Shown: positions 1 through 64,000 of the stretch, one piece after another | How positions within the stretch are numbered: the stretch's first letter is position 1 | How the letters are laid out: the number at the start of each line of letters is the position of its first letter | Assembly: GCA_973895155.1 (NCBI GenBank) | Contig: OZ316894.1 | Span: 14,213,680 to 14,277,679 of the forward strand | DNA length: 64,000 nucleotides | DNA from: Marsupella aquatica | Lineage: Eukaryota; Plantae; Marchantiophyta | Direction of reading: 5' to 3' | Position numbers and translations under genes: made by a program | Notes under the pieces: model-generated | Seen by the model: the letters and a program-made list of their open reading frames with translations, nothing else | Told to the model about the DNA's origin: nothing | The model's database searches: none

Positions 1-1810
1 CTCTCCACCTCAAATCGCCATGGTGATCCTCATGCTTCAAGCTCCACATCTTCGAATTTCTTCTCCGAATCACTCATGTGAGAAAATCACAAAAAATGTT
101 GTTTTTCAAAACTTCTCAAAAAACTCAAAACTAATCACCATTGCATAGCCCACAAAGTTAGGAGTCCAACACTGAAAACCAAAATTGAAACCAAAATCCG
201 ACAAAAAAGTTATTCAAATTTTGGTCGGGGTGGGTAAAACCTTGGGAACTCTCCCGTTTTGACCACCTCAGGGAATAACCAAGTACAACCTATCATTGGA
301 ATTGCGATTCAATTGGTGCACTCCATTGCTAACTTCATTGGCTACGTCCTCGCCAAAAAAGATTTGAAAAAGTTATCATTTGGACCTTAGAATTTCTAAC
401 TAACTGCCAAAAAATAGCTCTCTATTTTTTTGGGATATTCCCTGCATAGTACAACAGGGCTTATAGGGGGCCGTTCCCCTGTCGGAGCGATTAAAATAGA
501 GGGTCATCGGGCCCGGGATGAGGGAGAACCAATGGAAATCCGGGAAAAAATATTAAAACCAGGCCTAAAGGGGTTTTAAGGGCCCTTAACAAAAAATTCC
601 TTTGTATAAGGGCCAGGCCAAATGCGGGAGGGAGTTGCACAGGGTGTATGGTCGGGCAAGTATGGGGTCGGGCGTGGGGGCATCAAGACAGCCGCGTACT
701 CGCGGCGTACGCTGCAAAGGGTGGGGTCGGGGGTCACAAGGCAGTCATCGGGGCAGGCAACAACTGGCAAAGGAAGGGAGGGCACCGGGCAAGCCACAAC
801 CCGTGGCTTGCGGGTCAAAGAGGCGGAAATACAAAGGCGGGTGGCGGAGCGCGCGCCGTGGTTGCCGTTGAGTGTAGCCGATTGGGAGGAGGGGGTATGC
901 AGGGGTGTGGGGGTATGCACGGGAGTACGTGCGTGTATACACACATTTTTGTGTGTATTCACACAAAACTCCTCTAAGGTAACCTAAATAAAAATTTTGC
1001 TGAAAAAACGCCGGTTACACACCTTAATTGCCACTGCTTTGCACGAGAAAAATGACTATCACTGACGGAAAAAGTTGCCAAATTGCACCGGCACAGTCTG
1101 CAAGCTCAACAGAGAAAAAACTTCTTGTCATGTCGCCTTCACTCCACGTCAAGGGCTAATCTTGGACTCAAAATGACCGCTTCTTCGTGATGTCTTCGTT
1201 GAGCCTTAGCACTTTGCGTTTCTTTCTTTGAGTCGGACGTGACAACAAGAAAACCCGGTTCAGATGGGAACAAGCTCCATATTTTATAAAACATTTGAAT
1301 GTCTCTTTCACTAGTTGTATTGCACTTGGTAAACACTCGGCAACAATTCAGCTACCGAAATGACCAGCTCGCCTCAACCTACAACTTGAGTAGTAACATG
1401 CAACACCTCGTGCACCGCAAAGCTCACACCGTTTCAAAAACCAACTCTGGTCTCTTCCCCCAAAATGCCGCCAAACACAAAAAATTCAGAGACAAACATT
1501 TTCTGCGAGTACTCCTCACTCAGAAATTTGATCGATGATTTCTAACAGTTAGAAAGCTCTCTCAACAATCTATCCGATGAGCCCACCACCAACCAGTTTC
1601 ATGTGACAAAAACTCCCGGGATCTTCAAACCATCAACTACACAAGAAATTCTTGTCACCACAGTGTCACCTCCCAGGCATGCTCTGATACCACTTGTTGG
1701 GTAAATTCCTTATGCCGAGACATCATGCACATGTAAATACCATACAAGTAATCGACACAACAAGTACGTGGTTCACCTCCCGATTGAGGCTACGTCCACA
1801 GGAGAGCAAT
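1..1810 (-). mobile_element. 5' part of a degenerate Ty1/Copia LTR retrotransposon: inner end of the 5' LTR, PBS, long leader and start of gag (element continues left out of the window)
   Basis: Reverse-complemented tRNA-iMet PBS TGGTATCAGAGC at 1681-1692, 2 nt from an LTR end (...CCAACA on the minus strand, 1695). Copia-LTR-like motif GTACGTGGTTCACC...GGCTACGTCCAC at ~1764-1799. Minus-strand frame from ATG at 77 reads MSDSEKKFEDVELEA*GSPWRFEVE, and RFEVE resembles a Copia gag N-terminus. The outer LTR boundary is obscured by a foldback repeat starting ~1812. Confidence 0.65.
1681..1692 (-). promoter_or_regulatory. Primer-binding site (tRNA-iMet) of the Copia relic
   Basis: GCTCTGATACCA on the + strand = TGGTATCAGAGC on the - strand, adjacent to the TGTTGG LTR terminus. 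Confidence 0.8.
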
Positions 1811-1811
1811 A

Positions 1812-2470
1812 CTCAACATCCTTGAGAGATTTCTAACGTACCCAAGAAGTTATCCAACAAATTTTCCCTCGAGGAGAATATCACAGTTTGTTTTTGCCAT
1901 TTCTCCTTAGTAGCGCAATCATTGCGCTCCATGACTTGGGCTTGCCTTTGGCCCACTAGGAGACACCACTCCCCTCAAATATGCTTCTAGACCTGACACC
2001 CTTGGACCAACTTTGGTCCCCTATTTTTGGCCCCTCATGAGGACTCTAACCAAGTTGATTAAATTGGAAGCTAACTTGCTAGGCCCACAACTTTCTAGTT
2101 AAACTTTTGTAGGTGTTCAAGTGCCTTAGCCCACTGTGATCGACCAATGAAGTGCTCCTGCTCAAATTTTTAAGGCTGGTTGCCATCAGGGTTCCCGGGA
2201 GGCTCCGCCCAACTCTCATCCAAACCCTCAGAATTCAAAGTTTGTTTGGAGGTCCGAACAGTCCACTCCAAACTCAGCCCATCTCATGGCTTGAACAACT
2301 TCTACTCTTGGTTTGGTTCCTTGTGCTCTAGCTTAGCGCCATGCCTTTGCTACAACAATGCTTCCTTGCTCTCAAGTCTCCTCATGCTTAGTCGATCCCC
2401 TTCCGGATGACCATCCCGGGCATGGATCACAGAGAAGCTTGGCGTCAGAGTCAGCAACGCCAAAGCTAAG
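1812..2470. repeat. Truncated copy of the foldback repeat family also found at 59.9-64 kb
   Basis: Colinear blocks shared with 61890-62600 and with the reverse complement of 62540-63390, e.g. GGAGACACCACTCCCCTCA, CTTTCTAGTTA, GTGCCTTAGCCC, CTTAGCGC..TGCCTTTGC, and the centre CCGGATGACCATCC. Confidence 0.75.
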
Positions 2471-5005
2471 TGGTAGGATAGTCAAGTTTTGCGATTGCTT
2501 TTGATCATTTACATTTGTGCCCTCACTTTGGGTTCCTTCTCTTGAAACTACATCTGGTTCATATTCTTATTTTTATTCAACTTGATGTTCCTGGTTTCAT
2601 TTGGTTGCCCTTTTCGATAATACTTTAAGTTAACTTTATCCCTTATCTTCTCAATGCATGTCCATTTGTCCATCACATTCTTTTTCTTCCAGTTCCACCT
2701 TCACTTCCCTTTACTTCTGATTCTATTGCTTTTAGTTTTTGGTCCAATAGATTCACTATACAGCTCCTGATCTCATTTCTTTCTTTCTTTGTCATATAGA
2801 GTGCCCTCCATCACATGCTAAGGCTTCGTTTCAACCTCCTTTTGGGTTTTCCAGCGTGATCCCCTTGCCTTTGTCTCTCTCCACCATGCTCTTCATCAAT
2901 ACGTATAGTCAGTTCCGATCGTTATTTTTCATTATCTTGTTTTTGTGGAAATAAGAATGTTTCTTCCTCTTTAAACTTCTAAGTATTCTCCTTTCCTTTT
3001 GCCCGGTGTTTTCTTTGTTGAATGCTGTCTCTTTCCAACTTATTTTAATTCACATTATCTCCTCAGGGTTTTTAACGTTTCCATAGAAAACCTTCCATTT
3101 CTTCACCACTTCTATCCCCCTGGAGACTAGAATCAATCGTCACAAAAAGCTTCCTTCCTCTTTTGAGTCCTCCACACAGAACTCAGCCACTCTGATCTGC
3201 TGTATCCTTTTTTCATTCAAGTGGGGACGTGCAATAGAGCTCTCCATTTTCATACGTTGTCATCTAAACTAGTAAATACCCTCTCCATGTCTTTTTGTTT
3301 TCTTCAAAAGGTCATTAGTTGTATCATTTTTTGGCAGAGTTCGCTGACATCCTTTTATCTGCTGCCAACACTATTTAATCTTATTACCTCAGTTTACTAA
3401 TCTCTGGCCAATTTAAGATGCATCGTTTTCAAAATTGAACTCATCCTCCCTTTCAGCCCGTTTCTCTCCATTCCGGTTTAATGCTTTCATCTTCTTGTTT
3501 CCTGCCTTTCATCAAGATCTCCATTACAAGACAAGTTTTCTTCTTTCCACTACCATGAATGTCTTACAGTGTCAAACTTCCCGGCCGTTTCTGATCCATT
3601 CCCACCTTCATCACACGAGTATGCCCATGTAACACAGTGTTTCTTCCTCAAATTTTGCCGTTTCATCACCTTTAGCCTTGTGTTTCCAATTGCCAGTTCC
3701 TTTTGAATTCCTTTGATCACCACTTGCATTACTTATGCCTCTTTAAGCTTCTTCTTTCCTCCCACACCACAAAAAAGAAATTTCCCAGTCCCTTCTTCAT
3801 AATGTTCACATGATATAGCCTCCATACATACACTGCAAAGCAAACTCACTCACTCACACACATCAACAACAACAAAATCCTCCACTTGTCGTGCGCATAA
3901 ATTTCCAGAGTTCCCCTCATCACGCATACAATGCCTTAGCAAATTTTTATCTCAACCTCTGTGTCTTTATTTCAATTCCGCATTTACAACAGGGCTTGAG
4001 AGATCCATAGGTCATGATACACACCACCAATTTGCTTGCACACTCACACCTCACTCTCTCTGAACTGTACTCCACAGCTAGCCATAGTCTATGTCTCCTA
4101 AGCTCTTCCTCTGCGCACCCACACACTGAGCTTGCTATTTCCAAAGTAAAACTTCCATCCTCCCCAAGCAATGTCCGCTTGCATCTCACCGTACCAAACA
4201 CCACAACAAGTGTGCATTTCATCCAAAACTGCACTGCACAAGTTTTGAACACCTTCAAGCCAGGTGTTGTATCCAAATTAATTCCTCTTTTTCTCCCTCG
4301 TCCCTTCTTAACTTATATAACTCCATCTCTTGTCTTATTAGCTCTTAACTCCAATTCCAAGTCACACAATGGTAACATATTATGAACTCCGGGACCATGA
4401 AAGTCGAGGGAGTTGCAACAAAGTACAATGCAAAGAAATGAGCAATCAGCAAAATAATAACCCCAAAAAATTCTCCAAGCAAGCCAACTTGAGACTAAGG
4501 ATTCATTTTGTTCCCTCCATCACAACTTCCCGACAACGGCTGCAATACTACACCAGGGATGTGAACCCTGTGGAGAAATATGAGAACAAGAATACATGTA
4601 TAGTACTATTTTAGTACAACTTAAAGATGGTTGGCGATGTAATATTGGTAGAGAGATGCATGGCTGTGTGGTATGCTCACTTGAGGTGAGACTCATAAAT
4701 TTAGATTTCAAATGTTATGACTGACTGTTTGCTTTCTATGGGTTTCATAGATTTCCCCTTTAAATTTGAATTATAATTTCTATTTTAGGTTCATCCACCA
4801 ATATTCAGATATCACTTATATTTTCTTAAATGTATTATAAGCTCTGGGACCATCAAAGTCAAGAGAGCTGTAACAAAAGTGAAAATACAATGCAAAGCAA
4901 TCAATGAAAAATGAAAAATTGCTCAAAGGAGGGTCAATATGTAATCTATCAAATAATGGACCTAAAGAGTCCTCAAAAATGTTCAGTACCTTCTCTCCAT
5001 GCTCT

Positions 5006-5220
5006 GTAGGGTTTCAGACCACAGTTTCAGACCACGTGGTGTGCCAAAGAAATTCTTCAGTGCCTCTCCCTCCTTTCACAATCGTCACAATCTTCACAAT
5101 GCAGAACCAGCAATGCATACAAGTAGGTTTTCAGACCACAGTTTCAGACCACGGTGTTGTGCAATAGAAATTTCTTTGGTGGCTCTCTCTCCTTTCACAA
5201 TATTCACAATGCAGAACCAG
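5006..5220. repeat. Two-copy tandem duplication (~117-bp period)
   Basis: GTAGG(G/T)TTTCAGACCACAGTTTCAGACCAC...CACAATGCAGAACCAG occurs at ~5006-5110 and ~5123-5220. Confidence 0.85.
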
Positions 5221-7215
5221 GATCGAGCAAACATTTGGCAAACGGGCCATGAGGCAATGATTCCCTTTGCAGCAGAACTCGAACTCGAAGATCACCTTAG
5301 AACTGATGACCAAAGTAACTTAAAGAATATCACCTATCTCGAACCCTAAACTCGACGCTCTCGTACTTGGTTTTGCTTATCTACCTTCCACACTACTCAA
5401 TTTCCTTTCCCTTTGCGCTGTCATTCATCGACACCGCACATTACTTTTGTTCCTAGTGTTCCATGTCATTCTCATGTTGCTTTCACAGTCTCTGATACTT
5501 TCTCGTTTTACTAAGTCTAAGCGGGTTCATCCACATACCAGCATCAGGTCTTGCTCTGTGTGTTTCAAACGAAACTCTCCACACAGCAATGCACCGCAGT
5601 GAGTTGGGGCGACTGAGCTGTAGCAATTGAAGTTTCAAAACTACGACAGATAATAATCTGGAAGGAAACTAGATCCGTTGTGCGACTACAGTAATTTCCA
5701 GTAACCTCGGAGGAAACGTCTTTGGTTGCAACCTACTTCAAAGATGTTACTTTTCATAAATGGTCACCACTTTGGGTGTCACAAGGTACTTGCTCCATCG
5801 ACTCCTCAGATCAAACATGTAGACCTGAGCATCAACTTCTTATAACTCACATGATTATAAAATGTGATTTGTGATCCTCTGCGTTCTCTCGAAGCGGAGG
5901 CCAAAGATGGCCAAAGATGGAGAACGCATGGCGGGGCGACGAGAATAACAAGCCCGGAGAATAAACAAGGAGATTGTTATGGTCACGCCCTTGGAGGTCG
6001 ACCCGAGCCGCTCTTTCTAGAGCGTGAGTTTTTTGGGGTTTCCAAATAATGCTTCTAATAGAAAAAGAGATGAAACATTGAAGAGAGGAAAACTCATGAC
6101 CGTCCCTTCAAAACCTACTGTAGACCTTCAAACTGTGAGCTAGTTCCTAGGGGATCCTTTCTGACCTACCACCCTGAACAATGGATGGCCCATGAAGTCA
6201 AGCTGAGATTAGCGAATGTAAATGTCAAGAAAACGCCTCTATCAACCTCTTGGCCCACTACCGGGAAACTCTTTTCCATGGAAATATGGACATCTTTCTG
6301 CGGTTGTGCGCATGTGCTGACCTGGACGTGAATCTATGATAAATTTCTTGTACTCTCGAAGGACACAGCTTGTACATTCTTGTCAACAAATCTGTACTCC
6401 TGTGACTCAGTGACCTCATTTTCTGAGGGTGTGAAGGTTGCTTTTCCTAAACAAAGGAGCAATTCTCTTCCCCGCGCCCACACGATAGTACTTCCTAACG
6501 TACTAAAGTTGTCCACCATATTGTCGAATCTTTCCAGAATTCTATATACAATATGACTCCTCATACCGAGAAGACTCCAGCAGACTCACAACGATACCTA
6601 CAGCTCTGCTTCAAGAGGAAATGCTTGGTCGTCTGCCACGAAGCTGGTTTCGTAAGTCTAAAACACACAAAGCCAAGCCATCGGCCAACCATATCATAAT
6701 GCAAACTTCACTGGATGCTCCTCACTAGCTCATGCACCTCCCGTTAATGCAAGACTATATAAATACCAACGTAATGCTGGCCAAGAGACTCGTTACATTG
6801 TCGGGATCTGGAGACTGGGATGTCAACAGCTGCAAGTAATTCATCTCACCTTGATTTCCAGCCTACACAACTAAACAATGAAGTACGTGCCAAAGTCCTC
6901 CAAAACTCAGAATTTGCCTATCACAACAACCTGTACGTCTGGGCATTGAATGCGTAATAGCACAGTGGAAGCAGAAGCGTTTTCGTTGACCGACTTTGCA
7001 ACCTTCCGCATAAGTGTCCAAGCTATCGACCTTTAGCTTAAGGAGCGCCAACTTCTGGAGCACCAGTTCAAGAGCAATATACCCCCGCAAGTGGTGACGA
7101 AAACCATTGAAACACCTACACCAAAGCATCGTTGTGCTTCCAGTCGTTAAGAAGCTCTCATCCTAATGTCTAGATTATACTAGATCCCTTCAACGAGATG
7201 AAGCAACAATTTTGT

Positions 7216-10200
7216 TCATCCATTTCCCCATCTCCTTTTCCTTGCTGGCCGCTCTTGCTTCACCTCCTCCACTGACCCTGTTTGAGGGAGGGAAGCTTCA
7301 TTTTTCTGCCTTTTAGCTGTCTCTTCCTCTGCTTGCAAACGCAACCGTTCAATACGTTCCTTTCTCTTCTCAGTGGCATCTTTGGGAATGACAGTGGGAA
7401 ACTCCACCACAGCATCACCACTACCACTTGCATGAGCGGCAGAAAGCTCTCTTAGCTCTGACTCGAAAATTCGTTTGCCCGTGTGCTTAGTTATCCTCTC
7501 TTTCTCTTTCCCTCCTTCCTTCCACTGTTGCTCTACTTGAGACAGCTGCTTCCTTTCAGTATGCTGGCTGGTAGATGGACCTTCGTCAAGTCCAGACTCC
7601 GAGTTTTGCCATTTCTGCAAACTCTCTCCTCCCAAAGCAGCAACTGCATCTGGCTCTTTCCTGCTCGTCCATCTCTCTAGTTTTGACCGGCCACGACGAT
7701 CTGCCTCCTCTTCAGACGATCCATTTCCTATTCCCAAAACATTTTCATCTTTTGAAACTCGGTGTTGATGAGACAGTGTGTCTTTTCCTAGGAATCTCCT
7801 TGCAAATTGACCTGCTCTTTTTTGTACCGACTTTTTCTCCTTATGTCGTGTGCTTGTCGCTGCCGAGTCATCTGAGTCCCTTGTTGCTGCCTGATCAAGA
7901 AACCAATTTAGCTCCCCCACAGGTTTAGCTTTTAAGTAGCCTGTTGTCCCATTCCAGTTTTAATTGACAACACTTGATATCTGATATAGTTGTCTAAGGG
8001 CTCTAGAGTAGCAATATTAGCAGTGTACTTGTCAAGCACACTAGTCCACAAATCATTACACTATGACAACAACAAAGTAAATTACCCCTCCTATTTCATG
8101 TAACTCTCTATCTACCTGAACAACTCTGTATCACTTCACTGCCTACAGGACTAAACTCGGCAAATTGCTGCAAGTTTGTCATGATCTGGAAGCCCTATTC
8201 TTCCTCCCACAGAAAAGGGGAGGATTGATTAGGTGACCCCAACGACAGTATCCTGTATCAAGGAGCAACTTGTGCAAACCCTTCCAACCGAAGGACACAT
8301 CCAGAGGCAGTAACGTGATTAAAGCTTGTTTTCCTGGGCATCCACAAACCTCGAAGATGATAAAATATGACTTTTTCATTCTTGAACAAACCCCGATAGC
8401 GGGAATATGCACTGCCCTTGAGATTGGAAACAAGACCAAAATGACTGGGTTTATGGGTAGGGGAAAAGAGGTATGCATACATAAAAGTTTTATGAAAACG
8501 ATAGAAAACTAGGAAGTATTGTCAGACGAGTAACTCGAAGTCTTCCACTGAAAGCTAAATAATAGAAAGGTAACGGCAGTACAAATACACCACAGCACAA
8601 TAAATTTGTCTTTAAAAACAAAGACATCAATGTGACTAAATGTGCTACATAACCCCATGCCAAGCACAAACAACAGGAGGGAGGCTGGCGAGGCAAGTAG
8701 GAGGTCCATGGTACCTTGTCAAACTGGGCACTTGTCCGATACTCTTCAACCCTTTGTTTCTTACTATCATCCGTGTGAGAACGATAAATCTTGTCCTCAC
8801 CTAAACCTGGAAGTAAGCCATTACGATCAGTGATTGTCTCTTTGGCAGTCACACTCCCCTCCCACCCACGCTTTTCTTTATGTGGGCGCTGTTGTTCCGC
8901 GACCTTCCGTGATTCCACAGAGTGGTTTCGAACTGCATGTGTACTTTCGTTTCTACTGCCTTTCTCGTATTTCCGCTGATCATCCCAAGTATGAACATTA
9001 TCCTCCTTATCCTTCAGTCTGCCTCGTCCATCGCTCTCTCTACCTTCTTCTAAACGGACTTTCCCTCTGCCAACAGTGTCCCTGGGATCTTCCAGTCGAC
9101 CTTTCCCCCATATATCACTCTCCCCAAAATCGTCCAATCGACCTTTCACTCTTCCATCACTGTCCCTGAGATCATCCATCCGCCGCTTTACTCTCCCATC
9201 GCTCTGTCTGATACCTGCCAGTCGTCCTTTGCCTGTCCCATCACTCTCTCTAAAATTTTCAGACCGCCCTTTCAATCTTATCTCACTAAGACCTTCCAGC
9301 CGCGGTTTCAATTTCACATCAGTCTCCCTAAGATCATCCGACCGGGATTTCACTCTCCCATCGCCTTCTCTGACATCTTCTGGCCACCCTTTCTGTCTCC
9401 CATCAGTTTCCCTCGTATTGCTAGGGCGGAATTTCCCTCGTGCATCACTCTCTTGGACATCTTCCATACGACTCTTCACTCTTCCATCCATGTCCCTGAA
9501 TTCTTCACCCCGCCCTTTTGTTCTTCCTTCATTCTCTCTGGATTCTTCAAACCGACCTCTTGCTCGGCCATCGCTCTCTCTCACATCGTCAAGCCACCCT
9601 TTACCTCTTCCATCACTCTCTCTTACATCTTCGAACCTCTCCTTTCCTCTGACGTCTTCAAACCGCCCTTTCACTCTTCCCTCATTGTCTCTGCGCTCTT
9701 CTAGCTGCCCTTTTCCTCGGCTATCACTTTCTCTAAGATCTTCTAATCGTCCCTTCGCTCTCCCATCAACCTCTCTGTGATCTTCGAGTCTCCTCTTCAA
9801 TTTTCCTCGATCCTCCTCACGTCTACGTTTCTCTTTACTGTGTTCGGGTTCTCTGTCAATTGAAATGGACTTCACATCGTCTCTGGCACGCGCTTCCTCA
9901 CGTTCCCTGGAACTCCACACGTGATCTTCTGTGTGCCTTCTACTTCTTTCACCTTGAGAGACTCTATCTTCATCCTTGACCCTAGCTTCATCCTTGCCTT
10001 TCTTTGGATGTCGCCTTTCTCTCTCCTGATCATCTCTGCGCCTGTCGCGCTCTAGATCTTCCCTACTTCGATGCTGATGAGTATCATCCTCCTTCACTTT
10101 CCTGCGTTGCATCTCCTCCCTCTCTCTCGTCTGTCTTCTACCCTTTAACTCTCCATCCTGCCGATCAATCCAGCTTAACTCCTTTCTCTGGTTATTAAGT

Positions 10201-13200
10201 GAATCTTCTCCAAGAGAATGTCCCTTGCGTTCACTTGCCTTGCTATGAAATGCATCCCGTCTTTTATGTTGCAAAATGTCATCCTCTTGTACGACTCGCT
10301 CCTTTGCAGGCTCCCAACTGTGAGCAGACTCCGCTTTCCTAAGAGTACTATTCAATCCTTTGGAATTGCTTGTTTCTTCCTTCCCTGACTTCCCTCGGGT
10401 ATCGACTTGTGACTGAACCTTTTGCTTCTTTGCAGTGCGATGGCTATGCCCACCATCCCAGTCATTATCCACCAGTTGAAATTCTCTTGGGGCTGATCTA
10501 TTGTGTTCTTCCGACCTGCCATCAGTTGAAGCGTCATCCATGCTTTTTTCCCGGGGAGGTAATTGATCAATCCCTCTTCCACGCCTTACAGGATGATTGC
10601 GTTCCCATCTTTCCGTTTCGTCAGTACGCCAATCGCTATTTCCACCATCATTGTCTTTGGATTCTCGGTGATTACGTCCTTCCCTATTGTTCCAATCATC
10701 ACCACTGCCATTACTAATCTCATCATCCCAATCTTCCCGCGGTGTTCTCCGAGGTGAAGTTACATGTGGTGGTGTCCTGCGACTGACAAGAAATAACAAT
10801 CTTTAGCATGAATCTCTTCCGCACGGCACATTGGCATAGATGTCACCGTACTATGCGTGACTAAAACACTTACTGGGTAGGCTCCTGATACTCGATCGGA
10901 ACCATCATGGGAGGGAAGACCTCAGGAGGTGGCGCTGAAACTTGTAATGGAAGTTCAGCCCTTGGCGCACTGTACAAAGGTGGCCTGACCACTCCAGCCC
11001 TGCATTAATGACACAGCCAGGACATTTAAAAGAACTCCGGAGTCAAAAGGTGTACGGAACAACGAAGCTACACTGAAGAAAGGAACAGCTAGATTTCGGC
11101 GACCTGAGACTCACCAGGAAGCATCTGTCATTGACACTTCAACAGTGTAAAACTCTACGAGTATTCAAAACTTAAAAAACACCGACTACAACGACGTCAA
11201 CATACGGTTTCAGGATATTACCGTGCAGCCGAAGGAGGCGGAAATGGCGCACCAGGAAACATTCCAAATTTTGGACCGAGGCCCGGTTGAAGGATGGGGA
11301 TCCCTGGCCCAATAGGAAACGAGCCAGGACCATCTACTTCCATCCGATGCCCAGGCATCAGAACACCTCCATGGGAACCCATCATATTTACCATTGGCCC
11401 TAGTCCCATAGGCAAGTTGTCCCTTTCCCACATATTTGGTGGACCTTCCATTTCCCACGGCCTGTAGAACCGTCGCTCTTTCTCAGGTACAGCAATTCCG
11501 CGGTCCTCATCTTCTTCTTGAGATTCCTCGTTACCCTCGTTCACAGAGACAGATACTGGTGGTTCATCCTCAGATACATCTTGCAATACAATCTGCTCAA
11601 CAACAACGGTGTGAGTACAACAGAAAGCATCAGGACAATGGTCAGGATGTCTAAATTCACCACTTCACGTTTCGTCCACTCGAGTCGGTTTCCAAGCATA
11701 GCAGTGACGGTTGGAAGGAAATAGAGAGAGGCATACTGCTCAGAATACATTACATATCCTAAATAACACCCTACCAGACTAAAAGGTAAACCGGGATTAC
11801 AGCATCAGAGTCTCGAGACCGTTGGCGTCGAACGTCAGCTGAAGGCCTTCTCTCCCCACCACCTCCTTCAACTTGTATAGCCCGGCCGGTTGGCTGCAAA
11901 AGGCAACCAAGAATTCACATCAACCATCAAAATCGTCTACTTTGATGAAACGGCATTGCGTTTCCGCATGCCGTAAGAGACGTGAAACACACACCACTAA
12001 GTAAGTCATCCAAATTGCACTAAATTTGTTTGTGGAAAGTAGGATAGGTAACGTAGCTCGCAGAAATAGAGAACAGAGAAGATGGGACCAATGTACAACA
12101 AACCCGTCCACACACTTCGCCACATTTGTCACGCAGTACTCGAATTGAAGGTGCATATCAAATCTTTATCTTTAGCAGGTAAATTGTGAGAAAAGCTTAC
12201 CACCGAAAAAATCTAGGTGCTTAAAATGAAAAGGTACTTAATTGAATTCCAGATGCAAGGTGGGATTGTGAAGAACAATACAGGCATCATACGACCTCTT
12301 CCAAGACCACGACCACGCCCAGGTCCAGCCCCAGGGCCAACGTCTTGCTGCCGATGTAGAAGTAAATTCGGATCACCAGATGCCTCTTGCATGCCAGTTG
12401 CAGCTGCCAACTCTGGAGGTAAGTCTGGATCATATTCCTGTTCAACCCAACCCAAGCTAACAATCAAACACACTAGGCAGCAAGTCCAGAATCTGGTACA
12501 ATCAAGGATAGACATGAACTACTACATATCTCCAGAAATGAAAACCATACCAGACCTGTTTCTTCTATAGTGAACTTGTTACGCCTGTAAGACTTAACGT
12601 GATACTGAACAGCGCACGAGACATGAAACTAGCAAGAAATTAACTAAAATCAAACGGCTCGAAGTTACACAAACAGGAAGCAACCACAGGTTATTGACGA
12701 GGATCTGACACATAACTCATCCATTAGAACAGATTCTTGACACGAGTAGTAAACAGGTGCAACGGGATCAATCCTTTTCCCTGCCTTCCATTGACAATGA
12801 CCAGGAGTTATCACCTGCTCAGATCGTCCACTCTCATAGACACGAATCTTACTTTGCATGGTGGCCTCCAGACGGAGCTGAGCCTGAAAATTTGTAAATA
12901 CAATCCATCACAACACAACCTTACTTTCGTACCGGGTATTAGACAGCAAAAATCAAACTTCAAATATCATAGCTCAATCTTGAGCGGGTAGTATTTCAAT
13001 TTTATCATGCACTACGACTACTTTCAAACCTCCCTATGGAATCAATGGCCAGAATTTTTTTTCAAGAATCCCACAACAAATAAGCTTTCAGTTCAAAATG
13101 TTCAACATACCAGCTGTCGGCAATACTGTTTCCAAGTATTCTCAGTGAAACTGAAGTTGAAATAGTCTGTGATATCCACACCTGGTCTTCTCCAAGGCTT

Positions 13201-15342
13201 CTCCTCGAGAGACTCTAGATCCACGTCAAACACTGTCCTGCGTACGATAACACAAAATGGCTGTCATGGTCAGCACCTCAGAAGCCACAAGGAACTTGAG
13301 AAACTTATCCGTGATCTTTAGATACTATCAACAATAAGCAACGATATTTCCGACGAATTGCACTTACTTTGTAGGGGGCAGGTTGAATTCTACTCCGGTT
13401 GGGAATCCTCGTGAGCCACCCCAAGAAGGCAAGATACTAGAAGCTTGCGAAGACCTTTGCCCAGTAGGGCCCCTTCCTCCGCCACCGACCCAATCTCCTC
13501 GACCCGCACCGCCCCTTCCAGGTCCCCATGCAGCAATTGATCCACCAGATGTGCCCCTGCCACTAGAAACTCCAGCTTGTGGAGATCCTTGACTTGAAGG
13601 AGGTGCCATTCCAGATGGATCTCGTGCTCCTGGCCTCACATACTGCTCAAGGCAAAATCATTTAGAGCTTCTTTTCGAGCTAATGAGGTGTGTTAAGAAA
13701 TTATAACTCAAAAGAATCCTTGACACTAAGTAGCGAGCATAAGTATCAGCGACAGCGAAAGGTGATCCAGTCGACGGAATCCATGACTCCGCACGCACTC
13801 GGTCGCGCCTTTCCTGTGACCGTGTAATAAGAATTATCCGCAAAACAGGTCAACATGATTCCAAGAACGCCCAACAACTGTTTTCTTTCACCATTTTTTC
13901 TGATATAAAGCTACGAGATAATACTACTGCGTGTGCTTTTTGAGTATCCTTAGCCTTCACCATGTTGTTTGTCTAGCCCTTTCATCATTATCGAATAAAC
14001 ATTTTGCAGTTGTATTAGGGGTAAGTAGTAATTGCTGGGAACAACACAAACGGCGCTACCAAGAGAACCGAAGATCACGTTCCTCTAATGAGACACTCCG
14101 CTTCTACCGCTAGCTCCACCTCTACTCCCTACCGAGGATGAAGTCAATTAAGCAAGAGGTACTATCGGTCATTAGTTGAAAAACGTCACACCTACAACGC
14201 ACCTTGTACTGCATGTGATGCGTGTGATATCCTTGACCACTGTAGCGGATATGCGGAACGCCAGAACTAGTGCCCTGTCCCCCATTGCCTTTTCCCCCTT
14301 GACCTTTATCATCCCCGCCAGGAGCTCTGTCTAAACCCAAAGAAAGGGTAGCACCTGAAGTTAAGGCCAACGGATCCAGAGGAATGGGCTGCTCCTCCCA
14401 TTCTTGTTCTTCTATGGGAAGAGCGTCATCATCTCCCGTCACTATCACCAAATCTTCCTCATCCTCGTCTTCACTCCTTTGATCTTCATCCCCGCCAGCT
14501 GGCTTTTCCCCAGTGTACATCGACGTTTCATCATTTAATACAATGTGGATGTCATCTTCGCTGTCGCTATCCCAGTCTTCATCACCCTCGATATGTTCTT
14601 CCACCCCTTCGTTAAACCCTCGGCCCCACTCTTCTCGCACTTCCTGGCCTTCGGTTTCCTTCTCGGTAAAGAACTCTTCCTCAACGTGGACACTGCTGGA
14701 AAGACCCGGAGGTGAACTTATCTCTCGAGTGGCCCCGCTCACGTGCAGCTCCCCACGTAATCTCAAGGAATCCTTCTCCGGAGGTAAACCGCGGGTTCCA
14801 AATCCTTCTGACATCCGACCTTGAAATGCAGCACAATCCTTCTCTGCTATGGCCCTTTGTGCGCCCGAGGCAGCACCCACAACTCCTAGTGGTATATCTC
14901 TACTTAACCTCAAAACGGATCCAGGATTGTTCGTTCTATCTTCTACCAGCAGATCGAAGTTGCTCTCATCTGGAATCTCGATGGACCTTGATTTCTCTCG
15001 ATAGTCCTGTCTCTTCGCTTCCGTTTCAACACCTGGGAACGGGCTCTCAGCTTCTACCGGCTTCTCCGTAGGAACCCCATACAGCTGGCCGTACAGGAGT
15101 AGCTCGTCGTGGTCTACTTCCTTCGGGGCCAATGCTACTTGGATACCACACCTCCGAGGGATACCGGCTGATGACAAAGGTGGCTTAGAAGATACCGCTA
15201 CCAGGGAAGAGGAAGAGGTTCCATACAATAGCTCTTCATCGTCCATATCGCCTTCACCGACTGACGGCTCTGTTCCCATGGTCTTCCCTGACTCCGGTCC
15301 CATGTCCGCGTAGATATCTCCGAACTCGTCGTCGACATCCAT
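7216..15342 (-). CDS. FIP1: FIP1-like pre-mRNA 3'-end processing factor (plant FIP1[V]/FIPS5 type), 10 coding exons
   Basis: GT-AG exons with consistent phase: 15342-14203, 13642-13368, 13237-13111, 12883-12815, 12437-12282, 11893-11792, 11592-11222, 10999-10874, ~10782-8715, 7890-7216. Acidic N-terminus MDVDDEFGDIYADM. Exon 3 encodes the Fip1 motif TVFDVDLESLEEKPWRRPGVDITDYFNFSFTENTWKQYCRQL. Plant FIP1 signatures follow: QLRLEATMQSKIRVYESGRSEQEYDPDLPPELAAA, PTGRAIQVEGG..ERRPS...RDSDAVI, an RD/RE-rich region, RRGRSKLERW, and the C-terminus KQERPARKRRW. Confidence 0.93.
9018..9788 (-). repeat. Coding minisatellite in FIP1 exon 9: ~19 degenerate 42-bp (14-aa) units, consensus ~LEDxRESDGRxKGR
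   Basis: Translation shows LEDHREVDGRAKGR, LEDLRESDSRGKGQ, LEERRDNEGRVKGR, FEDVRESDGRGKGW, LDDVRESDGRARGR ... LEEGRESDGRGR. Confidence 0.9.
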
Positions 15343-16195
15343 CCTGCTCGCCGCATAGAGATGTGCTCTATAGATGAGAACCCCGTCAACTGACCCACTT
15401 AACCAGCCGTAAACAACTGTCGATAACAGCAAAACTTAACCCTGCGATGACCACCCTGTCACAAGATTCCTTCAACACATGAGAGACAATCTGAAATTAC
15501 TTCCCGTCAGTCGATCGAAAAGCTGGCACTTTCGTATACATCGAAGACCAAAGATTGCCTTCCTCTTCAGTACTCGAGCTTCCGAGCCAGATTTTGCCCC
15601 GTGTTCTCTCTCACTCATGACAAATCCCTCGGCCCGCGCTTCCGTTCCTCCACAGCCATCGTCTTACTCCGTCGCGCTCCATTGCAAATAACTTCTCCGA
15701 TTTATTCAGATTCAGATAGAAGGATCAAGGTCCCCGCCTCCCGCTCGTGCCATTAAAAAGTGATACCTACGCTGCGGACGGCACCAGTCAACGTCCGTGC
15801 GGAGCGGAGGTGTAGCAGATCACAGCTTCTGTAGGAGTTTCTGGTATCCCCCGTGGAAGCTGAGCACATGAGCTGCTTCTGGCTCTCAACGCCGGCTAAA
15901 TCGAAAGCTGGAGAACGAGTGCTAAATCAAAAGCGAGAGAGACCTAATAAGAGCACGTCCGTCATTAGGCTCGGCAACAACCGGTCTTCAAAGTTCACCT
16001 ACGGTCGTGAGGAACCGAGATAGTAATATGTTATGATTACTTTGTTGTGGTGGAGGAGCGAATAAGAAGCCTAGATGGACCTCCGAGTTTGCATAAGTGC
16101 CCAGATAGACTTGCACAACTAGCACCGACCTCCCTGAAACACTCTATTCATACACATTACACACGAGAGCGAAACGCCACTTAAAATCAAGACAA

Positions 16196-16560
16196 CTATC
16201 TTTCTGTTTGAGTTCTTCAAGATTAACTCTTGATGTCTCTCGTATACATATGAACGATAAGTTCCGAGTACTTTGCGAACTTCATGTTTTGGTATTGGGA
16301 GGATAGTATAATGTTACTTGTATGGAAGGTAGATAGGGTTTTCTCTATCTGCTCTTCATCGGTAACGGGTTGGCCGCACAGGATAAGTTGGGATGTTATA
16401 CGGAATAGCTCGCTATTGTAGTTAGCTATCGACATATGGTCTTGAACGCGAAGGTTCACCCAATCGTGGCGGGCTCTAGGTAGATGTATGGTTTTCGTGT
16501 GATCGAATCTCTCTTTGAGTTGATCCCAAAGGTTCTTGGGATTTTCCTCATTGAGATTTT
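16196..16560 (-). pseudogene. Copia (Bianca) gag fragment
   Basis: NLRVQDHMSIANYNSELFRITSQLILCGQPVTDEEQIEKTLSTFHTSNIILSSQYQNMKFAKYSELI aligns by eye with NLRVMDHTTIANYNSALCRITSQLEMCGHPINDIDRIDKTLSTFPESNITLGTQYRNMRFTKYSDLI of ORF 52431-57158. It is frameshifted and truncated. Confidence 0.88.
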
Positions 16561-16593
16561 GAAGTAGGTAATTATAGTCTCGTATATATCTTT

Positions 16594-16699
16594 AGCTGAA
16601 CTTCCTCCCGCTGACCATCGAGGGGGAGATTAGCTTTGATATCTAATGACCACAAGAGGTAGTTCTCCCCATCAATGGTCAGCGGGAGAAAGTTCAGCT
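16594..16699. repeat. Inverted repeat / hairpin with ~36-bp arms
   Basis: AGCTGAACTTCCTCCCGCTGACCATCGAGGGGGAGA vs reverse complement of TCTCCCCATCAATGGTCAGCGGGAGAAAGTTCAGCT (3 mismatches). Confidence 0.85.
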
Positions 16700-16721
16700 T
16701 TTCTATGGATGCCATATCTTC

Positions 16722-16800
16722 CGGGTTTTAGGGTTTTGGTTTTGGGTTTTAGGTTTAGGGTTGAGCCTAGGGTTAGGTTTCTAAGTTTAGGGTTAGGTTT
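16722..16800 (+). repeat. Degenerate telomere-like (TTTAGGG-like) tract
   Basis: GGGTTTTAGGGTTTTGGTTTTGGGTTTTAGGTTTAGGGTTGAGCCTAGGGTTAGG...TTTAGGGTTAGG; further TTTAGGG/CCCTAAA motifs occur to ~17020. Confidence 0.6.
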
Positions 16801-19163
16801 ATGCAAGGGTTATAAGGTATGTAGATTCTTAGTGCTTGCGTTTTGTGCGTTTATAGTTGCATGCGCTTTCGGAAATCAAAAGAGTTGATTGTTCCTTTCT
16901 CGTTTTTGCATTTTAGGGTTCTTTTTCCGTTAACCCTAAATGCGTTTTAGGTTTGGTTCCGCATGCAAGTTTGCTTTCTAGGGTTCTTTTCCCATTAACC
17001 CTAAATGCATTTTAGGTTAGGTTCTGCATGCAACTTAAGCGTAAAGGATTGGTTGCGTTTTAGAGTTTGCACTTAGGTTTAGTTTTCCTTGTGTATGTGA
17101 TTAAGTGCACTAGGTTCTCTTGTAATTGAGGTTTTCTTTGTTTTAGGTTTGCATATATGAGTGGTTGACGGTTTTGTGCGCTTCCCTGGTTTAGTGCACA
17201 GTTTCTTGTGTATAAGGAATTTGCTTTGTCAAATTTTGCGATTAAGGAGGGTTGCACTTAGCTGGTGGGGTCTTGTTTTTGTCGATGCTTTTGGCCACTA
17301 TTGCTGTTGTTTTCCTAGGCAGTCACGAACTCAACATTCCTTATGCTCCTTTGTTCTTTTTTGCCTCGATCTTTTGCCCTTCGATGCTTCCTTCAAGGTT
17401 CATTGTTCCTTCTTTATGGTGGGTTTCTTTTTGAATTCTCTATTCGGTTTGTACTTCCTTTGGTCTTCTTTCTCTTGGTTGCGCTCGAGTGTTTGTGCCC
17501 CTTGGTCACCTAACGATTTCTCCCTTCACTCGTTTAATCTTCTGTTCTGCTGCCTCTATGGTTCTCTTCTTTTACTTTCGTTTTCTCTCCTTGGTAAAGT
17601 TGTGATCGAGTCTTCGATTGGGCAGCGCTCATCGGCCTCTTCTGGCTTCCTTATCCGTGGTGTCCTTATGGGGATTGAGGTGGTGGCTACCTCTCTCTCA
17701 CCCTTTCGAATCTCAGTGCCTCCGCTTCAACTTCGAGCTCTCTTCCTCTATTTGCTGCCGTTGCTCGATCGGGTTTCCAGGGGTTTGCGCTTTCGTTATG
17801 TCCTTATGCAATTTGATTTGCCTTCGTATTGTTTCGCCTTCTATTCGACTCTGTTTGTTGCCTCTTTCGCCTCTTCCTATTTCGCTCAATTTCTGAACCT
17901 GTGTCTCTTCAGTTTTTGCTTATCCAGCACCTTCGATGGTGGCATTGCTGTTCTCTTCAATTTGACCCGCTCCTCCTGTGTCCTTATGACTTCTTGGTTT
18001 TTGGCTTGGGCTCCTTTTTTAATTTCTCTTCTCGGGTGTCCTTATGGAATTGCGATGCTGCGCTCTTCTCCTTGATCGGTGATTCCTTTCTTTTATGTAC
18101 TCCTGTCTGCTCAATTTCTAGAGTGCTTTGGGGGTAAAATTTTCTATTCCTTCCAGGGCCGGCTCTTCTATTTCTCGGTTGTCCTGGCTGGTCCTTATGC
18201 TATTTCTTATCGCTTCTTCTAGGTCATGGCTTTCCCTTCTTTCTCAATTTGAATGTTTTGTTTCTCTCTCGATCGGGTCTGCTTTTTCGAGTTTCTTCTT
18301 TCGATCCTTATCTCTTATTTTGATTCTGGTTTGCCAGCGCCTCCCGATGCTGCTTTCTCCTCTCTTGAATTGCTTCTGTTATGCTGCGCTCTTTTGGATT
18401 TTGACTTTTTCTATTTTGATTGTGATGTTGCTTCTTATCGTTTTAGTGTTCTCCTGTGGGCCAATTCTTAATTGATCGGCTATCTCATCCTTCGCGCCTT
18501 CTCGTGGTTTATTTATCCCTTTTTAAGTCTATTCTTTTCTTCTCGATGCTTTTTGAATCCTGGGGGCTCTTTCTCAATTCCTTCGATTCAGATTTTTCTT
18601 CTCTTCCTCGATGTTGGATTCTCTCTGTTCACTCTTTCGATACGACTCCTTTTTAATTTTAATTTGCCATAGCCCTGCAGGTTTAATCTTCCATAGCCTC
18701 CTTGCTTAGTCTCGGAGAGTCTCGTGCTGATAACGTGTTTGAGTATAATGCTCCAACTGTCGCCCCTTCTCCCTTGGGTGGTTTTATATATGTGTGGTAA
18801 AGAGAGGGTTACATCGGTTCCTAATTGGGGTTAGGGAAGTAACCCCGGTGACGTAACAAGTATAGTCTAACACTTTCAAAATTCTTAACTCTCTCTTTTT
18901 TCATTGAAAGTCTATGACTTTCCTCTCCTTTGAGCATCCGCACGGGACTCGGTGTCCTAGGCACAGCATAAAGGGTTTTTGGCAACTTTAGTGGCGTGCG
19001 GGGCCCGATTGGTGTGTACCTGCCAATGAGGTACCCCACCAGCCTCGCTATTTCTACCACGGCAAATGGAGCGACTGTGGTCAGGTCTAGACAACTACAA
19101 TCCCAACATATGTTGGCTACAATCTTGTCCTATGCGTGAAGGTGTCCAGGAGCATTTGAAAGC

Positions 19164-20485
19164 ATGCAATTCAAACGAACACCATGGATTGTCGAGCAAA
19201 CAGGTGAGGTCGATGCATTTGAAGGAATGATTCCCAAACAAATTGGAAGCGAATTCAACAGACTTCAAAGCATGGCATCTGACCGACTCATACAATGGAG
19301 AGCAAAATTGAAGAGGCAGATCGAGCAAGCTTATGAAGAATGGGATGATGAGGAGCAAACATGGTGGGAGACTGTTGTGGTGGCAGGGTCCGTTATGAAT
19401 AACTACGAACAGGGCCCAAGGAAGTGAAGTGGATCAAGGCCAGGAAAGGGAAGGAACATTGATCGGGATAGAGCACAAGGCCATGAGCAAATTTGGAAGG
19501 ATTATTTTGCTCAATCTCCAGTCTACACTGACAGACATTTCACAAGGTACGTATAGAATGAGAAGAAACTCTCATCCAAAAATTGACTGTTGCTTTAAGG
19601 ATGCTTTGAAACCCTTGAAGCGGATTTGCTCTACTGTTAGAGAGCACTATGAGGAGGAGTACCTTACATAGCCCACCAAGGAGGACATCATCAATGAATT
19701 ACAAATCAATGAAGAACGTGGTTTCCTTGGTATGTTTGCATCTCTGGATTGTATGCACTACAAGTGGAAGAATTATCCCGTGGCTTGGCAAGGCCTCTTC
19801 ACCAACAAGGACTGAGAGAAATCCATTGTTCTGGAGGCCATAGCAGATCAATCCCTCTAGATTTGGCATGCTTACTTTGGCTTGCCTAGTGGAAATAATG
19901 ATTGAACGTGTTGGATCGGTCCGCTTTGGTCAACAAAAGTGAAGTTGATGAGGTTGGATTTACTAACTGTGAATGAATGCCACTGTGGTCGATATTATTT
20001 GTTCATTGATGGCATTTATCCAGACTGGTCCATCTTCAATCATTAAAACTATTCAATTGCCACAAGGAAATGCCAGAAAGTGGTTTGCTAAGTGCCAAGA
20101 GGGGGCCTGGAAGGATGTTGAGAGGGCTTTTGGTGTTTTGCATCAGCGATTTGCAATTGCAAAGAACCCAGTTCAAATGCACTATCAACATGAAATCAAG
20201 GACATCCTTTTGGCTTGTGTCATTTTACATAACATGATTGTGGAGGACGAGAGAGGCGAGGAGAGAGGTGATAGATTGCCTATTGATTGGGACTTCTCAG
20301 ACAGAGTTAGAGCTCAAGCTGGAAAAGACCTTGGTAGGCAAGATTGGGCAGAATACTTGGCTGCTACACGAGCTATTGAGGATGCTGAAACTCATTTTTC
20401 ATTGAGAAATGACTTGGTAGCACACCTTTGGTCCCTGAAAGGACAGGGCCACCGTTTTGACTATGTGGGAAATCAGGACTCATGA
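19164..20485 (+). pseudogene. PIF/Harbinger (HARBI1/ALP1-like) DDE transposase with stops and frameshifts
   Basis: GFLGMFASLDCMHYKWKNYPVAWQG, IVLEAIADQSL*IWHAYFGLPSGNND, QEGAWKDVERAFGVLHQRFAI, ACVILHNMIVEDE, HFSLRNDLVAHLW. Confidence 0.92.
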
Positions 20486-20899
20486 TTCCCAGTGTATTCA
20501 TTGTTCACAATCTAGTTTGTCTATAATAAAATGTTATTTGTTCCCATCACATTTGTCTTGCAAAATTGCAATTGAAAGTCTATTTGCATCCAATCTTGCA
20601 AGGGGCACTCGAGCCAAAACATCCCAACAATGAATTACTCATCACATAAAAAAAAGTGTGGGCTTTCATTCATCTTTCTCAAAATGTACAAAAGTGGAGC
20701 AGAGTCTGTGAAAATGCTCTTGTGAATGCCGTATTGACCTCAAGCTGGAAAATAACATTGTTGGAGTGCAAAATGTTTAAGTAAGTCACCTTTTGTGACT
20801 ACCAATGTCTATACCATGGCACTACCTAAACCTGAAGTAGAGCCTCATTGGCGAAGTTGTTCTGCAACTACAATTAACCTGATTGAAGCTGCTAATAAG

Positions 20900-21630
20900 A
20901 AAGCTAATAACATCGTTGCAATGTGAGAGGGTGAATGAAGCTCTTAAGGTTAGGGGTACTGCCAACGAACTCCATCAATCAGTCGGCCATTTCCATCACT
21001 GCCCTCAGATCATGCTCATACACCTTTTCCCTGGCCGTTTCTGCTCGCCTCTCTTGGTGCTTCTCAATTCTCTTCAATCGAGCTTCCCTCTTCTTCTTTG
21101 GTGTTGCTTTAGCCTCTTCCTCCTCCAGGTGCTAGATCATTTGCATGATCCTATCCTCTCCTTCACTCATGATCTTCACAATCAGGGCCTCATGAGGGAA
21201 AGGCTCCTCTGGAGGAGAATCAGCCAGAACCGGCATTCCATCAATGGAGGAGGGGTCCTGTACATGCTGCTTCTCATGCATGGCTTGCCCGCACATGCTG
21301 AGAAGAAGGAGCCATGGTGAGGTGCAAGTCGGCAATTGTCGCTCGCTTGGGAGGCCTTTTGCAGAATTTAAAATGTGACCTTGATTGCCCAGCCCCGCAA
21401 ATTCAAAAATCTGCACAAGAAAGGTCGATGGAAAAGGCAGTCTGATTGCGCAACAAGGAAGAAGGAGTAGGAACAATGAGAGAGAGGACTCAACTCCTGA
21501 AGCATTTCTAGGGCAAATCTACCACTGGACAACTGCGTGCTAGGCAGGTTGGAACTTGTGCCAATGAATGCACAAAAAGGACATTGACAATTCCAATGCC
21601 CAGACTCGTGGCTTCTGAAAGAGCTATGTA
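20900..21630 (-). pseudogene. Degenerate extra ORF in the Harbinger (Cys/His motifs plus charged coiled-coil); product unknown
   Basis: Fragments CQCPFCAFIG, MHEKQH, and LEEEEAKATPKKKREARLKRIEKHQERRAETAREKVYEHDLRAVMEM, interrupted by stops and frameshifts. Confidence 0.4.
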
Positions 21631-21963
21631 CACACACAAGTTAGTCTGTGTTGATGTGACTTGCAACCTCTACTCATTAAATGCCCCAAAAAATACACAT
21701 TATTGTGGGACTTATTACCAAAGTGACTTGGGTGTACTAGCGCAGGTCATACAATGGTGCATAATTGCCATGGCATTGCTTGTGATGAGAACTGCAATTT
21801 TGTAAAAAATAATACCAACTGAATTCATCACATTGTCAAAAAAGATGCAATTGTAATTATAATGTACAAACTCAATTACACAACTGCAATTTGGATACTT
21901 GCATTCATATGCATTCATCAAAGACTACTAATTCAATACACAAAATTAAAATGTTCAACTCAT

Positions 21964-23659
21964 ACTTCTTCACATACTGAGGAGGTGGTCCTGGGAGATA
22001 TGCTGGGCAAAGAGAAAGAAGAGAGTACAAGGCGGACTGGCGAAGGGGTACGAGACCCTGAAACAGATGCGGAAGAATCAGAGGAGTGCATTAGAATCCT
22101 GAGAGGAATTGCGCTCAGATCGAAGCTAGGGAGATCTGGATAAGAAACTGTATGTGGGCCTGGAATGGAATTTGCAAGAAGCAGCGAGGAATGTGAGACA
22201 ACTGTACAATTGTGCAATGCTGTGCTACTTCACCGGGCGTACCCCTCTTCTTTCAGCTTTCAGAGAATGGGTGGAAGAGGTGATGACAAACAGGGAGGAC
22301 TGGTCGATCCTGCAGATTAAATATGTAGGGAAAAACTTCTACATGGTGGTCTTTGAACATCCAGACCATCGGGACCTGGCACTCAACTATGCTCCTTGGT
22401 TCTATGAGTGTCAATTTGTATATACTCTCCCGTGGGACCCTTCTTTTGATGTTAAAAGTGATAGCTTCACTAAACTACCGGTATGGATAGAAATCCCATT
22501 TCGTGCGCTTGCATTGGAAGGATGCAGGAGGAAGATCGCAAGCACATTGGGTACCTTGCTCTACTACATCCAGGGAGACCAATTTAGCTCGTACCCACAT
22601 GACCATGCCTGTATCCTATGGGACACCGACAGGGAAGTGCCCTCTAGTGTGAGAATTCAAATCCGTGATGACATTGTGATTTGGCATCCGATGACATTTA
22701 AAAATATCCCATATCATTGCTATAAATGTAACCACAAAGGGCACCTGGCCTGCAACTGTAAAGAGGAGCCAGAGGCAACTAGCAAACCACCTGAAGAGGG
22801 GACCCACCGAACAAGAAGGATGATGAGCGCCATTCGGAGGCAGATCCTGAGGAGGTCCTCAAAGCTGTAGCCAATGCAGAAGCAAGGGCTCTTTTTCGTG
22901 CAACAATGGCTGCCCCACCCCTGCTGGTCCCCTTGGCGATGGTTGTGGAGGAGGCTTGGACGGAGCGCTACTTCCGGTGCCCCTCCTCACTGGGGGAGGC
23001 TGGGCCTTCCCTCGGGCAACCACAACATGAACCTCATGACCCTGTGCTGGATCCTCTAGTGGGGGTGGAGCAGATACCTTGGAGGATTATGGTCCCACCT
23101 GAGGGTCCCTTGCGATCCCCAATTCACAAAGTATTCCTCCTGCTATGGAGATTGAGAACCCCTCTGGACCGAGATCACCACTTGACCTGTTGATACCTGG
23201 TTTTGAGCTTGCTATTCTCCCTATTGAAGCACTGTCTAGTGTAGTAGTGGCTCAACTGCCACTCATAACCAGAGGGTCGGGAGAGGAGGAGAATTTCTCT
23301 TTTCATGAGAGCTCAGATGCAGAGATGTCAGAATATGAAGAATATATCCTGCATAGCAAGTTTAAGGCTAGAGCACGTAAACAGGAGCTGCGCACGCCGC
23401 CAACTGAGAGATCAGAGAAACTTAAAGGAGAAGCAAAGAAGCAAAGATCACTCAACCTTCTCACGGGGCTTCGTGTCTGATGCAAGTGGGTGTACCTCAA
23501 GGGAGCCAAGAGAGCAAAGGAAAACACTGCGGGTGGACATGCGGGAGGCTACAGACTCAGGGTTGGCACTGATTTGCTTGGGTACTCCTGAGATTGTGTC
23601 CCCAAGACGTGACTCACCTAAAGGTTACATAAGCGGACCAACAAGTGGACAGGTCTTCT
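21964..23659 (+). pseudogene. LINE-A ORF1 relic (DUF4283-type domain plus CCHC knuckle)
   Basis: EWNLQEAARNVRQLYNCAMLCYF...LPVWIEIPFRAL...CYKCNHKGHLACNC, closely similar to LINE-B ORF1; frameshifts and stops present. Confidence 0.88.
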
Positions 23660-24018
23660 CACTAGTAGAAACCGGGGCAATTTAGACCAAACCTTATAGG
23701 ACTAAGGCCACTAAGTCCTTTTTGGCAACCTTAAATGACTCGAAACCATTGCCACGGTTCACATGAACACTACAAAAGACTGTGAGTGCTTTTTGGTTTT
23801 GGATAAGACTATGAAAAGTACCCTTCTTTGTGAATGTATGAACACTCTAGCACATGATGGGTTGTAGGGTTTAGTTGTGGGCTTTAATTTGATAATGGGC
23901 ATATGGGGGGGGGGGGGGCACAATTCATTTGACGACCTCTTTACCAACATCCCGCTAACTTGAACACGGACAAACGGCGTAAATGTTGAAATTCCCTAAT
24001 TTTGAATATACTCCATAG

Positions 24019-24510
24019 TGGGTTTGGGGGGGTTTAGGGCTCAAGGGTGGGCCAGTTACATGCGAAGGGTGTGGGGGTTCACCACTAAAGGGGTTTAGGG
24101 GGGTTTATATGCCAAGGGTGGGCCGGTTAGGTCTCAAGGGGGTGGGGGTCAGTAAAGGGGGTTTAGGGTCAGAGAACACTCAATTGAAATAGTGACGCAG
24201 CGATTTAGGGTAAACGAACAGGGACCGTGGACCCTAACTTGTTTGCTGCCTTGGGAGGATTTGGAGAGCTGGAGGCAACATGCTTCATTGATCCTGAGCT
24301 TGCAAGCGGCGCTCTAAAACGGCCCGTGGCATTGCAAAAACAGTCTGGCCACAGTCGAGTTGTCAAGACATTTAGGGGATTTATATGTCAAGGTGTGGGG
24401 GTGGCTGAGTTTTCACTAAAGGGGGTTTAGGGGGGGTTTATATGTCAAGGGTGGAGGGTTGAGATGTCAAGGGTGGGGGGTTTAGGGTTAAGGGGATGGG
24501 GGGTTTAGGG
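24019..24510 (+). repeat. G-rich, telomere-like subterminal repeats of the CACTA
   Basis: Repeated GGGGTTTAGGG, CAAGGGTGG and CACTAAAGGGG units. Confidence 0.75.
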
Positions 24511-25604
24511 ACCATTGGATGGAGTCCATCGATCCCCACCATCAAAAAGTCGCATATTGGAAGTTTACTCAGCTGGGCTATACTTTGAGAGGGCCGAGTA
24601 GTCATGACTTAGCACTAGTTTTTTAGGGGCTAGACAAGGCTTGGAGTGTAATTAATTTAGACACTTGAAGTAGAGGGAATGGGGGCCTGGGGTTAACATG
24701 AAACCTGCATATTGATGGTCGAGATCACTCAAGGCAATCTCTTTTCATCCGGATGGCTGAGATCACTCTAGGGGCTGCCATGTCATAGTAAGGTTGACGC
24801 CAAACGGCTCTTTGCACCCTTTTCACCCTCGCGCCTTTCAGTCGTGTTTTACTTTTCTCACAAAGTATCGAGGCTCAACGTTGAATGTTGCGGTTAGTGT
24901 CTGCCACTCAGCGTTTAGGGCGAGAGGGTCAAGGGGTTTAGCAAGGTTGCGCTGCTGTTTTGCCTCAAGAGTGTGCAATCAAGGCTTCAATCAGGTCTCC
25001 AGGAGCTGCGGGAGCGCTATGCAAAGTGTTGCGGGAGGATGTGCAATGTGCTGCGGGAGTGCTGTGCAATGTGTTGTTGCAGGAGTGCTACTGCGGGAGT
25101 GCTGCACGGGAGTCTGAGCTCAGTGGGAGGGTTTAGGTTTGGCTGATCGATGTGCATTTACAATTGTGGATAGTAGTTTGCATTGGAGTTGCAAAGGAGC
25201 TCGCCAGAGTTGTGAAGGAGCAGGGTGTGGGAGTTGCGGGCTGCCATCGGCCCTCCTATTTTTCTTTTACTCCCACAGCGAGCTCCCGTATGAGCTCTTG
25301 TGTGAGCTTTGTTCAGCTGCGGTGGGTGCTGAGCTTATTTCCGTCGAGCTCAGTTGTGCTGTGCTGATTTTTGTCTAACAAAGCTCGGGGGAGGGTTGTC
25401 GGTTGGACGTTGGAGCTGCGCTTGTGATATTTTGGGGTTCGGGCAAAGGGCGGAGGGCGGAGGGCGAAGATCAAGCATTTTTGTTTTGCTAACGCTGCGT
25501 GGTGGAAACTGGACCTGCGAACTCCTTGTCTATGGTGTTGTGGAGCTGGGCGAGCTGCAACAAGGGACCAAGCCGGGCGACCTGTGAATTAAGGCCCATC
25601 GATC

Positions 25605-26105
25605 GCTGCTGAAGGTTTGATGTCCAGATTTCTTGCCTGTGAGTCCCCATGTTTGCAGTCTCTGTCCCAATCTCTTGCGTAGTGCTCGGCGTAGTGATTA
25701 CACTTACTGTGATTGACCACCTTGCATGATCTACATCCGTGGGCTAGACCCCAAGAAGTAGATTTCGGCGACTACTTGCGAAAGGGATTGAAGAGATTGG
25801 AGTGCTTGCTCTCTTTGTCCCTCCCCTTGAAATTGTGGGCCTTAAAAAGGTCACTTGGCTTATGTAGTTTTGCTCCCCTCCGCTATGTCAATGCGCGCAT
25901 GTCCGCTATGTCAATGCACATTTTTTCCCTCTTCTATGTCAGTCGCCGTTTGCCTATAATTGGATTGCTCATTTGATGTCCACTCGTCTGATGTAATGCT
26001 TCCCGTTGCCGCTGCTGAAGGGTTGATGTCCAGATTTCTTGCCAAACAAAAGTCCCCATGTTTGCAGTGTCTATCCCAGTCTCTTGCGCAGTGCTCGGCG
26101 TAGTG
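25605..26105. repeat. ~95-bp direct duplication inside the CACTA (25605-25696 and 26011-26105)
   Basis: GCTGCTGAAGG.TTGATGTCCAGATTTCTTGCC...AGTCCCCATGTTTGCAGT...AGTGCTCGGCGTAGTG occurs twice. Confidence 0.85.
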
Positions 26106-27819
26106 CCCATGATTCGATAGGGAACTGATTCATGAACTGTGACTACTTTTATGCTCTGCAATGTGAATATGTTGGCATTTGCTGCACTTGGTGTTGATAG
26201 TTTTTGTTAAAACTTCAATTTAAGTACGTGGGAGATAGACGGGAAGTCGGACGGGGAGGTAGAAGTGCACGGGAGACAGACGGGGAGACAGGAGGTAGCG
26301 AGCTATTGATTTGCGCCTTACATGACACCGCCCAACATTCACCTGCTACAAGGACTCATCTTGGTGCGCTTTGAGAATCTCCGTGCTGCAAGGTGAGACT
26401 CTTTCCTAGTCGTGAACTTATATATGCCCTCTCATAGTCTCGTTTAATATTGAGGAATGACTATATGCTTCCGTGACACGGCTCATCTGTCCATTTTTTA
26501 CTGTGCACGGCTCATCTGTCCATTTTTTATAGCATGATTGACGTCAGCTGTGGCTTAGTCCACCTTCTTGTAACAAAGCAGGCGGTGATTGGACCAGATC
26601 GTGTACTTGGAGCTGCCCCTATCGAGCTGAAGGAGCGTCGAGCACTCTAAGGCAAGAGTTTCTCCTGCATTGTTACCTGGTTACAAGGTTACTCTAAGGC
26701 AAGAGTTTCTCCTGCATTGACAACTTTCCCATGCCACCTTCAATCAGTTTTCCTTTGCACCTTGGCTTGATCATTTCAAAAAACCTGTCACATTGAGCAC
26801 GGAATCTATCGCCTAAGTTCAGCCTTTCAGCTTTTTTCCGGACTGTCACATAGCGAGTCGGTCGCGCTACCGGAAGTACTACCACTTTTACTATACGGTT
26901 CATCTCAGTGCCTTTTATGGAATGCTTTCTTGTTCTTCTACTCGGCATGGCATCATCCTGATTGCCCGTCGCTGTGACCAGCAACGGAAAGCGTAGACTC
27001 GCGTTTGGATTCAGAGTCTAATCCAGAGTGTAAGGCTCTGAGCAGACCGTAATAGGAAGCCTGCCTGATTCTCTAGCCGATCCGACAGAGAGCCATCCTT
27101 GCAGAACCTGTTTGAGTGTGTTCCAGTGTTCTAGTGTTCAGCTTTCGAGTGGGTTTTGTTATGATTTGATTTGGTGATTGTTTTGGAGTTGTAGCCGTGG
27201 TCAAACGCATGTCTATTAAAAACAAATTCATGGAGCTCAGGTTGCTGCTGTATATAAACCGCAACAGGATCCAGAACTGCCTGCAGTCCCAGCAAATCAT
27301 ACATGCTACAGTCACAGGATAGGAGTTCAAGAAGTCTTCACAGTTTCTCATTTTTGTAGAATCTGAGATGTTGCTGGCCCAGGAGATGAGTTTCCCTTAA
27401 GAGTCAGGGACGTCAGCAGTGTGGGCCATGTAATACAGTTGAGAATGATGGCAAGTATAATTTGTTAATGGGTCCAATGCCATGTTTGTGAGCTATTGAG
27501 TTGGATAGGAGAAAAAAACCAAAACATTGTCGCAACTGCTTCCAGAACAATCATTCATGGTTAGACTAAGCTCGGCTGAACACCCCTCGCTTGCATGGGG
27601 CGGACACAATGCGGAATAGGCTGTCATGGAGTTGTCGAATGGATCTTCAATTTTCATGATAAATGTCCCCGAGCGTTCGTCCTATGTGTAGATTTTATAG
27701 GGGATGATGGGCGAGGATCATCTTTCCCATCTTCCTGAAGCTTTGTCTGCTTTCTGCCACCTCAGTGGAGGTTCACTTGCACAACACGACAACCAGTGAG
27801 TTTTCTCTTTGCTGCAACC

Positions 27820-28734
27820 TGCAAGGTGAGACTTTCGATCTTTCTGGATGAAAAAACAGGATCCAAATATGATTTATGTACATGTCCATGGAGAACATGG
27901 TTTTATATACATGCTCTTTGTCTCAGGAACTTAGCATCAAATATGTACTATGCACCTTTCATGCTATGTGTATATTGTGACCTGTAGTTGGAACCAATTT
28001 AGTGAGTGGGAGCTGATAAGTGCAGGTTGGTTGCTGTGGGCAAGGCAAGTCGACCTCCTGCTCGCCTTGCTCATCAAAGGATGTGAACAGAGGACATCAC
28101 AACAAAAGCAACATTTATGGTGAGGACCCGCAACGCTGAACATGTGTGGCTTGCATGCAAGGCAAAGATGTTGCGCCTTGAGTATGTCAGACTGGGGATT
28201 CTTCCAGCCCAATCTGCATGGTACTTTGAGTACTCTCACGGTTTGCTTATGGCCATTATTTGCAATTTGCTGCTACTAATATGTCTCCGACTGAGCAGCA
28301 TACACCGGAAGTAAGCAATAGTGGAGGTTTAACTGCACATCAACACATCCAGTGAACTACCTCTCTGCTACTCACTGGAGGGTGAGACTTTCACTCTTTC
28401 TGGATATTGTAGTTTGTAAGCAAGTTGATTAGGAGTGTTTCATGCTATGTTTACATTGTGACCCCTAGCTGGAACCAATGGAATGACACAGTGAGTGGGA
28501 ACTGATAATTTAAGGTTGGTTGCTGTTGGTGAGGCAAGTACAGCTCCTGCTCACCTTGCTGATCGAAGGTGCTTATCAGAGGACGTGAACACACGACACT
28601 CCACAAAAGCAACACTTATGGTGAGGACCCGCAATGCTGAACATGTGCGGCTTGCACGCAAGGCAGAGATGTTGCGCCTTGAGTATGTCAGACTTGGGAT
28701 CCTTCCAGCCCAGTCTACATGGTACTTTGAGTAC
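27820..28734 (+). repeat. Tandem duplication of an intron-exon unit (donor GGTGAGACTTTC, acceptor CATGCTATGT...TAG, MVRTRNAEHV... exon)
   Basis: 27960-28233 and 28440-28734 are near-identical; both encode MVRTRNAEHVxLAxKAxMLRLEYVRLGILPAQSxWYFEY. Confidence 0.85.
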
Positions 28735-29067
28735 CCAGTTGTTGCCAGGAATAACTACAGCCGCCCTGTACCTGCTTCTCCACCCTTCCCAACATCCTTG
28801 GTATTTTTGTCTCTCGTACATGACCCGCCACAAATTAGGGCCCAAGGGTGTGTGCACAGTTGCCAGTATGACTGTCCTGCCTGTAGGGCTTCTGGCCTAG
28901 AGTTGGATGACCGTTCTCTTGGATGTCGGTTTTTTCATAGAGCACAATGTATCATCTGGAACCACTCGCCATCCTGCAGTGTGCCTGGCGATGTCACTTG
29001 TCCTGCCCTCCCAGACCCCACCACCGGTCACTTTGGTGTCTACACATGTTTGGATCACACGCTGTAG
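28618..29067 (+). CDS. CACTA cargo ORF, Cys/His-rich putative zinc-binding protein
   Basis: Open frame 28495-29067 (first ATG 28618; may be joined to upstream exons). C-terminal half reads CVHSCQYDCPAC...CRFFHRAQC...HSPSC...TC...TCLDH. Confidence 0.5.
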   Translation: MVRTRNAEHVRLARKAEMLRLEYVRLGILPAQSTWYFEYPVVARNNYSRPVPASPPFPTSLVFLSLVHDPPQIRAQGCVHSCQYDCPACRASGLELDDRSLGCRFFHRAQCIIWNHSPSCSVPGDVTCPALPDPTTGHFGVYTCLDHTL

Positions 29068-29736
29068 AAGACCACTTGTCACACCGCATGCACAGACCAG
29101 AGACCATTGACCTATAACTTAACACTTTGACTTGAACAGAGAGGATATTTACTTAAGATTTTGAATTATGAGCAATTTTGGGTCCAGGGTTTACGGTCAA
29201 CAGTACATAACTTATCCTATTATGGCTGCACTAAGTACAATATCCTAATTTAAGAGGCTAGCAAGCTCACTTAAAAGTCTCCTTTCAAAGACTGGAATTA
29301 ATGGGCCATGTGATAACCTGGAAAAAGTAATTTATGCCTAACTTATTTGTCTCATTCACTATCATAGCCTATTTAGGATGTATAAATTACAACCCTGATC
29401 ACACTGCTTGATACCAATCCTGTTCAAAAAATGCCTGTTTTACATGTCACGACTGTTATATGTGATTCAAATGCATTAAATCTTGTTACAGATCTCCTTT
29501 GGTGAATCATAGCCACAAAATTGAGGTGTAGGTGGAGCTATTGTATGAGGGGATCAGTTTTTAGTGTGGGCTCAACAAACCAAAAAGTATGTCTACTCTG
29601 CACATGTGTGTGAACATTTCATTGCAGTAGCAATTGCCACTCTAGTCTATATGCTACACTGTACTTTTTGTACACTGCACTAAATTGTATTGTTTGTGCA
29701 CTCTACTAAATTGTACTATCTGTCTTAGGCGTAGGC

Positions 29737-30417
29737 ATGGCACGCCCTAAAATCCGAGCCAAGAAGCGGGGGACAGAGGTGAGCAACACAGGTGTAGTTG
29801 GGCCAGATGGTAGTAACTTCTCCGCAAGTCAGATTTTCCAGAAGGCAGCTCATTGTTGTGCCATTTGTGACGATGGTGGTGGCTTAGCCATATGTGAGGG
29901 CCCTTGCATGAGGCATTTCCACCTCAACCCGAAGTCTGACCTTGCTGCAGAAAACAACTGTCCAGGGGTGGGCCTCCCGTCAGCACACCAGGGAGGCTGG
30001 ATGTGCACTGATTGTTTGGAGAAGCAGGCTAAGTGTGCACAGTGTGGGAAGTTGGGGTCTTATGAGGGCTCTGTTGATGCTCCACCACTTGTTAGGAAAT
30101 GCCCTGACAGATATTGTGTGAGGTTCTTTTGTTTTTCATGTTTGCCCGATCTTGCCACAGCTTGCCCACTTCATAAGTGCAAGGCATGTGGTCAGCACGA
30201 TGAAGATTTCTGGGTGGACATAGTCCACTGTGTTAGGTGTCCCACCATGTGGCACTTTCATTGTTTGAAGGAGCGTCAAGCAGAAGGCTATGCTTGTGAC
30301 AGACACATCTATCATCACTCTGCACATGGTGTTGATCGATGGATCTTCTATTGTCATCGCCATGCCATAGATCCTACTTTGCACACTCCCATGAGAGATC
30401 ACATTTCTTGGCTTTGA
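29737..30417 (+). CDS. CACTA cargo: stand-alone EDM2-type (ENHANCED DOWNY MILDEW 2) PHD-finger cluster, 226 aa
   Basis: Basic N-terminus (RPKIRAKKR), then CAICDDGGGLAICEGPCMRHFH, CTDC...CAQCGKLGS, CPLHKCKAC, CVRCPTMWHFHC and RWIFYCHRHAIDPTLHTPMRDHI. The order and motifs match the PHD region of plant EDM2 as I recall it (CAICDNGG..CCEG.C.RSFH; CPLHKC..C; CRRCP..YH..C; LIYC..HEID..L.TP.RDH). Confidence 0.85.
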   Translation: MARPKIRAKKRGTEVSNTGVVGPDGSNFSASQIFQKAAHCCAICDDGGGLAICEGPCMRHFHLNPKSDLAAENNCPGVGLPSAHQGGWMCTDCLEKQAKCAQCGKLGSYEGSVDAPPLVRKCPDRYCVRFFCFSCLPDLATACPLHKCKACGQHDEDFWVDIVHCVRCPTMWHFHCLKERQAEGYACDRHIYHHSAHGVDRWIFYCHRHAIDPTLHTPMRDHISWL

Positions 30418-31444
30418 ACCTGAATAATGTACATGCATAGTGCACCTGATGTGGATACCTTGGAGATTGCAGACATTCCAATTTTGAGAAGAAGGACCTC
30501 TGTAGGAGAGGATGCTTAGGCAACAAGTACCCTAAGTTCATTACTTGTTCCTGGGTACATGCCTTCAAAAACTCCCCTTAAGCCTTCTAGGAACTTTTTT
30601 AACTCTGCAATCATTTTGATCACGACTTACATGACACTGCTTAAATTAAATCAGGACTTCTCATTATGAGCATATAAGTTACAAGGCAGACAGAGAACTG
30701 ACAGTGGACTTGCGAAGAAGGGCGGAGGGACTTGTGCTCATCCATGAGCGTTTCGACCTTCCAGAAGGAGATTGAGAGGGGCAAAAAGCTTCTCGAGAGG
30801 GGTGGAATCGATACGAGGATGACCCCTGCTTCTGCACGAAGCTTTTTCTGCTCTCTCTCGCCATCGCTACGATCGGGATCCGCTTTAGAGCCGGTTCTGC
30901 TGTTTTAGGGTGGAATACTAGTCTGGATTGCGGGAGCACAATTGTGGAGATCCGGTCATGAGAGTTGGAGCCAGGGGTGGCGGATGAGCCGATGCGTTAG
31001 TCTAGCGGGAGCACCTTTCCCGCTGCCACTTTTGGAGGCGGGGATTAAAAGGTAGACACATTGGAACAGGGGTTCGCATCGATCTGGTGGGGTGCTACAG
31101 TGGGCGACTGAAACAAATGGTGTGGATTACGGCAACGGACCTTGGTGTCTGCAAGCTCGGATTGGACAGCGAGTGGCGGCACTCAGATTCCTAAAAGTGT
31201 TTGGAGCTGACATTGCCAAAGAGGATGGCGGAACATGCAGAGAAGAGTTAAGGCGGCACAAAGTGTGCCTGAGTGGTTCTATTCTGACGGGAGAATTATG
31301 GAATAGTTCGGGAAGGACATCTTGGTTAATGAGATTGGACCCAGTGGACTCGAGAGGAGCCTGGAGCCCTCTTCGATTACAAGGTAAGCACTGCCCCGAA
31401 CATCTTATTAACGCCGTCTGACTGTCATTGCATACATTAATTTA

Positions 31445-33610
31445 ATGTCGGGCGAAGGTGAAAAGGGATTGGACTACTACGGGCGCTCAGAAACCACATC
31501 TCGTGGAAGAAGCGATCGGAATGGACGTCTTTCTGAATCAAGGAACATCCGAGTGGCTACACCAATGGCTGTCCAGACTAGAACGGGGACGCTTCAGGGG
31601 GTGAGAGGGCGCGAGACCAATCTGGTTGGTTTGGCCTCTCAGAATAAAGGAAAACTCGGAGAGGAGGGAGTGGGGAGGTGCAACCAATTCTCGGCGCAAG
31701 ATGCGCGGAATGATGGGGACGGACCACGGCGGGAGAGAAAGGGAGGAGGCAATCCTGGCCTACAGGGAGAGAGTAGGGGGGCTCAGCCGGCTCACAACGG
31801 GAGATACAGGACGATCTGATGGACATGGAAGAGGATGAGAATGGCGGCGGCTCAGCTCGGGACAAGGTCCCAGCCTTGGATGGAGAGACACGACGTAGCC
31901 TGAGAGGTGCAGAGCTCAGGGGAGAGGGTCCTGGAATCTGTGGAATCTCAAATGGTACCCGGAATCCTGATACATGGGGCCGCAAAGGAGCTGAAGAGGA
32001 GGAAACATCGGAGGAATGTATCAGAATTCTGAGAGCTGTAGCACACCGCTCTAAGGGTGACCTTGACAAAAAGCTGTTTGCCACAGTTGAATGGAACATG
32101 ACGGAAGCAGCTATGAATGTGAGGCAATTATATAACTGTGCCTTGCTATGCTACTTCACAGACAGAACCCCATTGCTTCCAGCCTTCAGAGACTGGGTAG
32201 AAGACGAAATGACTAGCCAAGGGCGCTGGCCGGTGCTACAAGTCAAGTTTGTGGGGAAAATTTTTTACATGGTAATCTTTGAAGAACCTGATCATCGGGA
32301 TCTGGCACTGAATGGGGCGCCATGGTTTATGGAAAATAGATTTGTATACACCTTCCCATGGGATCCAACCTTTGACATAAAAAATGAGTCTTACACCAAA
32401 TTGCCAGTATGGATTGAGCTACCATTTAGAGCCTTGGAGCTGGAAGGATGCAGAAGGAAAATTGCAAGCGCGCTTGGCACCCTACTATACTACATTCAAG
32501 GAGACCAATTCAGTTCTTACCCACATGACCGTGCGTGCATACTATGGGACACTGACAGGGAGATACCGGCAAGTGTTCGAGTGAAAATTCAGAAGGATAT
32601 AGTAATTTGGCAACCGGTGACCTTCCGCAATATTCCTTACCACTGCTACAAATGCCATAAGAAAGGGCATCTAGCCCGCAGCTGTCGAGAAGGAGATGAA
32701 GGGCAGAGGCCGACGAGTGTGCTGGAAATACCTGATGAAAAAGACGACGAACGACACTCGGAGGCTGACCCAGAAGAGATACAAAAGGCCCAAGAGAATG
32801 CTATGGTCCGGGTTAAATTCAGGGAGAACCAAGAGCGGCAGGCGAACACGATCTGGAAAAACTCAGTTGAGGAGGAAATTGCCCATGTGGAGCTGATCAT
32901 TGCGACAGATGTTAGAGAACCGGACAAAGGAACTCCAACTAACCCACAACGGCCGAATGTGGGTGCTATTGGGATGGAATTGCTGGAGCCCACTCGTGGA
33001 CCCTTGGACGCCATGGTGAGATGGGAACCGACTAGGACTAAGGGGAATTCGCGAGACTTCCCACCTGGGAGTGGACTGGCCCGGGATCCTGGAGGTAACA
33101 CAGACCGCAGAGGCTCTGTTCTAAATGCCAGTGCACCAAGCTTTGGGCCGGAATTCAGCACGAAGGCCAGAACAGACACACTCGGGCTTCCAGGATCGCT
33201 CTTAGAGGTAGAAGCCGAAGGGAATTTCTCGTACCATGGGGACACCGATGCAGAGATGTCAGAATATGAAGCTTACATATCGAATAGCAAACTCAAAGCA
33301 CGAACCAGGAAACAAGAATTGAGAACCCCCCCCAACTGAAGATAAAGATAAGCCGAAGGGTGAAGCAAAAAAACAACGTTCGCTGTACTTCTCATGAGGA
33401 TCCATGTCTGATGCAGGTGCGGGCGAAAGCTCAACAAGGACAAACAGATTGCTCAGCCCTGAAACGAGGAGTCCGAGAAGTGAACAAAGAGGCGCAGCAC
33501 AAACTAAGATGAGAGACGACTACTCCCTGATAGGGGGACTGACTGAGCAGCAAACGGGGAGCGGCTCTCAGGGCTGGATGCTATCCCCTGGAGGACGGAA
33601 TCGTATCTAG
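31445..33610 (+). pseudogene. LINE-B ORF1 (DUF4283-type domain plus zinc knuckle); main open segment 31819-33339
   Basis: APWFMENRFVYTFPWDPTF...LPVWIELP...CYKCHKKGHLARSC. TGA at 33337-33339 falls where LINE-A continues (RTPPTERSEK), and there is a probable frameshift near 31.8 kb. Confidence 0.85.
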
Positions 33611-33670
33611 GGTGACGGTGTGCTGACCAAGTGCACCACTCGACTTGGGGAGCAGCGGGGGGGGGAGGGG

Positions 33671-36600
33671 ATGGAGAACATAATGCGGATTGCCACATGG
33701 AACGTCTGTGGGCTGTGTGAGACAAACCGCAAACATGTCGTCAAAAACTGGGTACAGGCACTGCGATTTCCGCTGGGATGCCTAGCTCTACAAGAAGTGA
33801 AGACGGATCAATTCTGTTTGGACATGGCTCTGAGAACAATTCTCTCAAACTATCAACACTTCTCATCGGCACCAGAGGAAGGCAGGGGAGGAACGGCACT
33901 TCTGGTCCACCCGTCTTTGAAGGTGGTAGCATCAGGCAAACTGGACCTTGGCAGAGCTGTGTGGATAATCATTGAGAACGAAGGAGGCAATTATGGAGTG
34001 GCATCTATCTATGCACCAAACTCGGCTGACTTAAGGGCTTTGCTATGGAACGAGCTTAAGGATGAGCTTCCGCAGGTAAACTGGATCATCTGTGGCGACT
34101 TCAACATGACAGAAAGAAGAGCGGACTCAACCGGGAGATCACCTCTGATCGGCGGAAGAGAAGCGGAATTCTGGCGCTTCTTAAAAACGCGCTTTGACCT
34201 GGTAGATGCGTGGGAGATCACCGGGGGCGCTACGGGTGCCCAATTCACATGGAGAAGGATGAGAAGGGGATTAATGGTACAATCCCGATTAGATAGATTC
34301 TACATTAGCGAGAAGGGATGGTGGTTAGAGGAGAGAGTAGAGCTGGTGCATGAAGGAGGATCAGCGTTATCAGACCATGACCCGGTGATACTGAAAGGGA
34401 GGTTCAGAGATGCAGGTCAGAAGGTGGAGCGAGGTAAGGTGAGACTATTCATGGCCAATCCAGCGCTTCTAAGCAACAAGGAGGACCTGACGCTTCTAGA
34501 AGGAGCCTAGAGGGAAGGAAGGAGGGAATTTGCAAACCCTGTGCTGCGATTTTCAAAAGCGTGCTCCAATTTTAGGCAAAAATACATGGAGTTACAAGCA
34601 AGACCAAGGCTGGCAGAGGTTGAGATGGAGTTTCTTAGAGCGAGAATGAGAGCACTGAAAGCATCCATTCTGGAGGAACACACAGAGGATGAAATCAAGG
34701 AATACACGGAAACGGAAGACACACTGCATGCAACCGAGTTGGAAGTGGCTAATAAGGGACGGAGACTTGCAAGGATTAAATGGCTGGGAGAAGGAGACGA
34801 ATCAACAAAGTTCTTCTATGCGATAGTAAAGGCTAAACGCGCCCGAGAAACCATGAACCTGATTCTCAAAGAGGATGGGACGGAGATAACAGAGGCGGCA
34901 AGCATTGTGCTTGAAGTGGAGAAAATGTGTCAAGCACTTTATGCAGCGCAGGAACCCTCACAAAGGGAGACACAAGAACGACGGCAAGAGAGGAGACGTC
35001 TACTGCAACACACAAAATTTGCGCTTACAGCGGCAGAGAGAATGAAATTGGAAGCTCTCCCGACAACTAAAGAGGTGAAGGAAGTGCTTTGGATGCTACC
35101 AGGAGACAAATCGCCTGGCCCAGACGGCTTAATGGCAGAAGTACTGCGCGCATGCTGGGAGTTTCTGGGACAGGACTTGGTGGAAATGATACAAGAATTC
35201 TGGATGACAGGAGAGATTGATAGTGCGTTAAAAGAAGGGATAATAAAGCTCATTTCGAAGAAGCCTGATAAGAGATCACTGAAGGACTGGCGTCCCCTTA
35301 CAATGTTGAACACAACGTACAAAGTCATTGCTAAGATCCTGGCATTGCGGTTACAAGAAATCATGAACAAGATAATCAGCCCCCAACAGATCGGATTTAT
35401 ACAGGGGCGCCACATTCTGGAAAACATCTCACTGGCCTGGCTCGCATGTGACTGGATACAGCACAAGAAGACGGAGGCACTTTTCTTGAAGTTGGATTTC
35501 GAAAAGGCCTTTGACAGGGTGAATCACGAATACATATGGGACACAATGCACTTACTGGGAATAAGTGGCCACTTTATCACACTGGTACGGGCTCTGTTGG
35601 TTGGATCTTTCTCGAAGGCAATGGTCAATGGTTTTGCGACGGGTATGATTGAGCTTAAGAGGGGGGTGAGACAGGGCTGCCCCTTGTCGCCCCTACTTTT
35701 TGTCATCTCGACACAACCGCTGATGGACTTCTTAGCTGCGGAGATGGAGGCTGGGAGACTTAGTGGACTGTCAATCACGGACACACTCACAATATGCTAC
35801 AGATTATTCGCAGATGATGTTGGAATGTTCATTCCTGCCACGGAGGAAGCTTTCACCCAGGCACAAACTGCACTTGCATGTTATGAAATGGGTTCTGGAG
35901 CAAAGCTGAACCTACGAAAATCTGTGGTGATTCCCTTGGCAATTGAGGTCATCCTGGATTGGCTGCTGTACTCTGGCTGTCAAGTGAGTGCAATGGGGGA
36001 GGTTCAGAAATATTTGGGCGCTCCCTTGGGGGCCGGGCTGAAGACTGAGCAACTGCACAAATTCTGCCTAGATAAAATCAGCTCACGACTGTCATCCTGG
36101 ACAAATAAGCTCCTCTCTTTCACAGGTCGAACCTTATTGGTCAAACACGTGCTCCAGGCCATCCCAATCTACCATGTGATGCACCTCAAGGCTTCAGCGG
36201 GTCTGGCCAAGAAACTCATTGCCCTCAGTAGAGATTTTCTGTGGGGATATAATCCTGCAGGTGGGAAGAAAATTCCGCTGGTGGCATGGGACAAGATGAC
36301 ACTTCCAAAAATAGAGGGCGGCCTGGGATTCAAGGACTTCAGAAGCCACTCCAATGCATTATTATCACAATGGTTCACTAAGGCCCTAGAGTATCCAGAC
36401 AGGGAATGGTCGAAGATGCTGGCAGCCAACTTATCTTTAATGGGATGGTTGAATTACAAGGTGATCAGAAGAAACAATTACACGTTCAAGGATAGGCTTC
36501 TGCTCTGTACTCCTAGGGCAGGCGGTGGTCTCAGGTATACAAGTGGTCTATGGAAGGCTTGGGAGGAGCTGCGTGCCCATCTGGCTTTTTGTCCTGGGAG

Positions 36601-37597
36601 ATATGGTGCCCCTGGACGCTGGAGCATTAACGATGCAATTAGATGTATGGTAGATTTCAATTCATTGCCAAATGTGGACATTGTAGGAGTCACTGCTATT
36701 TGTGGACGCTTGGGAATGAGATCAATTCAGGACAGGGGCTGGAAAGACCTTCCGCTTAGGGGGCAGGTGCTGCGAGGATTCACGGGGGAGCACAGAGGGC
36801 TGGCTAGAGCGTTCCTAGGGAGAATTTGGGAGTCAACTGCCTGCAGGTGGGACAGGGATCCTCCGGCCAGACAGTGGCGCTGGTCTGACAGGGCAGAACC
36901 TCTCAAGGACTTTCAGATCACCAACTGCAGGGTCTACCAGTTCTTGAGACCCAAGATGAGCCTTCATGTGCTGCTTAATAGGTGCTGGTCCTCACACCGG
37001 TCGGAAATTGAATGGTGCATTGGATGGAAGAAGCTGTGGATTTCTGACCTCTCCTGCAGGGCAAAAACCTTTATCTGGCGGATCCTGGTTGGTGGATTGT
37101 TTACTGGTCAACGGGCCCTCCGTATCCAGGCTGGTACTGGGAATTGCAAGCTTTGCTGTGGGGTCTTGGAGACGATGCAACATTTGTTCATTGAATGTTC
37201 CCATGCCTCATGTTGCTAGAGGATGTGTGACAGGATTTTGACGGAGCTTCGCTTACCCATTGGAGGTGGTCTGCTGGCTATTCTTGATGCATCGACAGGA
37301 CCGGAGCCTATTCACACTGCTAGGATCTTTTGTGTATATCAGACTCTCTGGATGATTTGGCTGGGAAGAAATGAACATATGTTCTCTGACAAGGTGGGAC
37401 GTTCCTTTGACTTGGGCCTGATGCTTGCTGAGACTGCCAATCACATCCATGCGGTTGGGGCTGGTTTACGCTTTGGGCGGCGTCGCTCTCGGTTGAACCG
37501 GGCTCAGGAATGGTTGCGGGGAACGAGGCAAATCTGGCTGAGACGGGGTGGGGACAGGATTCTCTTGGTGCCCTCTAGCGGCGGTGGTGCTGATTGA
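33671..37597 (+). pseudogene. LINE-B ORF2: APE endonuclease, reverse transcriptase and zf-RVT; one frame with two premature TAG stops
   Basis: IATWNVCGL, LQEVK, SIYAPN, GDFN, SRLDRF, SDHDPV; DKSPGPDG, DWRPLTMLN, KLDFEKAFDRV, GVRQGCPLSPLLF, LFADD; CKLC...ETMQHLFIEC. ORFs 33620, 34541 and 37223 are in the same frame, separated by TAG at 34508 and 37217. Confidence 0.93.
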
Positions 37598-38173
37598 GGG
37601 GTCTGCTTTTTGGGGGGCTGCTGTGGGAAGGGCATGGGTGCTCTCTTGATCGGTGTTATTTCCCTTCTTTGAGGGGGGGCTCTCCCTGGGGCTTTGATGC
37701 TCTCTTTTGTGCTTTTGGGCTCTCTTTGTGGCTCGCTAGTGTGCTGTTGCTGTCCCTGTATTAAGGGCTGTTGTTCCCCCTATCCGTGGGGTCTTTCACG
37801 GTATTAAAATTTATAAAAAAAACCATTCCAAGGAAGTTACAAGGCTATTTAATTTGCGAGAATTCCCTTAAAGTGTACCAACATTTTCTATTCTCATTGA
37901 ATGTCTGCCCATTTACAACATCTGTATGTGGCATCACAAAACAATTGCACTTGTCACCTTCAATATTGTCAAGGCACATATTCAAACTATGAGGTGCATG
38001 CTTGCAGGTGTCTAGTACGTTTGTCCCAATATTTCTCCCGTTTGGAATCGGAGCAGAGACTCACCAGACGACTGGACTGGACCAAGTTATAAACGCAGCA
38101 TTTTAAGGGCCCTCCGATTATCAGGTGAACGCATTATCTTCCGGTCTGTAGTGATTAGGTGGCACGTGTGTAC

Positions 38174-39022
38174 ATGGCCTCTAGGAAACGTACAAAGGTT
38201 GACCACCCGCCTCTGTTGGCTGGAATCAAAGCCATTTTGATTCCTGGCCACTATGGGTTCACCCAAGTGAGTTGGCCAATCGTACAAAAACAATTCTCAG
38301 AGTTCCATGGGACTGAAGTCAAGGACATCACTCCACAGACTACACATGTTGTTGCGGGGACATGGCTGGATGTGATGAACAACTGGTCATGGTCCTTCAT
38401 TGATTCTGCCATTACCAACCAAGGTCTAAAAGTAGTTGAAGTCTCTTGGCTGACCGATTCTGTTAAACATAGGTGTGTACAGAGTACTGAGCAATATGAG
38501 TTGTGGGAGAGTGAGGAGGCCACTGCAGAGGCTTTGGCTGAAAAGGAAGCCTATGAAGCAGCGGCAGAGAAACCCAACTTTGCTTTTGTCCAATATGGAC
38601 CTGTTGTCAACATAGGACACCATCCTATGCGTGCAGATGCTATATTGAATGAGCATGGCAAGGAGAGAAATACCATTATGAAGGGGTTCAGTGTGGTATT
38701 TGCAGAAGAAGGAATTGGGGAGACTAAGTGCAGATTGTACAAGTCTATAGTTGTTGAGCTAGGTGGGACAGTGGAGAAGAGTCTAACAGAAACCTCCACT
38801 CATGTTGTAGGTCTGTCATACATGAAAATATGCAGAAAATTCTTTAAGACAATAGTGCGTGATTTTGTCATGAACAACAATCTTTGGGTGCTTTCCCCTG
38901 ATTGGCTTCTGGAATCAGCAGCTAGAGGGAAGCGACAGAATGCTTGGGACTTTGATATTTTTGAGGCCTGGCCCTCCAAGATTCAGCGGAGATGTATGCT
39001 TAGCAAAGGTGGGAGAGAGTGA
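38174..39022 (+). CDS. CACTA cargo: tandem BRCT-domain protein (BRCT resembling that of plant DNA polymerase lambda), ~282 aa
   Basis: NLS-like MASRKRTK. Two repeats carry BRCT hallmarks: LLAGIKAILI...TTHVVA...VVEVSWLTDSVKHRCVQSTEQYEL, and IMKGFSVVFAEEGIG...VELGGTVEKSLTETSTHVVG...VLSPDWLLESAARGKRQNAWDFDI. They are joined by an E/A-rich linker. Confidence 0.82.
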   Translation: MASRKRTKVDHPPLLAGIKAILIPGHYGFTQVSWPIVQKQFSEFHGTEVKDITPQTTHVVAGTWLDVMNNWSWSFIDSAITNQGLKVVEVSWLTDSVKHRCVQSTEQYELWESEEATAEALAEKEAYEAAAEKPNFAFVQYGPVVNIGHHPMRADAILNEHGKERNTIMKGFSVVFAEEGIGETKCRLYKSIVVELGGTVEKSLTETSTHVVGLSYMKICRKFFKTIVRDFVMNNNLWVLSPDWLLESAARGKRQNAWDFDIFEAWPSKIQRRCMLSKGGRE

Positions 39023-39198
39023 GGAGTAGGAGTCCCTCATATTTTTGTATAAATCACAATTTTGTAATAAATGTGATCCTTGAACTAACTCATCTTGTCA
39101 TGGTTGGTCGCAGTTGAAGTGATTGTTGTTTCCTGCTGCGTGGGGTGTGACTGTGAATCTACTTGCTGGGCTCTGTTTGGCTGAAGACTTTGGTGGGT

Positions 39199-39732
39199 AT
39201 GCTGCCTCTTCCAGACCGTCAGGCCCTATGTAGGGTCCTCCTACGGGTTGCATCGTGCATGGCTACTGCTTGGGCTTACTTGTATGGATTGGTAACCAGA
39301 CAGAGTGTAGCTCCATCTGAGATAATGCCTGCAGACCTTGGATGTGTTGTGAATGTTGTGGTGAATGAGGATGCACAGTCGGAAGAGGACATTTACTTTT
39401 CAGCAGATGAGTTAGACAAGCACGATGCTGTAGGTTGTTCCTTGTTGCCTGATTTGGCAGATGATATAGTTCTTACACATGTCTGGCCGAGGGTTCTTGT
39501 GGTGTCTGGCGCACAAGATATCTGCAAATATAGACTAATTAGTACCCAGTGGAGGGACTTGGTAGCAACATGTGCACCATGGAGGGCACTGCTGCCACTG
39601 CTTGTAGGCACGGATCGAAGACCACCATGGCATGAGCAGGGTTTAGACCTTGATGACTTAATGTACATGCCTGAGTACCTCAGGGCTGAGTGGCATCGAC
39701 AACAGGATTGGTATCCATATTTGATGTGGTAG
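39199..39732 (+). CDS. CACTA cargo: small F-box-like protein
   Basis: SLLPDLADDIVLTHVWPRV...ICKYRLISTQWRDLV matches the F-box pattern LP.LP.D/E.....L.RL......R.VS..W..L. It has a hydrophobic N-terminal segment and an acidic linker, and no recognisable substrate-binding repeats. Confidence 0.65.
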   Translation: MLPLPDRQALCRVLLRVASCMATAWAYLYGLVTRQSVAPSEIMPADLGCVVNVVVNEDAQSEEDIYFSADELDKHDAVGCSLLPDLADDIVLTHVWPRVLVVSGAQDICKYRLISTQWRDLVATCAPWRALLPLLVGTDRRPPWHEQGLDLDDLMYMPEYLRAEWHRQQDWYPYLMW

Positions 39733-40058
39733 TAAGATGAGGACATCTCACACCGGTCTCGCACCTGGCACCTGTGTCTATGACTATACATGATTGGACT
39801 CTGATATGGTCATGGATGTACGTGCAGAGGCAGTACATGTGAGGACAGCGGAGGAGTTGACACCCTCAAACATTTAGGAATTTTGTCTCATTCACTTGAG
39901 AATAGGTACATGACTCAGGCACCTATATTTTTTGTTTTTTTGTTTTTTTGGAACGTTACGTATTTTGGCAAGTACAGTCGGGGGTGAAATCCTTAACAGG
40001 AAGTGTATTTTTCACTTGCATAATAAAATGACAGGGTGCTGAGTGCGTGTGTATAGTG

Positions 40059-43000
40059 ATGGCTCCAAGGTTGCCTCTTCACAACCCATTTAGGATTAGG
40101 CATCATGATTCTAAATTGTGGATGCATGAACAAGCCCGGGCCGCCCAAGGTAGGAGTAGGAGGATGAGATGCCCATGCACACAGTGCCAAGGACTCAAGT
40201 CGTTGAGTTTGAACACTGTGCACCTTCACCTGCTGCGGCATGAAAGGCACCCTCGGTGGAGGGTTTGGAATGTACCAGCAGAAGAAGACTCCTCTGATGA
40301 AGAGTGGAGAGCTGACTTTGTGGATTCTAATACAGCTAGGCGTAGAGACTACGTAGAGCAGGACATAGACTGTGCAAAGGATGGTCCTGGGGTCCAACAT
40401 GAGAACATGGATGACCAAGATGGAGATGGAGAGGCAGTCACTGAGGACGATGGGATGGATGTCCCAAGAATGGTTCAAGAGATTTTTGAAGACCTTGATG
40501 CTTTTTACGACACAGTGGAATCAGAAGAGGACAATGAACCGCAGCCACACATTGGCGACGGCCAAGCTGAACCTGACTTTGACATTGGGGAAGGTGCAGC
40601 AGAGAGGGAGTGGGTGTTTGGGGGCCCAAAACACATCAAAGAAGCTTGCATTCCTATCTACGAGGGGTCGAACTGCTCCAAGCTGGGTTTTGTCGTGTTG
40701 TTGTTGAACATCTGTGGCAATCACAATGTTCCCAATATATTTGTGACAGAGTTGTTGACCTTCCTGCGCCGAAATGTGTTACCAGATGGTAATTCAATTC
40801 CAAAAAATATGTACGAGGCTAGGAAATTGATGTCTAACCTTGGGCTGAACTATGTGTCTATTGACGCATGCCCTGATGGGTGTGTTCTCTTTCGCAAAGA
40901 GCATGCAGATAAATTGACATGCCCTCATTGTGGTAAGCACAGGTACAAGAATGTAGGGAAATGTACACACCCTGCCAAGGTTCTTCGTCATTTTCCTCTC
41001 ATTCCTAGACTACAACGTCTGTTTAGATGCCCTGCCATTTCCAAGCTGATGACATGGACTCCTGATAACAAGAGCAGTGATGGCCTGCAGCGTCACATTG
41101 GAGATTCCAACCATTGGAAATTTGTTGATGAGAGGTGGCCACAGTTTGCTGCAGAGAAGCGGAACTTTAGATTTGGTCTATCACTGGATGGAGTAAACCC
41201 ATTTGGAGACAAAAACAACCGTTATTCATGTTGGCCGGTTACGCTGCTAAATTACAACCTTCCCCCATGGATGACTACAAAGAGGTTTTTTGTCATGATG
41301 GTGCTGTTAATCCCTGGACCAGCTTCTGTGACCGAGCAATTCATAGATATCATGTTGGCTCCAGCAGTGGAAGAGTGGAAGACTTTGTGGATAGAAGGGG
41401 TGTTAACCCATGATGTTCTGAAGGGGCTTCTTCGACCCAGCCCCTTTAGATTGCATGCAATTTGTTTGCTGGATATAGCAGATTACCCAGGCCATGGCAT
41501 CATATCTGGACGAGTGACAAAGGGCTATGTGGGGTGCACACCATGTGGGAAAAATGTGACAAGTGAGTGGTCGCATGCCCTGCACAGTATGAAATTTCAG
41601 GGGCATAGAAGGTATCTGCCTGTTGATCATCCTTATAGGCACACACGGTCTCAAATTGCACACTTCAACAACAAAACAGAGCTTCGTGGCCCACCACAGA
41701 GGGTCACCAGAGAGCAAGTCCTGAGGTGGGCAGCCAGGAAGGCTGATTGGGACAAGAGAAGTGCCACTGATCGAGAACCTGAGGATCCAGTGGTGAAACA
41801 CGGTGTGAAAAGACAGACCTTGATGGACTTGGAGTTGGAGTACTGGAGGGTAATGTACTTAGCCTCCAGCCCCTGTATGATTGCAATTTTAGATTGGAGC
41901 AATGGTGGATTGATGTTGGTTACAATCCTCCTATGTGGTTAATTAGTGTTTCTGTTGTTGAATTCTTTGCTTTGTGGAGTGCAGGAATTCGAGCCCAGCA
42001 AACACAATGTGGACGTCATGCACATTGAGAAAAATATTTGTGAGAGCTTGCTGAAGTTCTTGTCGGGTGAGAAAGATACAGGAGCAGTTCGAGCTGATAT
42101 GCAACAGAAGGGGATTCGCCCTCACCTTTGGTTGAAGCCCCATGCAAGCAATCCCAATGTACTTCTCAAGTTCCAAGCTCCCTATGTGTGCACACAGGAT
42201 GAATGGAAGACATTCTTGTATAGATTGAGCTGTCTGAAAGTGCCCTCTGGCTATGCTGGTGCCTTCAAGAAGCATATTACAAAGAATAAACTTGGCAGTA
42301 TGAAAACACATGACTACCATGTGTTGATGCAGCACATTCTGCCCCTATGCCTCAGAGGTCTCATGCAGAAACCAGTCCGTAATGTCATTCTTCGACTGTG
42401 CAATGTATTTTGCCGTATATGTGTGAAAGTGTGGGATCCCCAAGGATTGGAGCAGTTGAAGCAGGATGCTGCTTATGTCCTCTATGACTTGGAGATATAC
42501 TTCCCCCTTGCTTTCTTTGATGTTATGACTCATCTCCTAATCCATGTGGTAGAAGAGCTAGGGCAGTATGGGCCAGTCAGTACCAGATGGATGTACCCTA
42601 TGGAGCGATACATGAAGTTGTTGAAAGGTCATGTGAGAACATACTACAGGCCAGAGGCTTCCATGGCATTGGGGTACATTAAGGATGAGACGTTGGGATT
42701 CCTAACAGAGTACATGGCTGGGTCTGGTGAAGCTATGACAAGAGTTTGGAAATCTGGTGAAGATGGAGTGAGTGGCGAGGTTGTTGAAGGTGTGGGACGT
42801 GCTGTTCAGCTGCCTGTTGTGATTCGAGACAAGGCTCATTCATATGTGCTGGCAAACACAGAGCCTATGCAACCATGGTGGAGGTGAGTGATTGAATTGA
42901 CTTGCCTTTGTTGTGATGCTTCTTGTCTGTTCCAAGGGTGATCTTAGGTTGTCATGTGTTGTTTAGACCTAACTATGCCTGTACCTCATATTGCAGGGAA

Positions 43001-43756
43001 TATGATATGCAAAAAGCTGCACACTCTGGGCAGCAGGATCCCTTCCCACAGTTCGAGCAGTGGATTCGGGTGACAATTCGAGAGCATAGTAGACATCACC
43101 CAGATATGGAGAAGGATTTGTATCTTCTATCTGTGCCACCACGATTGTCTATTCTGACCTACAAACGGATGAGAGCTTATGGAAGTCATTATCGAGTGAG
43201 GGATGAGCAGGGTGACCATTGTGTATCATATGATTGTGGTTTGATTTCTATGTTTGAGCAGAGAACCTCTGAAGAACAGAGGGGGTGGATGAAGATGGGT
43301 TACGTGGGGGAGTTGACCGACATTTGGGTGTTGAATTATGGTAACACAAGTGTCCCAGTGATATTGATGAAGGGATCATGGGTGAAATCAGAGTGGCAAA
43401 GACCAAGGGCCACCATGAAGCGTGATCATGATGGGTTCTTGTTGGCCAATTTTAGGTCCAGAGTACCAAAATGGTCTGAGCCTTTTGTTTTCCCTAGCCA
43501 AGTTGAACAGGCTTTCTTTGCAGATGTGGAGGAGTCACATGGCTGGAGGGTGGTATGCCATAGCCAAGCACGGAACAGGCGGATGGATGGAAGTAAAGTA
43601 GAGTTCAGTTTGGATGACCATGCTGCATTCGAGCATCCTAGTCATGAGACTGTACTTCCAACTCGGGCAGGGACTGACTACATCCCCTTAACATTGAGAG
43701 AGACATATGATGAACCTGGGCAAATGGAATATGATGAGGTTGATGATTTGCAATAG
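40059..43756 (+). CDS. CACTA transposase TnpD/Tnp2 (transposase-associated Zn domain, Transposase_21, DUF4218, DUF4216); 3 exons, ~1149 aa, no stops
   Basis: Exons 40059-41849, 41985-42883, 42997-43756, with GT-AG introns in phase. Motifs CPCTQC...HLHL, IDACPDGCVLF, LRHFPLIPRLQRLF, GLSLDGVNPF, YNLPPW, DYPG, HNVDVMHIEKN, MKTHDYH, FFDVMTHLLIH, RWMYPMER, EPFVFPSQVEQAFF. Confidence 0.93.
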
Positions 43757-43933
43757 GCAACAGCTGGCGATTGGCAAGTATGAGGTTGAGGATGACTACC
43801 TGCACAGAGTCACATAACGGAAATTGCTACCTGGAATGATGTTTAGGATAGTTGGATATGCATGAAATTGATTGATACTTTGAATTTAGTGTGCTGATTC
43901 TCCCTGTTTGGTTGTGGGTGCTGTGCAGAAGCT

Positions 43934-46900
43934 ATGGGGGAAGAGGGTGATGACATGGAGACAGACATGGGGCTTGGAGAGTGGGGTGAAGAGGAAAGAT
44001 TGGATATGGATGGAGACCCAGATGCAGGGGGCTCACAGAAAAATGCACCTGTGCAAGATGCACAGGGCCCTCATCAAGTCCCAGGTAGGTGGGCAGCTAG
44101 AGAGAAATCACATAATCCATACCCTAGAAGGAGCCAGAGTTATTGGCAAGGGACGCCTGATAATTATGATGATGACTATGATGGAGCAGAAGATGGATGG
44201 GATGAATATGAACACCCAGAGCGTGGTAGAGACGGGTACAGAGGGCAATGGAAAGGTGAGGAGGATGATTGGACAAGTAAGTGCCTTGTGCTAGTGATTT
44301 TGTGATGGTAGTAGAGATTTAGCTCAATATGCACTTATCTGATGTGTAGCTAGGGCAAAGAGTTTATCTTACAGGTCCATGAGTGTGGCATGTACCTGTT
44401 GGTATGCAGACTCTGATTGGGACAATCACGAAAACAACAAAGGCCATCCACGTTCAGATAGGAGGCAATCATTCACAGGCGGGAGAAACGCCCCTAATTC
44501 ATCAAGACAAAGCAATAGGACAGGTGGTCCAGAACCATCTATGCGCCAAGGGAGAGGTAACTTGGTCATTGCAGAATTGCTCTGAAGTCCACTGTATATT
44601 TGGCAGCGGGATTTATGATTCATACTTACCTAATGTAAGTGACTGTAAATGGATCCTGTAAATGTGCAAGGACTCCAGGGAGGTTTGGACAATGCAATCC
44701 AGGCCGTGGGGGGAGATCAGGCCATGGAGGGACCCCAGGCCGTGGGGGGACACCAGGCCCTGGAGGGACACCTAGTAGCGCTTCAGGGAGTACCAAGGCA
44801 GGAGACAGTAACAAATTTGGTAAAGTAGAAGTGAATTCCGAAGGTTGGATAACTCCCACATGTGATGGTAAGAACCGTTGGCATTCTGACCTAAGAGGAG
44901 AAGTATTGCGTTGGTTAGATTTGAGCATTACAGAGTTTAGGAGTCAGAACAAAGCTGATTGGGCTACTATCTGCAAGGACATTCTTGAACGGTGGGAGTA
45001 TGTTGGTAATGATGGTAAGGGCCCAGTTGAAGATTGCATATCAGATTATGCAATGAGGATTTTGAAACAAGAGAGGCATAGGTTGAAAAGGATGTGGATA
45101 GACAATGGTTCTAACAGGAGAATGCCACCACCCCCATCATTGGAACTGGATCAATGGACACGGTTAATCAAAGGGTTCATGTCGGAGGCTGGACAGAGCA
45201 AGAGTGAACTGATGTCAAATGCTCGAGGCAAAGTGAAACACCTTTCACAGGCTGGGAGAGGAAGTTATGCTCCAATGAAAGAACAATTGGTAAGGCAGTG
45301 ACATGCCTGATAGTAAGCCTCAAACTTATCATCTTGCTACCATTATTACATTTTCATTGACAATCAACACTTGGTTTCATTCATATGTATGTTGATGTGG
45401 ACTGCAGAAGAAATTGACAGGTGAAGAACCATCAGCACAAGAAGTGAGAGAGGAGTTCATGAAACAAAGGAGTGAGGTGACAAGTGTAACTTCCAAACAG
45501 GTGATTATGTTGTAATTTTGTATGTTCTGTGACTATTTGGCCTTGAGCATCAGAAAGAAATGTAGTAGGAAGTAAGCAACCAGTTCTTGGGGACAGTTAT
45601 CTGAGATATGTAAGCTGTGTTATGACAGGGAACTGTTACAACTCTCACAGAGATGTGTGAACGGTTGAAGTCATTAGAGTGTGGACTCCCTCGAGTGGAA
45701 AGTAAATTGGCTGATCGTTTGGATATTGTGGAGGCATCTGTAGCGAACCTTCTTGCATCAGTGGAATCTAATTTCAAGCTTGTGATTGAAAAATTGGGTG
45801 GTTCCCAACCAAACAATGAGGGCAACATTGTACAAAGTGTGCCCTTGTTAACAAAAAAGGGAATTGGAAAATCTGACACAGGTATGGAAATGACACCGGC
45901 CCATTGTTCATTGTGTCCTATGTTCAAATGTCAGAAGTAAGTTTTCATGAATTGAGTGAATGGTTTGAATGCAGGAAGAGTGGAGGCAGAGAAGGACCCT
46001 GTAATCAGTAAGCAGAAGGGCAAGAAGGTTGCTGAGACAGGTAACCTGCTATGATCCAGTACATTACATTTGAAAAGTGCATGGAGTTTTGTGAAGCTTA
46101 AGCCGGTTGGAGGTAATCTTTTCTGTAAGAACTGGTTGGATGAACTGGGATCTGAAGTGACATCATGATTGATGTATCAGGTGATTCAAAGAGCAATAAT
46201 GAAGAAGATGTGCCCAGTGCCTCAGTGACCATAGCCAAGGAGGTATCAGGTAAGCTGATGCTTTAAATTCCTCTATATGAATGTTGAGCAACAATTCAGT
46301 GGTTAATAGATTCAACCTGAATATTGTGGTGTGTTTATTGATCAACAGAAGCAGACATGGAGCATATGGCAATGGCAAAGAAGGGGAAGAAGGCTGTTCA
46401 TAATGGTAAGGAGATAGTGACAACTTTGTGGTTGGTGACATGTACATTTAGCACATGTGATGAGTGATTGACTTATGTTGGACATGACACTGAATTGTAG
46501 TTGATGCAGAGTTGACAGACTCTCAACCAAGTGGGAGTAGGGTGAAGCGACGTCGAAACTTGGGAGCAACATTGGATGCAAGTAAGATTGTAGATGCTTC
46601 AATTGAAGCAAGTACAATGTTGGCAGATACTGAGATGATGTCGCAGGGAAATCCTACTACACAATCAGAAGTGTCAAATATGGATGCAGATTCTTTGAAG
46701 AAGAGTGTAGCCAATTCTCGATCACCAGCACAAAACACTCGTGCCAAAGTCATGACTCGCAACCAAGGTATGAATAATGTCATGTATAAGCCACCCAGGA
46801 AAGCCAAGAAAAACAGCCAGGGTAAGGTGGAGGTGATAGCCACAGCAGAGCCAGTCCATAATCTTCTATCATGGGAGGATGACTCGCAGGTATGTGTGGG

Positions 46901-47105
46901 TATAGGCATTTTGCGACCGGATCATGCAAAATTCCATGGCAAAGTGGTCCCGGATGACCATGTAGTAGTGTTGTTGACTACAGTGATTGTATCTGATTGT
47001 AATTTGCCATTTCCGAATAGAGACGATGATCCACCTCAGGAAATAATTGCAGATGCAGTAGGATCTCTTGTGCTCTGGCCATCAGAGTGTGTTAGTCTGC
47101 AGTGA
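43934..47105 (+). CDS. CACTA TnpA-like (ORF2) multi-exon gene
   Basis: Probable exons include 43934-44276, 44410-44556, 44671-45289, 45408-45500, 45630-~45881, several short exons, and ~46510-47105. It has an acidic N-terminus, GRGGTP repeats, a Transposase_24-like QWTRLIKGFMSEAGQSKSELMSNARGKVKHLSQAGRGSYA, and a C-terminal FHGKVVPDDHVVV...LPFP...IADAVGSLVLWP typical of En/Spm TnpA-like proteins. Internal exon limits are approximate. Confidence 0.78.
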
Positions 47106-47629
47106 CTGAATGCAAGTGTAGATAGCATCATGTGAATTGTGTCACATTTTGACATTGCCTTGGAAAGATCCAAGAAATATCTGTACCAATTTTTCCATTT
47201 GGTAAAGAGGATGAAGGAGACGTTGTGTGTGACATTGATATTTCTGAATTCTGTATGTATGAAACAAGTGATTGATGTCAAACTATGGCTCTATGGTGAT
47301 TGTCTATAATACTTGAATCTATTTTATCATTTCAGTATTAGTGTGTATGGTATAGAGGAATACTTTGTGACCTTCTTTGTAGTCTGTTTGAATCTGTGAA
47401 TTCATATTAGTGTACATGGTATAGAAGATGGCTTTCTGAAACTATGTATTCTAATGTTAACATGATGAATGGTGAACTTATAGAGTGAGTTCATTCCAAG
47501 TACACAATAAAACATGAATGCAATATATTATTTGTGCACAAGAGTGGGTTCATTCCAAGTAGTATAGTGGGGTCTTCATCACTCATATCCAGTTGACATG
47601 AAAGACTTATACATACCCCACAAAGTATA

Positions 47630-47900
47630 TTTAAAGACTACCCTCCATAACCTTTTTAGTCGTTCCCAACGACTCATCATCGCAGCCCATAAAAGACTGA
47701 AAACGACTCACCAAAGCTACCCACACAAAGACTAAAATAGACTGAAAATCCAGTCTATTAAACGACTTATAAACCAGTTCGATAAAGGACTCAGTTGATT
47801 ATAGTAACAAAACATACGACTCGCAGTCCTATAAAGGACTAGAGTCCTTCCCAGTCGTTTCCAAGTCCTATACGGTATTGAATAGTCGTTTAATGGGGTC
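47630..47900. repeat. Right subterminal repeats of the CACTA (AAAGACT/AACGACT motifs in both orientations)
   Basis: TTAAAGACTA, AGTCGTTCCCAACGACTC, AAAAGACTGAAAACGACTC, AAAGACTAAAATAGACTG, AGTCTATTAAACGACT. Similar GACT motifs lie at 23695-23815. Confidence 0.75.
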
Positions 47901-48023
47901 TAAATACCCCCCGGTTTCTACTAGTGTCTCTGGCTGGTCTCCAAGTGGACGCAATAGGCTCTAAAACCTTCATTTTGGGGGACCAGGGACCCTGCTAATG
48001 GACTGCACAAAATTAGCAGGAAA

Positions 48024-51000
48024 ATGGAGGAGATATTCAAATTGGCCTCGTGGAATGTGTGTGGATTGTGCGAACCCAATCGCAAACATGTAGTGAAGAA
48101 TTGGGTTAAATCCCTGAAGACACCCTTGAGCGTTATGGCGCTTTAGGAAGTGAAAACAGACCAATTTCGACTAGATATGGCGTTGAGAGCTATTATGTCG
48201 GACTACCAACACTTCTCTACTGCACCGGATGAGGGAAGAGGGGGAATGGCGCTGATGGTCCACCCAGAGATTAAGGTGGTTAGATCATGAATGCTAGACC
48301 TTGGACGGGCAGTGTGGGTGATAGTGGACACGGAAGCGGGGAAGATTGGAATTGCATGTGTTTTTGCTCCCAACTCTTCTCAACTTCAGGCCCCGCTATG
48401 GAATGATCTAAAGACCTTACTACCACAAGTGGACTGGATCATGTGCGGAGACTTTAACATGACAGAGTGCAGGTCTGACTCTACGGGTAATTTGCCTCTC
48501 ATTAGAGGTAGAGAGGCTGAATTTTGGAGATTTCTCAAAATGCGTTTTGACATGACAGATGCTTGGGACATCAATGGGGCTGCAACTGGCCCACGATACA
48601 CATGGAGACGGTTTCGAAATAGTGAACTGGTGCAGTCAAGGCTGGACCATTTTTATCTAAGCAAGAAAGGATGGTGGCTGGGAGAATTTGTTGGGCTCAC
48701 CCATGAGGAGGCTCCTCTCTATCAGATCATGACCCGGTACTGTTGGAGGTGAGGCTAGCAACACCTCTGTTGACTGGAAAGAGAGGGAACACTAAGATGT
48801 TCATGGCAAATCCAACGTTGCTGCGAAGTAATGAGGACATGCAAGGGCTGGAAGAGGCTTGGAGAAGGGGTAGGGAGAACTTCAATGACCCACACCTCCG
48901 GTTTGCCAAAGGTAGTGCGCAACTGAGGAACACATACAAGCAATTATAGGCTAAGCCGCGTCCAGCAGAGGCTGCGTTGCAATTTCTAAGAGCACAAATG
49001 AGTGCCCTTAAATTATCAAATTTAGAAGCACATTCGGCCTCTGACGTTATGGAGTGCATGGAGATAGAAGACTCGTTGCATATGACAGAGATTGAAGAAG
49101 CACACAGGGGCCAGAGACTGGCCAGAGTTAAGTGGCTGGGGGAAGGGGAAGAATCTACTAAATTCTTCTTTGCTACGGTTAGAGCAAGAGGAGCTATGAA
49201 CTCCCTGACCCGTGAAGATGGAAGTGTGATTGTGGACCCTAATCGTATCTTGGTAGAGGTGGAGTCTTTCTATCAGAATCTATATTCGACTCCGGCTCTA
49301 TCACAAGTAGAGAAGGTAGAGTAGAGGGAAGCCCGCATTTGCCTTTTAAATATTCATACAAGATTTGCGTTATCTGTAGAAGAGATCCGGAAGATGGAGG
49401 AGCTTCCATCACTTTAGGAGGTGAAAGATGTATTGTGGCTGTCCCGAGACAAAACCCCGGGACCAGACGGATTGACAGCGGAGGTGTACAAAGCGTGTTG
49501 GGGATTCATAGGCGGAGATCTAGTAGACATGATCCAGAAATTCTGTCTTTCAGGGGCACTTGACGGTGGGATCTGTGAGGGTATCATCAAATTCATACCG
49601 AAGAAACCAGATAAACGGTACTTAAAAGATTGGAGACCACTGACAATGTTAAATACAATGTACAAGATCATTGCCAAGATCTAGGCATTGCGTTTGAAAC
49701 CTCTCCTCCACAAGATAATCAGCCCTCAACAGACGGGATTCATCCCTGGGCGACACATCCTTGAGAATATTTTGCTGGCAATGCTAACATGCAATTGGGT
49801 GCAACAGAAGAAGCACCAAGCATTGTTCCTAAAGCTTGATTTTGAAAAGGCATTTGACAGGGTATGCCATGAGTATATATGGGAATGTATGCACCTGCTT
49901 GGGATCAGTGGGCGCTTTATAATGTTGGTTAAAGCGCTGCTAGCTCAAGCAACCTCTAGAGTTTTGGTAAATGGATACCTTTCAAAACAGGTGCACTTGG
50001 AACGAGGAGTGAGGCGGGGCTGCCCACTATCACCTCTCTTATTCGTGATTTCCACACAACCTCTCATGGATTTTTTGGATGATGAGATAGGGGAAGGAAG
50101 GCTTAGAGGACTACGAATTACAGGGGATCTCATGATCTGTTATAGGCTCTTTGTAGATGACGTAGGAATGTTCATCCCGACAACAGAGAAGGACTTCAAT
50201 GTACTGTAAAGCTTTGGTAGGATTGGCAAAGAAACTGATTGCTCTTAGTAGAGATTTCTTATGGGGATACAACGCCACTGGGGGTAGGAAGATCCCCTTG
50301 GTAGCCTGGGACAAGATGGCTCAACCGTGGATGGAGAGAGGTCTGGGATTTAAAGACTTCAGAAGCCACTCTAATGCTCTGCTCTCCCAATGGTTTACAA
50401 AAGCTCTTAACGCCCCAAACCTGGAGTGGTCTAAAATGTTACCTGCAAATCTGGCGCTGATGGGATGGAAGAACTACAAGGTAATCAAAAGGAACCGTTA
50501 CTCCTTTCAAGATCAACTATTGTTGTGCACACCAAGATCATTTGCAGGTCTACCATACACGAGTGGACTGTGGAAGAGCTAGGAGATGGTCAAAGCACAC
50601 CTTTCTTTTGAGCCTGGCAGGACTGGGACACCGGCGAGATGGAGTATCTATGACACCCTGCGTTGCATGGCAGGATTTCACTCCCTCTCAAATGAAGCCA
50701 TTGCAGGGATTGCGGCCATCTATGGAAGATTGGGTATGCGCTCTATAGGAGATGGATGGTCTCTTGAGGATGGAGGATGGAAAGACATCCCACTGCGATG
50801 GCACAACCTGCATGGGTTCTCTGAAGAGCACAAAGATTTAGCTCGGTCCTTCCTGGAATGTCTCTGGAACACCAATGAATGCAGGGCGGACTACTTCCTC
50901 TATGCCAAACAGTGGGTTTGGTCGGACAAGACGGGCGATTGAAAGACTTCAGGATTGAGAATTGTCGCGTCTATGAATTCTTGAGGCCTAAAAGGTCAAA

Positions 51001-51652
51001 CCATGGACGCTTGAATCGGATTTGGTCTATTTCTAGGATGGAAGTAGAATGGAACACAGGCTGGGCTAAGCTCTGGCGCTTGGACTTGTCGACCAGGGGA
51101 AAGACTTTCATATGGCATACCATTGTTGGGGGACTCTTCAAGGGAGCTAGAGCACGCAGAATTGCGGTGAGCAATGGAGAGTGCAAACTTTGCAGCGGTG
51201 TGTTGGAGACCATTCCCCATGTTTTCTTTAGATGTGTTCATGCGGCTAGCTGTTGGGGACTTAGCCACCTCTTCTTACGTGAGCTAGGATTGCCAGTAGG
51301 TCAAGGGCTGATGACTCTGTTGGACTCTGCTTTTGGGAGAGACCCGATCCAGATTGCCAGGCTTTTTGTTTTGCACCAGTTTTTGTGGATGCTTTGGCTG
51401 GGCAGAAATGCCCATGTGTTCTAGGTTGGGGGTAGACGTTATTTTGATCTTGGCCTGGTGCTATCTGAGACGGCGGAGTGCCTGAATGCTATAAGCAGAG
51501 GCTCACCCCCGGGTAGGAAAAGCTCCCGTTTACGACGGGCTAAGGACTTGATTGACAACCTTTGTAGGCTTTGGCTCAGTAGTGGTAGGGCTGTTTATTC
51601 TCTGGGGGCTGACACAGACTCCATGAGACAGGATGGGAAGTGGGGGGCCTGA
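48024..51652 (+). pseudogene. LINE-A ORF2 relic (endonuclease, RT, zf-RVT) with many stops/frameshifts and an internal deletion at ~50200
   Basis: GDFNMTE, SRLDHF, DKTPGPDG, KLDFEKAFDRV, GVRRGCPLSPLLF, LFVDD, CKLC..ETIPHVFFRC. Sequence jumps from just after FVDD to the LAKKLIALSRDFLWG block relative to LINE-B. Confidence 0.9.
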
Positions 51653-51987
51653 TAGGAGGTCGGGGACTCGGCTCTGTTCTAGTTGATGTGTTTCTTGTGG
51701 CTACTGCCAGTGGGGTGTCTCTCTCTGGTGGTCTTGTTGTTTTGTCAAGAGGGGCCTTTTTGCTCTGGTTGGGTGGTGTTTGGGCCCGATGTGGGGTCTT
51801 TTTGCTGTGTGGCTTGTTCGCCCTGCCCGTGGGGTTTTTTGCGGGTGAAAACAATTTATAAAAAAAACCAATTCCAAGGAAAATGTTCAACTCATTCTGA
51901 ATTGCACATCCTCAATCTCAAGAGGCAATTACAAATTGTATTGTAGGTTCAGCCAAAGGGACTATGGATTTTGTGCTAGGTCATGGT

Positions 51988-52184
51988 TGTTGTAAACCCT
52001 AGTTTACCCCTTAACCATAGGGCGAGAACCCTTAACCATAGTATGAGAACTCCTAACCATAGGACCAGTATAAGGGCATTTGCCTACCATGTAACCAAGG
52101 GGATATATATATCCCCTCATCAATAGTAATGGATCTATCTTGTTGGAGTATCTTTGAGCGTTCCTTTAGTTGTCTATTACAACA
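51988..52184 (+). repeat. 5' LTR
   Basis: TG...CA termini; three TAACCATAG repeats; palindrome GGGGATATATATATCCCC. Confidence 0.96.
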
Positions 52185-52544
52185 CGTTATCAGCACGAGC
52201 CAGTCTCTAAAATCATTTTTTTTCAAGCAGATGCAATCGAGTTTTACACGAGGAGAATGCTCGTAAAGTGGCATTTTTTTTAGAAACTGCCATAACCGTT
52301 TTTTTTTCTTGGTCTCCATTCTTTTGCCTCAGAGTTGAATTTTTTTTTACAAAACACGAAATTTCACATAGAGCATCAATTCGGGACCTGCATATCGAGA
52401 GTCCAAAGGACTAATACTTTATTGGCATGATTGAAAGCTCCCTCAGCTCCATATACAAGCTTCCAACCGGTCAATTGTACAATCGAGATACTTCACTCGA
52501 TTCAATCTTCACCAAAGTTCTTAAATCAACTGACATCCCGAATA

Positions 52545-55500
52545 ATGAATACAGTCGAAAAATTATTATGGCCAGCACTTAAAGTCGACGGATCCAACTA
52601 TTTGACGTGGATCACAGATGTCGAAACTTACTTTACATCACAAGACCTTGAAGACACCTTAGATACCGACATCGATGTCACGCTCAAACAAAAGGCTAAG
52701 GCAGCGTTTCTACTCAGGCAACATCTAACCCCTCAACTAAAGAATGAGTATATGAACGAAATTAATCCAAGAAAACTATGGGATCTCCTCAAAGCCCGAT
52801 TTGATCATATGAGGGAGATATGGCTCCCAGAGGCAAGAAGGGATTGGCATAACCTGCGCGTCATGGACCACACCACAATTGCCAATTACAATAGCGCACT
52901 GTGCAGAATTACATCTCAATTAGAAATGTGTGGACATCCAATAAATGACATAGATAGAATCGATAAGACACTATCGACATTCCCTGAATCTAATATCACA
53001 TTAGGTACACAATATAGGAACATGCGTTTCACTAAGTACTCAGATCTGATTGCTCACTTACTTGTGGAAGAGAAGCAACAGATCGTGGCCTTGCAAAACG
53101 CCAGAAAGCGCCCAGCAGGATCAGACCCCCCACCACATCGACCTGAAACCCACTACACCAATTATGAAGACAAACAACGAGGAAATTACCGGGGCGGACG
53201 AACTCAATTCAGAGGCGGAAGAAACCAATTCAGGGGCGGGAGAAATCAATTCAGAGGACAAGGCAAACCTTATAACCGACCCTCCGGATCCAATAACACG
53301 TGGAGCAGAGGCACCATGAATAATAGAGGAAGAGGACGAAGCAACCAATACGACACTGCAAACAATTCCCAGAAAATGTGTTACCGATGTGGCAAAATTG
53401 GCCACATTAGAAACGCATGTGCAGCCACAGAACAAGAGGCCCACAGATACATAAACGACAGAAATAAGTCCAGACAAAACCCCCAAGGACATTATATGGA
53501 GATAGAAGAAGAATTGATTGCCTCTCAGAGAGAAGAAACACAAGAACAGATAGAAGTACATACCTCTCTTACTGACTGGAAATACCCGACATTAGACGAC
53601 CCCGATACGGGCATCATCGACAGCGGAACCTCACATACTATCTTAAAACACAGCAAGTATTTCGAGGCCATCACCCCATCATCCCGCGCTATCACCACCA
53701 TAGCAGGACTTAATCATATAGAAGAAGGCAAAGGACGAGCCACAGTTATACTACCAGGAGGAACTAAAATCACCGTGAAGTCAGCAATTTATGCCCCGAA
53801 AGCAACCCGAAACCTCATCAGCTTCCAGGATATCAGATCCAATAACCTCCAACTGCGCACGAATACTCAGGGCAAAACAGAGACATTACAGATCATACAA
53901 GACATACAGGGTAAGCCATCCATTAAAGAAACATTTGCATTGATCCCCCCAGGCCTATACGCAACCAGTATCCAAACATTCCATATACACCAAGAATCAG
54001 AGGATATGACATACATCTGGCACTGTCGACTGGGCCACCCGGGTACCACTATGTACAACAGGATTATAAGGGACTCCAAAGGAATCCCCAAGACAGTCAA
54101 GCCAAAGGTAAAAACAGCCTGCATAGCGTGCTCACAAGGAAAAATGACCATACGACCATCAATACCAAAAACAATATTTTCAATACCACAGTTCCTAGAG
54201 CAGATCAATGCAGATATCTGCGGACCTATAGACCCCCCGAGCGGCCCTTTCAAATATTTCCTGGTAATCATCGACTCATCAACTAAATGGCTGCAGATTT
54301 CATTGCTATCTACCCGCAACTTGGCATTTGCGCGGATCTTAGCACATATTCTTAAATTAAGAGCACAGTTCCCAGAGTATCCTACAAGAAGATTAAGAGT
54401 AGATGGAGCTGGCGAGTTCACATCAAGAACATTCGACGACTTTTGCTGGGCAGCGGGCATCGATACTCAATATCCAGTTCCCCACGTTCATTTTCAGAAC
54501 GGTATAGCTGAGTCGGTTATTAAGAGACTTCAAATGGTGGCAAGACCACTGTTAATGAAGTCAAACTTACCCACATCAGCATGGGGACATGCCATCCTTC
54601 ACGCAGCTGCACTAATCCAATATAGACCGTCAGCATATAACTCTAAGACACCATACCACCTGGCGTTCGGCATACCACCGGACCTGTCCCACCTACGCAT
54701 TTTCGGATGCCAGGTAATGGTGCCTATCTTAGGACCAAAGAGAACAAAACTCGGACCCCAACGGAATGCAGGTATCTATGTTGGGTTTGACTCTACTTCG
54801 ATCATTAGATACCTTGAACCGACTACGGCAGACCTGTTCAAGGCAAGACATCAGGACTGCCATTTTTATGAAGATCAATTCCCACAGCTCACGAATACAG
54901 CATCAACACAATCCAAGGACACAACGAAAATGCCCATAAATTGGAAAGCAGACCAAAACAGAAATGACCCCAGAACCAAGCAGGCAGACGAAGAAGTCAG
55001 AAGACTTCTCCACCTACATGAAATGCTCGAAAAGATTCCAGACTCATTTAACGACGCTGCAAATGTCACAAGATCCCACAACTTAGCAGCTAATGCGCCA
55101 TCGCGAGTACAAACCTCCTCGACACCGGCCAATGTAACAGCCCCCAGAGCAAAGCGAGGCAGACCACCAGGGATCAAGGACTCCCAGCCTCGCCAACGTA
55201 AAACTCCAGCAGCAAACTTGGGTACACCCGCGCTGGAACCAGCGATCACACTTAACGTGACAGCGATAAATCAAAACGACCCACTGAGCGAAGAAAACGA
55301 GGAAATGTCAATCACATACATGCAAACAGGTAACATATATAAACGACTGACAACCCAAATTGATGAACAATTTGCCTATAACGTAATACAGGAAATCACC
55401 AACGATATTCCTGATCCGCTCACTATAAACGAGGCAAAGAAACAACCAGATTGGCCAAAGTGGCAAGCAGCAATACATACCGAGATGGACGCCCTCATCA

Positions 55501-57158
55501 AGCGACAAGTATTCGGACCATTTAAAATGGCATTACCAGGTACACATTACACCGACTCTCGATTTACATTCTTGAAAAAACGAAATGAGAAAGGCATAGT
55601 AGTAAGATATCGAGCCCGGCTAGTAGCCAAAGGCTACACACAAATCCCGGGCAGGGACTACGATTTAACATACTCACCAGTAATGGACGCTACTACATAT
55701 CGCTATCTCACAGCACATTCAGTCCACCATAAACTGGTTAATAACCTTATGGACGTGGTAACCGCGTACCTTTACGGCACACTCGATACTGAGATATACA
55801 TGACTGCCCCCCCGGAACTGATAGAGAGGGTCAAGCAGCACATTCAGGGGGAGACGTCCCAGAACCTGAATACAGAGATTAAAAAGGGCATCAGCCAAAT
55901 AATACCTGATGGGGATACAAAGGCCCTCTTGATGCAAAGTGGAAATACACAGGCAATGCATACCAGAGGAAAGAAATTAACAACAAAACTTACAGTCCAA
56001 GTATTACGTTCCATCAACGGACTTAAACAGAGCGGCAGAATCTGGTATCAGAAATTCCAGACAGAGATGCTCGCCCTCGGATTTACAAATAGCGGACTGG
56101 CCCCCTGCATCTTCATCAAAAAGCATATGGACGAAGTCCTGATACTAGCACTGTACGTGGACGATGTGAACTTATTCGGGACTAAACAGATGATGAAAGA
56201 CACAATACATACACTGAAAGGAGTCTTCGAGATGAAGGACCTTGGAAGACCCAACCACTGCCTAGGCCTGCAGATCGAACACTTAGAAACAAGCATATTC
56301 CTTTACCAATCGACATACACGCAGAAGATACTTCATCAATTCAACATGCAGAAATCCTACCCTGTCTCCACCCCGATGGAACTCAGATCTCTAGACCCGA
56401 TCAAAGATATGTTTCGGAAGCGCCAAGAAGACGAATCCATACTGGGATCAGAAAAACCGTACCTATCAGCGGTGGGCGCCCTTATGTATCTAGCGAACCA
56501 GACGAGACCTGACATATCGTTCGCCGTCAGTCTCTTAGCGAGACACAGCGCACAGCCCACCATCAGGCATTGGAACGGCATCAAGAGGATCATGAGATAC
56601 CTACAAGGGACGATCGACCTTGGACTATTCTTTCCTAAGAATAGCCCCGATACGCTTACCGGTTACACTGATGCCGGCTACCTGTCGGACCCCCAGGACT
56701 CCAAATCACAGACTGGGTACGTGTTCTTACAGGGGACGACAGCAATATCTTGGCGAAGTTCAAAGCAAACAATGACCACAACGTCATCCAACCACTCGGA
56801 AATCATAGCGTTATACGAGGCGTGCAGAGAAGCTGTATGGCTACGAAGCATTATCAATCATATTAGGTCCAGCACCGGTAAACCACAGATAACAGAGCCA
56901 ACCACAATCTACGAAGACAATAAGGCGTGTATCGACCAGATAACCAACGGAATCCTGAAGACCGAGAGGACCAAGCATATTGACCCCAAGTATTTCTTCA
57001 CGCAAGAACAACAAGGGAAAAGTATCAATGTTGCATGGATCAAATCTCAGGACAATCGAGCAGACATGTTTACGAAACCACTACCAGCCGGATTGCACAG
57101 AGCGCACCTCGAAGGCATAGGCATGAGCAGATTGTCCACGATCAAGCCCACCTCATAA
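52545..57158 (+). CDS. Copia Gag-Pol polyprotein (~1537 aa from first ATG): gag, CCHC, protease, integrase, RT, RNase H
   Basis: CYRCGKIGHIRNAC; IIDSGTSHT; WHCRLGHPG..CIAC; DICGP, RVDGAGEF, QNGIAES; RYRARLVAKGYTQ, MDVVTAYL, LYVDD; GYTDAGY, YEDNKAC, RTKHID, ADMFTKPL. Single uninterrupted frame. Confidence 0.96.
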   Translation: MNTVEKLLWPALKVDGSNYLTWITDVETYFTSQDLEDTLDTDIDVTLKQKAKAAFLLRQHLTPQLKNEYMNEINPRKLWDLLKARFDHMREIWLPEARRDWHNLRVMDHTTIANYNSALCRITSQLEMCGHPINDIDRIDKTLSTFPESNITLGTQYRNMRFTKYSDLIAHLLVEEKQQIVALQNARKRPAGSDPPPHRPETHYTNYEDKQRGNYRGGRTQFRGGRNQFRGGRNQFRGQGKPYNRPSGSNNTWSRGTMNNRGRGRSNQYDTANNSQKMCYRCGKIGHIRNACAATEQEAHRYINDRNKSRQNPQGHYMEIEEELIASQREETQEQIEVHTSLTDWKYPTLDDPDTGIIDSGTSHTILKHSKYFEAITPSSRAITTIAGLNHIEEGKGRATVILPGGTKITVKSAIYAPKATRNLISFQDIRSNNLQLRTNTQGKTETLQIIQDIQGKPSIKETFALIPPGLYATSIQTFHIHQESEDMTYIWHCRLGHPGTTMYNRIIRDSKGIPKTVKPKVKTACIACSQGKMTIRPSIPKTIFSIPQFLEQINADICGPIDPPSGPFKYFLVIIDSSTKWLQISLLSTRNLAFARILAHILKLRAQFPEYPTRRLRVDGAGEFTSRTFDDFCWAAGIDTQYPVPHVHFQNGIAESVIKRLQMVARPLLMKSNLPTSAWGHAILHAAALIQYRPSAYNSKTPYHLAFGIPPDLSHLRIFGCQVMVPILGPKRTKLGPQRNAGIYVGFDSTSIIRYLEPTTADLFKARHQDCHFYEDQFPQLTNTASTQSKDTTKMPINWKADQNRNDPRTKQADEEVRRLLHLHEMLEKIPDSFNDAANVTRSHNLAANAPSRVQTSSTPANVTAPRAKRGRPPGIKDSQPRQRKTPAANLGTPALEPAITLNVTAINQNDPLSEENEEMSITYMQTGNIYKRLTTQIDEQFAYNVIQEITNDIPDPLTINEAKKQPDWPKWQAAIHTEMDALIKRQVFGPFKMALPGTHYTDSRFTFLKKRNEKGIVVRYRARLVAKGYTQIPGRDYDLTYSPVMDATTYRYLTAHSVHHKLVNNLMDVVTAYLYGTLDTEIYMTAPPELIERVKQHIQGETSQNLNTEIKKGISQIIPDGDTKALLMQSGNTQAMHTRGKKLTTKLTVQVLRSINGLKQSGRIWYQKFQTEMLALGFTNSGLAPCIFIKKHMDEVLILALYVDDVNLFGTKQMMKDTIHTLKGVFEMKDLGRPNHCLGLQIEHLETSIFLYQSTYTQKILHQFNMQKSYPVSTPMELRSLDPIKDMFRKRQEDESILGSEKPYLSAVGALMYLANQTRPDISFAVSLLARHSAQPTIRHWNGIKRIMRYLQGTIDLGLFFPKNSPDTLTGYTDAGYLSDPQDSKSQTGYVFLQGTTAISWRSSKQTMTTTSSNHSEIIALYEACREAVWLRSIINHIRSSTGKPQITEPTTIYEDNKACIDQITNGILKTERTKHIDPKYFFTQEQQGKSINVAWIKSQDNRADMFTKPLPAGLHRAHLEGIGMSRLSTIKPTS

Positions 57159-57662
57159 CACTGAAGCTCGAAAGGATTACCCAACGACGAAGCTGTCGCC
57201 CGATGAAGCCGCCTCCAGATGCCCGACCACCACACTCGGCGAGCGCCACACCACATCCCCGACGTGAAACAACGCAAACCAACGCAAAAACGCCCGACTT
57301 GGCCTCACTAACCCAAAGCACAACACGAAGCGAAGCGCAATACGCAAAACGACATGAAGAACAACACGAGGCGCACACCAGGCAACGAGCTGAGGGGGAG
57401 ACTAGACACCCATTAGGAACATTCACATAACCCCACTTAGCACATACGATTAACACTAACTAAGACATGGCAAAAAGGCTTAACCAGGACATTAGATATG
57501 GGAAACCACCTATATAAGTGATGGTAGCACTCTTTCCTCGAGAAGAAAGCGGCGAGGTTTTAATGAGGCTACATCACACAGGTGGACCCCTAAACCGGAT
57601 TATACCCTAGGTTCAAGAGATGTGGTTACTTTATGCTCCTCCATAAACTAACCAAGGGGGAG

Positions 57663-57859
57663 TGTTGTAAACCCTAGTTTACCCCTTAACCATAGGGCGA
57701 GAACCCTTAACCATAGTATGAGAACTCCTAACCATAGGACCAGTATAAGGGCATTTGCCTACCATGTAACCAAGGGGATATATATATCCCCTCATCAATA
57801 GTAATGGATCTATCTTGTTGGAGTATCTTTGAGCGTTCCTTTAGTTGTCTATTACAACA
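57663..57859 (+). repeat. 3' LTR
   Basis: Identical by eye to 51988-52184. Confidence 0.96.
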
Positions 57860-57864
57860 ATGGT

Positions 57865-59155
57865 CAATTTCTGCAAGCATAGATCTAAATCAAAGGAAGC
57901 CAGTGGATTTGCTGATGGGGTATCAAGTACATATGGTGTTGCACGGCCATGGAACAAATTACAGTTGTTGAAATTCAAAGGTGGGTTGCCATAGTTAGCC
58001 AAATTCTCTAAAGGTACCCTCATGGGAATATTGTGCCCTTGTACATTTTCAGGTGCACTCTCCTGAGAGGCATTATGTGCACCAACATCAGTGGGGGGGG
58101 GGGGGGGAATGAGGTGTTGCAACCAGAGTTGGTATAGGGGTTTGGGTTGCAGTTTGGTTGGAGCAACTTCAAGAGCTCGAGCTGCAGCTTGCTCTTCTTC
58201 CTCCTCCTCCCTCTGCAGCTTCAACATGACAATTCTCATTTCCTTGTGTCTACTCTTGATGAAGTACTCCCGATGGTCCTCATCAATGTCACACAGCTTG
58301 AGTGTGAATAAATTATGCCTGTCTTGCAATTCTGCAAGCTTCAATCGCCTAGCACTGATTTTTGCCATATCTCTTTGTGCATAGACTGCCATTCTTGAGC
58401 TCCATTCATCAACTTTATGCTTCTTTGCATTCTTATTCCCTAGTGGTCTCAACTCACCAAAATGGGTACTCTCTTGATCAAGCTCTTCAGTGCTCTGCCT
58501 TTGGCCTTGCTCATTCTCAACCTACTCTCCACCACACTCTGCATCCAAAGACTCATTCTCTTTGTCATCAAGGAAACCCATTCCCTTGCCCTTATGCTTC
58601 CTAGCTTTCTTTTGTGCAACTTTTTGCTTCATGTCATCCATAGTCATTGCAAATCTAGGACAGTCCTTCAACAGATAACACTGGTCAAGGTAGCTAAAAT
58701 CCATTGCCTTTGGATGCTTTGTCACATACAACTCCTTTGCCCTAACCACAATATCTTCCTCTTTCTCACTAGAATGATGAGCATCAACTATAGATGCATA
58801 CGACCCTGAAAACTTGGCAACGTCGTGTTTCAAGTCACTCCACTTGCTCTCCACTTTCGTGTGTCCTTTGGTCTGTTGTCGTTGTAGTGGATTGTTGTTT
58901 GATCCCAAAAAGCTCCATTCTTTTGCCCACAACCAATGATTGGGTCTTGCAAGATGTGCATCTAGGAACAAACCAACTGCTTCAATTCTACAGATGAGAA
59001 ATTGTTTCCTCCTGCTTTGGTCAAGTCTACCATTGTTGCTATCTTTGGTCACGAGGGGAACGTGTCACAGGCTCTTGATTGTGCAATTTCTGCACAACAC
59101 ACGTACCTATAGCAACACAATTTTGTCGATAGTCCTCCAATTCCACCACGAGCAT
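57865..59155 (-). pseudogene. Harbinger Myb/SANT-like (NAM-associated) DNA-binding protein relic
   Basis: KVESKWSDLKHDVAKFSGSY...EEDIVVRAKELY...DFSYLDQCYLLKDCPRF and RPLGNKNAKK...REYFIKSR are typical of the second Harbinger ORF. Frameshifted; its 3' end is cut by the Copia insertion. Confidence 0.85.
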
Positions 59156-61033
59156 GGCGCCCCCTAGTGTGAAGGCAGAGCCGTCCATTTCTTCCCAGAT
59201 CCACAACTCTCCTCCGTGTGATTCAAATGGAGTGTTTGAGCGGGCAGGGCTAGTGCACGGCATTCTGCTGCGTGGGAGGTCTATTTTGGCAAGACGGGAT
59301 GGTGTTTTTAAAAATGCCGTGACTGTCCCGGTGGGGATGAAAATATCCCCCTACAGTCTTCCCTGTAGTAAAACCCTCACCAGACAATTGTTTGTCGCGT
59401 TCGATGGGGATGCTCTTAGAAAGCTATTTCAAAGCCTCTCCAACTAACCCTAGAGCAACTAGTTTGAATGACTATAGACCCACATATTGAAGCAAAAACT
59501 TTGCCCATAGACCACTTTTGGACGTGAAAATAGTGCACAATGAGTTGGAACTACCATCTTCTTTCTAACGTCATGGCATTGTGCTCAAAAATGGATTTTT
59601 TTTAGTCCCAAGACAAAACAAAACATTTGGACTCAAACATGACCTCTTTTTAGCACAACACCATTGCGCCATGTGTTGAATATTGGTGTTGTGTTCAAAG
59701 TTTGTCTTTGTGTTTGAGTTTTGACCCTACACTATTCTACATTGAACACAATAGTAAAAATTTAAGAATCATAGGGCAATGTCAATATGTGAATCGTGAT
59801 GAACCTTGCCACCCAGAGCCCTTGGTGCCCAAACACCTTTGCAGAACTCCTTGAGCAAGCAACTTGATGCCCCTGATACCACCAGCGGCCACTCTCATAC
59901 AAAGCCGCACTTGCTCTCTGACACGACCATCGCTCAACGGTCCTCACTGTTTGCACAAGCAACCAAAGCACTCCAGTAAGTAACCTAAAAGGATCTAGAT
60001 CTCCCCAAGTCTAGCATCCTAACTCAAGCTCAATAGACATTGGTAAGTAGGTCAGCAATAGGTCCTCTCGTTGCTATAAGCCAGAACTAGAACAACCCCT
60101 TTTTGGGTGCAGCCCGGGTTCCCCCTCATATCTATCCATCACCAACTGACCGCCTTGCCCCCATGACATGCTCATGGGCCAAACAACGTAACTTGTCCTA
60201 AAGCTTGTCCCAAGCTTGTCTTAACACGCCAGGACCAGAATAGTCCCGACTCTAACAACCAACTCATGGTCCTCACTCAACTGATAGCTTAGGAGTTAAG
60301 TGCACTTGGAACTCAACCTCCATGCCTACTTGACCATACCTCCCCAATGCAAGCTCCCTTGGGAAACTAAACACGGCTTGGCTGCTATTTCAGCATGATT
60401 TGGCAAGCGGGCAAGATAGCCCAGGCAAACCCCAAGAATCCATGGCACCTCCATACTCAAATGAGCTCAAGAGGATATAGTCCTTCTTGAGAGCTTTCCA
60501 ATGCACCCAAGAAGTCCTCCAACGATGTCCGGGTGACTGTGTTTTCTGGTAAGAGCATGTTGGCTCTTAAAGTCAACCTTGCATGCCCATAAGTTCTACA
60601 CTAAAACCAAAATGATAACTCTAGTAAGAAGGGTAGTGGGTATTAAGAAAAGTTTAGGTGAAACTGATATACTATTAAATCCTACTTCACCATACTTGCG
60701 GACCAACACCTCTCGGAAATAATTTTTTCTACGATATATGATCTAATATCTCCAAGAGAAAATCAAACATGAATGTCATCTGGACTTGTATTCAGATCCA
60801 TGACTTTAATAGAGGATAAAGATAATGCACTTTTACTCCTCTTGGTAAGACACTACTAGGTATACTATTGGCTCGTTAGAACCCATAATATCAATTGCAA
60901 ATTAAGCTCCAAAATCATAGGTTAAATATTATCTCATGGATAGCTTATCTAAAAGATGGACTCTAATCAAAAATGAGTTATAGAAAAAAAGATTAGAGTT
61001 ATCTCTGTCTAGATTCATAATGGCTCTCTTGTT

Positions 61034-61245
61034 CCTTTGCCATCTGGGCCAAAGGATGCCCCACCCCTAAGTTCTCAAATAGATCTTGTTCCCTAAGATC
61101 TCATCTATAAGTCTACCACTCATTCTTTTGCCATCCAAGCCAAAAGATGCCCCACCCCTAAGTTCCCAAATCGACCTTGTTCCTAACGTCCTATCTACAA
61201 GTCTACCACTCATTCTTTTGCTATCCGGGCCAAAGAACGTCCCAC
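61034..61245. repeat. Tandem repeat, ~91-bp unit x ~2.3
   Basis: TTTGCCATC..GCCAAA.GATGCCCCACCCCTAAGTT...AAGTCTACCACTCATTC repeated. Confidence 0.85.
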
Positions 61246-61475
61246 TACTATGTACATAATCCAAAGAATAGAAAAAAAAGATGAGAGTTGGAACAAGGAT
61301 CGCTTTGACATGATAATTATCAAAATATGGGAATGAGGAGAGAGTGTTCCTCACTACTTTATTTATACTAAATCCAAGAGGGCATGGATTATGCCCAAAC
61401 TCTTGGATGAAGCCAAGTGACACACATCCAATGTAGGAATGTGTGCTAGTATTATTGTAATCAAAACAAATGATC

Positions 61476-61768
61476 CATGCAAATAAAACAACTAATGCAT
61501 GCATCTAAAATAAATTTGTGCATGCATGCATCTTGTAGCTTACATATTTGCTCACCTTGAATGCGCCTAAAATAACTAATGCATGCAAATAAAATAATTT
61601 GTATGTATCTAAAACAATTTGTGCATGCACCTTGTGGCTTGCATATTTGCGCACCTTGCATGCACATGAAACAACTATTACATGCAAATAAAAAATTTGC
61701 ACATGCATCTAAATAATTTGTGCATACATCTTGTGGCTTGCATAGTTGCTTACCTTGCATACACATAA
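61476..61768. repeat. AT-rich tandem repeat, ~100-bp unit x 3 (ATGCA-rich)
   Basis: CATGCAAATAAAA...ATCTAAA..AATTTGTGCAT..ATCTTGT.GCTT.CATA.TTGC..ACCTTG repeated three times. Confidence 0.85.
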
Positions 61769-62770
61769 GTAATAGTCAGACTATTTAGTTATACGGTAAC
61801 AAAATATAAACATAACTTATATACTTAATAATATACTTAGTGATAGTAATTTCATCAAGAATAATTGAATTATCATAACAATGGACTTCCCGTTGGAAAG
61901 TTATCGCTATTTTTGTCTGGCATTTCCCCTTAGTACATGTCGCGATCATCGCGACTCATAACTTTGGCTCACTCTTAGCCCCTAGGGAGACACCACTTCC
62001 CTCATATATACTTCTGGAGACTTGCCACCCCCGTACCTACTCTGTGCCCCAAATTTTAACCCCCACCTAGATCCCAACCCACGTTTGGGCATGCCATCGT
62101 TTGCTATGCCCATAACTTTCTAGTTAGGTGTCCGTAGGTAGAGTGCCTTAGCCCGTTGTGATGGGGCCAACCCATTGCTCATGCCTATGTCCTCAGAACC
62201 CATCATCGCTTGGGATGCCCGAGCGGCCAAACCTGGGTCGGGCCGTATCTCGTGCCCCAAGCGTCCGTTGCACATGAAATAAACTCCATTAACCTTGGGC
62301 CTAAGAGGAGCTCTCACTCAAGCCCTCAACACTCAAAGTTTATCCTGGGTCCGGACGGTTGACCTTGAGTCCGACCCTTTTCCATGACCTGACCAGCCCT
62401 CAGATAGTCTAAGTCCTTATTGTGCATCACCAGCTTAGCGCTTTGCCTTTGCCAGTGCAATGCCCAATTGCCCACAAGAGTTGTGGAACTCGACTGCCTT
62501 AGCTCCAGCATTGCTGACTTCAACACCAAGCTCCCTTATGGTCCAGGCCCGGATAGGCCATCCGAGGAGGACTTAGCATAGGGAGACTTGTGGGCAATGG
62601 GGCGTGGAACTAGCAAAGGCAAGCCGCTAAATTGGTGACACACACTAAGGACTTAGACTAGCTGAGGGCTGGTTGGGTCAAGGTGAAAGAGGCCAGGCTC
62701 AAGGTCAACCATCCGGACCCCCGGACGGACTTTGAGTGTTGAGGGCTTGAGTGATGGCTCCTCTTGGGCC

Positions 62771-63049
62771 CAAGGTTAATGGAGTTTATTTCATGTGCAA
62801 CGGATGCTTGGGGCACGAGATACGACCCAACCCAGGTTTGGCCGCTCAAGCATCCCAAGCGACAATGGGTTTTGAGGACATAGGCATGAGCACTAGGTTG
62901 GCCCAATCACAAGGCCAATGGAGTTGACTTCATGGGCAACTGACACTTGGGGTGTGAGTTATGGCCCAATCTGGGTTTGGCCGATCGAAGGGCCCAAGCG
63001 GCAATGAGATCTCAGGGCCTAAGCATGAGCACTAGGTTGGTCTGATCAC
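62771..63049. repeat. Two diverged ~139-bp modules in the right arm of the foldback (one copy in the left arm)
   Basis: CAAGG..AATGGAGTT...GGTTTGGCCG...GCATGAGCACTAGGTTGG....ATCAC at 62771-62909 and 62910-63049. Confidence 0.8.
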
Positions 63050-64000
63050 AACGGGCTAAGGCACTCCACTTGCAGACGCCTAACTAGAAAGTTATGGGCA
63101 TTGCGAGTTCGTGGTGCGCCCAGACATGCGGGTTGGGGTCCAGGTGGGGGGCCAAAATTTGAGGACCAAAGTTTGGGGACAAAAGTTGGTCCAGGGGTGG
63201 CAAGTCTCCAAATGCATATATGAGGGGAGTGGTGTCTCCCTGGGGGCTAAGGGCGAGCCAAAGTCGTGAAACGCGACGATCGCAACACTAAGGGAAAATG
63301 TCAAACGAAAACGGTGATAACCTCCCAATGGGAGGTCTGTTGGGGGAATTTTGGGGTGCGTTGGAAATCTCTTGAGGATCTCAGTTGGGTCTGGGGATGT
63401 CATAGGTTCTCAAGGTTTGCGGGGGCTATCTTGCCCGCTTGCCAAATCCTATCGAAACAGCAGCCAAGTCGCGTTCAATCTCTCAAGAGAGCTTGCATTG
63501 GAGAGGCAAAGCCAAGTAGGCATGGAGGTTGAGTTCCAAGGGCACTTGGCCCCTAGACCATCAATGGGGCGAGAAATAAGAGTTGGTTGCTAGAGTCGGG
63601 GCCACTCTGGTTCCGACGTGTTGGGACAAGCTTGGGACAAGCTTAGGACAAGCTTTAGGACAAGCTACGCTACTTGGGCCATGAGCATGTCTTGGGGCAG
63701 GGTGGTCAGTTGGTGATGGATAGGTACAAGGGCAAACCTGGGCTGCACCCAAGGCAGGAGCTGTTCTGGACAAACAGTGGGTGTTGGTTCTGGTTCCGAC
63801 TTATGGACCTATTGTTGACCTACTTACCAATATCTGTTGAGCTTGAGTTAGGATGCTAGACTTGGGAGATTTAGATCCTGAGGGGTTACTTACCAAGACG
63901 TCTTACCAAGACACTTGGTTGCTTGTGCAGACAATGAGGATCGCTGAGTAGGGGTTGTGTTAAAGAGCGAGTGCAGTTTTGTATGGGAGGGGCCGTCGGA

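Follow-up and report, generated by a model that had tools for sequence, protein, structure and literature searches.

CACTA (En-Spm) transposons include maize Spm and the Arabidopsis elements Spm1 and Spm3. TnpA of Spm is a shown anti-silencing factor and is reported to activate Arabidopsis elements while H3K9 methylation persists (bioRxiv 10.64898/2026.08.24.746577). PHD, BRCT and F-box have no occurrence in the main text of that report, which surveys 962 Repbase Spm proteins. Among Mutator-like elements, VANDAL with VANC and Kaonashi with ULP1 are DNA transposons with accessory genes, some of them from host chromatin proteins. VANC is reported to derive from MAIN-like (PMC13547354) and to bind DNA at motifs that lie within non-coding tandem repeats (PMC5735166), and ULP1 to have been captured by a Mutator-like element (PMC13317346). 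Host-related coding sequence also occurs within CACTA ends, as Pack-CACTA or CACTA-captured genes of Arabidopsis, soybean and wheat (PMC13317346, PMC4290129). Such cargo consists mostly of recent fragments or pseudogenes; of 145 CACTA-captured genes on wheat 3B, 13% are reported to be transcribed and under purifying selection (PMC4290129).

The element described here resembles CACTA/En-Spm transposons in its CACTA termini, 3-bp target-site duplication (TSD), TnpD transposase, putative TnpA-like gene downstream and subterminal motifs, and differs from them in carrying four further conserved genes upstream of its TnpD. CACTA is a different superfamily from VANDAL, and DNA binding and methylation loss are features of VANC, whereas the cargo here is known from sequence alone. 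In a Pfam comparison, no ORF of the element matched any VANC-linked family known to us. In contrast to Pack-CACTA cargo, the genes are whole, ORF2 is only ~31% identical to its donor type, and the transposase looks intact. A CACTA element carrying the combination of PHD/EDM2, BRCT and F-box was not found in the literature covered, a scope that leaves most subscription journals and Repbase Reports outside. The locus likely represents a lineage of CACTA elements that has maintained a cassette of several accessory genes.

Structure of the element

The analysis concerns one element copy of 24 kb inside the window, the whole 64-kb stretch of DNA that was analysed. Its features are as follows.

23657..23659, no strand: left TSD, TCT, present on both sides of the element
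23660..23677, + strand: left terminal inverted repeat (TIR), 18 bp, perfect, starting CACTA
23695..23725, no strand: subterminal AGGACT-containing motifs, in both orientations, common to both ends
24019..24520, + strand: G-rich short repeats with TTTAGGG and TCAAGGG units
24660..27160, no strand: CpG-retaining 5' region
27764..28314, + strand: truncated tandem duplicate of the start of the ORF1 gene (first 39 codons)
28618..29067, + strand: ORF1, 149 aa, unnamed family with an invariant C-x-H-x5-C-x2-C-R
29737..30417, + strand: ORF2, 226 aa, stand-alone EDM2-type PHD block
30688-37833, + strand: nested LINE (30676..37845 with its 12-bp target duplication)
38174..39022, + strand: ORF3, 282 aa, two BRCT repeats joined by a long acidic linker
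39199..39732, + strand: ORF4, 177 aa, sub-threshold F-box-like segment and conserved C-terminal tail
40059..43756, + strand: TnpD transposase, 1149 aa, three predicted exons (40059-41849, 41985-42883, 42997-43756)
43934..47105, + strand: TnpA-like gene, several predicted exons, named from its position and a sub-threshold Transposase_24 match
47909..47926, - strand: right TIR
47927..47929, no strand: right TSD, TCT

This 24-kb stretch is a genuine CACTA element. The perfect CACTA TIRs and TCT duplication first noted by a sequence-only reading of this DNA were confirmed: the ends match over 18 bp (23660-23677 and 47909-47926), TCT lies on both flanks, and the TIRs are the sole inverted pair among 12-mers starting CACT[AG] in the window. 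The insertion lies within one LINE, as its flanks are collinear with a related LINE. Two copies of the AGGACT-containing motif occur at the left end (23698, 23714) and five at the right (47786-47864); they are short and few. The G-rich repeats are possibly a protein-binding array, and the CpG-retaining region (CpG o/e 0.62-0.79, versus 0.12-0.46 over the genes) is likely the element's control region.

All genes lie on one strand, the coding parts of the cargo ORFs contain no introns, and spacing is tight (176 bp between ORF3 and ORF4, 326 bp between ORF4 and TnpD). The cargo had been described as an intact same-strand array, and its four ORFs are indeed stop-free and co-oriented, but a second LINE of ~7.1 kb, absent from that description, interrupts them between ORF2 and ORF3. 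This nested LINE (its own ORF1 carrying DUF4283 and its own ORF2 an endonuclease and RT) has two in-frame stops in 1307 codons and is a later passenger outside the cassette. Because it splits the array, the element proper is taken as ~17.1 kb.

TnpD matches the Pfam families Transposase_21 (E 1.3e-59), DUF4218 (E 1.2e-24) and DUF4216 (E 9e-6). It had been called open; its splice model joins without stops to 1149 aa, but over three predicted exons rather than as a single ORF. The model contains the motifs that carry both Asp residues and the Glu of the D-D-E triad. The downstream gene fits a TnpA-like protein in position and permits 64 stop-free GT-AG splice models, but its one domain match, Transposase_24, is weak (E 0.028, 15 bits against a cut-off of 28.7).

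The four cargo genes

ORF1, first read as a Cys/His ORF, represents an unnamed family of Cys/His proteins for which no structural match was obtained; its C-x-H-x5-C-x2-C-R motif is invariant across the family. Ten matches were obtained from 1.84 billion representatives searched, and eight clusters were kept (144-200 aa, 30-56% identity); P0016 and P0018 were dropped as long tandem-repeat proteins matching just 23-26 residues. Pfam, PDB and fold comparisons returned no match. The predicted structure (pLDDT 69, pTM 0.67) matched nothing at E <=0.001 among PDB and viral folds, and its best Z of 4.6 among 48,161 chains equals background, by which a new fold is neither shown nor excluded. The family's alignment is too variable to support a pattern search. 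A zinc-binding protein is predicted. The partial duplicate upstream shows four synonymous and four non-synonymous changes and has the same predicted 5'-UTR intron as ORF1.

ORF2 aligns with the EDM2 and EDM2-like proteins, H3K9me2 readers with an NSD-type PHD cassette, across the whole PHD block, the tail after the last finger included. Its PHD matches fall below Pfam cut-offs; the atypical triple PHD block was confirmed when ORF2 was aligned with an EDM2-type protein and with NSD2 (E 1.2e-10), in agreement with the original EDM2-type assignment. Unlike EDM2, ORF2 lacks the N-terminal RFD-like and the methyltransferase-like domains and has a new start and stop; all five of its relatives likewise end at the PHD block. 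These five (among 96 candidates) are proteins of 217-245 aa with 38-81% identity. Four start MAR at the first Met and the fifth at an internal Met, and four of the five end at DHISW[LI]. ORF2 and all five relatives differ from EDM2-type proteins in PHD2, where 21 residues are deleted and a ligand has changed from H to C; they form one clade (support 100/100) in a tree with two long branches and without EDM2 of the host's own lineage. The ~31% identity was likewise measured against one full-length EDM2-type protein, the host's own EDM2 lying outside the comparison. ORF2 also lacks the acidic run found ahead of PHD1 in this protein, so histone specificity may differ. A metagenome scan for the ORF2 family gave only host-type PHD loci, nine in all and none near a transposase: L001 is a full-length EDM2-type protein carrying DNMT1-RFD, L002-L008 are short or partial EDM2-like, and L009 is an unrelated multi-PHD protein. 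Since stand-alone PHD-only EDM2-like proteins thus also occur in contigs of other plants (L002), truncation alone is no proof of transposon origin.

The tandem BRCT assignment of ORF3 holds: PF00533 matches over two stretches (E 2.3e-13), and the repeats align gap-free with 16 of 69 residues identical. One related cluster (294 aa, 61% identity) was found among 736 candidates. The best PDB sequence matches are weak (LIG4, E 0.0071; BRCA1, 0.035; TdT, 0.3), and ORF3 presumably resembles the BRCT of plant Pol lambda. Plant Pol lambda is reported to bind LIG4 and XRCC4 via its BRCT domain and is linked to excision-site repair (PMC4444747). Neither ORF3 nor TnpD had relatives in the viral contigs searched.

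ORF4 had been read as an F-box protein. An F-box-like segment is present, but it scores below threshold in all four family members: in ORF4 itself (E 0.098, 13.1 bits against a Pfam cut-off of 20.5) and in its three relatives (best E 0.0011, 19.3 bits). The match to a PDB F-box is weak (E 0.69), and the predicted structure is unusable (pLDDT 40.5). ORF4 is only weakly F-box-like. The relatives (three among 68 candidates) share 51-55% identity; in metagenome contigs, none of 150 pattern matches to the family was confirmed.

Conservation, composition and origin of the cargo

Each of the four ORFs is open from its ATG to its stop codon (149, 226, 282 and 177 aa), exactly at the coordinates first read. 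The surrounding 9.2 kb was simulated 1000 times with a Markov model: no run contained four ATG ORFs of at least 149 aa, one contained two and 95 contained one. By length alone ORF1 is not above chance; it is accepted as a gene because homologues exist. Each ORF has stand-alone relatives of similar length (8, 5, 1 and 3 clusters for ORF1-4; 28-81% identity), and its start position is common to its closer relatives. Judged from these sequences, all four are genes and not debris. A search for a fifth cargo gene among 51 further frames of at least 45 aa and three longer ones gave no credible Pfam match.

Constraint beyond neutral simulation was found for ORF2 and ORF3 and was weaker for ORF1 and ORF4. 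ORF2 keeps all 27 Cys/Trp residues at 75-81% identity and 21-24 of them at 36-53%, a retention matched by 0/200 neutral runs in each of five comparisons; against P0003 it gave no conservative-change signal (128/200 neutral runs). Changes in ORF3 were more conservative than in 200/200 runs. ORF1 gave no such signal against P0013 (182/200), and Cys/Trp retention in ORF4 was ordinary, reached by 15-52 of 200. Over 17 comparisons, 0-11 of 200 runs ended stop-free; these tests are biased, as only ORFs that are open enter the databases and shared Cys/Trp residues make a hit more likely.

It is very improbable that the ORFs are recent, non-functional cargo not yet decayed, or chance frames, a view already largely refuted. 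The perfect TIRs and TSD do suggest a young insertion, and a single 149-aa ORF can arise by chance. Against this stand families that keep starts, ends and metal ligands at 28-81% identity, the failure of simulation to produce four such ORFs, and the contrast between the two stops of the nested LINE and none in ~1980 codons of the four ORFs and TnpD. Stops in the cargo would have been a sign of decay, and this copy has them in none of the four ORFs.

CpG o/e is 0.23-0.42 in ORF1-4, 0.32 in TnpD and 0.38 in the TnpA pieces, compared with 0.74 in a neighbouring host FIP1-like gene and 0.79 in a copia element. Pooled cargo codon usage was closer to TnpD than to the LINE or copia in 1000/1000 bootstraps and closer to TnpD than to the host gene in 936/1000, which is not decisive, the composition contrast relying on one host gene. 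The TnpD-like CpG loss fits long residence inside the element. It also means that methylation has acted on the lineage, and any counter-silencing is therefore partial at most.

A somewhat unlikely alternative is that four small lineage-specific host genes, selected at host loci or for the host, were picked up singly in the Pack-CACTA manner and are present passively. Capture by CACTA elements is reported to be common (PMC4290129), other plants have PHD-only EDM2-like proteins, and the homologue clusters are known from contigs of 0.9-2.9 kb alone, of which those of ~1 kb could be host mRNAs. Yet four unrelated genes are all complete, intronless, co-oriented and closely spaced, the further 51 frames include no recognisable broken fragments, and in CpG and codon patterns they are closer to TnpD than to the host gene nearby. 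Moreover, 16 of the 17 clusters come from Logan and one from JGI, with none from NCBI or UniRef; absence from annotated databases is as expected, since annotation masks repeat-borne genes. Near-identity to host genes, introns included, would also have pointed to passive capture; as far as this was checked, ORF2 is distant from the EDM2-type protein and none of the four ORFs has an intron. With conserved families for all four ORFs, constraint and TnpD-like CpG loss, the initial view of the cargo as maintained rather than decayed is supported, and the four genes have probably been maintained on the transposon lineage.

Possible roles of the cassette

The proposal that the cargo forms an anti-silencing or host-modulation kit stands as far as maintenance goes, but its roles derive from domain names and its F-box leg is weak; we regard the kit as a plausible hypothesis. 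The cargo likely comprises long-kept accessory genes that would help the element to stay active in silenced chromatin; we give about an even chance to maintenance combined with a role of ORF2 in counter-silencing or host modulation. By analogy with Arabidopsis Spm, activation would start at the CpG-rich 5' end, through TnpA. ORF2, a reader stripped of EDM2's other domains, may occupy methylated H3 tails and blunt silencing, working as a decoy or adapter through which the downstream genes would be transcribed in full. EDM2 itself is reported to bind H3K9me2 and to promote full-length transcripts across heterochromatin (PMC7529245). ORF3 could act at excision or insertion breaks, its BRCT repeats engaging end-joining proteins, ORF4 might engage the SCF ubiquitin-ligase machinery, and ORF1 would be a predicted zinc-binding component.

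The same conservation and composition data fit a role in transposition itself, in which the PHD protein steers insertion into heterochromatin and the BRCT protein finishes joints; we consider this unlikely. Chromodomains steer some retrotransposons into heterochromatin. The insertion of this copy is in a LINE within repeat-rich DNA, and the heavy CpG depletion of the genes implies that they were not freed of silencing marks. However, a single insertion site carries little weight in a genome so rich in repeats, and the PHD block is a separate protein, unfused to the transposase.

The most specific form of the counter-silencing proposal, that a CACTA lineage built a four-gene host-manipulation cassette (an EDM2-derived heterochromatin reader, an adapter for end joining, a protein acting as adapter or decoy for SCF, and a member of a new zinc-protein family), is offered tentatively, and the associated idea that the N-terminus of ORF2 is new and resembles the histone H3 tail is similarly doubtful. 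If true, the cassette would provide the first case in plants of a transposon encoding a reader of histone marks to counter silencing, and would be a counter-defence independent of VANC and TnpA. To our knowledge, the plant transposon anti-silencing factors known so far (VANC, TnpA and some transposases) bind DNA motifs; a stripped-down host H3K9me2 reader with repair and ubiquitin modules would suggest a second strategy, at the histone and protein level, and DNA transposons that carry virus-like accessory kits. The idea is directly testable, since the four genes, small and without introns, lend themselves readily to cloning and assays.

Anatomy of the element and its surroundings

The element at 23660-47926 belongs to the CACTA superfamily. 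Both termini carry 18-bp perfect inverted repeats beginning CACTA, and TCT adjoins both ends as the target duplication; perfect CACTA ends and the TCT duplication had been described in the sequence-only reading. Short AGGACT-containing motifs lie near both ends in either orientation. A single LINE makes up both flanks, one half on each side, as seen in a collinear alignment to the related nested LINE, with which the interrupted copy shares 65-72% DNA identity. Minus the nested LINE, the element measures ~17.1 kb. The types of genes and repeats present point to a land plant as the host.

Features of the window
~7200-15400, minus: host FIP1-like gene, used as host control for CpG
~19000-20500: PIF/Harbinger-type remnant (Plant_tran, Pfam E 2.4e-25 at 19973-20482)
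21800-23656 and 47930-51900: older LINE, cut by the CACTA insertion between LINE ORF1 and ORF2
28618-29067, plus: cargo ORF1, 149 aa
29737-30417, plus: cargo ORF2, 226 aa
30688-37833 (30676-37845 with duplications), plus: nested full-length 7.1-kb LINE with perfect 12-bp target duplication, between cargo ORF2 and ORF3
38174-39022, plus: cargo ORF3, 282 aa
39199-39732, plus: cargo ORF4, 177 aa
40059-43756, plus: TnpD, predicted transposase
43934-47105, plus: TnpA-like gene
51988-57859: copia-type LTR retrotransposon, 197-bp LTRs 100% identical, 1575-codon open frame
57841-59064: presumed second PIF/Harbinger-type remnant, from protein type

TnpD matched Transposase_21 (Pfam E 1.3e-59) together with DUF4218 and DUF4216. 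It had been called open, which holds for a predicted GT-AG splice model yielding a stop-free 1149 aa and not for the unspliced frame. The TnpA-like gene 3' of TnpD matched Transposase_24 below the Pfam cut-off (E 0.028), and stop-free splice models exist for it. Candidate splice acceptors lie directly 5' of the ORF2 and TnpD starts. The nested LINE's own ORF2 holds two in-frame TAG stops. The copia element inserted very recently and has lost few of its CpGs (0.79). We take the host gene to contain a Fip1-type motif near 13130-13230; three other exon pieces of this gene gave no match in a Pfam scan.

The cargo ORFs and their families

Four stop-free plus-strand ORFs are present at exactly the positions first proposed for them, and none of 1000 Markov simulations produced four such ORFs. 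Stand-alone relatives of similar length were recovered for each. Searches spanning 0.55-1.75x query length, with fused forms outside their scope, returned five proteins of 96 candidates for ORF2 (38-81% identity), one cluster of 736 for ORF3 (61%) and three of 68 for ORF4 (51-55%). For ORF1, 1.84 billion representatives gave 10 matches, eight of which are full-length relatives at 30-56%; the other two, repeat proteins, were discarded. Start positions match among the closer relatives in all four families, and ORF1-4 are genes, each having a start and a stop of its own, rather than cut-out exons.

The EDM2-type PHD identity of ORF2 was borne out by a 31% identity alignment across the whole PHD block of L001, an EDM2-type protein encoded at full length on a metagenome contig, and by its best PDB match, the NSD2 PHD cassette (E 1.2e-10). 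This alignment includes the tail after the last finger, where ORF2 ends. Two changes in the second finger, the loss of 21 residues and the replacement of an H ligand by C, are common to all six ORF2 family members, which a 100/100 branch separates from three EDM2-type rows in a tree of nine rows, with two long branches and without an EDM2 from the host's own lineage. Three further loci from other plants' contigs (L002, L004 and L005) encode short, PHD-only EDM2-like proteins with a basic N-terminus. L002 and L004 group with full-length EDM2 in the tree, apart from ORF2, and reduction of EDM2 to its PHD block seems to have occurred repeatedly. A MAR start occurs in 6/6 ORF2 family members (29737-29760 and the database relatives P0001-P0005), in one at an internal Met, and Lys follows two residues later in 4/6, the remaining N-terminus being variable. 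This N-terminus resembles the histone H3 start; a histone mimic is possible, as is merely a basic localisation signal.

The tandem BRCT assignment of ORF3 likewise stood, with two repeats (PF00533, E 2.3e-13) and a long acidic linker. Donor candidates are weak PDB sequence matches (LIG4, E 0.0071; BRCA1, 0.035; TdT, 0.3). Both repeats within 38174-39022 share the same length register, which suggests that they arose by internal duplication, and the second may resemble the BRCT domain at the N-terminus of plant DNA polymerase lambda. The ORF4 F-box scores under the Pfam cut-off in 4/4 family members, and conservation in this family is strongest in the C-terminal 45 residues. The proposed Cys/His character of ORF1 is evident in an invariant C-x-H-x5-C-x2-C-R motif across its family; ORF1 had no match among Pfam, PDB sequences or folds and belongs to an unnamed protein family.

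Constraint and residence in the element

Each ORF was mutated neutrally to the observed identity in 200 runs per relative for 17 relatives, and 0-11 of 200 runs stayed without stops, a test biased toward constraint because databases list open frames only. ORF2 kept 27/27 Cys/Trp residues at 75-81% identity and 21-24/27 at 36-53%, retention matched by 0/200 neutral runs in every comparison, and ORF3 substitutions were more conservative than all 200. ORF1 and ORF4 gave mixed constraint signals in this simulation: ORF4 Cys/Trp retention corresponded to 15-52/200 neutral runs, and ORF1 against its relative P0013 to 182/200 in the conservative-change test. Two stops occur in 1307 codons of the nested LINE, and none in ~1980 codons of ORF1-4 and TnpD. 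Neutral cargo is a most improbable explanation of these data.

CpG o/e is 0.23-0.42 in ORF1-4, 0.32 in TnpD and 0.38 in the TnpA pieces, whereas the FIP1-like host gene nearby stands at 0.74 and the young copia at 0.79. Pooled cargo codon usage was closer to TnpD than to the host gene (one gene) in 936/1000 bootstraps. Because CpG and codon usage resemble TnpD and not the neighbouring host gene, long residence of ORF1-4 in the element is indirectly favoured. The 17 homologue clusters lie on contigs of 0.9-2.9 kb (16 Logan, 1 JGI, 0 NCBI/UniRef), those of P0006, P0009 and P0010 measuring 2.2-2.9 kb. All four families have relatives at 51-61% identity, a tier that may reflect a single sister family with the full set of ORFs. 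When metagenome and viral contigs were scanned, no further cassette came to light.

The earlier interpretation stands in part: its claim of maintained rather than passive cargo is supported by ORF2 and ORF3 constraint, more weakly by that of ORF1 and ORF4, and by TnpD-like CpG. Passive capture of functional host genes is an alternative that we consider unlikely. That all four genes are maintained on the element is, in our judgement, probable, and the element is likely a CACTA with a maintained four-gene cassette, one gene coming from the unnamed family.

Possible working and known systems

Arabidopsis Spm TnpA is reported to activate elements through demethylation of their termini, with H3K9 methylation staying (bioRxiv 10.64898/2026.08.24.746577). 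The 5' region keeps CpG (o/e 0.62-0.79 at 24660-27160) and the genes are CpG-poor, an arrangement that by analogy fits this picture. EDM2 is described as binding H3K9me2 and promoting full-length transcripts across heterochromatin (PMC7529245), with effects on transposon silencing in either direction depending on locus (PMC7529245; PMC3632883). ORF2, as a PHD-only copy, would occupy H3K9me2 on the element as decoy or adapter. The BRCT domain of plant Pol lambda reportedly binds LIG4 and XRCC4 (PMC4444747); the ORF3 repeats would interact with end-joining proteins where excision or insertion leaves breaks, and ORF4 would engage SCF. Maintenance together with a counter-silencing role is an evenly balanced proposition, and the counter-defence reading of the cassette is doubtful. 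Cargo serving the targeting of insertion is a use to which we give still less credence.

VANDAL elements would be similar in working if this inference holds. VANC is reported as likely derived from a host chromatin protein (PMC13547354), and a captured ULP1 domain may be carried in VANDAL (PMC13317346). VANC, however, is described as binding DNA motifs (PMC5735166). In wheat, genes captured by CACTAs are on record, some of them under purifying selection (PMC4290129). A literature search found no CACTA with EDM2-type PHD, BRCT or F-box genes, and Repbase entries may list such; PHD, BRCT and F-box have 0 occurrences in the main texts of two recent surveys, whose supplements may list them.

Further observations concern the 5' part of the element. 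An 83-codon minus-strand ATG ORF with a basic segment at its start lies at 26694-26945 and had no match in a Pfam scan. This part may comprise repeated promoter or leader modules: a splice-donor-like 15-mer occurs three times 5' of ORF1 (26386-26400, 27819-27833 and 28375-28389), and 25604-25696 is duplicated at 26010-26105.

Follow-up and report, generated by a model that had tools for sequence, protein, structure and literature searches.

A stand-alone EDM2-type triple-PHD gene carried by a CACTA transposon of the liverwort Marsupella aquatica

The window analysed here, a stretch of 64,000 nucleotides of Marsupella aquatica DNA, contains a CACTA (En/Spm) element that carries a stand-alone ORF of 226 aa for an EDM2-type triple-PHD protein. 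We consider it very probable that this PHD ORF is a functional, selected gene, and judged from its sequence its product is probably a non-enzymatic reader of the histone H3 tail. The ORF belongs to a family of ~220-aa PHD proteins that are 36-81% identical and have a common start and end. An N-terminus of H3-mimic pattern and neighbouring BRCT and F-box-like ORFs go beyond what a first-pass annotation of this DNA had described.

Architecture of the CACTA element

The element had CACTA...TAGTG termini, short terminal inverted repeats (TIRs), a 3-bp TSD and a TnpD gene, the features by which CACTA elements are recognized. It splits an older LINE (LINE-A) into two colinear halves and is itself interrupted by a second LINE (LINE-B). 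The features were as follows.

22027..23659 (+), 5' half of LINE-A, broken by the CACTA element; DUF4283, matches LINE-B 1270-2732
23657-23659 and 47927-47929, TSD TCT on both sides of the CACTA element
23660..47926 (+), CACTA (En/Spm) element, 24,267 bp including the nested LINE; TIRs 18/18 identical, TSD TCT, Transposase_21
23660..23677 (+), 5' terminal inverted repeat
28618..29067 (+), 149-aa Cys/His-containing ORF of no known family; partial duplicate at 28102-28233, 93% identical
29737..30417 (+), stand-alone EDM2-type triple-PHD ORF, 226 aa; translation, Pfam, ligand alignment, profile and model
30688..37833 (+), LINE-B, nested, with a 12-bp TSD at 30676 and 37834; RT, endonuclease, DUF4283
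38174..39022 (+), tandem-BRCT ORF, 282 aa, second accessory gene; BRCT E 2.3e-13 in two stretches
39157..39732 (+), ORF with a weak F-box-like stretch, tentative; F-box E 0.078, under the cut-off
40059..43756 (+), TnpD-type transposase in three ORF blocks with likely introns between them; Transpos_assoc, Transposase_21 E 1.3e-59, DUF4218, DUF4216
44400..47105 (+), likely TnpA-like exons, 3' of TnpD; Transposase_24 E 0.028, under the cut-off
47909..47926 (-), 3' terminal inverted repeat; AAAGACT four times subterminally at 47601-47733
47927..51879 (+), frameshifted 3' half of LINE-A; LINE-B 2984-7146 matched, with switches of frame

The PHD ORF lies inside the 18/18 identical TIRs and the flanking TSD TCT, which confirmed the earlier description of it as transposon-encoded. 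TnpD stands ~9 kb (LINE not counted) behind several accessory ORFs, and the PHD, BRCT and F-box-like ORFs together form an unusual accessory gene array. The tandem-BRCT ORF had one relative at 61% identity and no match at E 0.01 among PDB sequences. The 149-aa Cys/His ORF had no Pfam match at E<0.3; it was considered as a second degenerate PHD and rejected, as neither PHD profile matched it. Read depth was high over the BRCT and F-box-like ORFs, as over TnpD, and was also high over the 149-aa ORF. LINE-B was confined to the window copy of the element, and the LINE-free joint 30675 -> 37834 was found in 3/4 read runs. Because this joint skips exactly LINE-B, the usual form of the element has ~600 bp between the PHD ORF and the BRCT ORF downstream of it.

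The 5' region of the element is long and contains repeats and two similar splice-donor-like sites. An AG is found shortly upstream of the start codon in the PHD, BRCT and TnpD ORFs alike. Before the PHD ATG, AG dinucleotides stand 8 and 2 nt upstream behind a pyrimidine-rich stretch, so that the 5' leader of this ORF may contain an intron. The ORF had been called intron-free, and this was upheld for the coding region while the AG and pyrimidine tract point to a leader intron. The pattern fits En/Spm-style splicing from one common leader to PHD, BRCT and TnpD, as we infer it from these sites; alternative splicing and split genes are both described for the CACTA superfamily in PMC13547354.

The PHD protein and its family

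The PHD frame runs from ATG to TGA with zero internal stops and ends IFYCHRHAIDPTLHTPMRDHISWL. Pfam returned PHDvar_NSD (E 3.8e-5) and PHD-1st_NSD (E 3.7e-4), both under the curated cut-offs. An EDM2/NSD-type profile built from 109 regions, none of them from the PHD-ORF family, matched the ORF at E 2.3e-36, and the runner-up among the 1338 six-frame segments of the window scored E 0.54; the PHD identity of the ORF is therefore far above chance. Translation and profile thus bore out the composite PHD array of 226 aa that had been read at 29737..30417. The parts of the protein were as follows.

29737..29766 (+), basic N-terminus with an M-Z-R-X-K pattern, a small residue at 7 and Lys at 9
29857..30015 (+), finger 1, C41-C93, C4HC3; E54 acid and W88 kept, acidic patch before C41 gone
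30034..30174 (+), finger 2, C100-H146; His to Cys at C132, EDM2 linker of ~21 residues deleted
30178..30363 (+), finger 3, C148-H209, with the EDM2-type terminal motif behind it

Cys or His was found at 24/24 zinc-ligand positions of the PHD ORF, so the first-pass annotation was right about the retention of zinc ligands and understated it in speaking of most of them. Full-length relatives kept 22-24/24 ligands and had 31-81% of the other positions in common. Two changes in finger 2 were fixed in the family: ligand 5 was Cys instead of His in 10/10 family rows, and ~21 residues of the linker were lost family-wide as compared to host EDM2-like proteins. In finger 1 the acid after the third ligand (E54) was present in 10/10 family rows, and Leu50 and the aromatic residue at 88 were also kept. 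Three residues before C41, where 7/10 host rows have Asp, the acid was replaced by Ala or Pro in 10/10 family rows. No aromatic cage of the ING/BPTF type was evident in the PHD ORF at the positions that we take to form such a cage. E54 aligned with the acid after the third ligand of AIRE. In AIRE PHD1, Asp312 binds H3R2 and Asp297 binds unmethylated K4 (PMC2685098). By our own matching of these residue numbers to alignment columns, it is plausible that Asp312 has an equivalent in the PHD ORF and that Asp297 is replaced by His39. Binding of the H3 tail by the PHD protein is plausible from these residues, and the mark preference of EDM2 cannot be carried over to it; this preference may be lost because the acidic residue before finger 1 is gone in the family. 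The first-pass annotation had pointed to H3K9me2 among the marks read by this region of EDM2. With the acidic residue of most host rows absent from 10/10 family rows, H3K9me2 reading by the PHD protein cannot be assumed.

The AlphaFold model of the PHD protein (65 rows) had a mean pLDDT of 88.9 and a pTM of 0.83 and, save for roughly the first 30 residues, was confident throughout; it superseded an earlier model made from 14 rows (pLDDT 66.8). A structural search of the PDB with the model returned no chain at Z 8. The best matches were NSD PHD5-C5HCH pairs (Z 5.7-5.9, rmsd 2.6-4.6 over 81-87 residues) along with single PHD fingers, and no EDM2 structure was among the PDB matches. By sequence there was a weak PDB match to NSD2 (E 0.03). 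Although the PHD5-C5HCH pair of NSD1-3 was the best structural match, it covered less than half of the PHD protein at middling Z, and the PHD protein lacks SET and PWWP, with only PHD models matching it. Scored with the family profile, NSD-like proteins reached 69-88 bits and EDM2-like proteins 104-144 bits, and the EDM2-type terminal motif was present in the EDM2-likes and absent in 4/4 NSD-like matches checked. All of the long matches of the family profile (6/6) carried the EDM2 domain set or name, which together with the terminal motif supported the EDM2-type identity that had been proposed.

The module shares its three (2 1/2) atypical fingers, in the same order, with EDM2/ELP1 and the EDM2-like proteins (AAE complex, ASI1/IBM2, AIPP1/EDM3). 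It also has the terminal motif YCxxH...TPxxDH in common with them, and at 23/24 ligand positions it carries the residue found in most host rows. It differs from EDM2 in being transposon-encoded, in its long-branch clade, in the finger-2 His to Cys swap and linker loss and in the lost acidic patch. It also lacks the RFD, acidic, ELP methyltransferase-like and proline-rich parts (domain list as given in PMC7529245), so the large flanking domains of EDM2 were absent as had been noted. Since the RFD and methyltransferase-like domains are absent, the PHD ORF product is not an EDM2. No RFD match was found in the scanned ORFs of the window, and a longer form of the family was absent among the 6 long matches, which is weak evidence. 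The product has no DNA-binding domain and no catalytic domain, and therefore nothing seen gives it specificity for its own element.

Five close relatives of 217-245 aa were 81, 75, 54, 40 and 38% identical to the PHD protein. All five ended on the same motif and 4/5 started at a Met near the same place. The family relatives at 36-55% identity were covered at the protein level, and their residence in CACTA elements is putative. The full protein scan gave 239 matches at E <=0.001, and among the best 150 of 239 the short relatives came first, followed by long plant proteins. When 32 long matches were scanned, 11 had an RFD plus a PHD module, and one that was looked up was named EDM2-like. The best long phmmer match was a Calypogeia protein (E 7e-23), and the best host identity of the PHD ORF was ~27-40%. 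The 11 short relatives that were looked up came from Logan, JGI/IMG and ENA only and were named nothing beyond hypothetical protein; among these 11 there were no NCBI or UniRef entries. A metagenome scan for the context of the family confirmed 0/118 stretches. A second scan gave 1/48, a 19-residue match in the marine contig L001 that was dismissed as chance.

Phylogeny placed 14 family rows in one clade with a support of 99. In a 40-row tree, from which 19 fragmentary, odd or redundant rows had been excluded, 10 family rows formed a clade (100/99) on a long branch, outside all 26 host rows. A separation from host EDM2-like proteins was seen in this phylogeny, a kind of check that the first-pass annotation had proposed. 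The host clade of the free tree was supported at 89/92 (unstarred). Because the family falls outside all host rows on a long branch, the donor of the PHD ORF is EDM2-type judged by sequence and unplaced within the EDM2 family. A sister grouping of the family with the RFD-less liverwort paralogues was compatible with the data (AU p 0.44), and a sister grouping with the pair containing Selaginella EDM2 was borderline (p 0.047); both groupings were picked after the tree. The liverwort paralogues (Marchantia MPTK1_1g03210 and MPTK1_4g03050; Riccia, Calypogeia) resemble the PHD ORF in having the PHD module at or near the C-terminus. They differ from it in being longer, in keeping the ligand-5 His and long linker of finger 2 and in being annotated host genes.

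The stand-alone layout turned out not to be unique to the transposon, as annotations for Marchantia, Miscanthus and Eleusine include short PHD proteins of EDM2 type with 280, 287 and 386 aa, respectively. These annotated proteins grouped in the host clade and not with the PHD-ORF family. The Marchantia protein, MPTK1_4g03050 (P0066, 280 aa), is nearly nothing but an EDM2-type module. The grass-type short EDM2-like PHD proteins P0034, P0044 and P0085 (the last from Eleusine) also start M-A-R-x-K; two of the three were included in the tree and fell in the host clade, and an independent origin of the same layout is possible for them.

Selection on the PHD gene and its possible roles

The PHD ORF was evaluated for copies and selection in read data. 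Of eleven read runs considered, 9 contained part of the region and none was recorded as RNA. Depth was compared over 28800-48300 using four runs, and X3, X4 and X8-X11 were left out. In run X2 the 741-bp PHD ORF region was covered by 974 contigs across four identity bands. The depth of the PHD ORF relative to TnpD was 1.14 (X1) and 0.93 (X2), and relative to the LINE-B median it was 119 (X1) and 177 (X2). Depth does not measure copy number, and the PHD region was itself used to select the runs, so the parity with TnpD is only a hint of similar abundance; X1 or X2 may also be the source of the window. In the more distant run X6, depth peaked at a PHD bin (1820) and at two TnpD bins (2286 and 1380) with most non-coding bins <10, and zero contigs were >95% alike on the PHD ORF. 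The X6 peaks show shared conservation of the PHD ORF and TnpD and not their physical linkage.

No indel in the PHD ORF reached a share of >=25% in the 4 runs; one X6 contig skipped 72 bases. From 67 variants of the PHD ORF, 40 were analysed with sites treated singly, giving 19 synonymous changes, 21 non-synonymous changes and 0 stops as compared to 10.8 synonymous changes and 2.0 stops expected under the same mutation spectrum (P 0.003). None of the 40 changed a Cys, with 3.0 such changes expected (P 0.035). The rough dN/dS was 0.41, and the constraint is moderate, not strict. Disruption of the ORF in most family copies, which had been raised as a point against the gene, was not seen in these variants or runs. 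Variants mostly private to the window copy, defined as an X2 alternative letter at >=80% of depth (a cut-off that we chose), were 2 synonymous and 8 non-synonymous, and the others were 17 and 13 (one-sided p 0.048). This pattern fits neutral decay after insertion together with selection on the propagating copies. The many variant copies, the lack of a common indel, the 0 stops and the synonymous excess argue that the PHD ORF is a selected accessory gene and not recent scrap. The prolonged divergence under selection that had been suggested from the ligands is in line with the ligand conservation, the synonymous excess and the separate clade.

We propose that a CACTA family captured an EDM2-like PHD module in an ancient event, possibly from a paralogue like the RFD-less liverwort ones. 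Its transcripts would carry a 5' leader joined at the splice acceptor immediately ahead of the PHD ATG, and the product would bind the H3 tail through finger 1 with a specificity altered from that of EDM2. In the most speculative part of this proposal, the PHD protein might occupy or relay, on the chromatin of the element itself, the step at which EDM2 reads, and transcription might then pass the upstream accessory ORFs and poly(A) sites and reach TnpD/TnpA. A counter-silencing or read-through role of this kind, which predicts binding and expression of the PHD protein, is put forward tentatively, at somewhat less than even chances. EDM2 promotes full-length transcripts across intronic heterochromatin (PMC7890070; PMC7529245), and transcription past heterochromatic poly(A) sites is the job of the donor family (PMC7890070, PMC7529245, PMC9292364). 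An Arabidopsis Spm family is reported to be active while H3K9me persists (bioRxiv 10.64898/2026.08.24.746577), and an aid to read-through would be useful in such an H3K9me-retaining state. That the transposon keeps a trimmed copy of EDM2 under selection suggests that conflict or exploitation centres on the step at which transcription passes through transposon heterochromatin. The 226-aa protein also represents a compact natural EDM2 reader module and gives a handle on fold and mark specificity.

Captured accessory genes in plant TIR elements (VANC, Ulp1/KAONASHI, NDX-B in TnpA) and readers in retrotransposons are already known. Like the PHD ORF, VANC and KAONASHI/Ulp1 of VANDAL MULEs and the NDX-B-like part of En/Spm TnpA are captured chromatin-related host modules held as separate genes (PMC13547354, PMC13317346). 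Those of the VANC/TnpA type with known function recognize DNA motifs of their own element, whereas the PHD protein is of the histone-reader type and lacks a DNA-binding domain. Anti-silencing cases in plant transposons are described as few, with the protein-based ones that we surveyed acting via DNA motifs (PMC12973397; bioRxiv 10.64898/2026.08.24.746577). Retrotransposon readers (chromovirus chromodomain, CR1-like/algal PHD, CopiaMBD; PMC6673714) also place a host reader on a mobile element, but as polyprotein domains, whereas the PHD ORF, with its triple finger of EDM2 type, is a gene of its own in a DNA transposon. In Table S6 of PMC12973397, which covers active TIR clusters in 1007 plant genomes, PHD appeared in 5 rows, all MULEs, and in 0/775 CACTA clusters, in a Pfam survey that could miss the PHD ORF as it scores under the Pfam cut-offs. 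In our literature search, which left most subscription papers, Repbase and the Spm preprint supplements and figures (962 predicted structures, among which a PHD accessory protein may be listed) outside, no CACTA element was described as carrying a stand-alone reader of EDM2 type.

A different use of an H3-tail reader would be as a targeting adaptor, in which the PHD protein binds TnpD/TnpA and tethers the transpososome to nucleosomes of a given H3 state so that insertions are steered to tolerated sites; the tandem-BRCT protein would work at the DNA break as part of this step. We regard this as unlikely but as the most credible of the alternatives. The BRCT ORF does lie beside TnpD in the element and the window copy sits in a LINE, a landing from which heterochromatin targeting had been suggested as one option. 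It is a single insertion site in a window made mostly of repeats with a FIP1 gene ~8 kb away, and the landing was rejected as evidence for targeting and carries no weight. Most of the readers known to act in targeting form part of the integrase or transposase by fusion, and the PHD reader differs from them in being a separate ORF. On the side of targeting, chromodomains, PHDs and MBDs of retrotransposons have been proposed or shown to guide integration (PMC6673714), and accessory proteins bind transposases in CACTA, PIF and MULE elements (PMC12973397).

The N-terminus of the PHD protein raised a further set of readings. M-Z-R-X-K defines H3 N-terminal mimics and is fitted by 48/20,996 human proteins (PMC8166343). 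In the family it was found at the first Met in 9/20 N-termini (10 with a second Met) as compared to 3/144 other proteins. The 20 N-termini were picked by eye after three N-truncated rows and two near-duplicates were excluded, the related rows are not independent, and the start codon of the PHD ORF was inferred from conservation. Among the 10 fitting N-termini, position 7 was Ala or Ser in 10/10 and position 9 was Lys in 6/10, matching A7 and K9 of H3 as printed in PMC8166343. The pattern is that of the mimics VRK1 and BCL11B, which are human host proteins (PMC8166343); unlike these, it stands here on a transposon protein with a PHD of its own, and its function is putative. In the broadest reading, which we find improbable, this CACTA lineage has evolved a multi-gene chromatin toolkit whose core, a mini-EDM2 reader with an H3-tail mimic at its N-terminus, hijacks the host machinery that shields genes against intronic heterochromatin or decoys H3K4/K9 readers and writers. 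If true, it would be counter-silencing at the histone level, unlike the VANC and TnpA systems based on DNA motifs.

Mimicry as the main function is more doubtful again. After Met removal the N-terminus would resemble H3 1-9 and would serve as a decoy or switch, either by binding the host's readers or by titrating away H3K4/H3K9 methyltransferases; in a variant, it would fold into finger 1 as an auto-inhibitory latch that methylation releases. Besides the residue counts there is a faint hint from the 65-row model, which lifted residues 5-8 over pLDDT 50 and formed one beta-bridge there, the rest of the tail being unconfident. Against this, residues 1-4 were below 50, the shallow 14-row model had no signal at the N-terminus, and one family sub-clade has the R-x-K internal and not N-terminal. 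Basic runs likewise open the BRCT ORF and its relative, and therefore a nuclear localisation signal, a sufficient alternative for the basic N-terminus as far as its composition goes, would explain much of the pattern. A transposon-borne H3-tail mimic was not found in a literature search of titles and abstract starts; if true, it would add plant mobile DNA to the viruses and host proteins in which histone mimicry is known.

It is very unlikely that the ORF is a passenger, an EDM2-like fragment carried without benefit as in Pack-CACTA elements, with its conservation a product of search bias. Captured sequence most often ends as a pseudogene (PMC13317346), the database relatives were gathered by similarity and a length filter, and several short matches were truncated or frame-shifted (P0009, P0010, P0015 and others), but broken copies are expected in any transposon family. 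The synonymous excess and the lack of stops and common indels in reads are independent of gene calls, the His to Cys swap and linker deletion are fixed in the family with the fold kept, and a common start and stop persist at 36-40% identity. The element also departs from Pack-CACTA in that TnpD is present and in its host identity of ~27-40%, reckoned without the host's own EDM2 gene. We give equally little credence to the idea that the proteins are mainly short EDM2-like readers encoded by a host gene family (or by an old domesticate) of which this sub-lineage alone rides a CACTA element, for although short host-annotated EDM2-type proteins exist in liverwort and grasses, these fall in the host clade, and the family proteins that were looked up occur in raw-assembly sources only, as expected of repeat-masked transposon genes.

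Surroundings of the element

A multi-exon host gene for the polyadenylation factor FIP1 occupies 7216-15435 (-), with the Fip1 motif at 13105-13263 (E 6.5e-23) and a 42-bp repeat array in a long exon. It lies ~8 kb left of the CACTA element, and this proximity is probably a coincidence. The gene rules out a view of the whole window as gene-free heterochromatin, and because of its distance of ~8 kb the insertion site of the element is repeat-rich yet not gene-free.

The remainder of the window held other repeats. A fragment of a PIF/Harbinger-type transposase was found at 19973-20485 (+) (Plant_tran E 2.4e-25). G-rich repeats, which we take to resemble plant telomere units, were present at 16723-17034, upstream of FIP1, and at 24019-24508 in the 5' region of the CACTA element. 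A Copia-type LTR retrotransposon at 51988-57859 (+) had 197-bp LTRs that were 100% identical and an open frame of 1575 aa, and is therefore a very recent insertion. Nested long inverted repeats of foldback-like form extended over 59886-63995, with arms 78-95% complementary and 91- and 99-bp tandem arrays inside, and part of this region resembled 1873-2115.

What the first reader, a model, noticed from the sequence alone, without database searches (positions are those of the whole stretch)
38174..39022. Tandem BRCT-only protein resembling a duplicated DNA polymerase lambda BRCT, next to the transposase
Seen: an NLS-like start and two BRCT folds (THVV and W-L-x-D/E-S motifs) joined by a helical E/A linker, with no catalytic domain. 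Known: X-family polymerase BRCT domains mediate recruitment to Ku/XRCC4-Ligase IV in NHEJ, and DNA transposon excision leaves a double-strand break. The second repeat (FSVVFAEEGIG...LYKSIVVELGGTVE...THVVG) recalls the plant Pol lambda N-terminus, which has only one BRCT. Inference: the element may encode an adaptor or competitor that biases repair of the donor site, for example away from NHEJ toward template-directed restoration, which raises copy number.
Basis: partly seen in the sequence, partly recalled or inferred. Interest (0 to 1): 0.78.

Follow-up and report, generated by a model that had tools for sequence, protein, structure and literature searches.

The report
CACTA transposon carrying a tandem-BRCT gene
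A plant-type CACTA jumping gene carries, just upstream of its transposase, an intact gene for a small protein made of two BRCT domains, the module cells use to assemble DNA-repair complexes; it likely helps the element handle the DNA breaks it makes, but that role is untested.

Summary
ORF 38174-39022 (+, 282 aa) is real and encodes two BRCT domains (Pfam E 2e-13; AlphaFold pLDDT 82; Z 16.4 to solved BRCT domains). They are joined by a helical Glu/Ala linker, follow a basic N-terminus, and there is no catalytic domain.

The gene lies inside a 24.3-kb CACTA element (23660-47926). The element has perfect 18-bp CACTA inverted ends, a 3-bp TCT target duplication, a Tnp2 transposase and a weak TnpA-like region. 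A 7.1-kb LINE (30688-37833, 12-bp duplication) is nested 340 bp upstream of the ATG in this copy only.

Public-run contigs of three coded organisms cover the BRCT gene and the transposase at similar depth, with no frameshift in the ORF. It therefore belongs to the repeated unit.

The Pol lambda resemblance is not specific: Rtt107, Rad4/TopBP1 and BRCA1 score as well or better, and repeat 2 alone does not hit Pol lambda. Only 15 relatives were found among 1.84 billion representatives, so this is not a recent capture of a known host gene. Neither repeat keeps the canonical phosphoserine pocket.

The inferred function is a non-catalytic adaptor between the transposition machinery and host repair factors; this is untested. 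No paper found describes a BRCT accessory gene in a CACTA element.

The parts
23660..47926 (+). Whole CACTA (En/Spm-type) element, 24,267 bp, including a nested LINE
   Evidence: A script over all CACTA/TAGTG pairs found one outstanding pair, with the first 18 bases identical and TCT on both flanks. The 18-mer occurs exactly twice, in inverted orientation, against 0.04 expected; 0 of 100 shuffles gave 2 matches.
23657..23659 (.). Left copy of the 3-bp target-site duplication, TCT
23660..23689 (+). 5' terminal inverted repeat, CACTAGTAGAAACCGGGG...
29710..30417 (+). ORF with three NSD-like PHD fingers, inside the element. It lies about 600 bp upstream of the BRCT ATG once the LINE is removed.
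   Evidence: Pfam PF23004 E 4.6e-5, PF23011 E 4.1e-4, PF22908 E 6e-3, all below the curated cut-offs.
30688..37833 (+). Nested LINE (DUF4283 ORF1, endonuclease, reverse transcriptase, zf-RVT, A-rich tail), a secondary insertion private to this copy
   Evidence: Pfam hits. The 12-bp duplication AAGTTACAAGGC lies at 30676-30687 and 37834-37845. Contigs of X1 and X2 leave the window at 37834 and continue with the letters that stand at 30660-30675.
38088..38093 (+). TATAAA, 81-86 bp upstream of the ATG; a possible own promoter
   Evidence: Read from the sequence; function not tested.
38174..39022 (+). Tandem-BRCT gene, 282 aa, single open exon
38207..38503 (+). BRCT repeat 1 (aa 12-110), with the family signature T57 H58 A61 W64 W73 W92 S96
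   Evidence: Confident fold in the AlphaFold2 model, Pfam stretch, and conserved columns of alignment A1.
38513..38569 (+). Glu/Ala-rich linker helix (aa 114-132), followed by a low-confidence stretch at aa 135-163
38669..38974 (+). BRCT repeat 2 (aa 166-267), with the signature G198 T209 H210 Y216 C220 W244 S248 E264 P267
   Evidence: Pfam best stretch 166-248. Z 16.4 at rmsd 1.3 A over 93 residues to the PARP4 BRCT, and Z 15.5 to XRCC1 BRCT2. Conserved columns.
39066..39071 (+). AATAAA, 44 bp after the stop codon; a possible polyadenylation signal
   Evidence: Read from the sequence; not tested.
39199..39732 (+). ORF2, 177 aa, weakly F-box-like; its status as a gene is uncertain
   Evidence: Pfam F-box E 0.078-0.098, below the cut-off. 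All ten of the best Atlas hits that carry a family share the F-box family or clan, best score 0.91. The single-sequence model is useless, pLDDT 37. A 43-bp deletion at 39363-39405 in contigs of X2 and X5 breaks its frame.
40059..43756 (+). Tnp2/TnpD-type transposase gene in three open segments
   Evidence: Transposase_21 E 1.3e-59, DUF4218 E 1.2e-24, DUF4216 E 7.5e-6, Transpos_assoc E 1.1e-4. The in-frame TAA at 41940 lies inside a GT..AG intron-like stretch at 41850-41985.
44639..47105 (+). Region with open frames downstream of the transposase; possibly the TnpA-like second gene
   Evidence: Only a weak Transposase_24 hit, E 0.028 and below the cut-off, at aa 171-217 of ORF 44639-45301.
47897..47926 (-). 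3' terminal inverted repeat
   Evidence: Short AACGACT and AAGGACT repeats in both orientations lie just inside it.
47927..47929 (.). Right copy of the target-site duplication, TCT

Best explanation
ORF 38174-39022 is an intact gene for a 282-aa protein of two BRCT domains, carried inside a 24.3-kb CACTA transposon upstream of its transposase; it likely serves as a non-catalytic adaptor that would connect the transposition machinery or the excision break to host DNA-damage-response or repair proteins. Shown: the gene, its fold, its place between the element's ends, and its presence at transposase-like contig depth with an open frame in three coded organisms. Inferred: that it is nuclear (from the basic N-terminus); that it binds partners without the classical phosphoserine pocket, as the BRCT domains of LIG4, XRCC1/LIG3 and the X-family polymerases are known to do (textbook knowledge, recalled); and that this benefits the element at excision or reinsertion.
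For: Domain and fold:
- Pfam BRCT matches in 2 stretches, E 2.1e-13.
- The AlphaFold2 model has pLDDT 82 with two BRCT folds.
- Foldseek gives 166 PDB matches at E <= 0.001, led by tandem-BRCT proteins: LIG4 6.6e-11, BRCA1 1.7e-10, then Rad4/TopBP1, Rtt107 and MCPH1.
- VIA-align gives Z 16.4 at rmsd 1.3 A over 93 residues to the PARP4 BRCT, and Z 15.5 to XRCC1 BRCT2.

Carried by the element:
- 18/18 identical CACTA ends with a TCT duplication, a Tnp2 transposase and subterminal repeats.

Part of the repeated unit:
- In X1 the near-identical contigs have depth 1767 over 38357-38776 (BRCT) and 1817-2011 over the transposase.
- In X5 the figures are 55 against 41-94.
- Copies in X1 and X2 carry the same upstream element sequence where the window has the LINE.
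- No frameshifting indel in the ORF is listed for X1-X3. In X5 there are only net in-frame insertions.

Old, conserved family:
- The best relative is 61% identical over 270 aa, with the same start and nearly the same length.
- 15 relatives were found among 1.84 billion representatives, and 14 of 16 aligned members match Pfam BRCT.

Own TATAAA and AATAAA signals flank the ORF.
Against: - No partner was tested and no RNA evidence was obtained.
- The 16 listed differences between the window copy and organism C split 4 synonymous to 12 non-synonymous, a ratio of about 0.8. That shows no purifying selection among close copies. The list is incomplete, and dead copies drift neutrally anyway.
- Neither repeat keeps the S/T-G...K phosphoserine triad, so the best-understood BRCT mechanism is unlikely.
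- The inter-domain geometry is uncertain (pTM 0.50).
- It is not shown that the distant relatives sit in transposons.
- Contig depth is a poor measure of copy number, as the tool itself warns.
Confidence: 0.4

Rival explanations
1. Passenger gene. An old transduplicated host BRCT gene is copied along with the element (Pack-CACTA style) and does nothing for transposition. Its open frame in close copies would simply reflect their youth.
For: Plant CACTA elements are known to pick up host gene pieces (recalled). The same element also holds a PHD-finger ORF and an F-box-like ORF, which looks like a collection of host-type modules. The synonymous to non-synonymous count among close copies is 4:12, near neutral.
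Against: This is a complete gene, not a fragment. It has its own start, a basic N-terminus, both domains, and TATAAA and AATAAA signals. The whole-length architecture is kept at 61% down to about 26% identity in relatives. No host-type protein such as BRCA1, BARD1, LIG4, XRCC1, Pol lambda or TopBP1 reached E <= 0.001 in an exhaustive search, where all 15 hits are 111-313 aa.
Confidence: 0.25
2. Regulatory subunit of the element's own machinery. The BRCT protein would bind the transposase or the TnpA-like protein, for instance the acidic Ser-rich patches in the transposase N-terminus, and control assembly or timing. This would resemble the transposase-accessory protein interactions reported for MuDR, PIF/Harbinger and CACTA.
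For: The transposase N-terminal region carries acidic Ser/Asp/Glu clusters (EEDSSDEEW, ESEEDNE; translation), of the kind BRCT/FHA modules often bind (recalled). Direct transposase-accessory protein interactions are reported for the PIF/Harbinger, CACTA and MULE superfamilies (PMC12973397, passages read).
Against: Nothing was tested: the complex predictor was unavailable. The phosphoserine pocket is not conserved.
Confidence: 0.15
3. Counter-silencing or chromatin module. Together with the neighbouring PHD-finger and F-box-like ORFs, the BRCT protein would target host chromatin or silencing factors. This would be analogous in purpose to the VANDAL anti-silencing protein or the chromatin-type accessory genes of Plavaka elements.
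For: Three host-type interaction modules (PHD, BRCT x2, F-box-like) lie side by side upstream of the transposase. Chromatin-type accessory genes are described for EnSpm/Plavaka elements, and an anti-silencing protein for VANDAL (bioRxiv 10.1101/2025.02.11.637652, passages read). Earlier notes of this scan report moss CACTA elements with SET-domain and FCP1-like genes (unchecked).
Against: The F-box-like ORF is below every threshold and is broken by a 43-bp deletion in copies of two organisms. The PHD hits are below the Pfam cut-offs. No link between the three ORFs was shown.
Confidence: 0.12
4. One reading: a duplicated DNA polymerase lambda BRCT that competes for Ku/XRCC4-LIG4.
For: The family profile does align repeat 2 with the human Pol lambda BRCT (2jw5, E 1.4e-7; 9g9l, E 5e-7).
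Against: Rtt107 (4.9e-10), Rad4 (5.5e-9) and BRCA1 (1.8e-8) score better with the same profile. Repeat 2 alone gives no Pol lambda chain among 23 sequences up to E 10. Pol lambda is not in the 50 entries shown by VIA-align. No protein of Pol lambda length was found in the exhaustive search. The repeats are only 24% identical to each other.
Confidence: 0.03

Closest known systems
Maize En/Spm and other plant CACTA elements (TnpD transposase plus TnpA)
   Same: CACTA termini, 3-bp target duplication, subterminal short repeats, a Tnp2-type transposase with DUF4218/DUF4216, and a possible TnpA-like region downstream.
   Different: It has an additional self-contained tandem-BRCT gene, plus PHD-like and F-box-like ORFs, upstream of the transposase. 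The classical two-product element has none of these (recalled).
Giant EnSpm/Plavaka elements with accessory gene cassettes (PAG1-3 of red algae; TET/JBP gene of fungal Plavaka)
   Same: A large element of the same superfamily that keeps non-transposase genes as part of the repeated unit (bioRxiv 10.1101/2025.02.11.637652, passages read).
   Different: Those accessory genes are enzymes or DNA binders (SET/N6-methylase, 2OG oxygenase, ParB-like). 'BRCT' occurs 0 times in that text. The element here has a plant Tnp2-type transposase.
Tandem BRCT region of DNA ligase IV (binds XRCC4 through the inter-BRCT linker)
   Same: Two BRCT folds separated by a long linker of about 60 residues that is partly helical. 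LIG4 is the top Foldseek match (9cq3_f, E 6.6e-11; 3ii6, E 1.9e-9).
   Different: The lead over BRCA1 and Rad4 is negligible. Sequence identity is 14-16%. The domains superpose with rmsd of about 19-21 A overall, so their relative orientation differs or is unknown. There is no ligase domain. XRCC4 binding was not testable.
BRCA1/MDC1/MCPH1-class phosphopeptide-binding tandem BRCT
   Same: Two consecutive BRCT folds. BRCA1 is the best single-sequence PDB match, though not significant (E 0.14), and a good profile match (1.8e-8).
   Different: The pocket residues are not kept. In repeat 1, Y27-G28 stands at the S1655-G1656 position, and S72 and S74 at T1700 and K1702. In repeat 2, Glu stands at the Ser position; Gly is kept across the family, but the Lys is kept only in the window's subgroup. 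The linker is about 60 residues, not the roughly 20-25 I recall for that class.
Single BRCT domains used for protein-protein contacts: PARP4 BRCT, and XRCC1 BRCT2 (partner of the LIG3 BRCT)
   Same: These are the best rigid superpositions of repeat 2: Z 16.4 at 1.3 A over 93 residues, and Z 15.5 at 1.7 A over 95 residues.
   Different: Identity is only 14-16%. A shared fold does not show a shared partner.
Singleton 'RTT107_BRCT_5' accessory protein in 1 of 775 active plant CACTA clusters (PMC12973397, Table S6)
   Same: A BRCT-type Pfam domain in an accessory protein of a plant CACTA element (supplement rows read).
   Different: It is only a row in a table, with no description in the text ('BRCT' occurs 0 times in the main text). 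The Pfam model is different, and species and sequence were not seen, so kinship with this gene is unknown.

Membership tests
BRCT domain (Pfam PF00533 / clan BRCT-like) | Sequence match above the curated threshold | tested here: met
   50.7 bits against a cut-off of 21.3, E 2.1e-13, in two stretches. 14 of 16 family members also match.
BRCT domain (Pfam PF00533 / clan BRCT-like) | The beta-alpha-beta-beta-alpha-beta-alpha fold | tested here: met
   In the AlphaFold2 model (pLDDT 82) both domains have most 10-residue blocks above 90. Z 16.4 at rmsd 1.3 A over 93 of 93 residues of the PARP4 BRCT.
Phosphopeptide-binding tandem BRCT (BRCA1/MDC1 class) | S/T-G in the beta1-alpha1 loop and Lys in alpha2 of the first repeat | tested here: not met
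   The HMMER alignment to BRCA1 places Y27-G28 at S1655-G1656, and S72 and S74 at T1700 and K1702 (residue numbering of BRCA1 recalled). Family columns at the Lys position vary: S, N, R, H, E.
Phosphopeptide-binding tandem BRCT (BRCA1/MDC1 class) | Short linker with rigid head-to-tail packing of the two repeats | tested here: inconclusive
   The linker is about 60 residues, with a helix at 114-132 and low confidence at 135-163. pTM is 0.50, and whole-chain superpositions have rmsd 16-21 A. A model cannot settle the packing.
X-family polymerase (Pol lambda/mu/TdT) BRCT | Single N-terminal BRCT followed by a Pol X catalytic core | tested here: not met
   The ORF is bounded by stops at 287 codons and holds no domain other than BRCT. 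No longer fused form was found among 1612 candidates, which is weak evidence.
X-family polymerase (Pol lambda/mu/TdT) BRCT | Closer in sequence to Pol lambda than to other BRCT families | tested here: not met
   With the family profile, Pol lambda scores 1.4e-7 against Rtt107 4.9e-10, Rad4 5.5e-9 and BRCA1 1.8e-8. Repeat 2 alone gives no Pol lambda chain up to E 10.
DNA ligase IV-type tandem BRCT | Inter-BRCT linker that clamps the XRCC4 coiled coil | not testable with these tools
   The architecture (long, partly helical linker) and the top Foldseek rank are compatible. No plant XRCC4 sequence was on hand, and the complex predictor was unavailable.
CACTA / En-Spm superfamily element | Terminal inverted repeats beginning with CACTA | tested here: met
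   CACTAGTAGAAACCGGGG at 23660 (+) and 47926 (-), 18 of 18 identical, 2 matches against 0.04 expected.
CACTA / En-Spm superfamily element | 3-bp target-site duplication | tested here: met
   TCT on both flanks.
CACTA / En-Spm superfamily element | Tnp2/TnpD-type transposase | tested here: met
   Transposase_21 E 1.3e-59, DUF4218 E 1.2e-24.
CACTA / En-Spm superfamily element | TnpA-like second protein and subterminal repeats | tested here: inconclusive
   Transposase_24 gives only E 0.028, below the cut-off. Short AACGACT and AAGGACT repeats in both orientations lie near the 3' end.

The most novel reading that the evidence does not exclude
A high-copy plant DNA transposon encodes its own LIG4-like tandem-BRCT decoy or adaptor. 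It diverts the double-strand break left by excision away from end joining and toward copying from the sister chromatid, which restores the donor copy. Cut-and-paste would then become net copy gain, a transposon-encoded control of host repair-pathway choice.
Probability: 0.13. Interest if true: 0.85.

Novelty: new variant of a known kind. Interest (0 to 1): 0.56.

Why it matters
Cut-and-paste transposons depend on host repair of the breaks they make, and how they gain copies is still debated. All known CACTA helper proteins bind the element's DNA or act on chromatin. A conserved, element-borne protein built only of BRCT domains would be the first candidate for a transposon-encoded handle on the host DNA-damage machinery in plants. 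The idea is directly testable with excision-footprint and donor-restoration assays, with and without the ORF. The gene also defines a small, unannotated BRCT family with a W-S-W signature, and that family has no known function.

Tried and rejected
- **Whole genome.** None is held for this window, so no copy census was possible.
- **RNA evidence.** No RNA holder is listed for the stretch. All runs laid were contigs of unknown kind, and no GT..AG joint was seen at the BRCT gene.
- **Spliced acidic tail.** I proposed that the ORF is spliced (donor near 39008, acceptor near 39335 or 39404) to ORF2 and so gains the acidic tail seen in relatives. An HMM of the five relatives' tails did not find frame 39157-39729 among window frames up to E of about 57; the output was cut there. 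BLASTP found nothing either. Rejected for lack of support.
- **ORF2 fold.** pLDDT 37, no information.
- **Selection among close copies.** 4 synonymous against 12 non-synonymous of the 16 listed differences; 90 further differences over the stretch were not shown. Inconclusive.
- **Fused or longer forms.** 0 of 1612 candidates. The profile search with A1 returned only 2 of 4966 candidates, both already known.
- **DNA context of relatives.** The scan with the window protein found none (91 pattern matches, 0 confirmed). The scan with P0020 found none (23 pattern matches, 0 confirmed). So I could not show whether the relatives sit in transposons.
- **Complex prediction.** BRCT protein with transposase residues 1-600: the queue was full at every permitted try and nothing was folded.
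- **Atlas search for the BRCT protein.** It gave only generic BRCT clusters, best score 0.90.
- **This scan's earlier notes.** None for this genome or sequence.
Full report
**Observation.** The window is transposon-rich DNA of a plant-like eukaryote, and no whole genome is held for it. The reported ORF is real: 38174-39022 on the + strand, 282 aa. Its ATG is the first after an upstream stop.
- Pfam BRCT (PF00533) matches in two stretches at E 2.1e-13 (50.7 bits, cut-off 21.3), and BRCT_2 matches at 2.9e-9. No other domain is present.

**Fold.** An AlphaFold2 model was built on a 16-sequence family alignment. It has mean pLDDT 82, with two confident BRCT folds at about aa 12-110 and 166-267. 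A helix spans 114-132 and a low-confidence stretch spans 135-163. pTM is only 0.50, so the relative position of the two domains is not settled.
- Foldseek against the PDB gives 166 matches at E <= 0.001. The leaders are tandem-BRCT proteins that are practically tied: LIG4 6.6e-11, BRCA1 1.7e-10, Rad4/TopBP1, Rtt107 and MCPH1.
- Rigid superposition is best for repeat 2: PARP4 BRCT at Z 16.4 (1.3 A over 93 residues) and XRCC1 BRCT2 at Z 15.5.

**Where it sits.** A script that compared every CACTA with every downstream TAGTG found one outstanding pair. CACTAGTAGAAACCGGGG starts at 23660, and its reverse complement ends at 47926. The match is 18 of 18, and both ends are flanked by TCT.
- The 18-mer occurs exactly twice in the window, in inverted orientation, against 0.04 expected.
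- Between these ends lie, all on the + strand:
  - a PHD-finger-like ORF (29710-30417);
  - the BRCT gene;
  - a weakly F-box-like ORF (39199-39732);
  - a Tnp2-type transposase (40059-43756; Transposase_21 1.3e-59, DUF4218, DUF4216);
  - open frames with a weak Transposase_24 (TnpA) hit.
- The single in-frame stop in the transposase lies in a GT..AG intron-like stretch at 41850-41985.
- Short repeats in both orientations sit inside the 3' end.
- So the BRCT gene lies inside a 24.3-kb CACTA element, 1,037 bp upstream of the transposase ATG.

**Nested LINE.** The LINE just upstream of the gene (30688-37833) is a later insertion with a 12-bp duplication. Contigs of runs X1 and X2 leave the window at 37834 and continue with the letters found at 30660-30675, which is the uninterrupted element. 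The CACTA element itself sits inside an older LINE.

**Is the gene part of the repeated unit?** Public runs of coded organisms A, B and C hold the stretch, and all were available only as contigs of unknown library kind.
- In X1 the near-identical contigs have word depths of 1767 (38357-38776, BRCT), 1772, 1817, 1912, 2011 and 1949 across the transposase.
- In X5 the corresponding figures are 55, 43, 62, 59, 41, 75 and 94.
- The tool warns that contig depth is a poor measure. Even so, the flat profile is what is expected if most copies carry both genes.
- No frameshifting indel in the ORF is listed for X1-X3. X5 shows only net in-frame insertions.
- At 38292, 38586 and 38735 all four runs differ from the window. 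The window copy therefore carries private changes (for example R40 to Q and S138 to F) but is still open.
- The BRCT1 core (38305-38426) is covered far more deeply in X5 and X10, by contigs that in X10 differ at about 17% of positions. This suggests diverged paralogues at higher multiplicity (inference).
- Against selection: the 16 listed differences to organism C split 4 synonymous to 12 non-synonymous. This is near neutral, from an incomplete list.

**Relatives.** An exhaustive phmmer search of 1.84 billion representatives found 15 proteins at E <= 0.001. All are 111-313 aa and almost all are unnamed.
- The best relative (P0001, 294 aa) is 61% identical over 270 residues, with the same start.
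- Full-length members keep the two-repeat build at 18-31% identity, and 14 of 16 match Pfam BRCT.
- Conserved columns define a signature: T57 H58 A61 W64 W73 W92 S96 in repeat 1 and G198 T209 H210 Y216 C220 W244 S248 E264 P267 in repeat 2.
- No host-type repair protein appears in the list, so a recent capture from a known host gene is unlikely.
- I could not fetch the relatives' DNA, so it is unknown whether they are transposon-borne.

**The Pol lambda claim.**
- With the family profile, the human Pol lambda BRCT is matched at 1.4e-7. Rtt107 (4.9e-10), Rad4 (5.5e-9) and BRCA1 (1.8e-8) score better, and REV1, TopBP1, LIG4 and PARP4 are close behind.
- Repeat 2 alone finds no Pol lambda chain among 23 sequences up to E 10.
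- Pol lambda is not among the 50 entries shown by VIA-align.
- The two repeats are 24% identical over 71 residues, which points to an old duplication.
- The resemblance is therefore generic to BRCT domains.

**How it may work.** The classical phosphoserine pocket is not kept.
- Aligned to BRCA1, repeat 1 has Y27-G28 at S1655-G1656, and S72 and S74 at T1700 and K1702 (BRCA1 numbering recalled).
- Repeat 2 has Glu at the Ser position. Gly is kept across the family, but the Lys is kept only in the window's subgroup.
- The long linker of about 60 residues, partly helical, differs from the roughly 20-25 residues I recall for BRCA1-type pairs and recalls LIG4, whose linker binds XRCC4 (recalled). 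This is a lead, not a test.
- My best reading (confidence 0.4) is a nuclear, non-catalytic adaptor that connects the transposition machinery or the excision break to host damage-response or repair proteins through phospho-independent BRCT contacts.
- Rival readings are a passenger gene (0.25), a regulatory partner of the element's own proteins (0.15), a chromatin or counter-silencing module acting with the PHD and F-box-like neighbours (0.12), and the Pol lambda-derived competitor (0.03).
- A complex prediction with the transposase could not be run.

**Gene model.** TATAAA at 38088-38093 and AATAAA at 39066-39071 frame the ORF, which fits an independent transcription unit. The idea that the ORF is spliced to ORF2 to gain the acidic tail seen in relatives found no statistical support. 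ORF2 is broken by a 43-bp deletion in copies of two organisms.

**Literature.**
- Full-text searches for CACTA with BRCT returned 7 papers. By their titles and abstract openings, all concern BRCA1, BRIP1 or BACH1 biology or an unrelated protein-purification protocol, not transposons.
- 'BRCT domain' + 'DNA transposon' + 'captured' gave 1 unrelated paper.
- 'BRCT' + 'transposon-encoded' + 'plant' gave 0.
- A broader search listed 12 of 226 papers, none on a transposon-encoded BRCT protein by title or abstract opening.
- In PMC12973397 (passages and Table S6 rows read) 'BRCT' is absent from the text. Table S6 lists RTT107_BRCT_5 once among accessory proteins of 775 active CACTA clusters, plus two other RTT107_BRCT_6 singletons (a MULE transposase and a hAT accessory protein).
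- PMC13547354 and PMC6431247 (term look-ups only) and bioRxiv 10.1101/2025.02.11.637652 (passages) do not mention BRCT. The preprint describes enzyme-type accessory genes in Plavaka/EnSpm elements and states that transposon accessory genes are rare.

**Verdict.**
- The element-borne nature is shown.
- The Pol lambda link is rejected.
- The repair-adaptor function is plausible but untested.
- I rate it a new variant of a known kind: a CACTA element with a previously undescribed, conserved tandem-BRCT accessory gene.

Noticed in passing
window 29710-30417 (+): An ORF with three NSD-like PHD fingers lies inside the same CACTA element, about 600 bp upstream of the BRCT ATG once the nested LINE is removed. 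The Pfam hits (4.6e-5, 4.1e-4, 6e-3) are below the curated cut-offs. It may be another accessory or captured chromatin-reader module.
   Followed up: partly
window 39199-39732 (+): A small ORF between the BRCT gene and the transposase is weakly F-box-like: Pfam E 0.078-0.098, and all ten of the best Atlas hits that carry a family share the F-box family or clan (best score 0.91). The single-sequence fold gave no information (pLDDT 37). A 43-bp deletion at 39363-39405 in copies of two coded organisms breaks its frame.
   Followed up: partly
window 22130-22870 and 48291-51424: The CACTA element itself is inserted into an older LINE. The DUF4283 ORF1 lies on the left flank, and the endonuclease (48291-48752), RT (49685-50209) and zf-RVT (50879-51424) lie on the right flank. 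The nesting is therefore LINE > CACTA > LINE.
   Followed up: partly
window 24019-24508: G-rich direct repeats in the 5' subterminal region of the element contain GGGTTTAGGG units, that is, the plant telomere-type heptamer TTTAGGG.
   Followed up: no
window 38305-38426: The part of the gene that encodes the conserved THVVAGTW...WSWSF core of BRCT repeat 1 is covered in runs X5 and X10 by contigs of 20- to 100-fold greater depth than the rest. In X10 these differ at about 17% of positions. This hints at diverged BRCT paralogues in more abundant repeat families.
   Followed up: partly
window 52431-57158 (+) and 19973-20485 (+): An apparently uninterrupted 1,575-codon copia-type polyprotein frame (gag, integrase, RVT_2, RNase H) and a PIF/Harbinger transposase fragment (Plant_tran) lie elsewhere in the window.
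   Followed up: no
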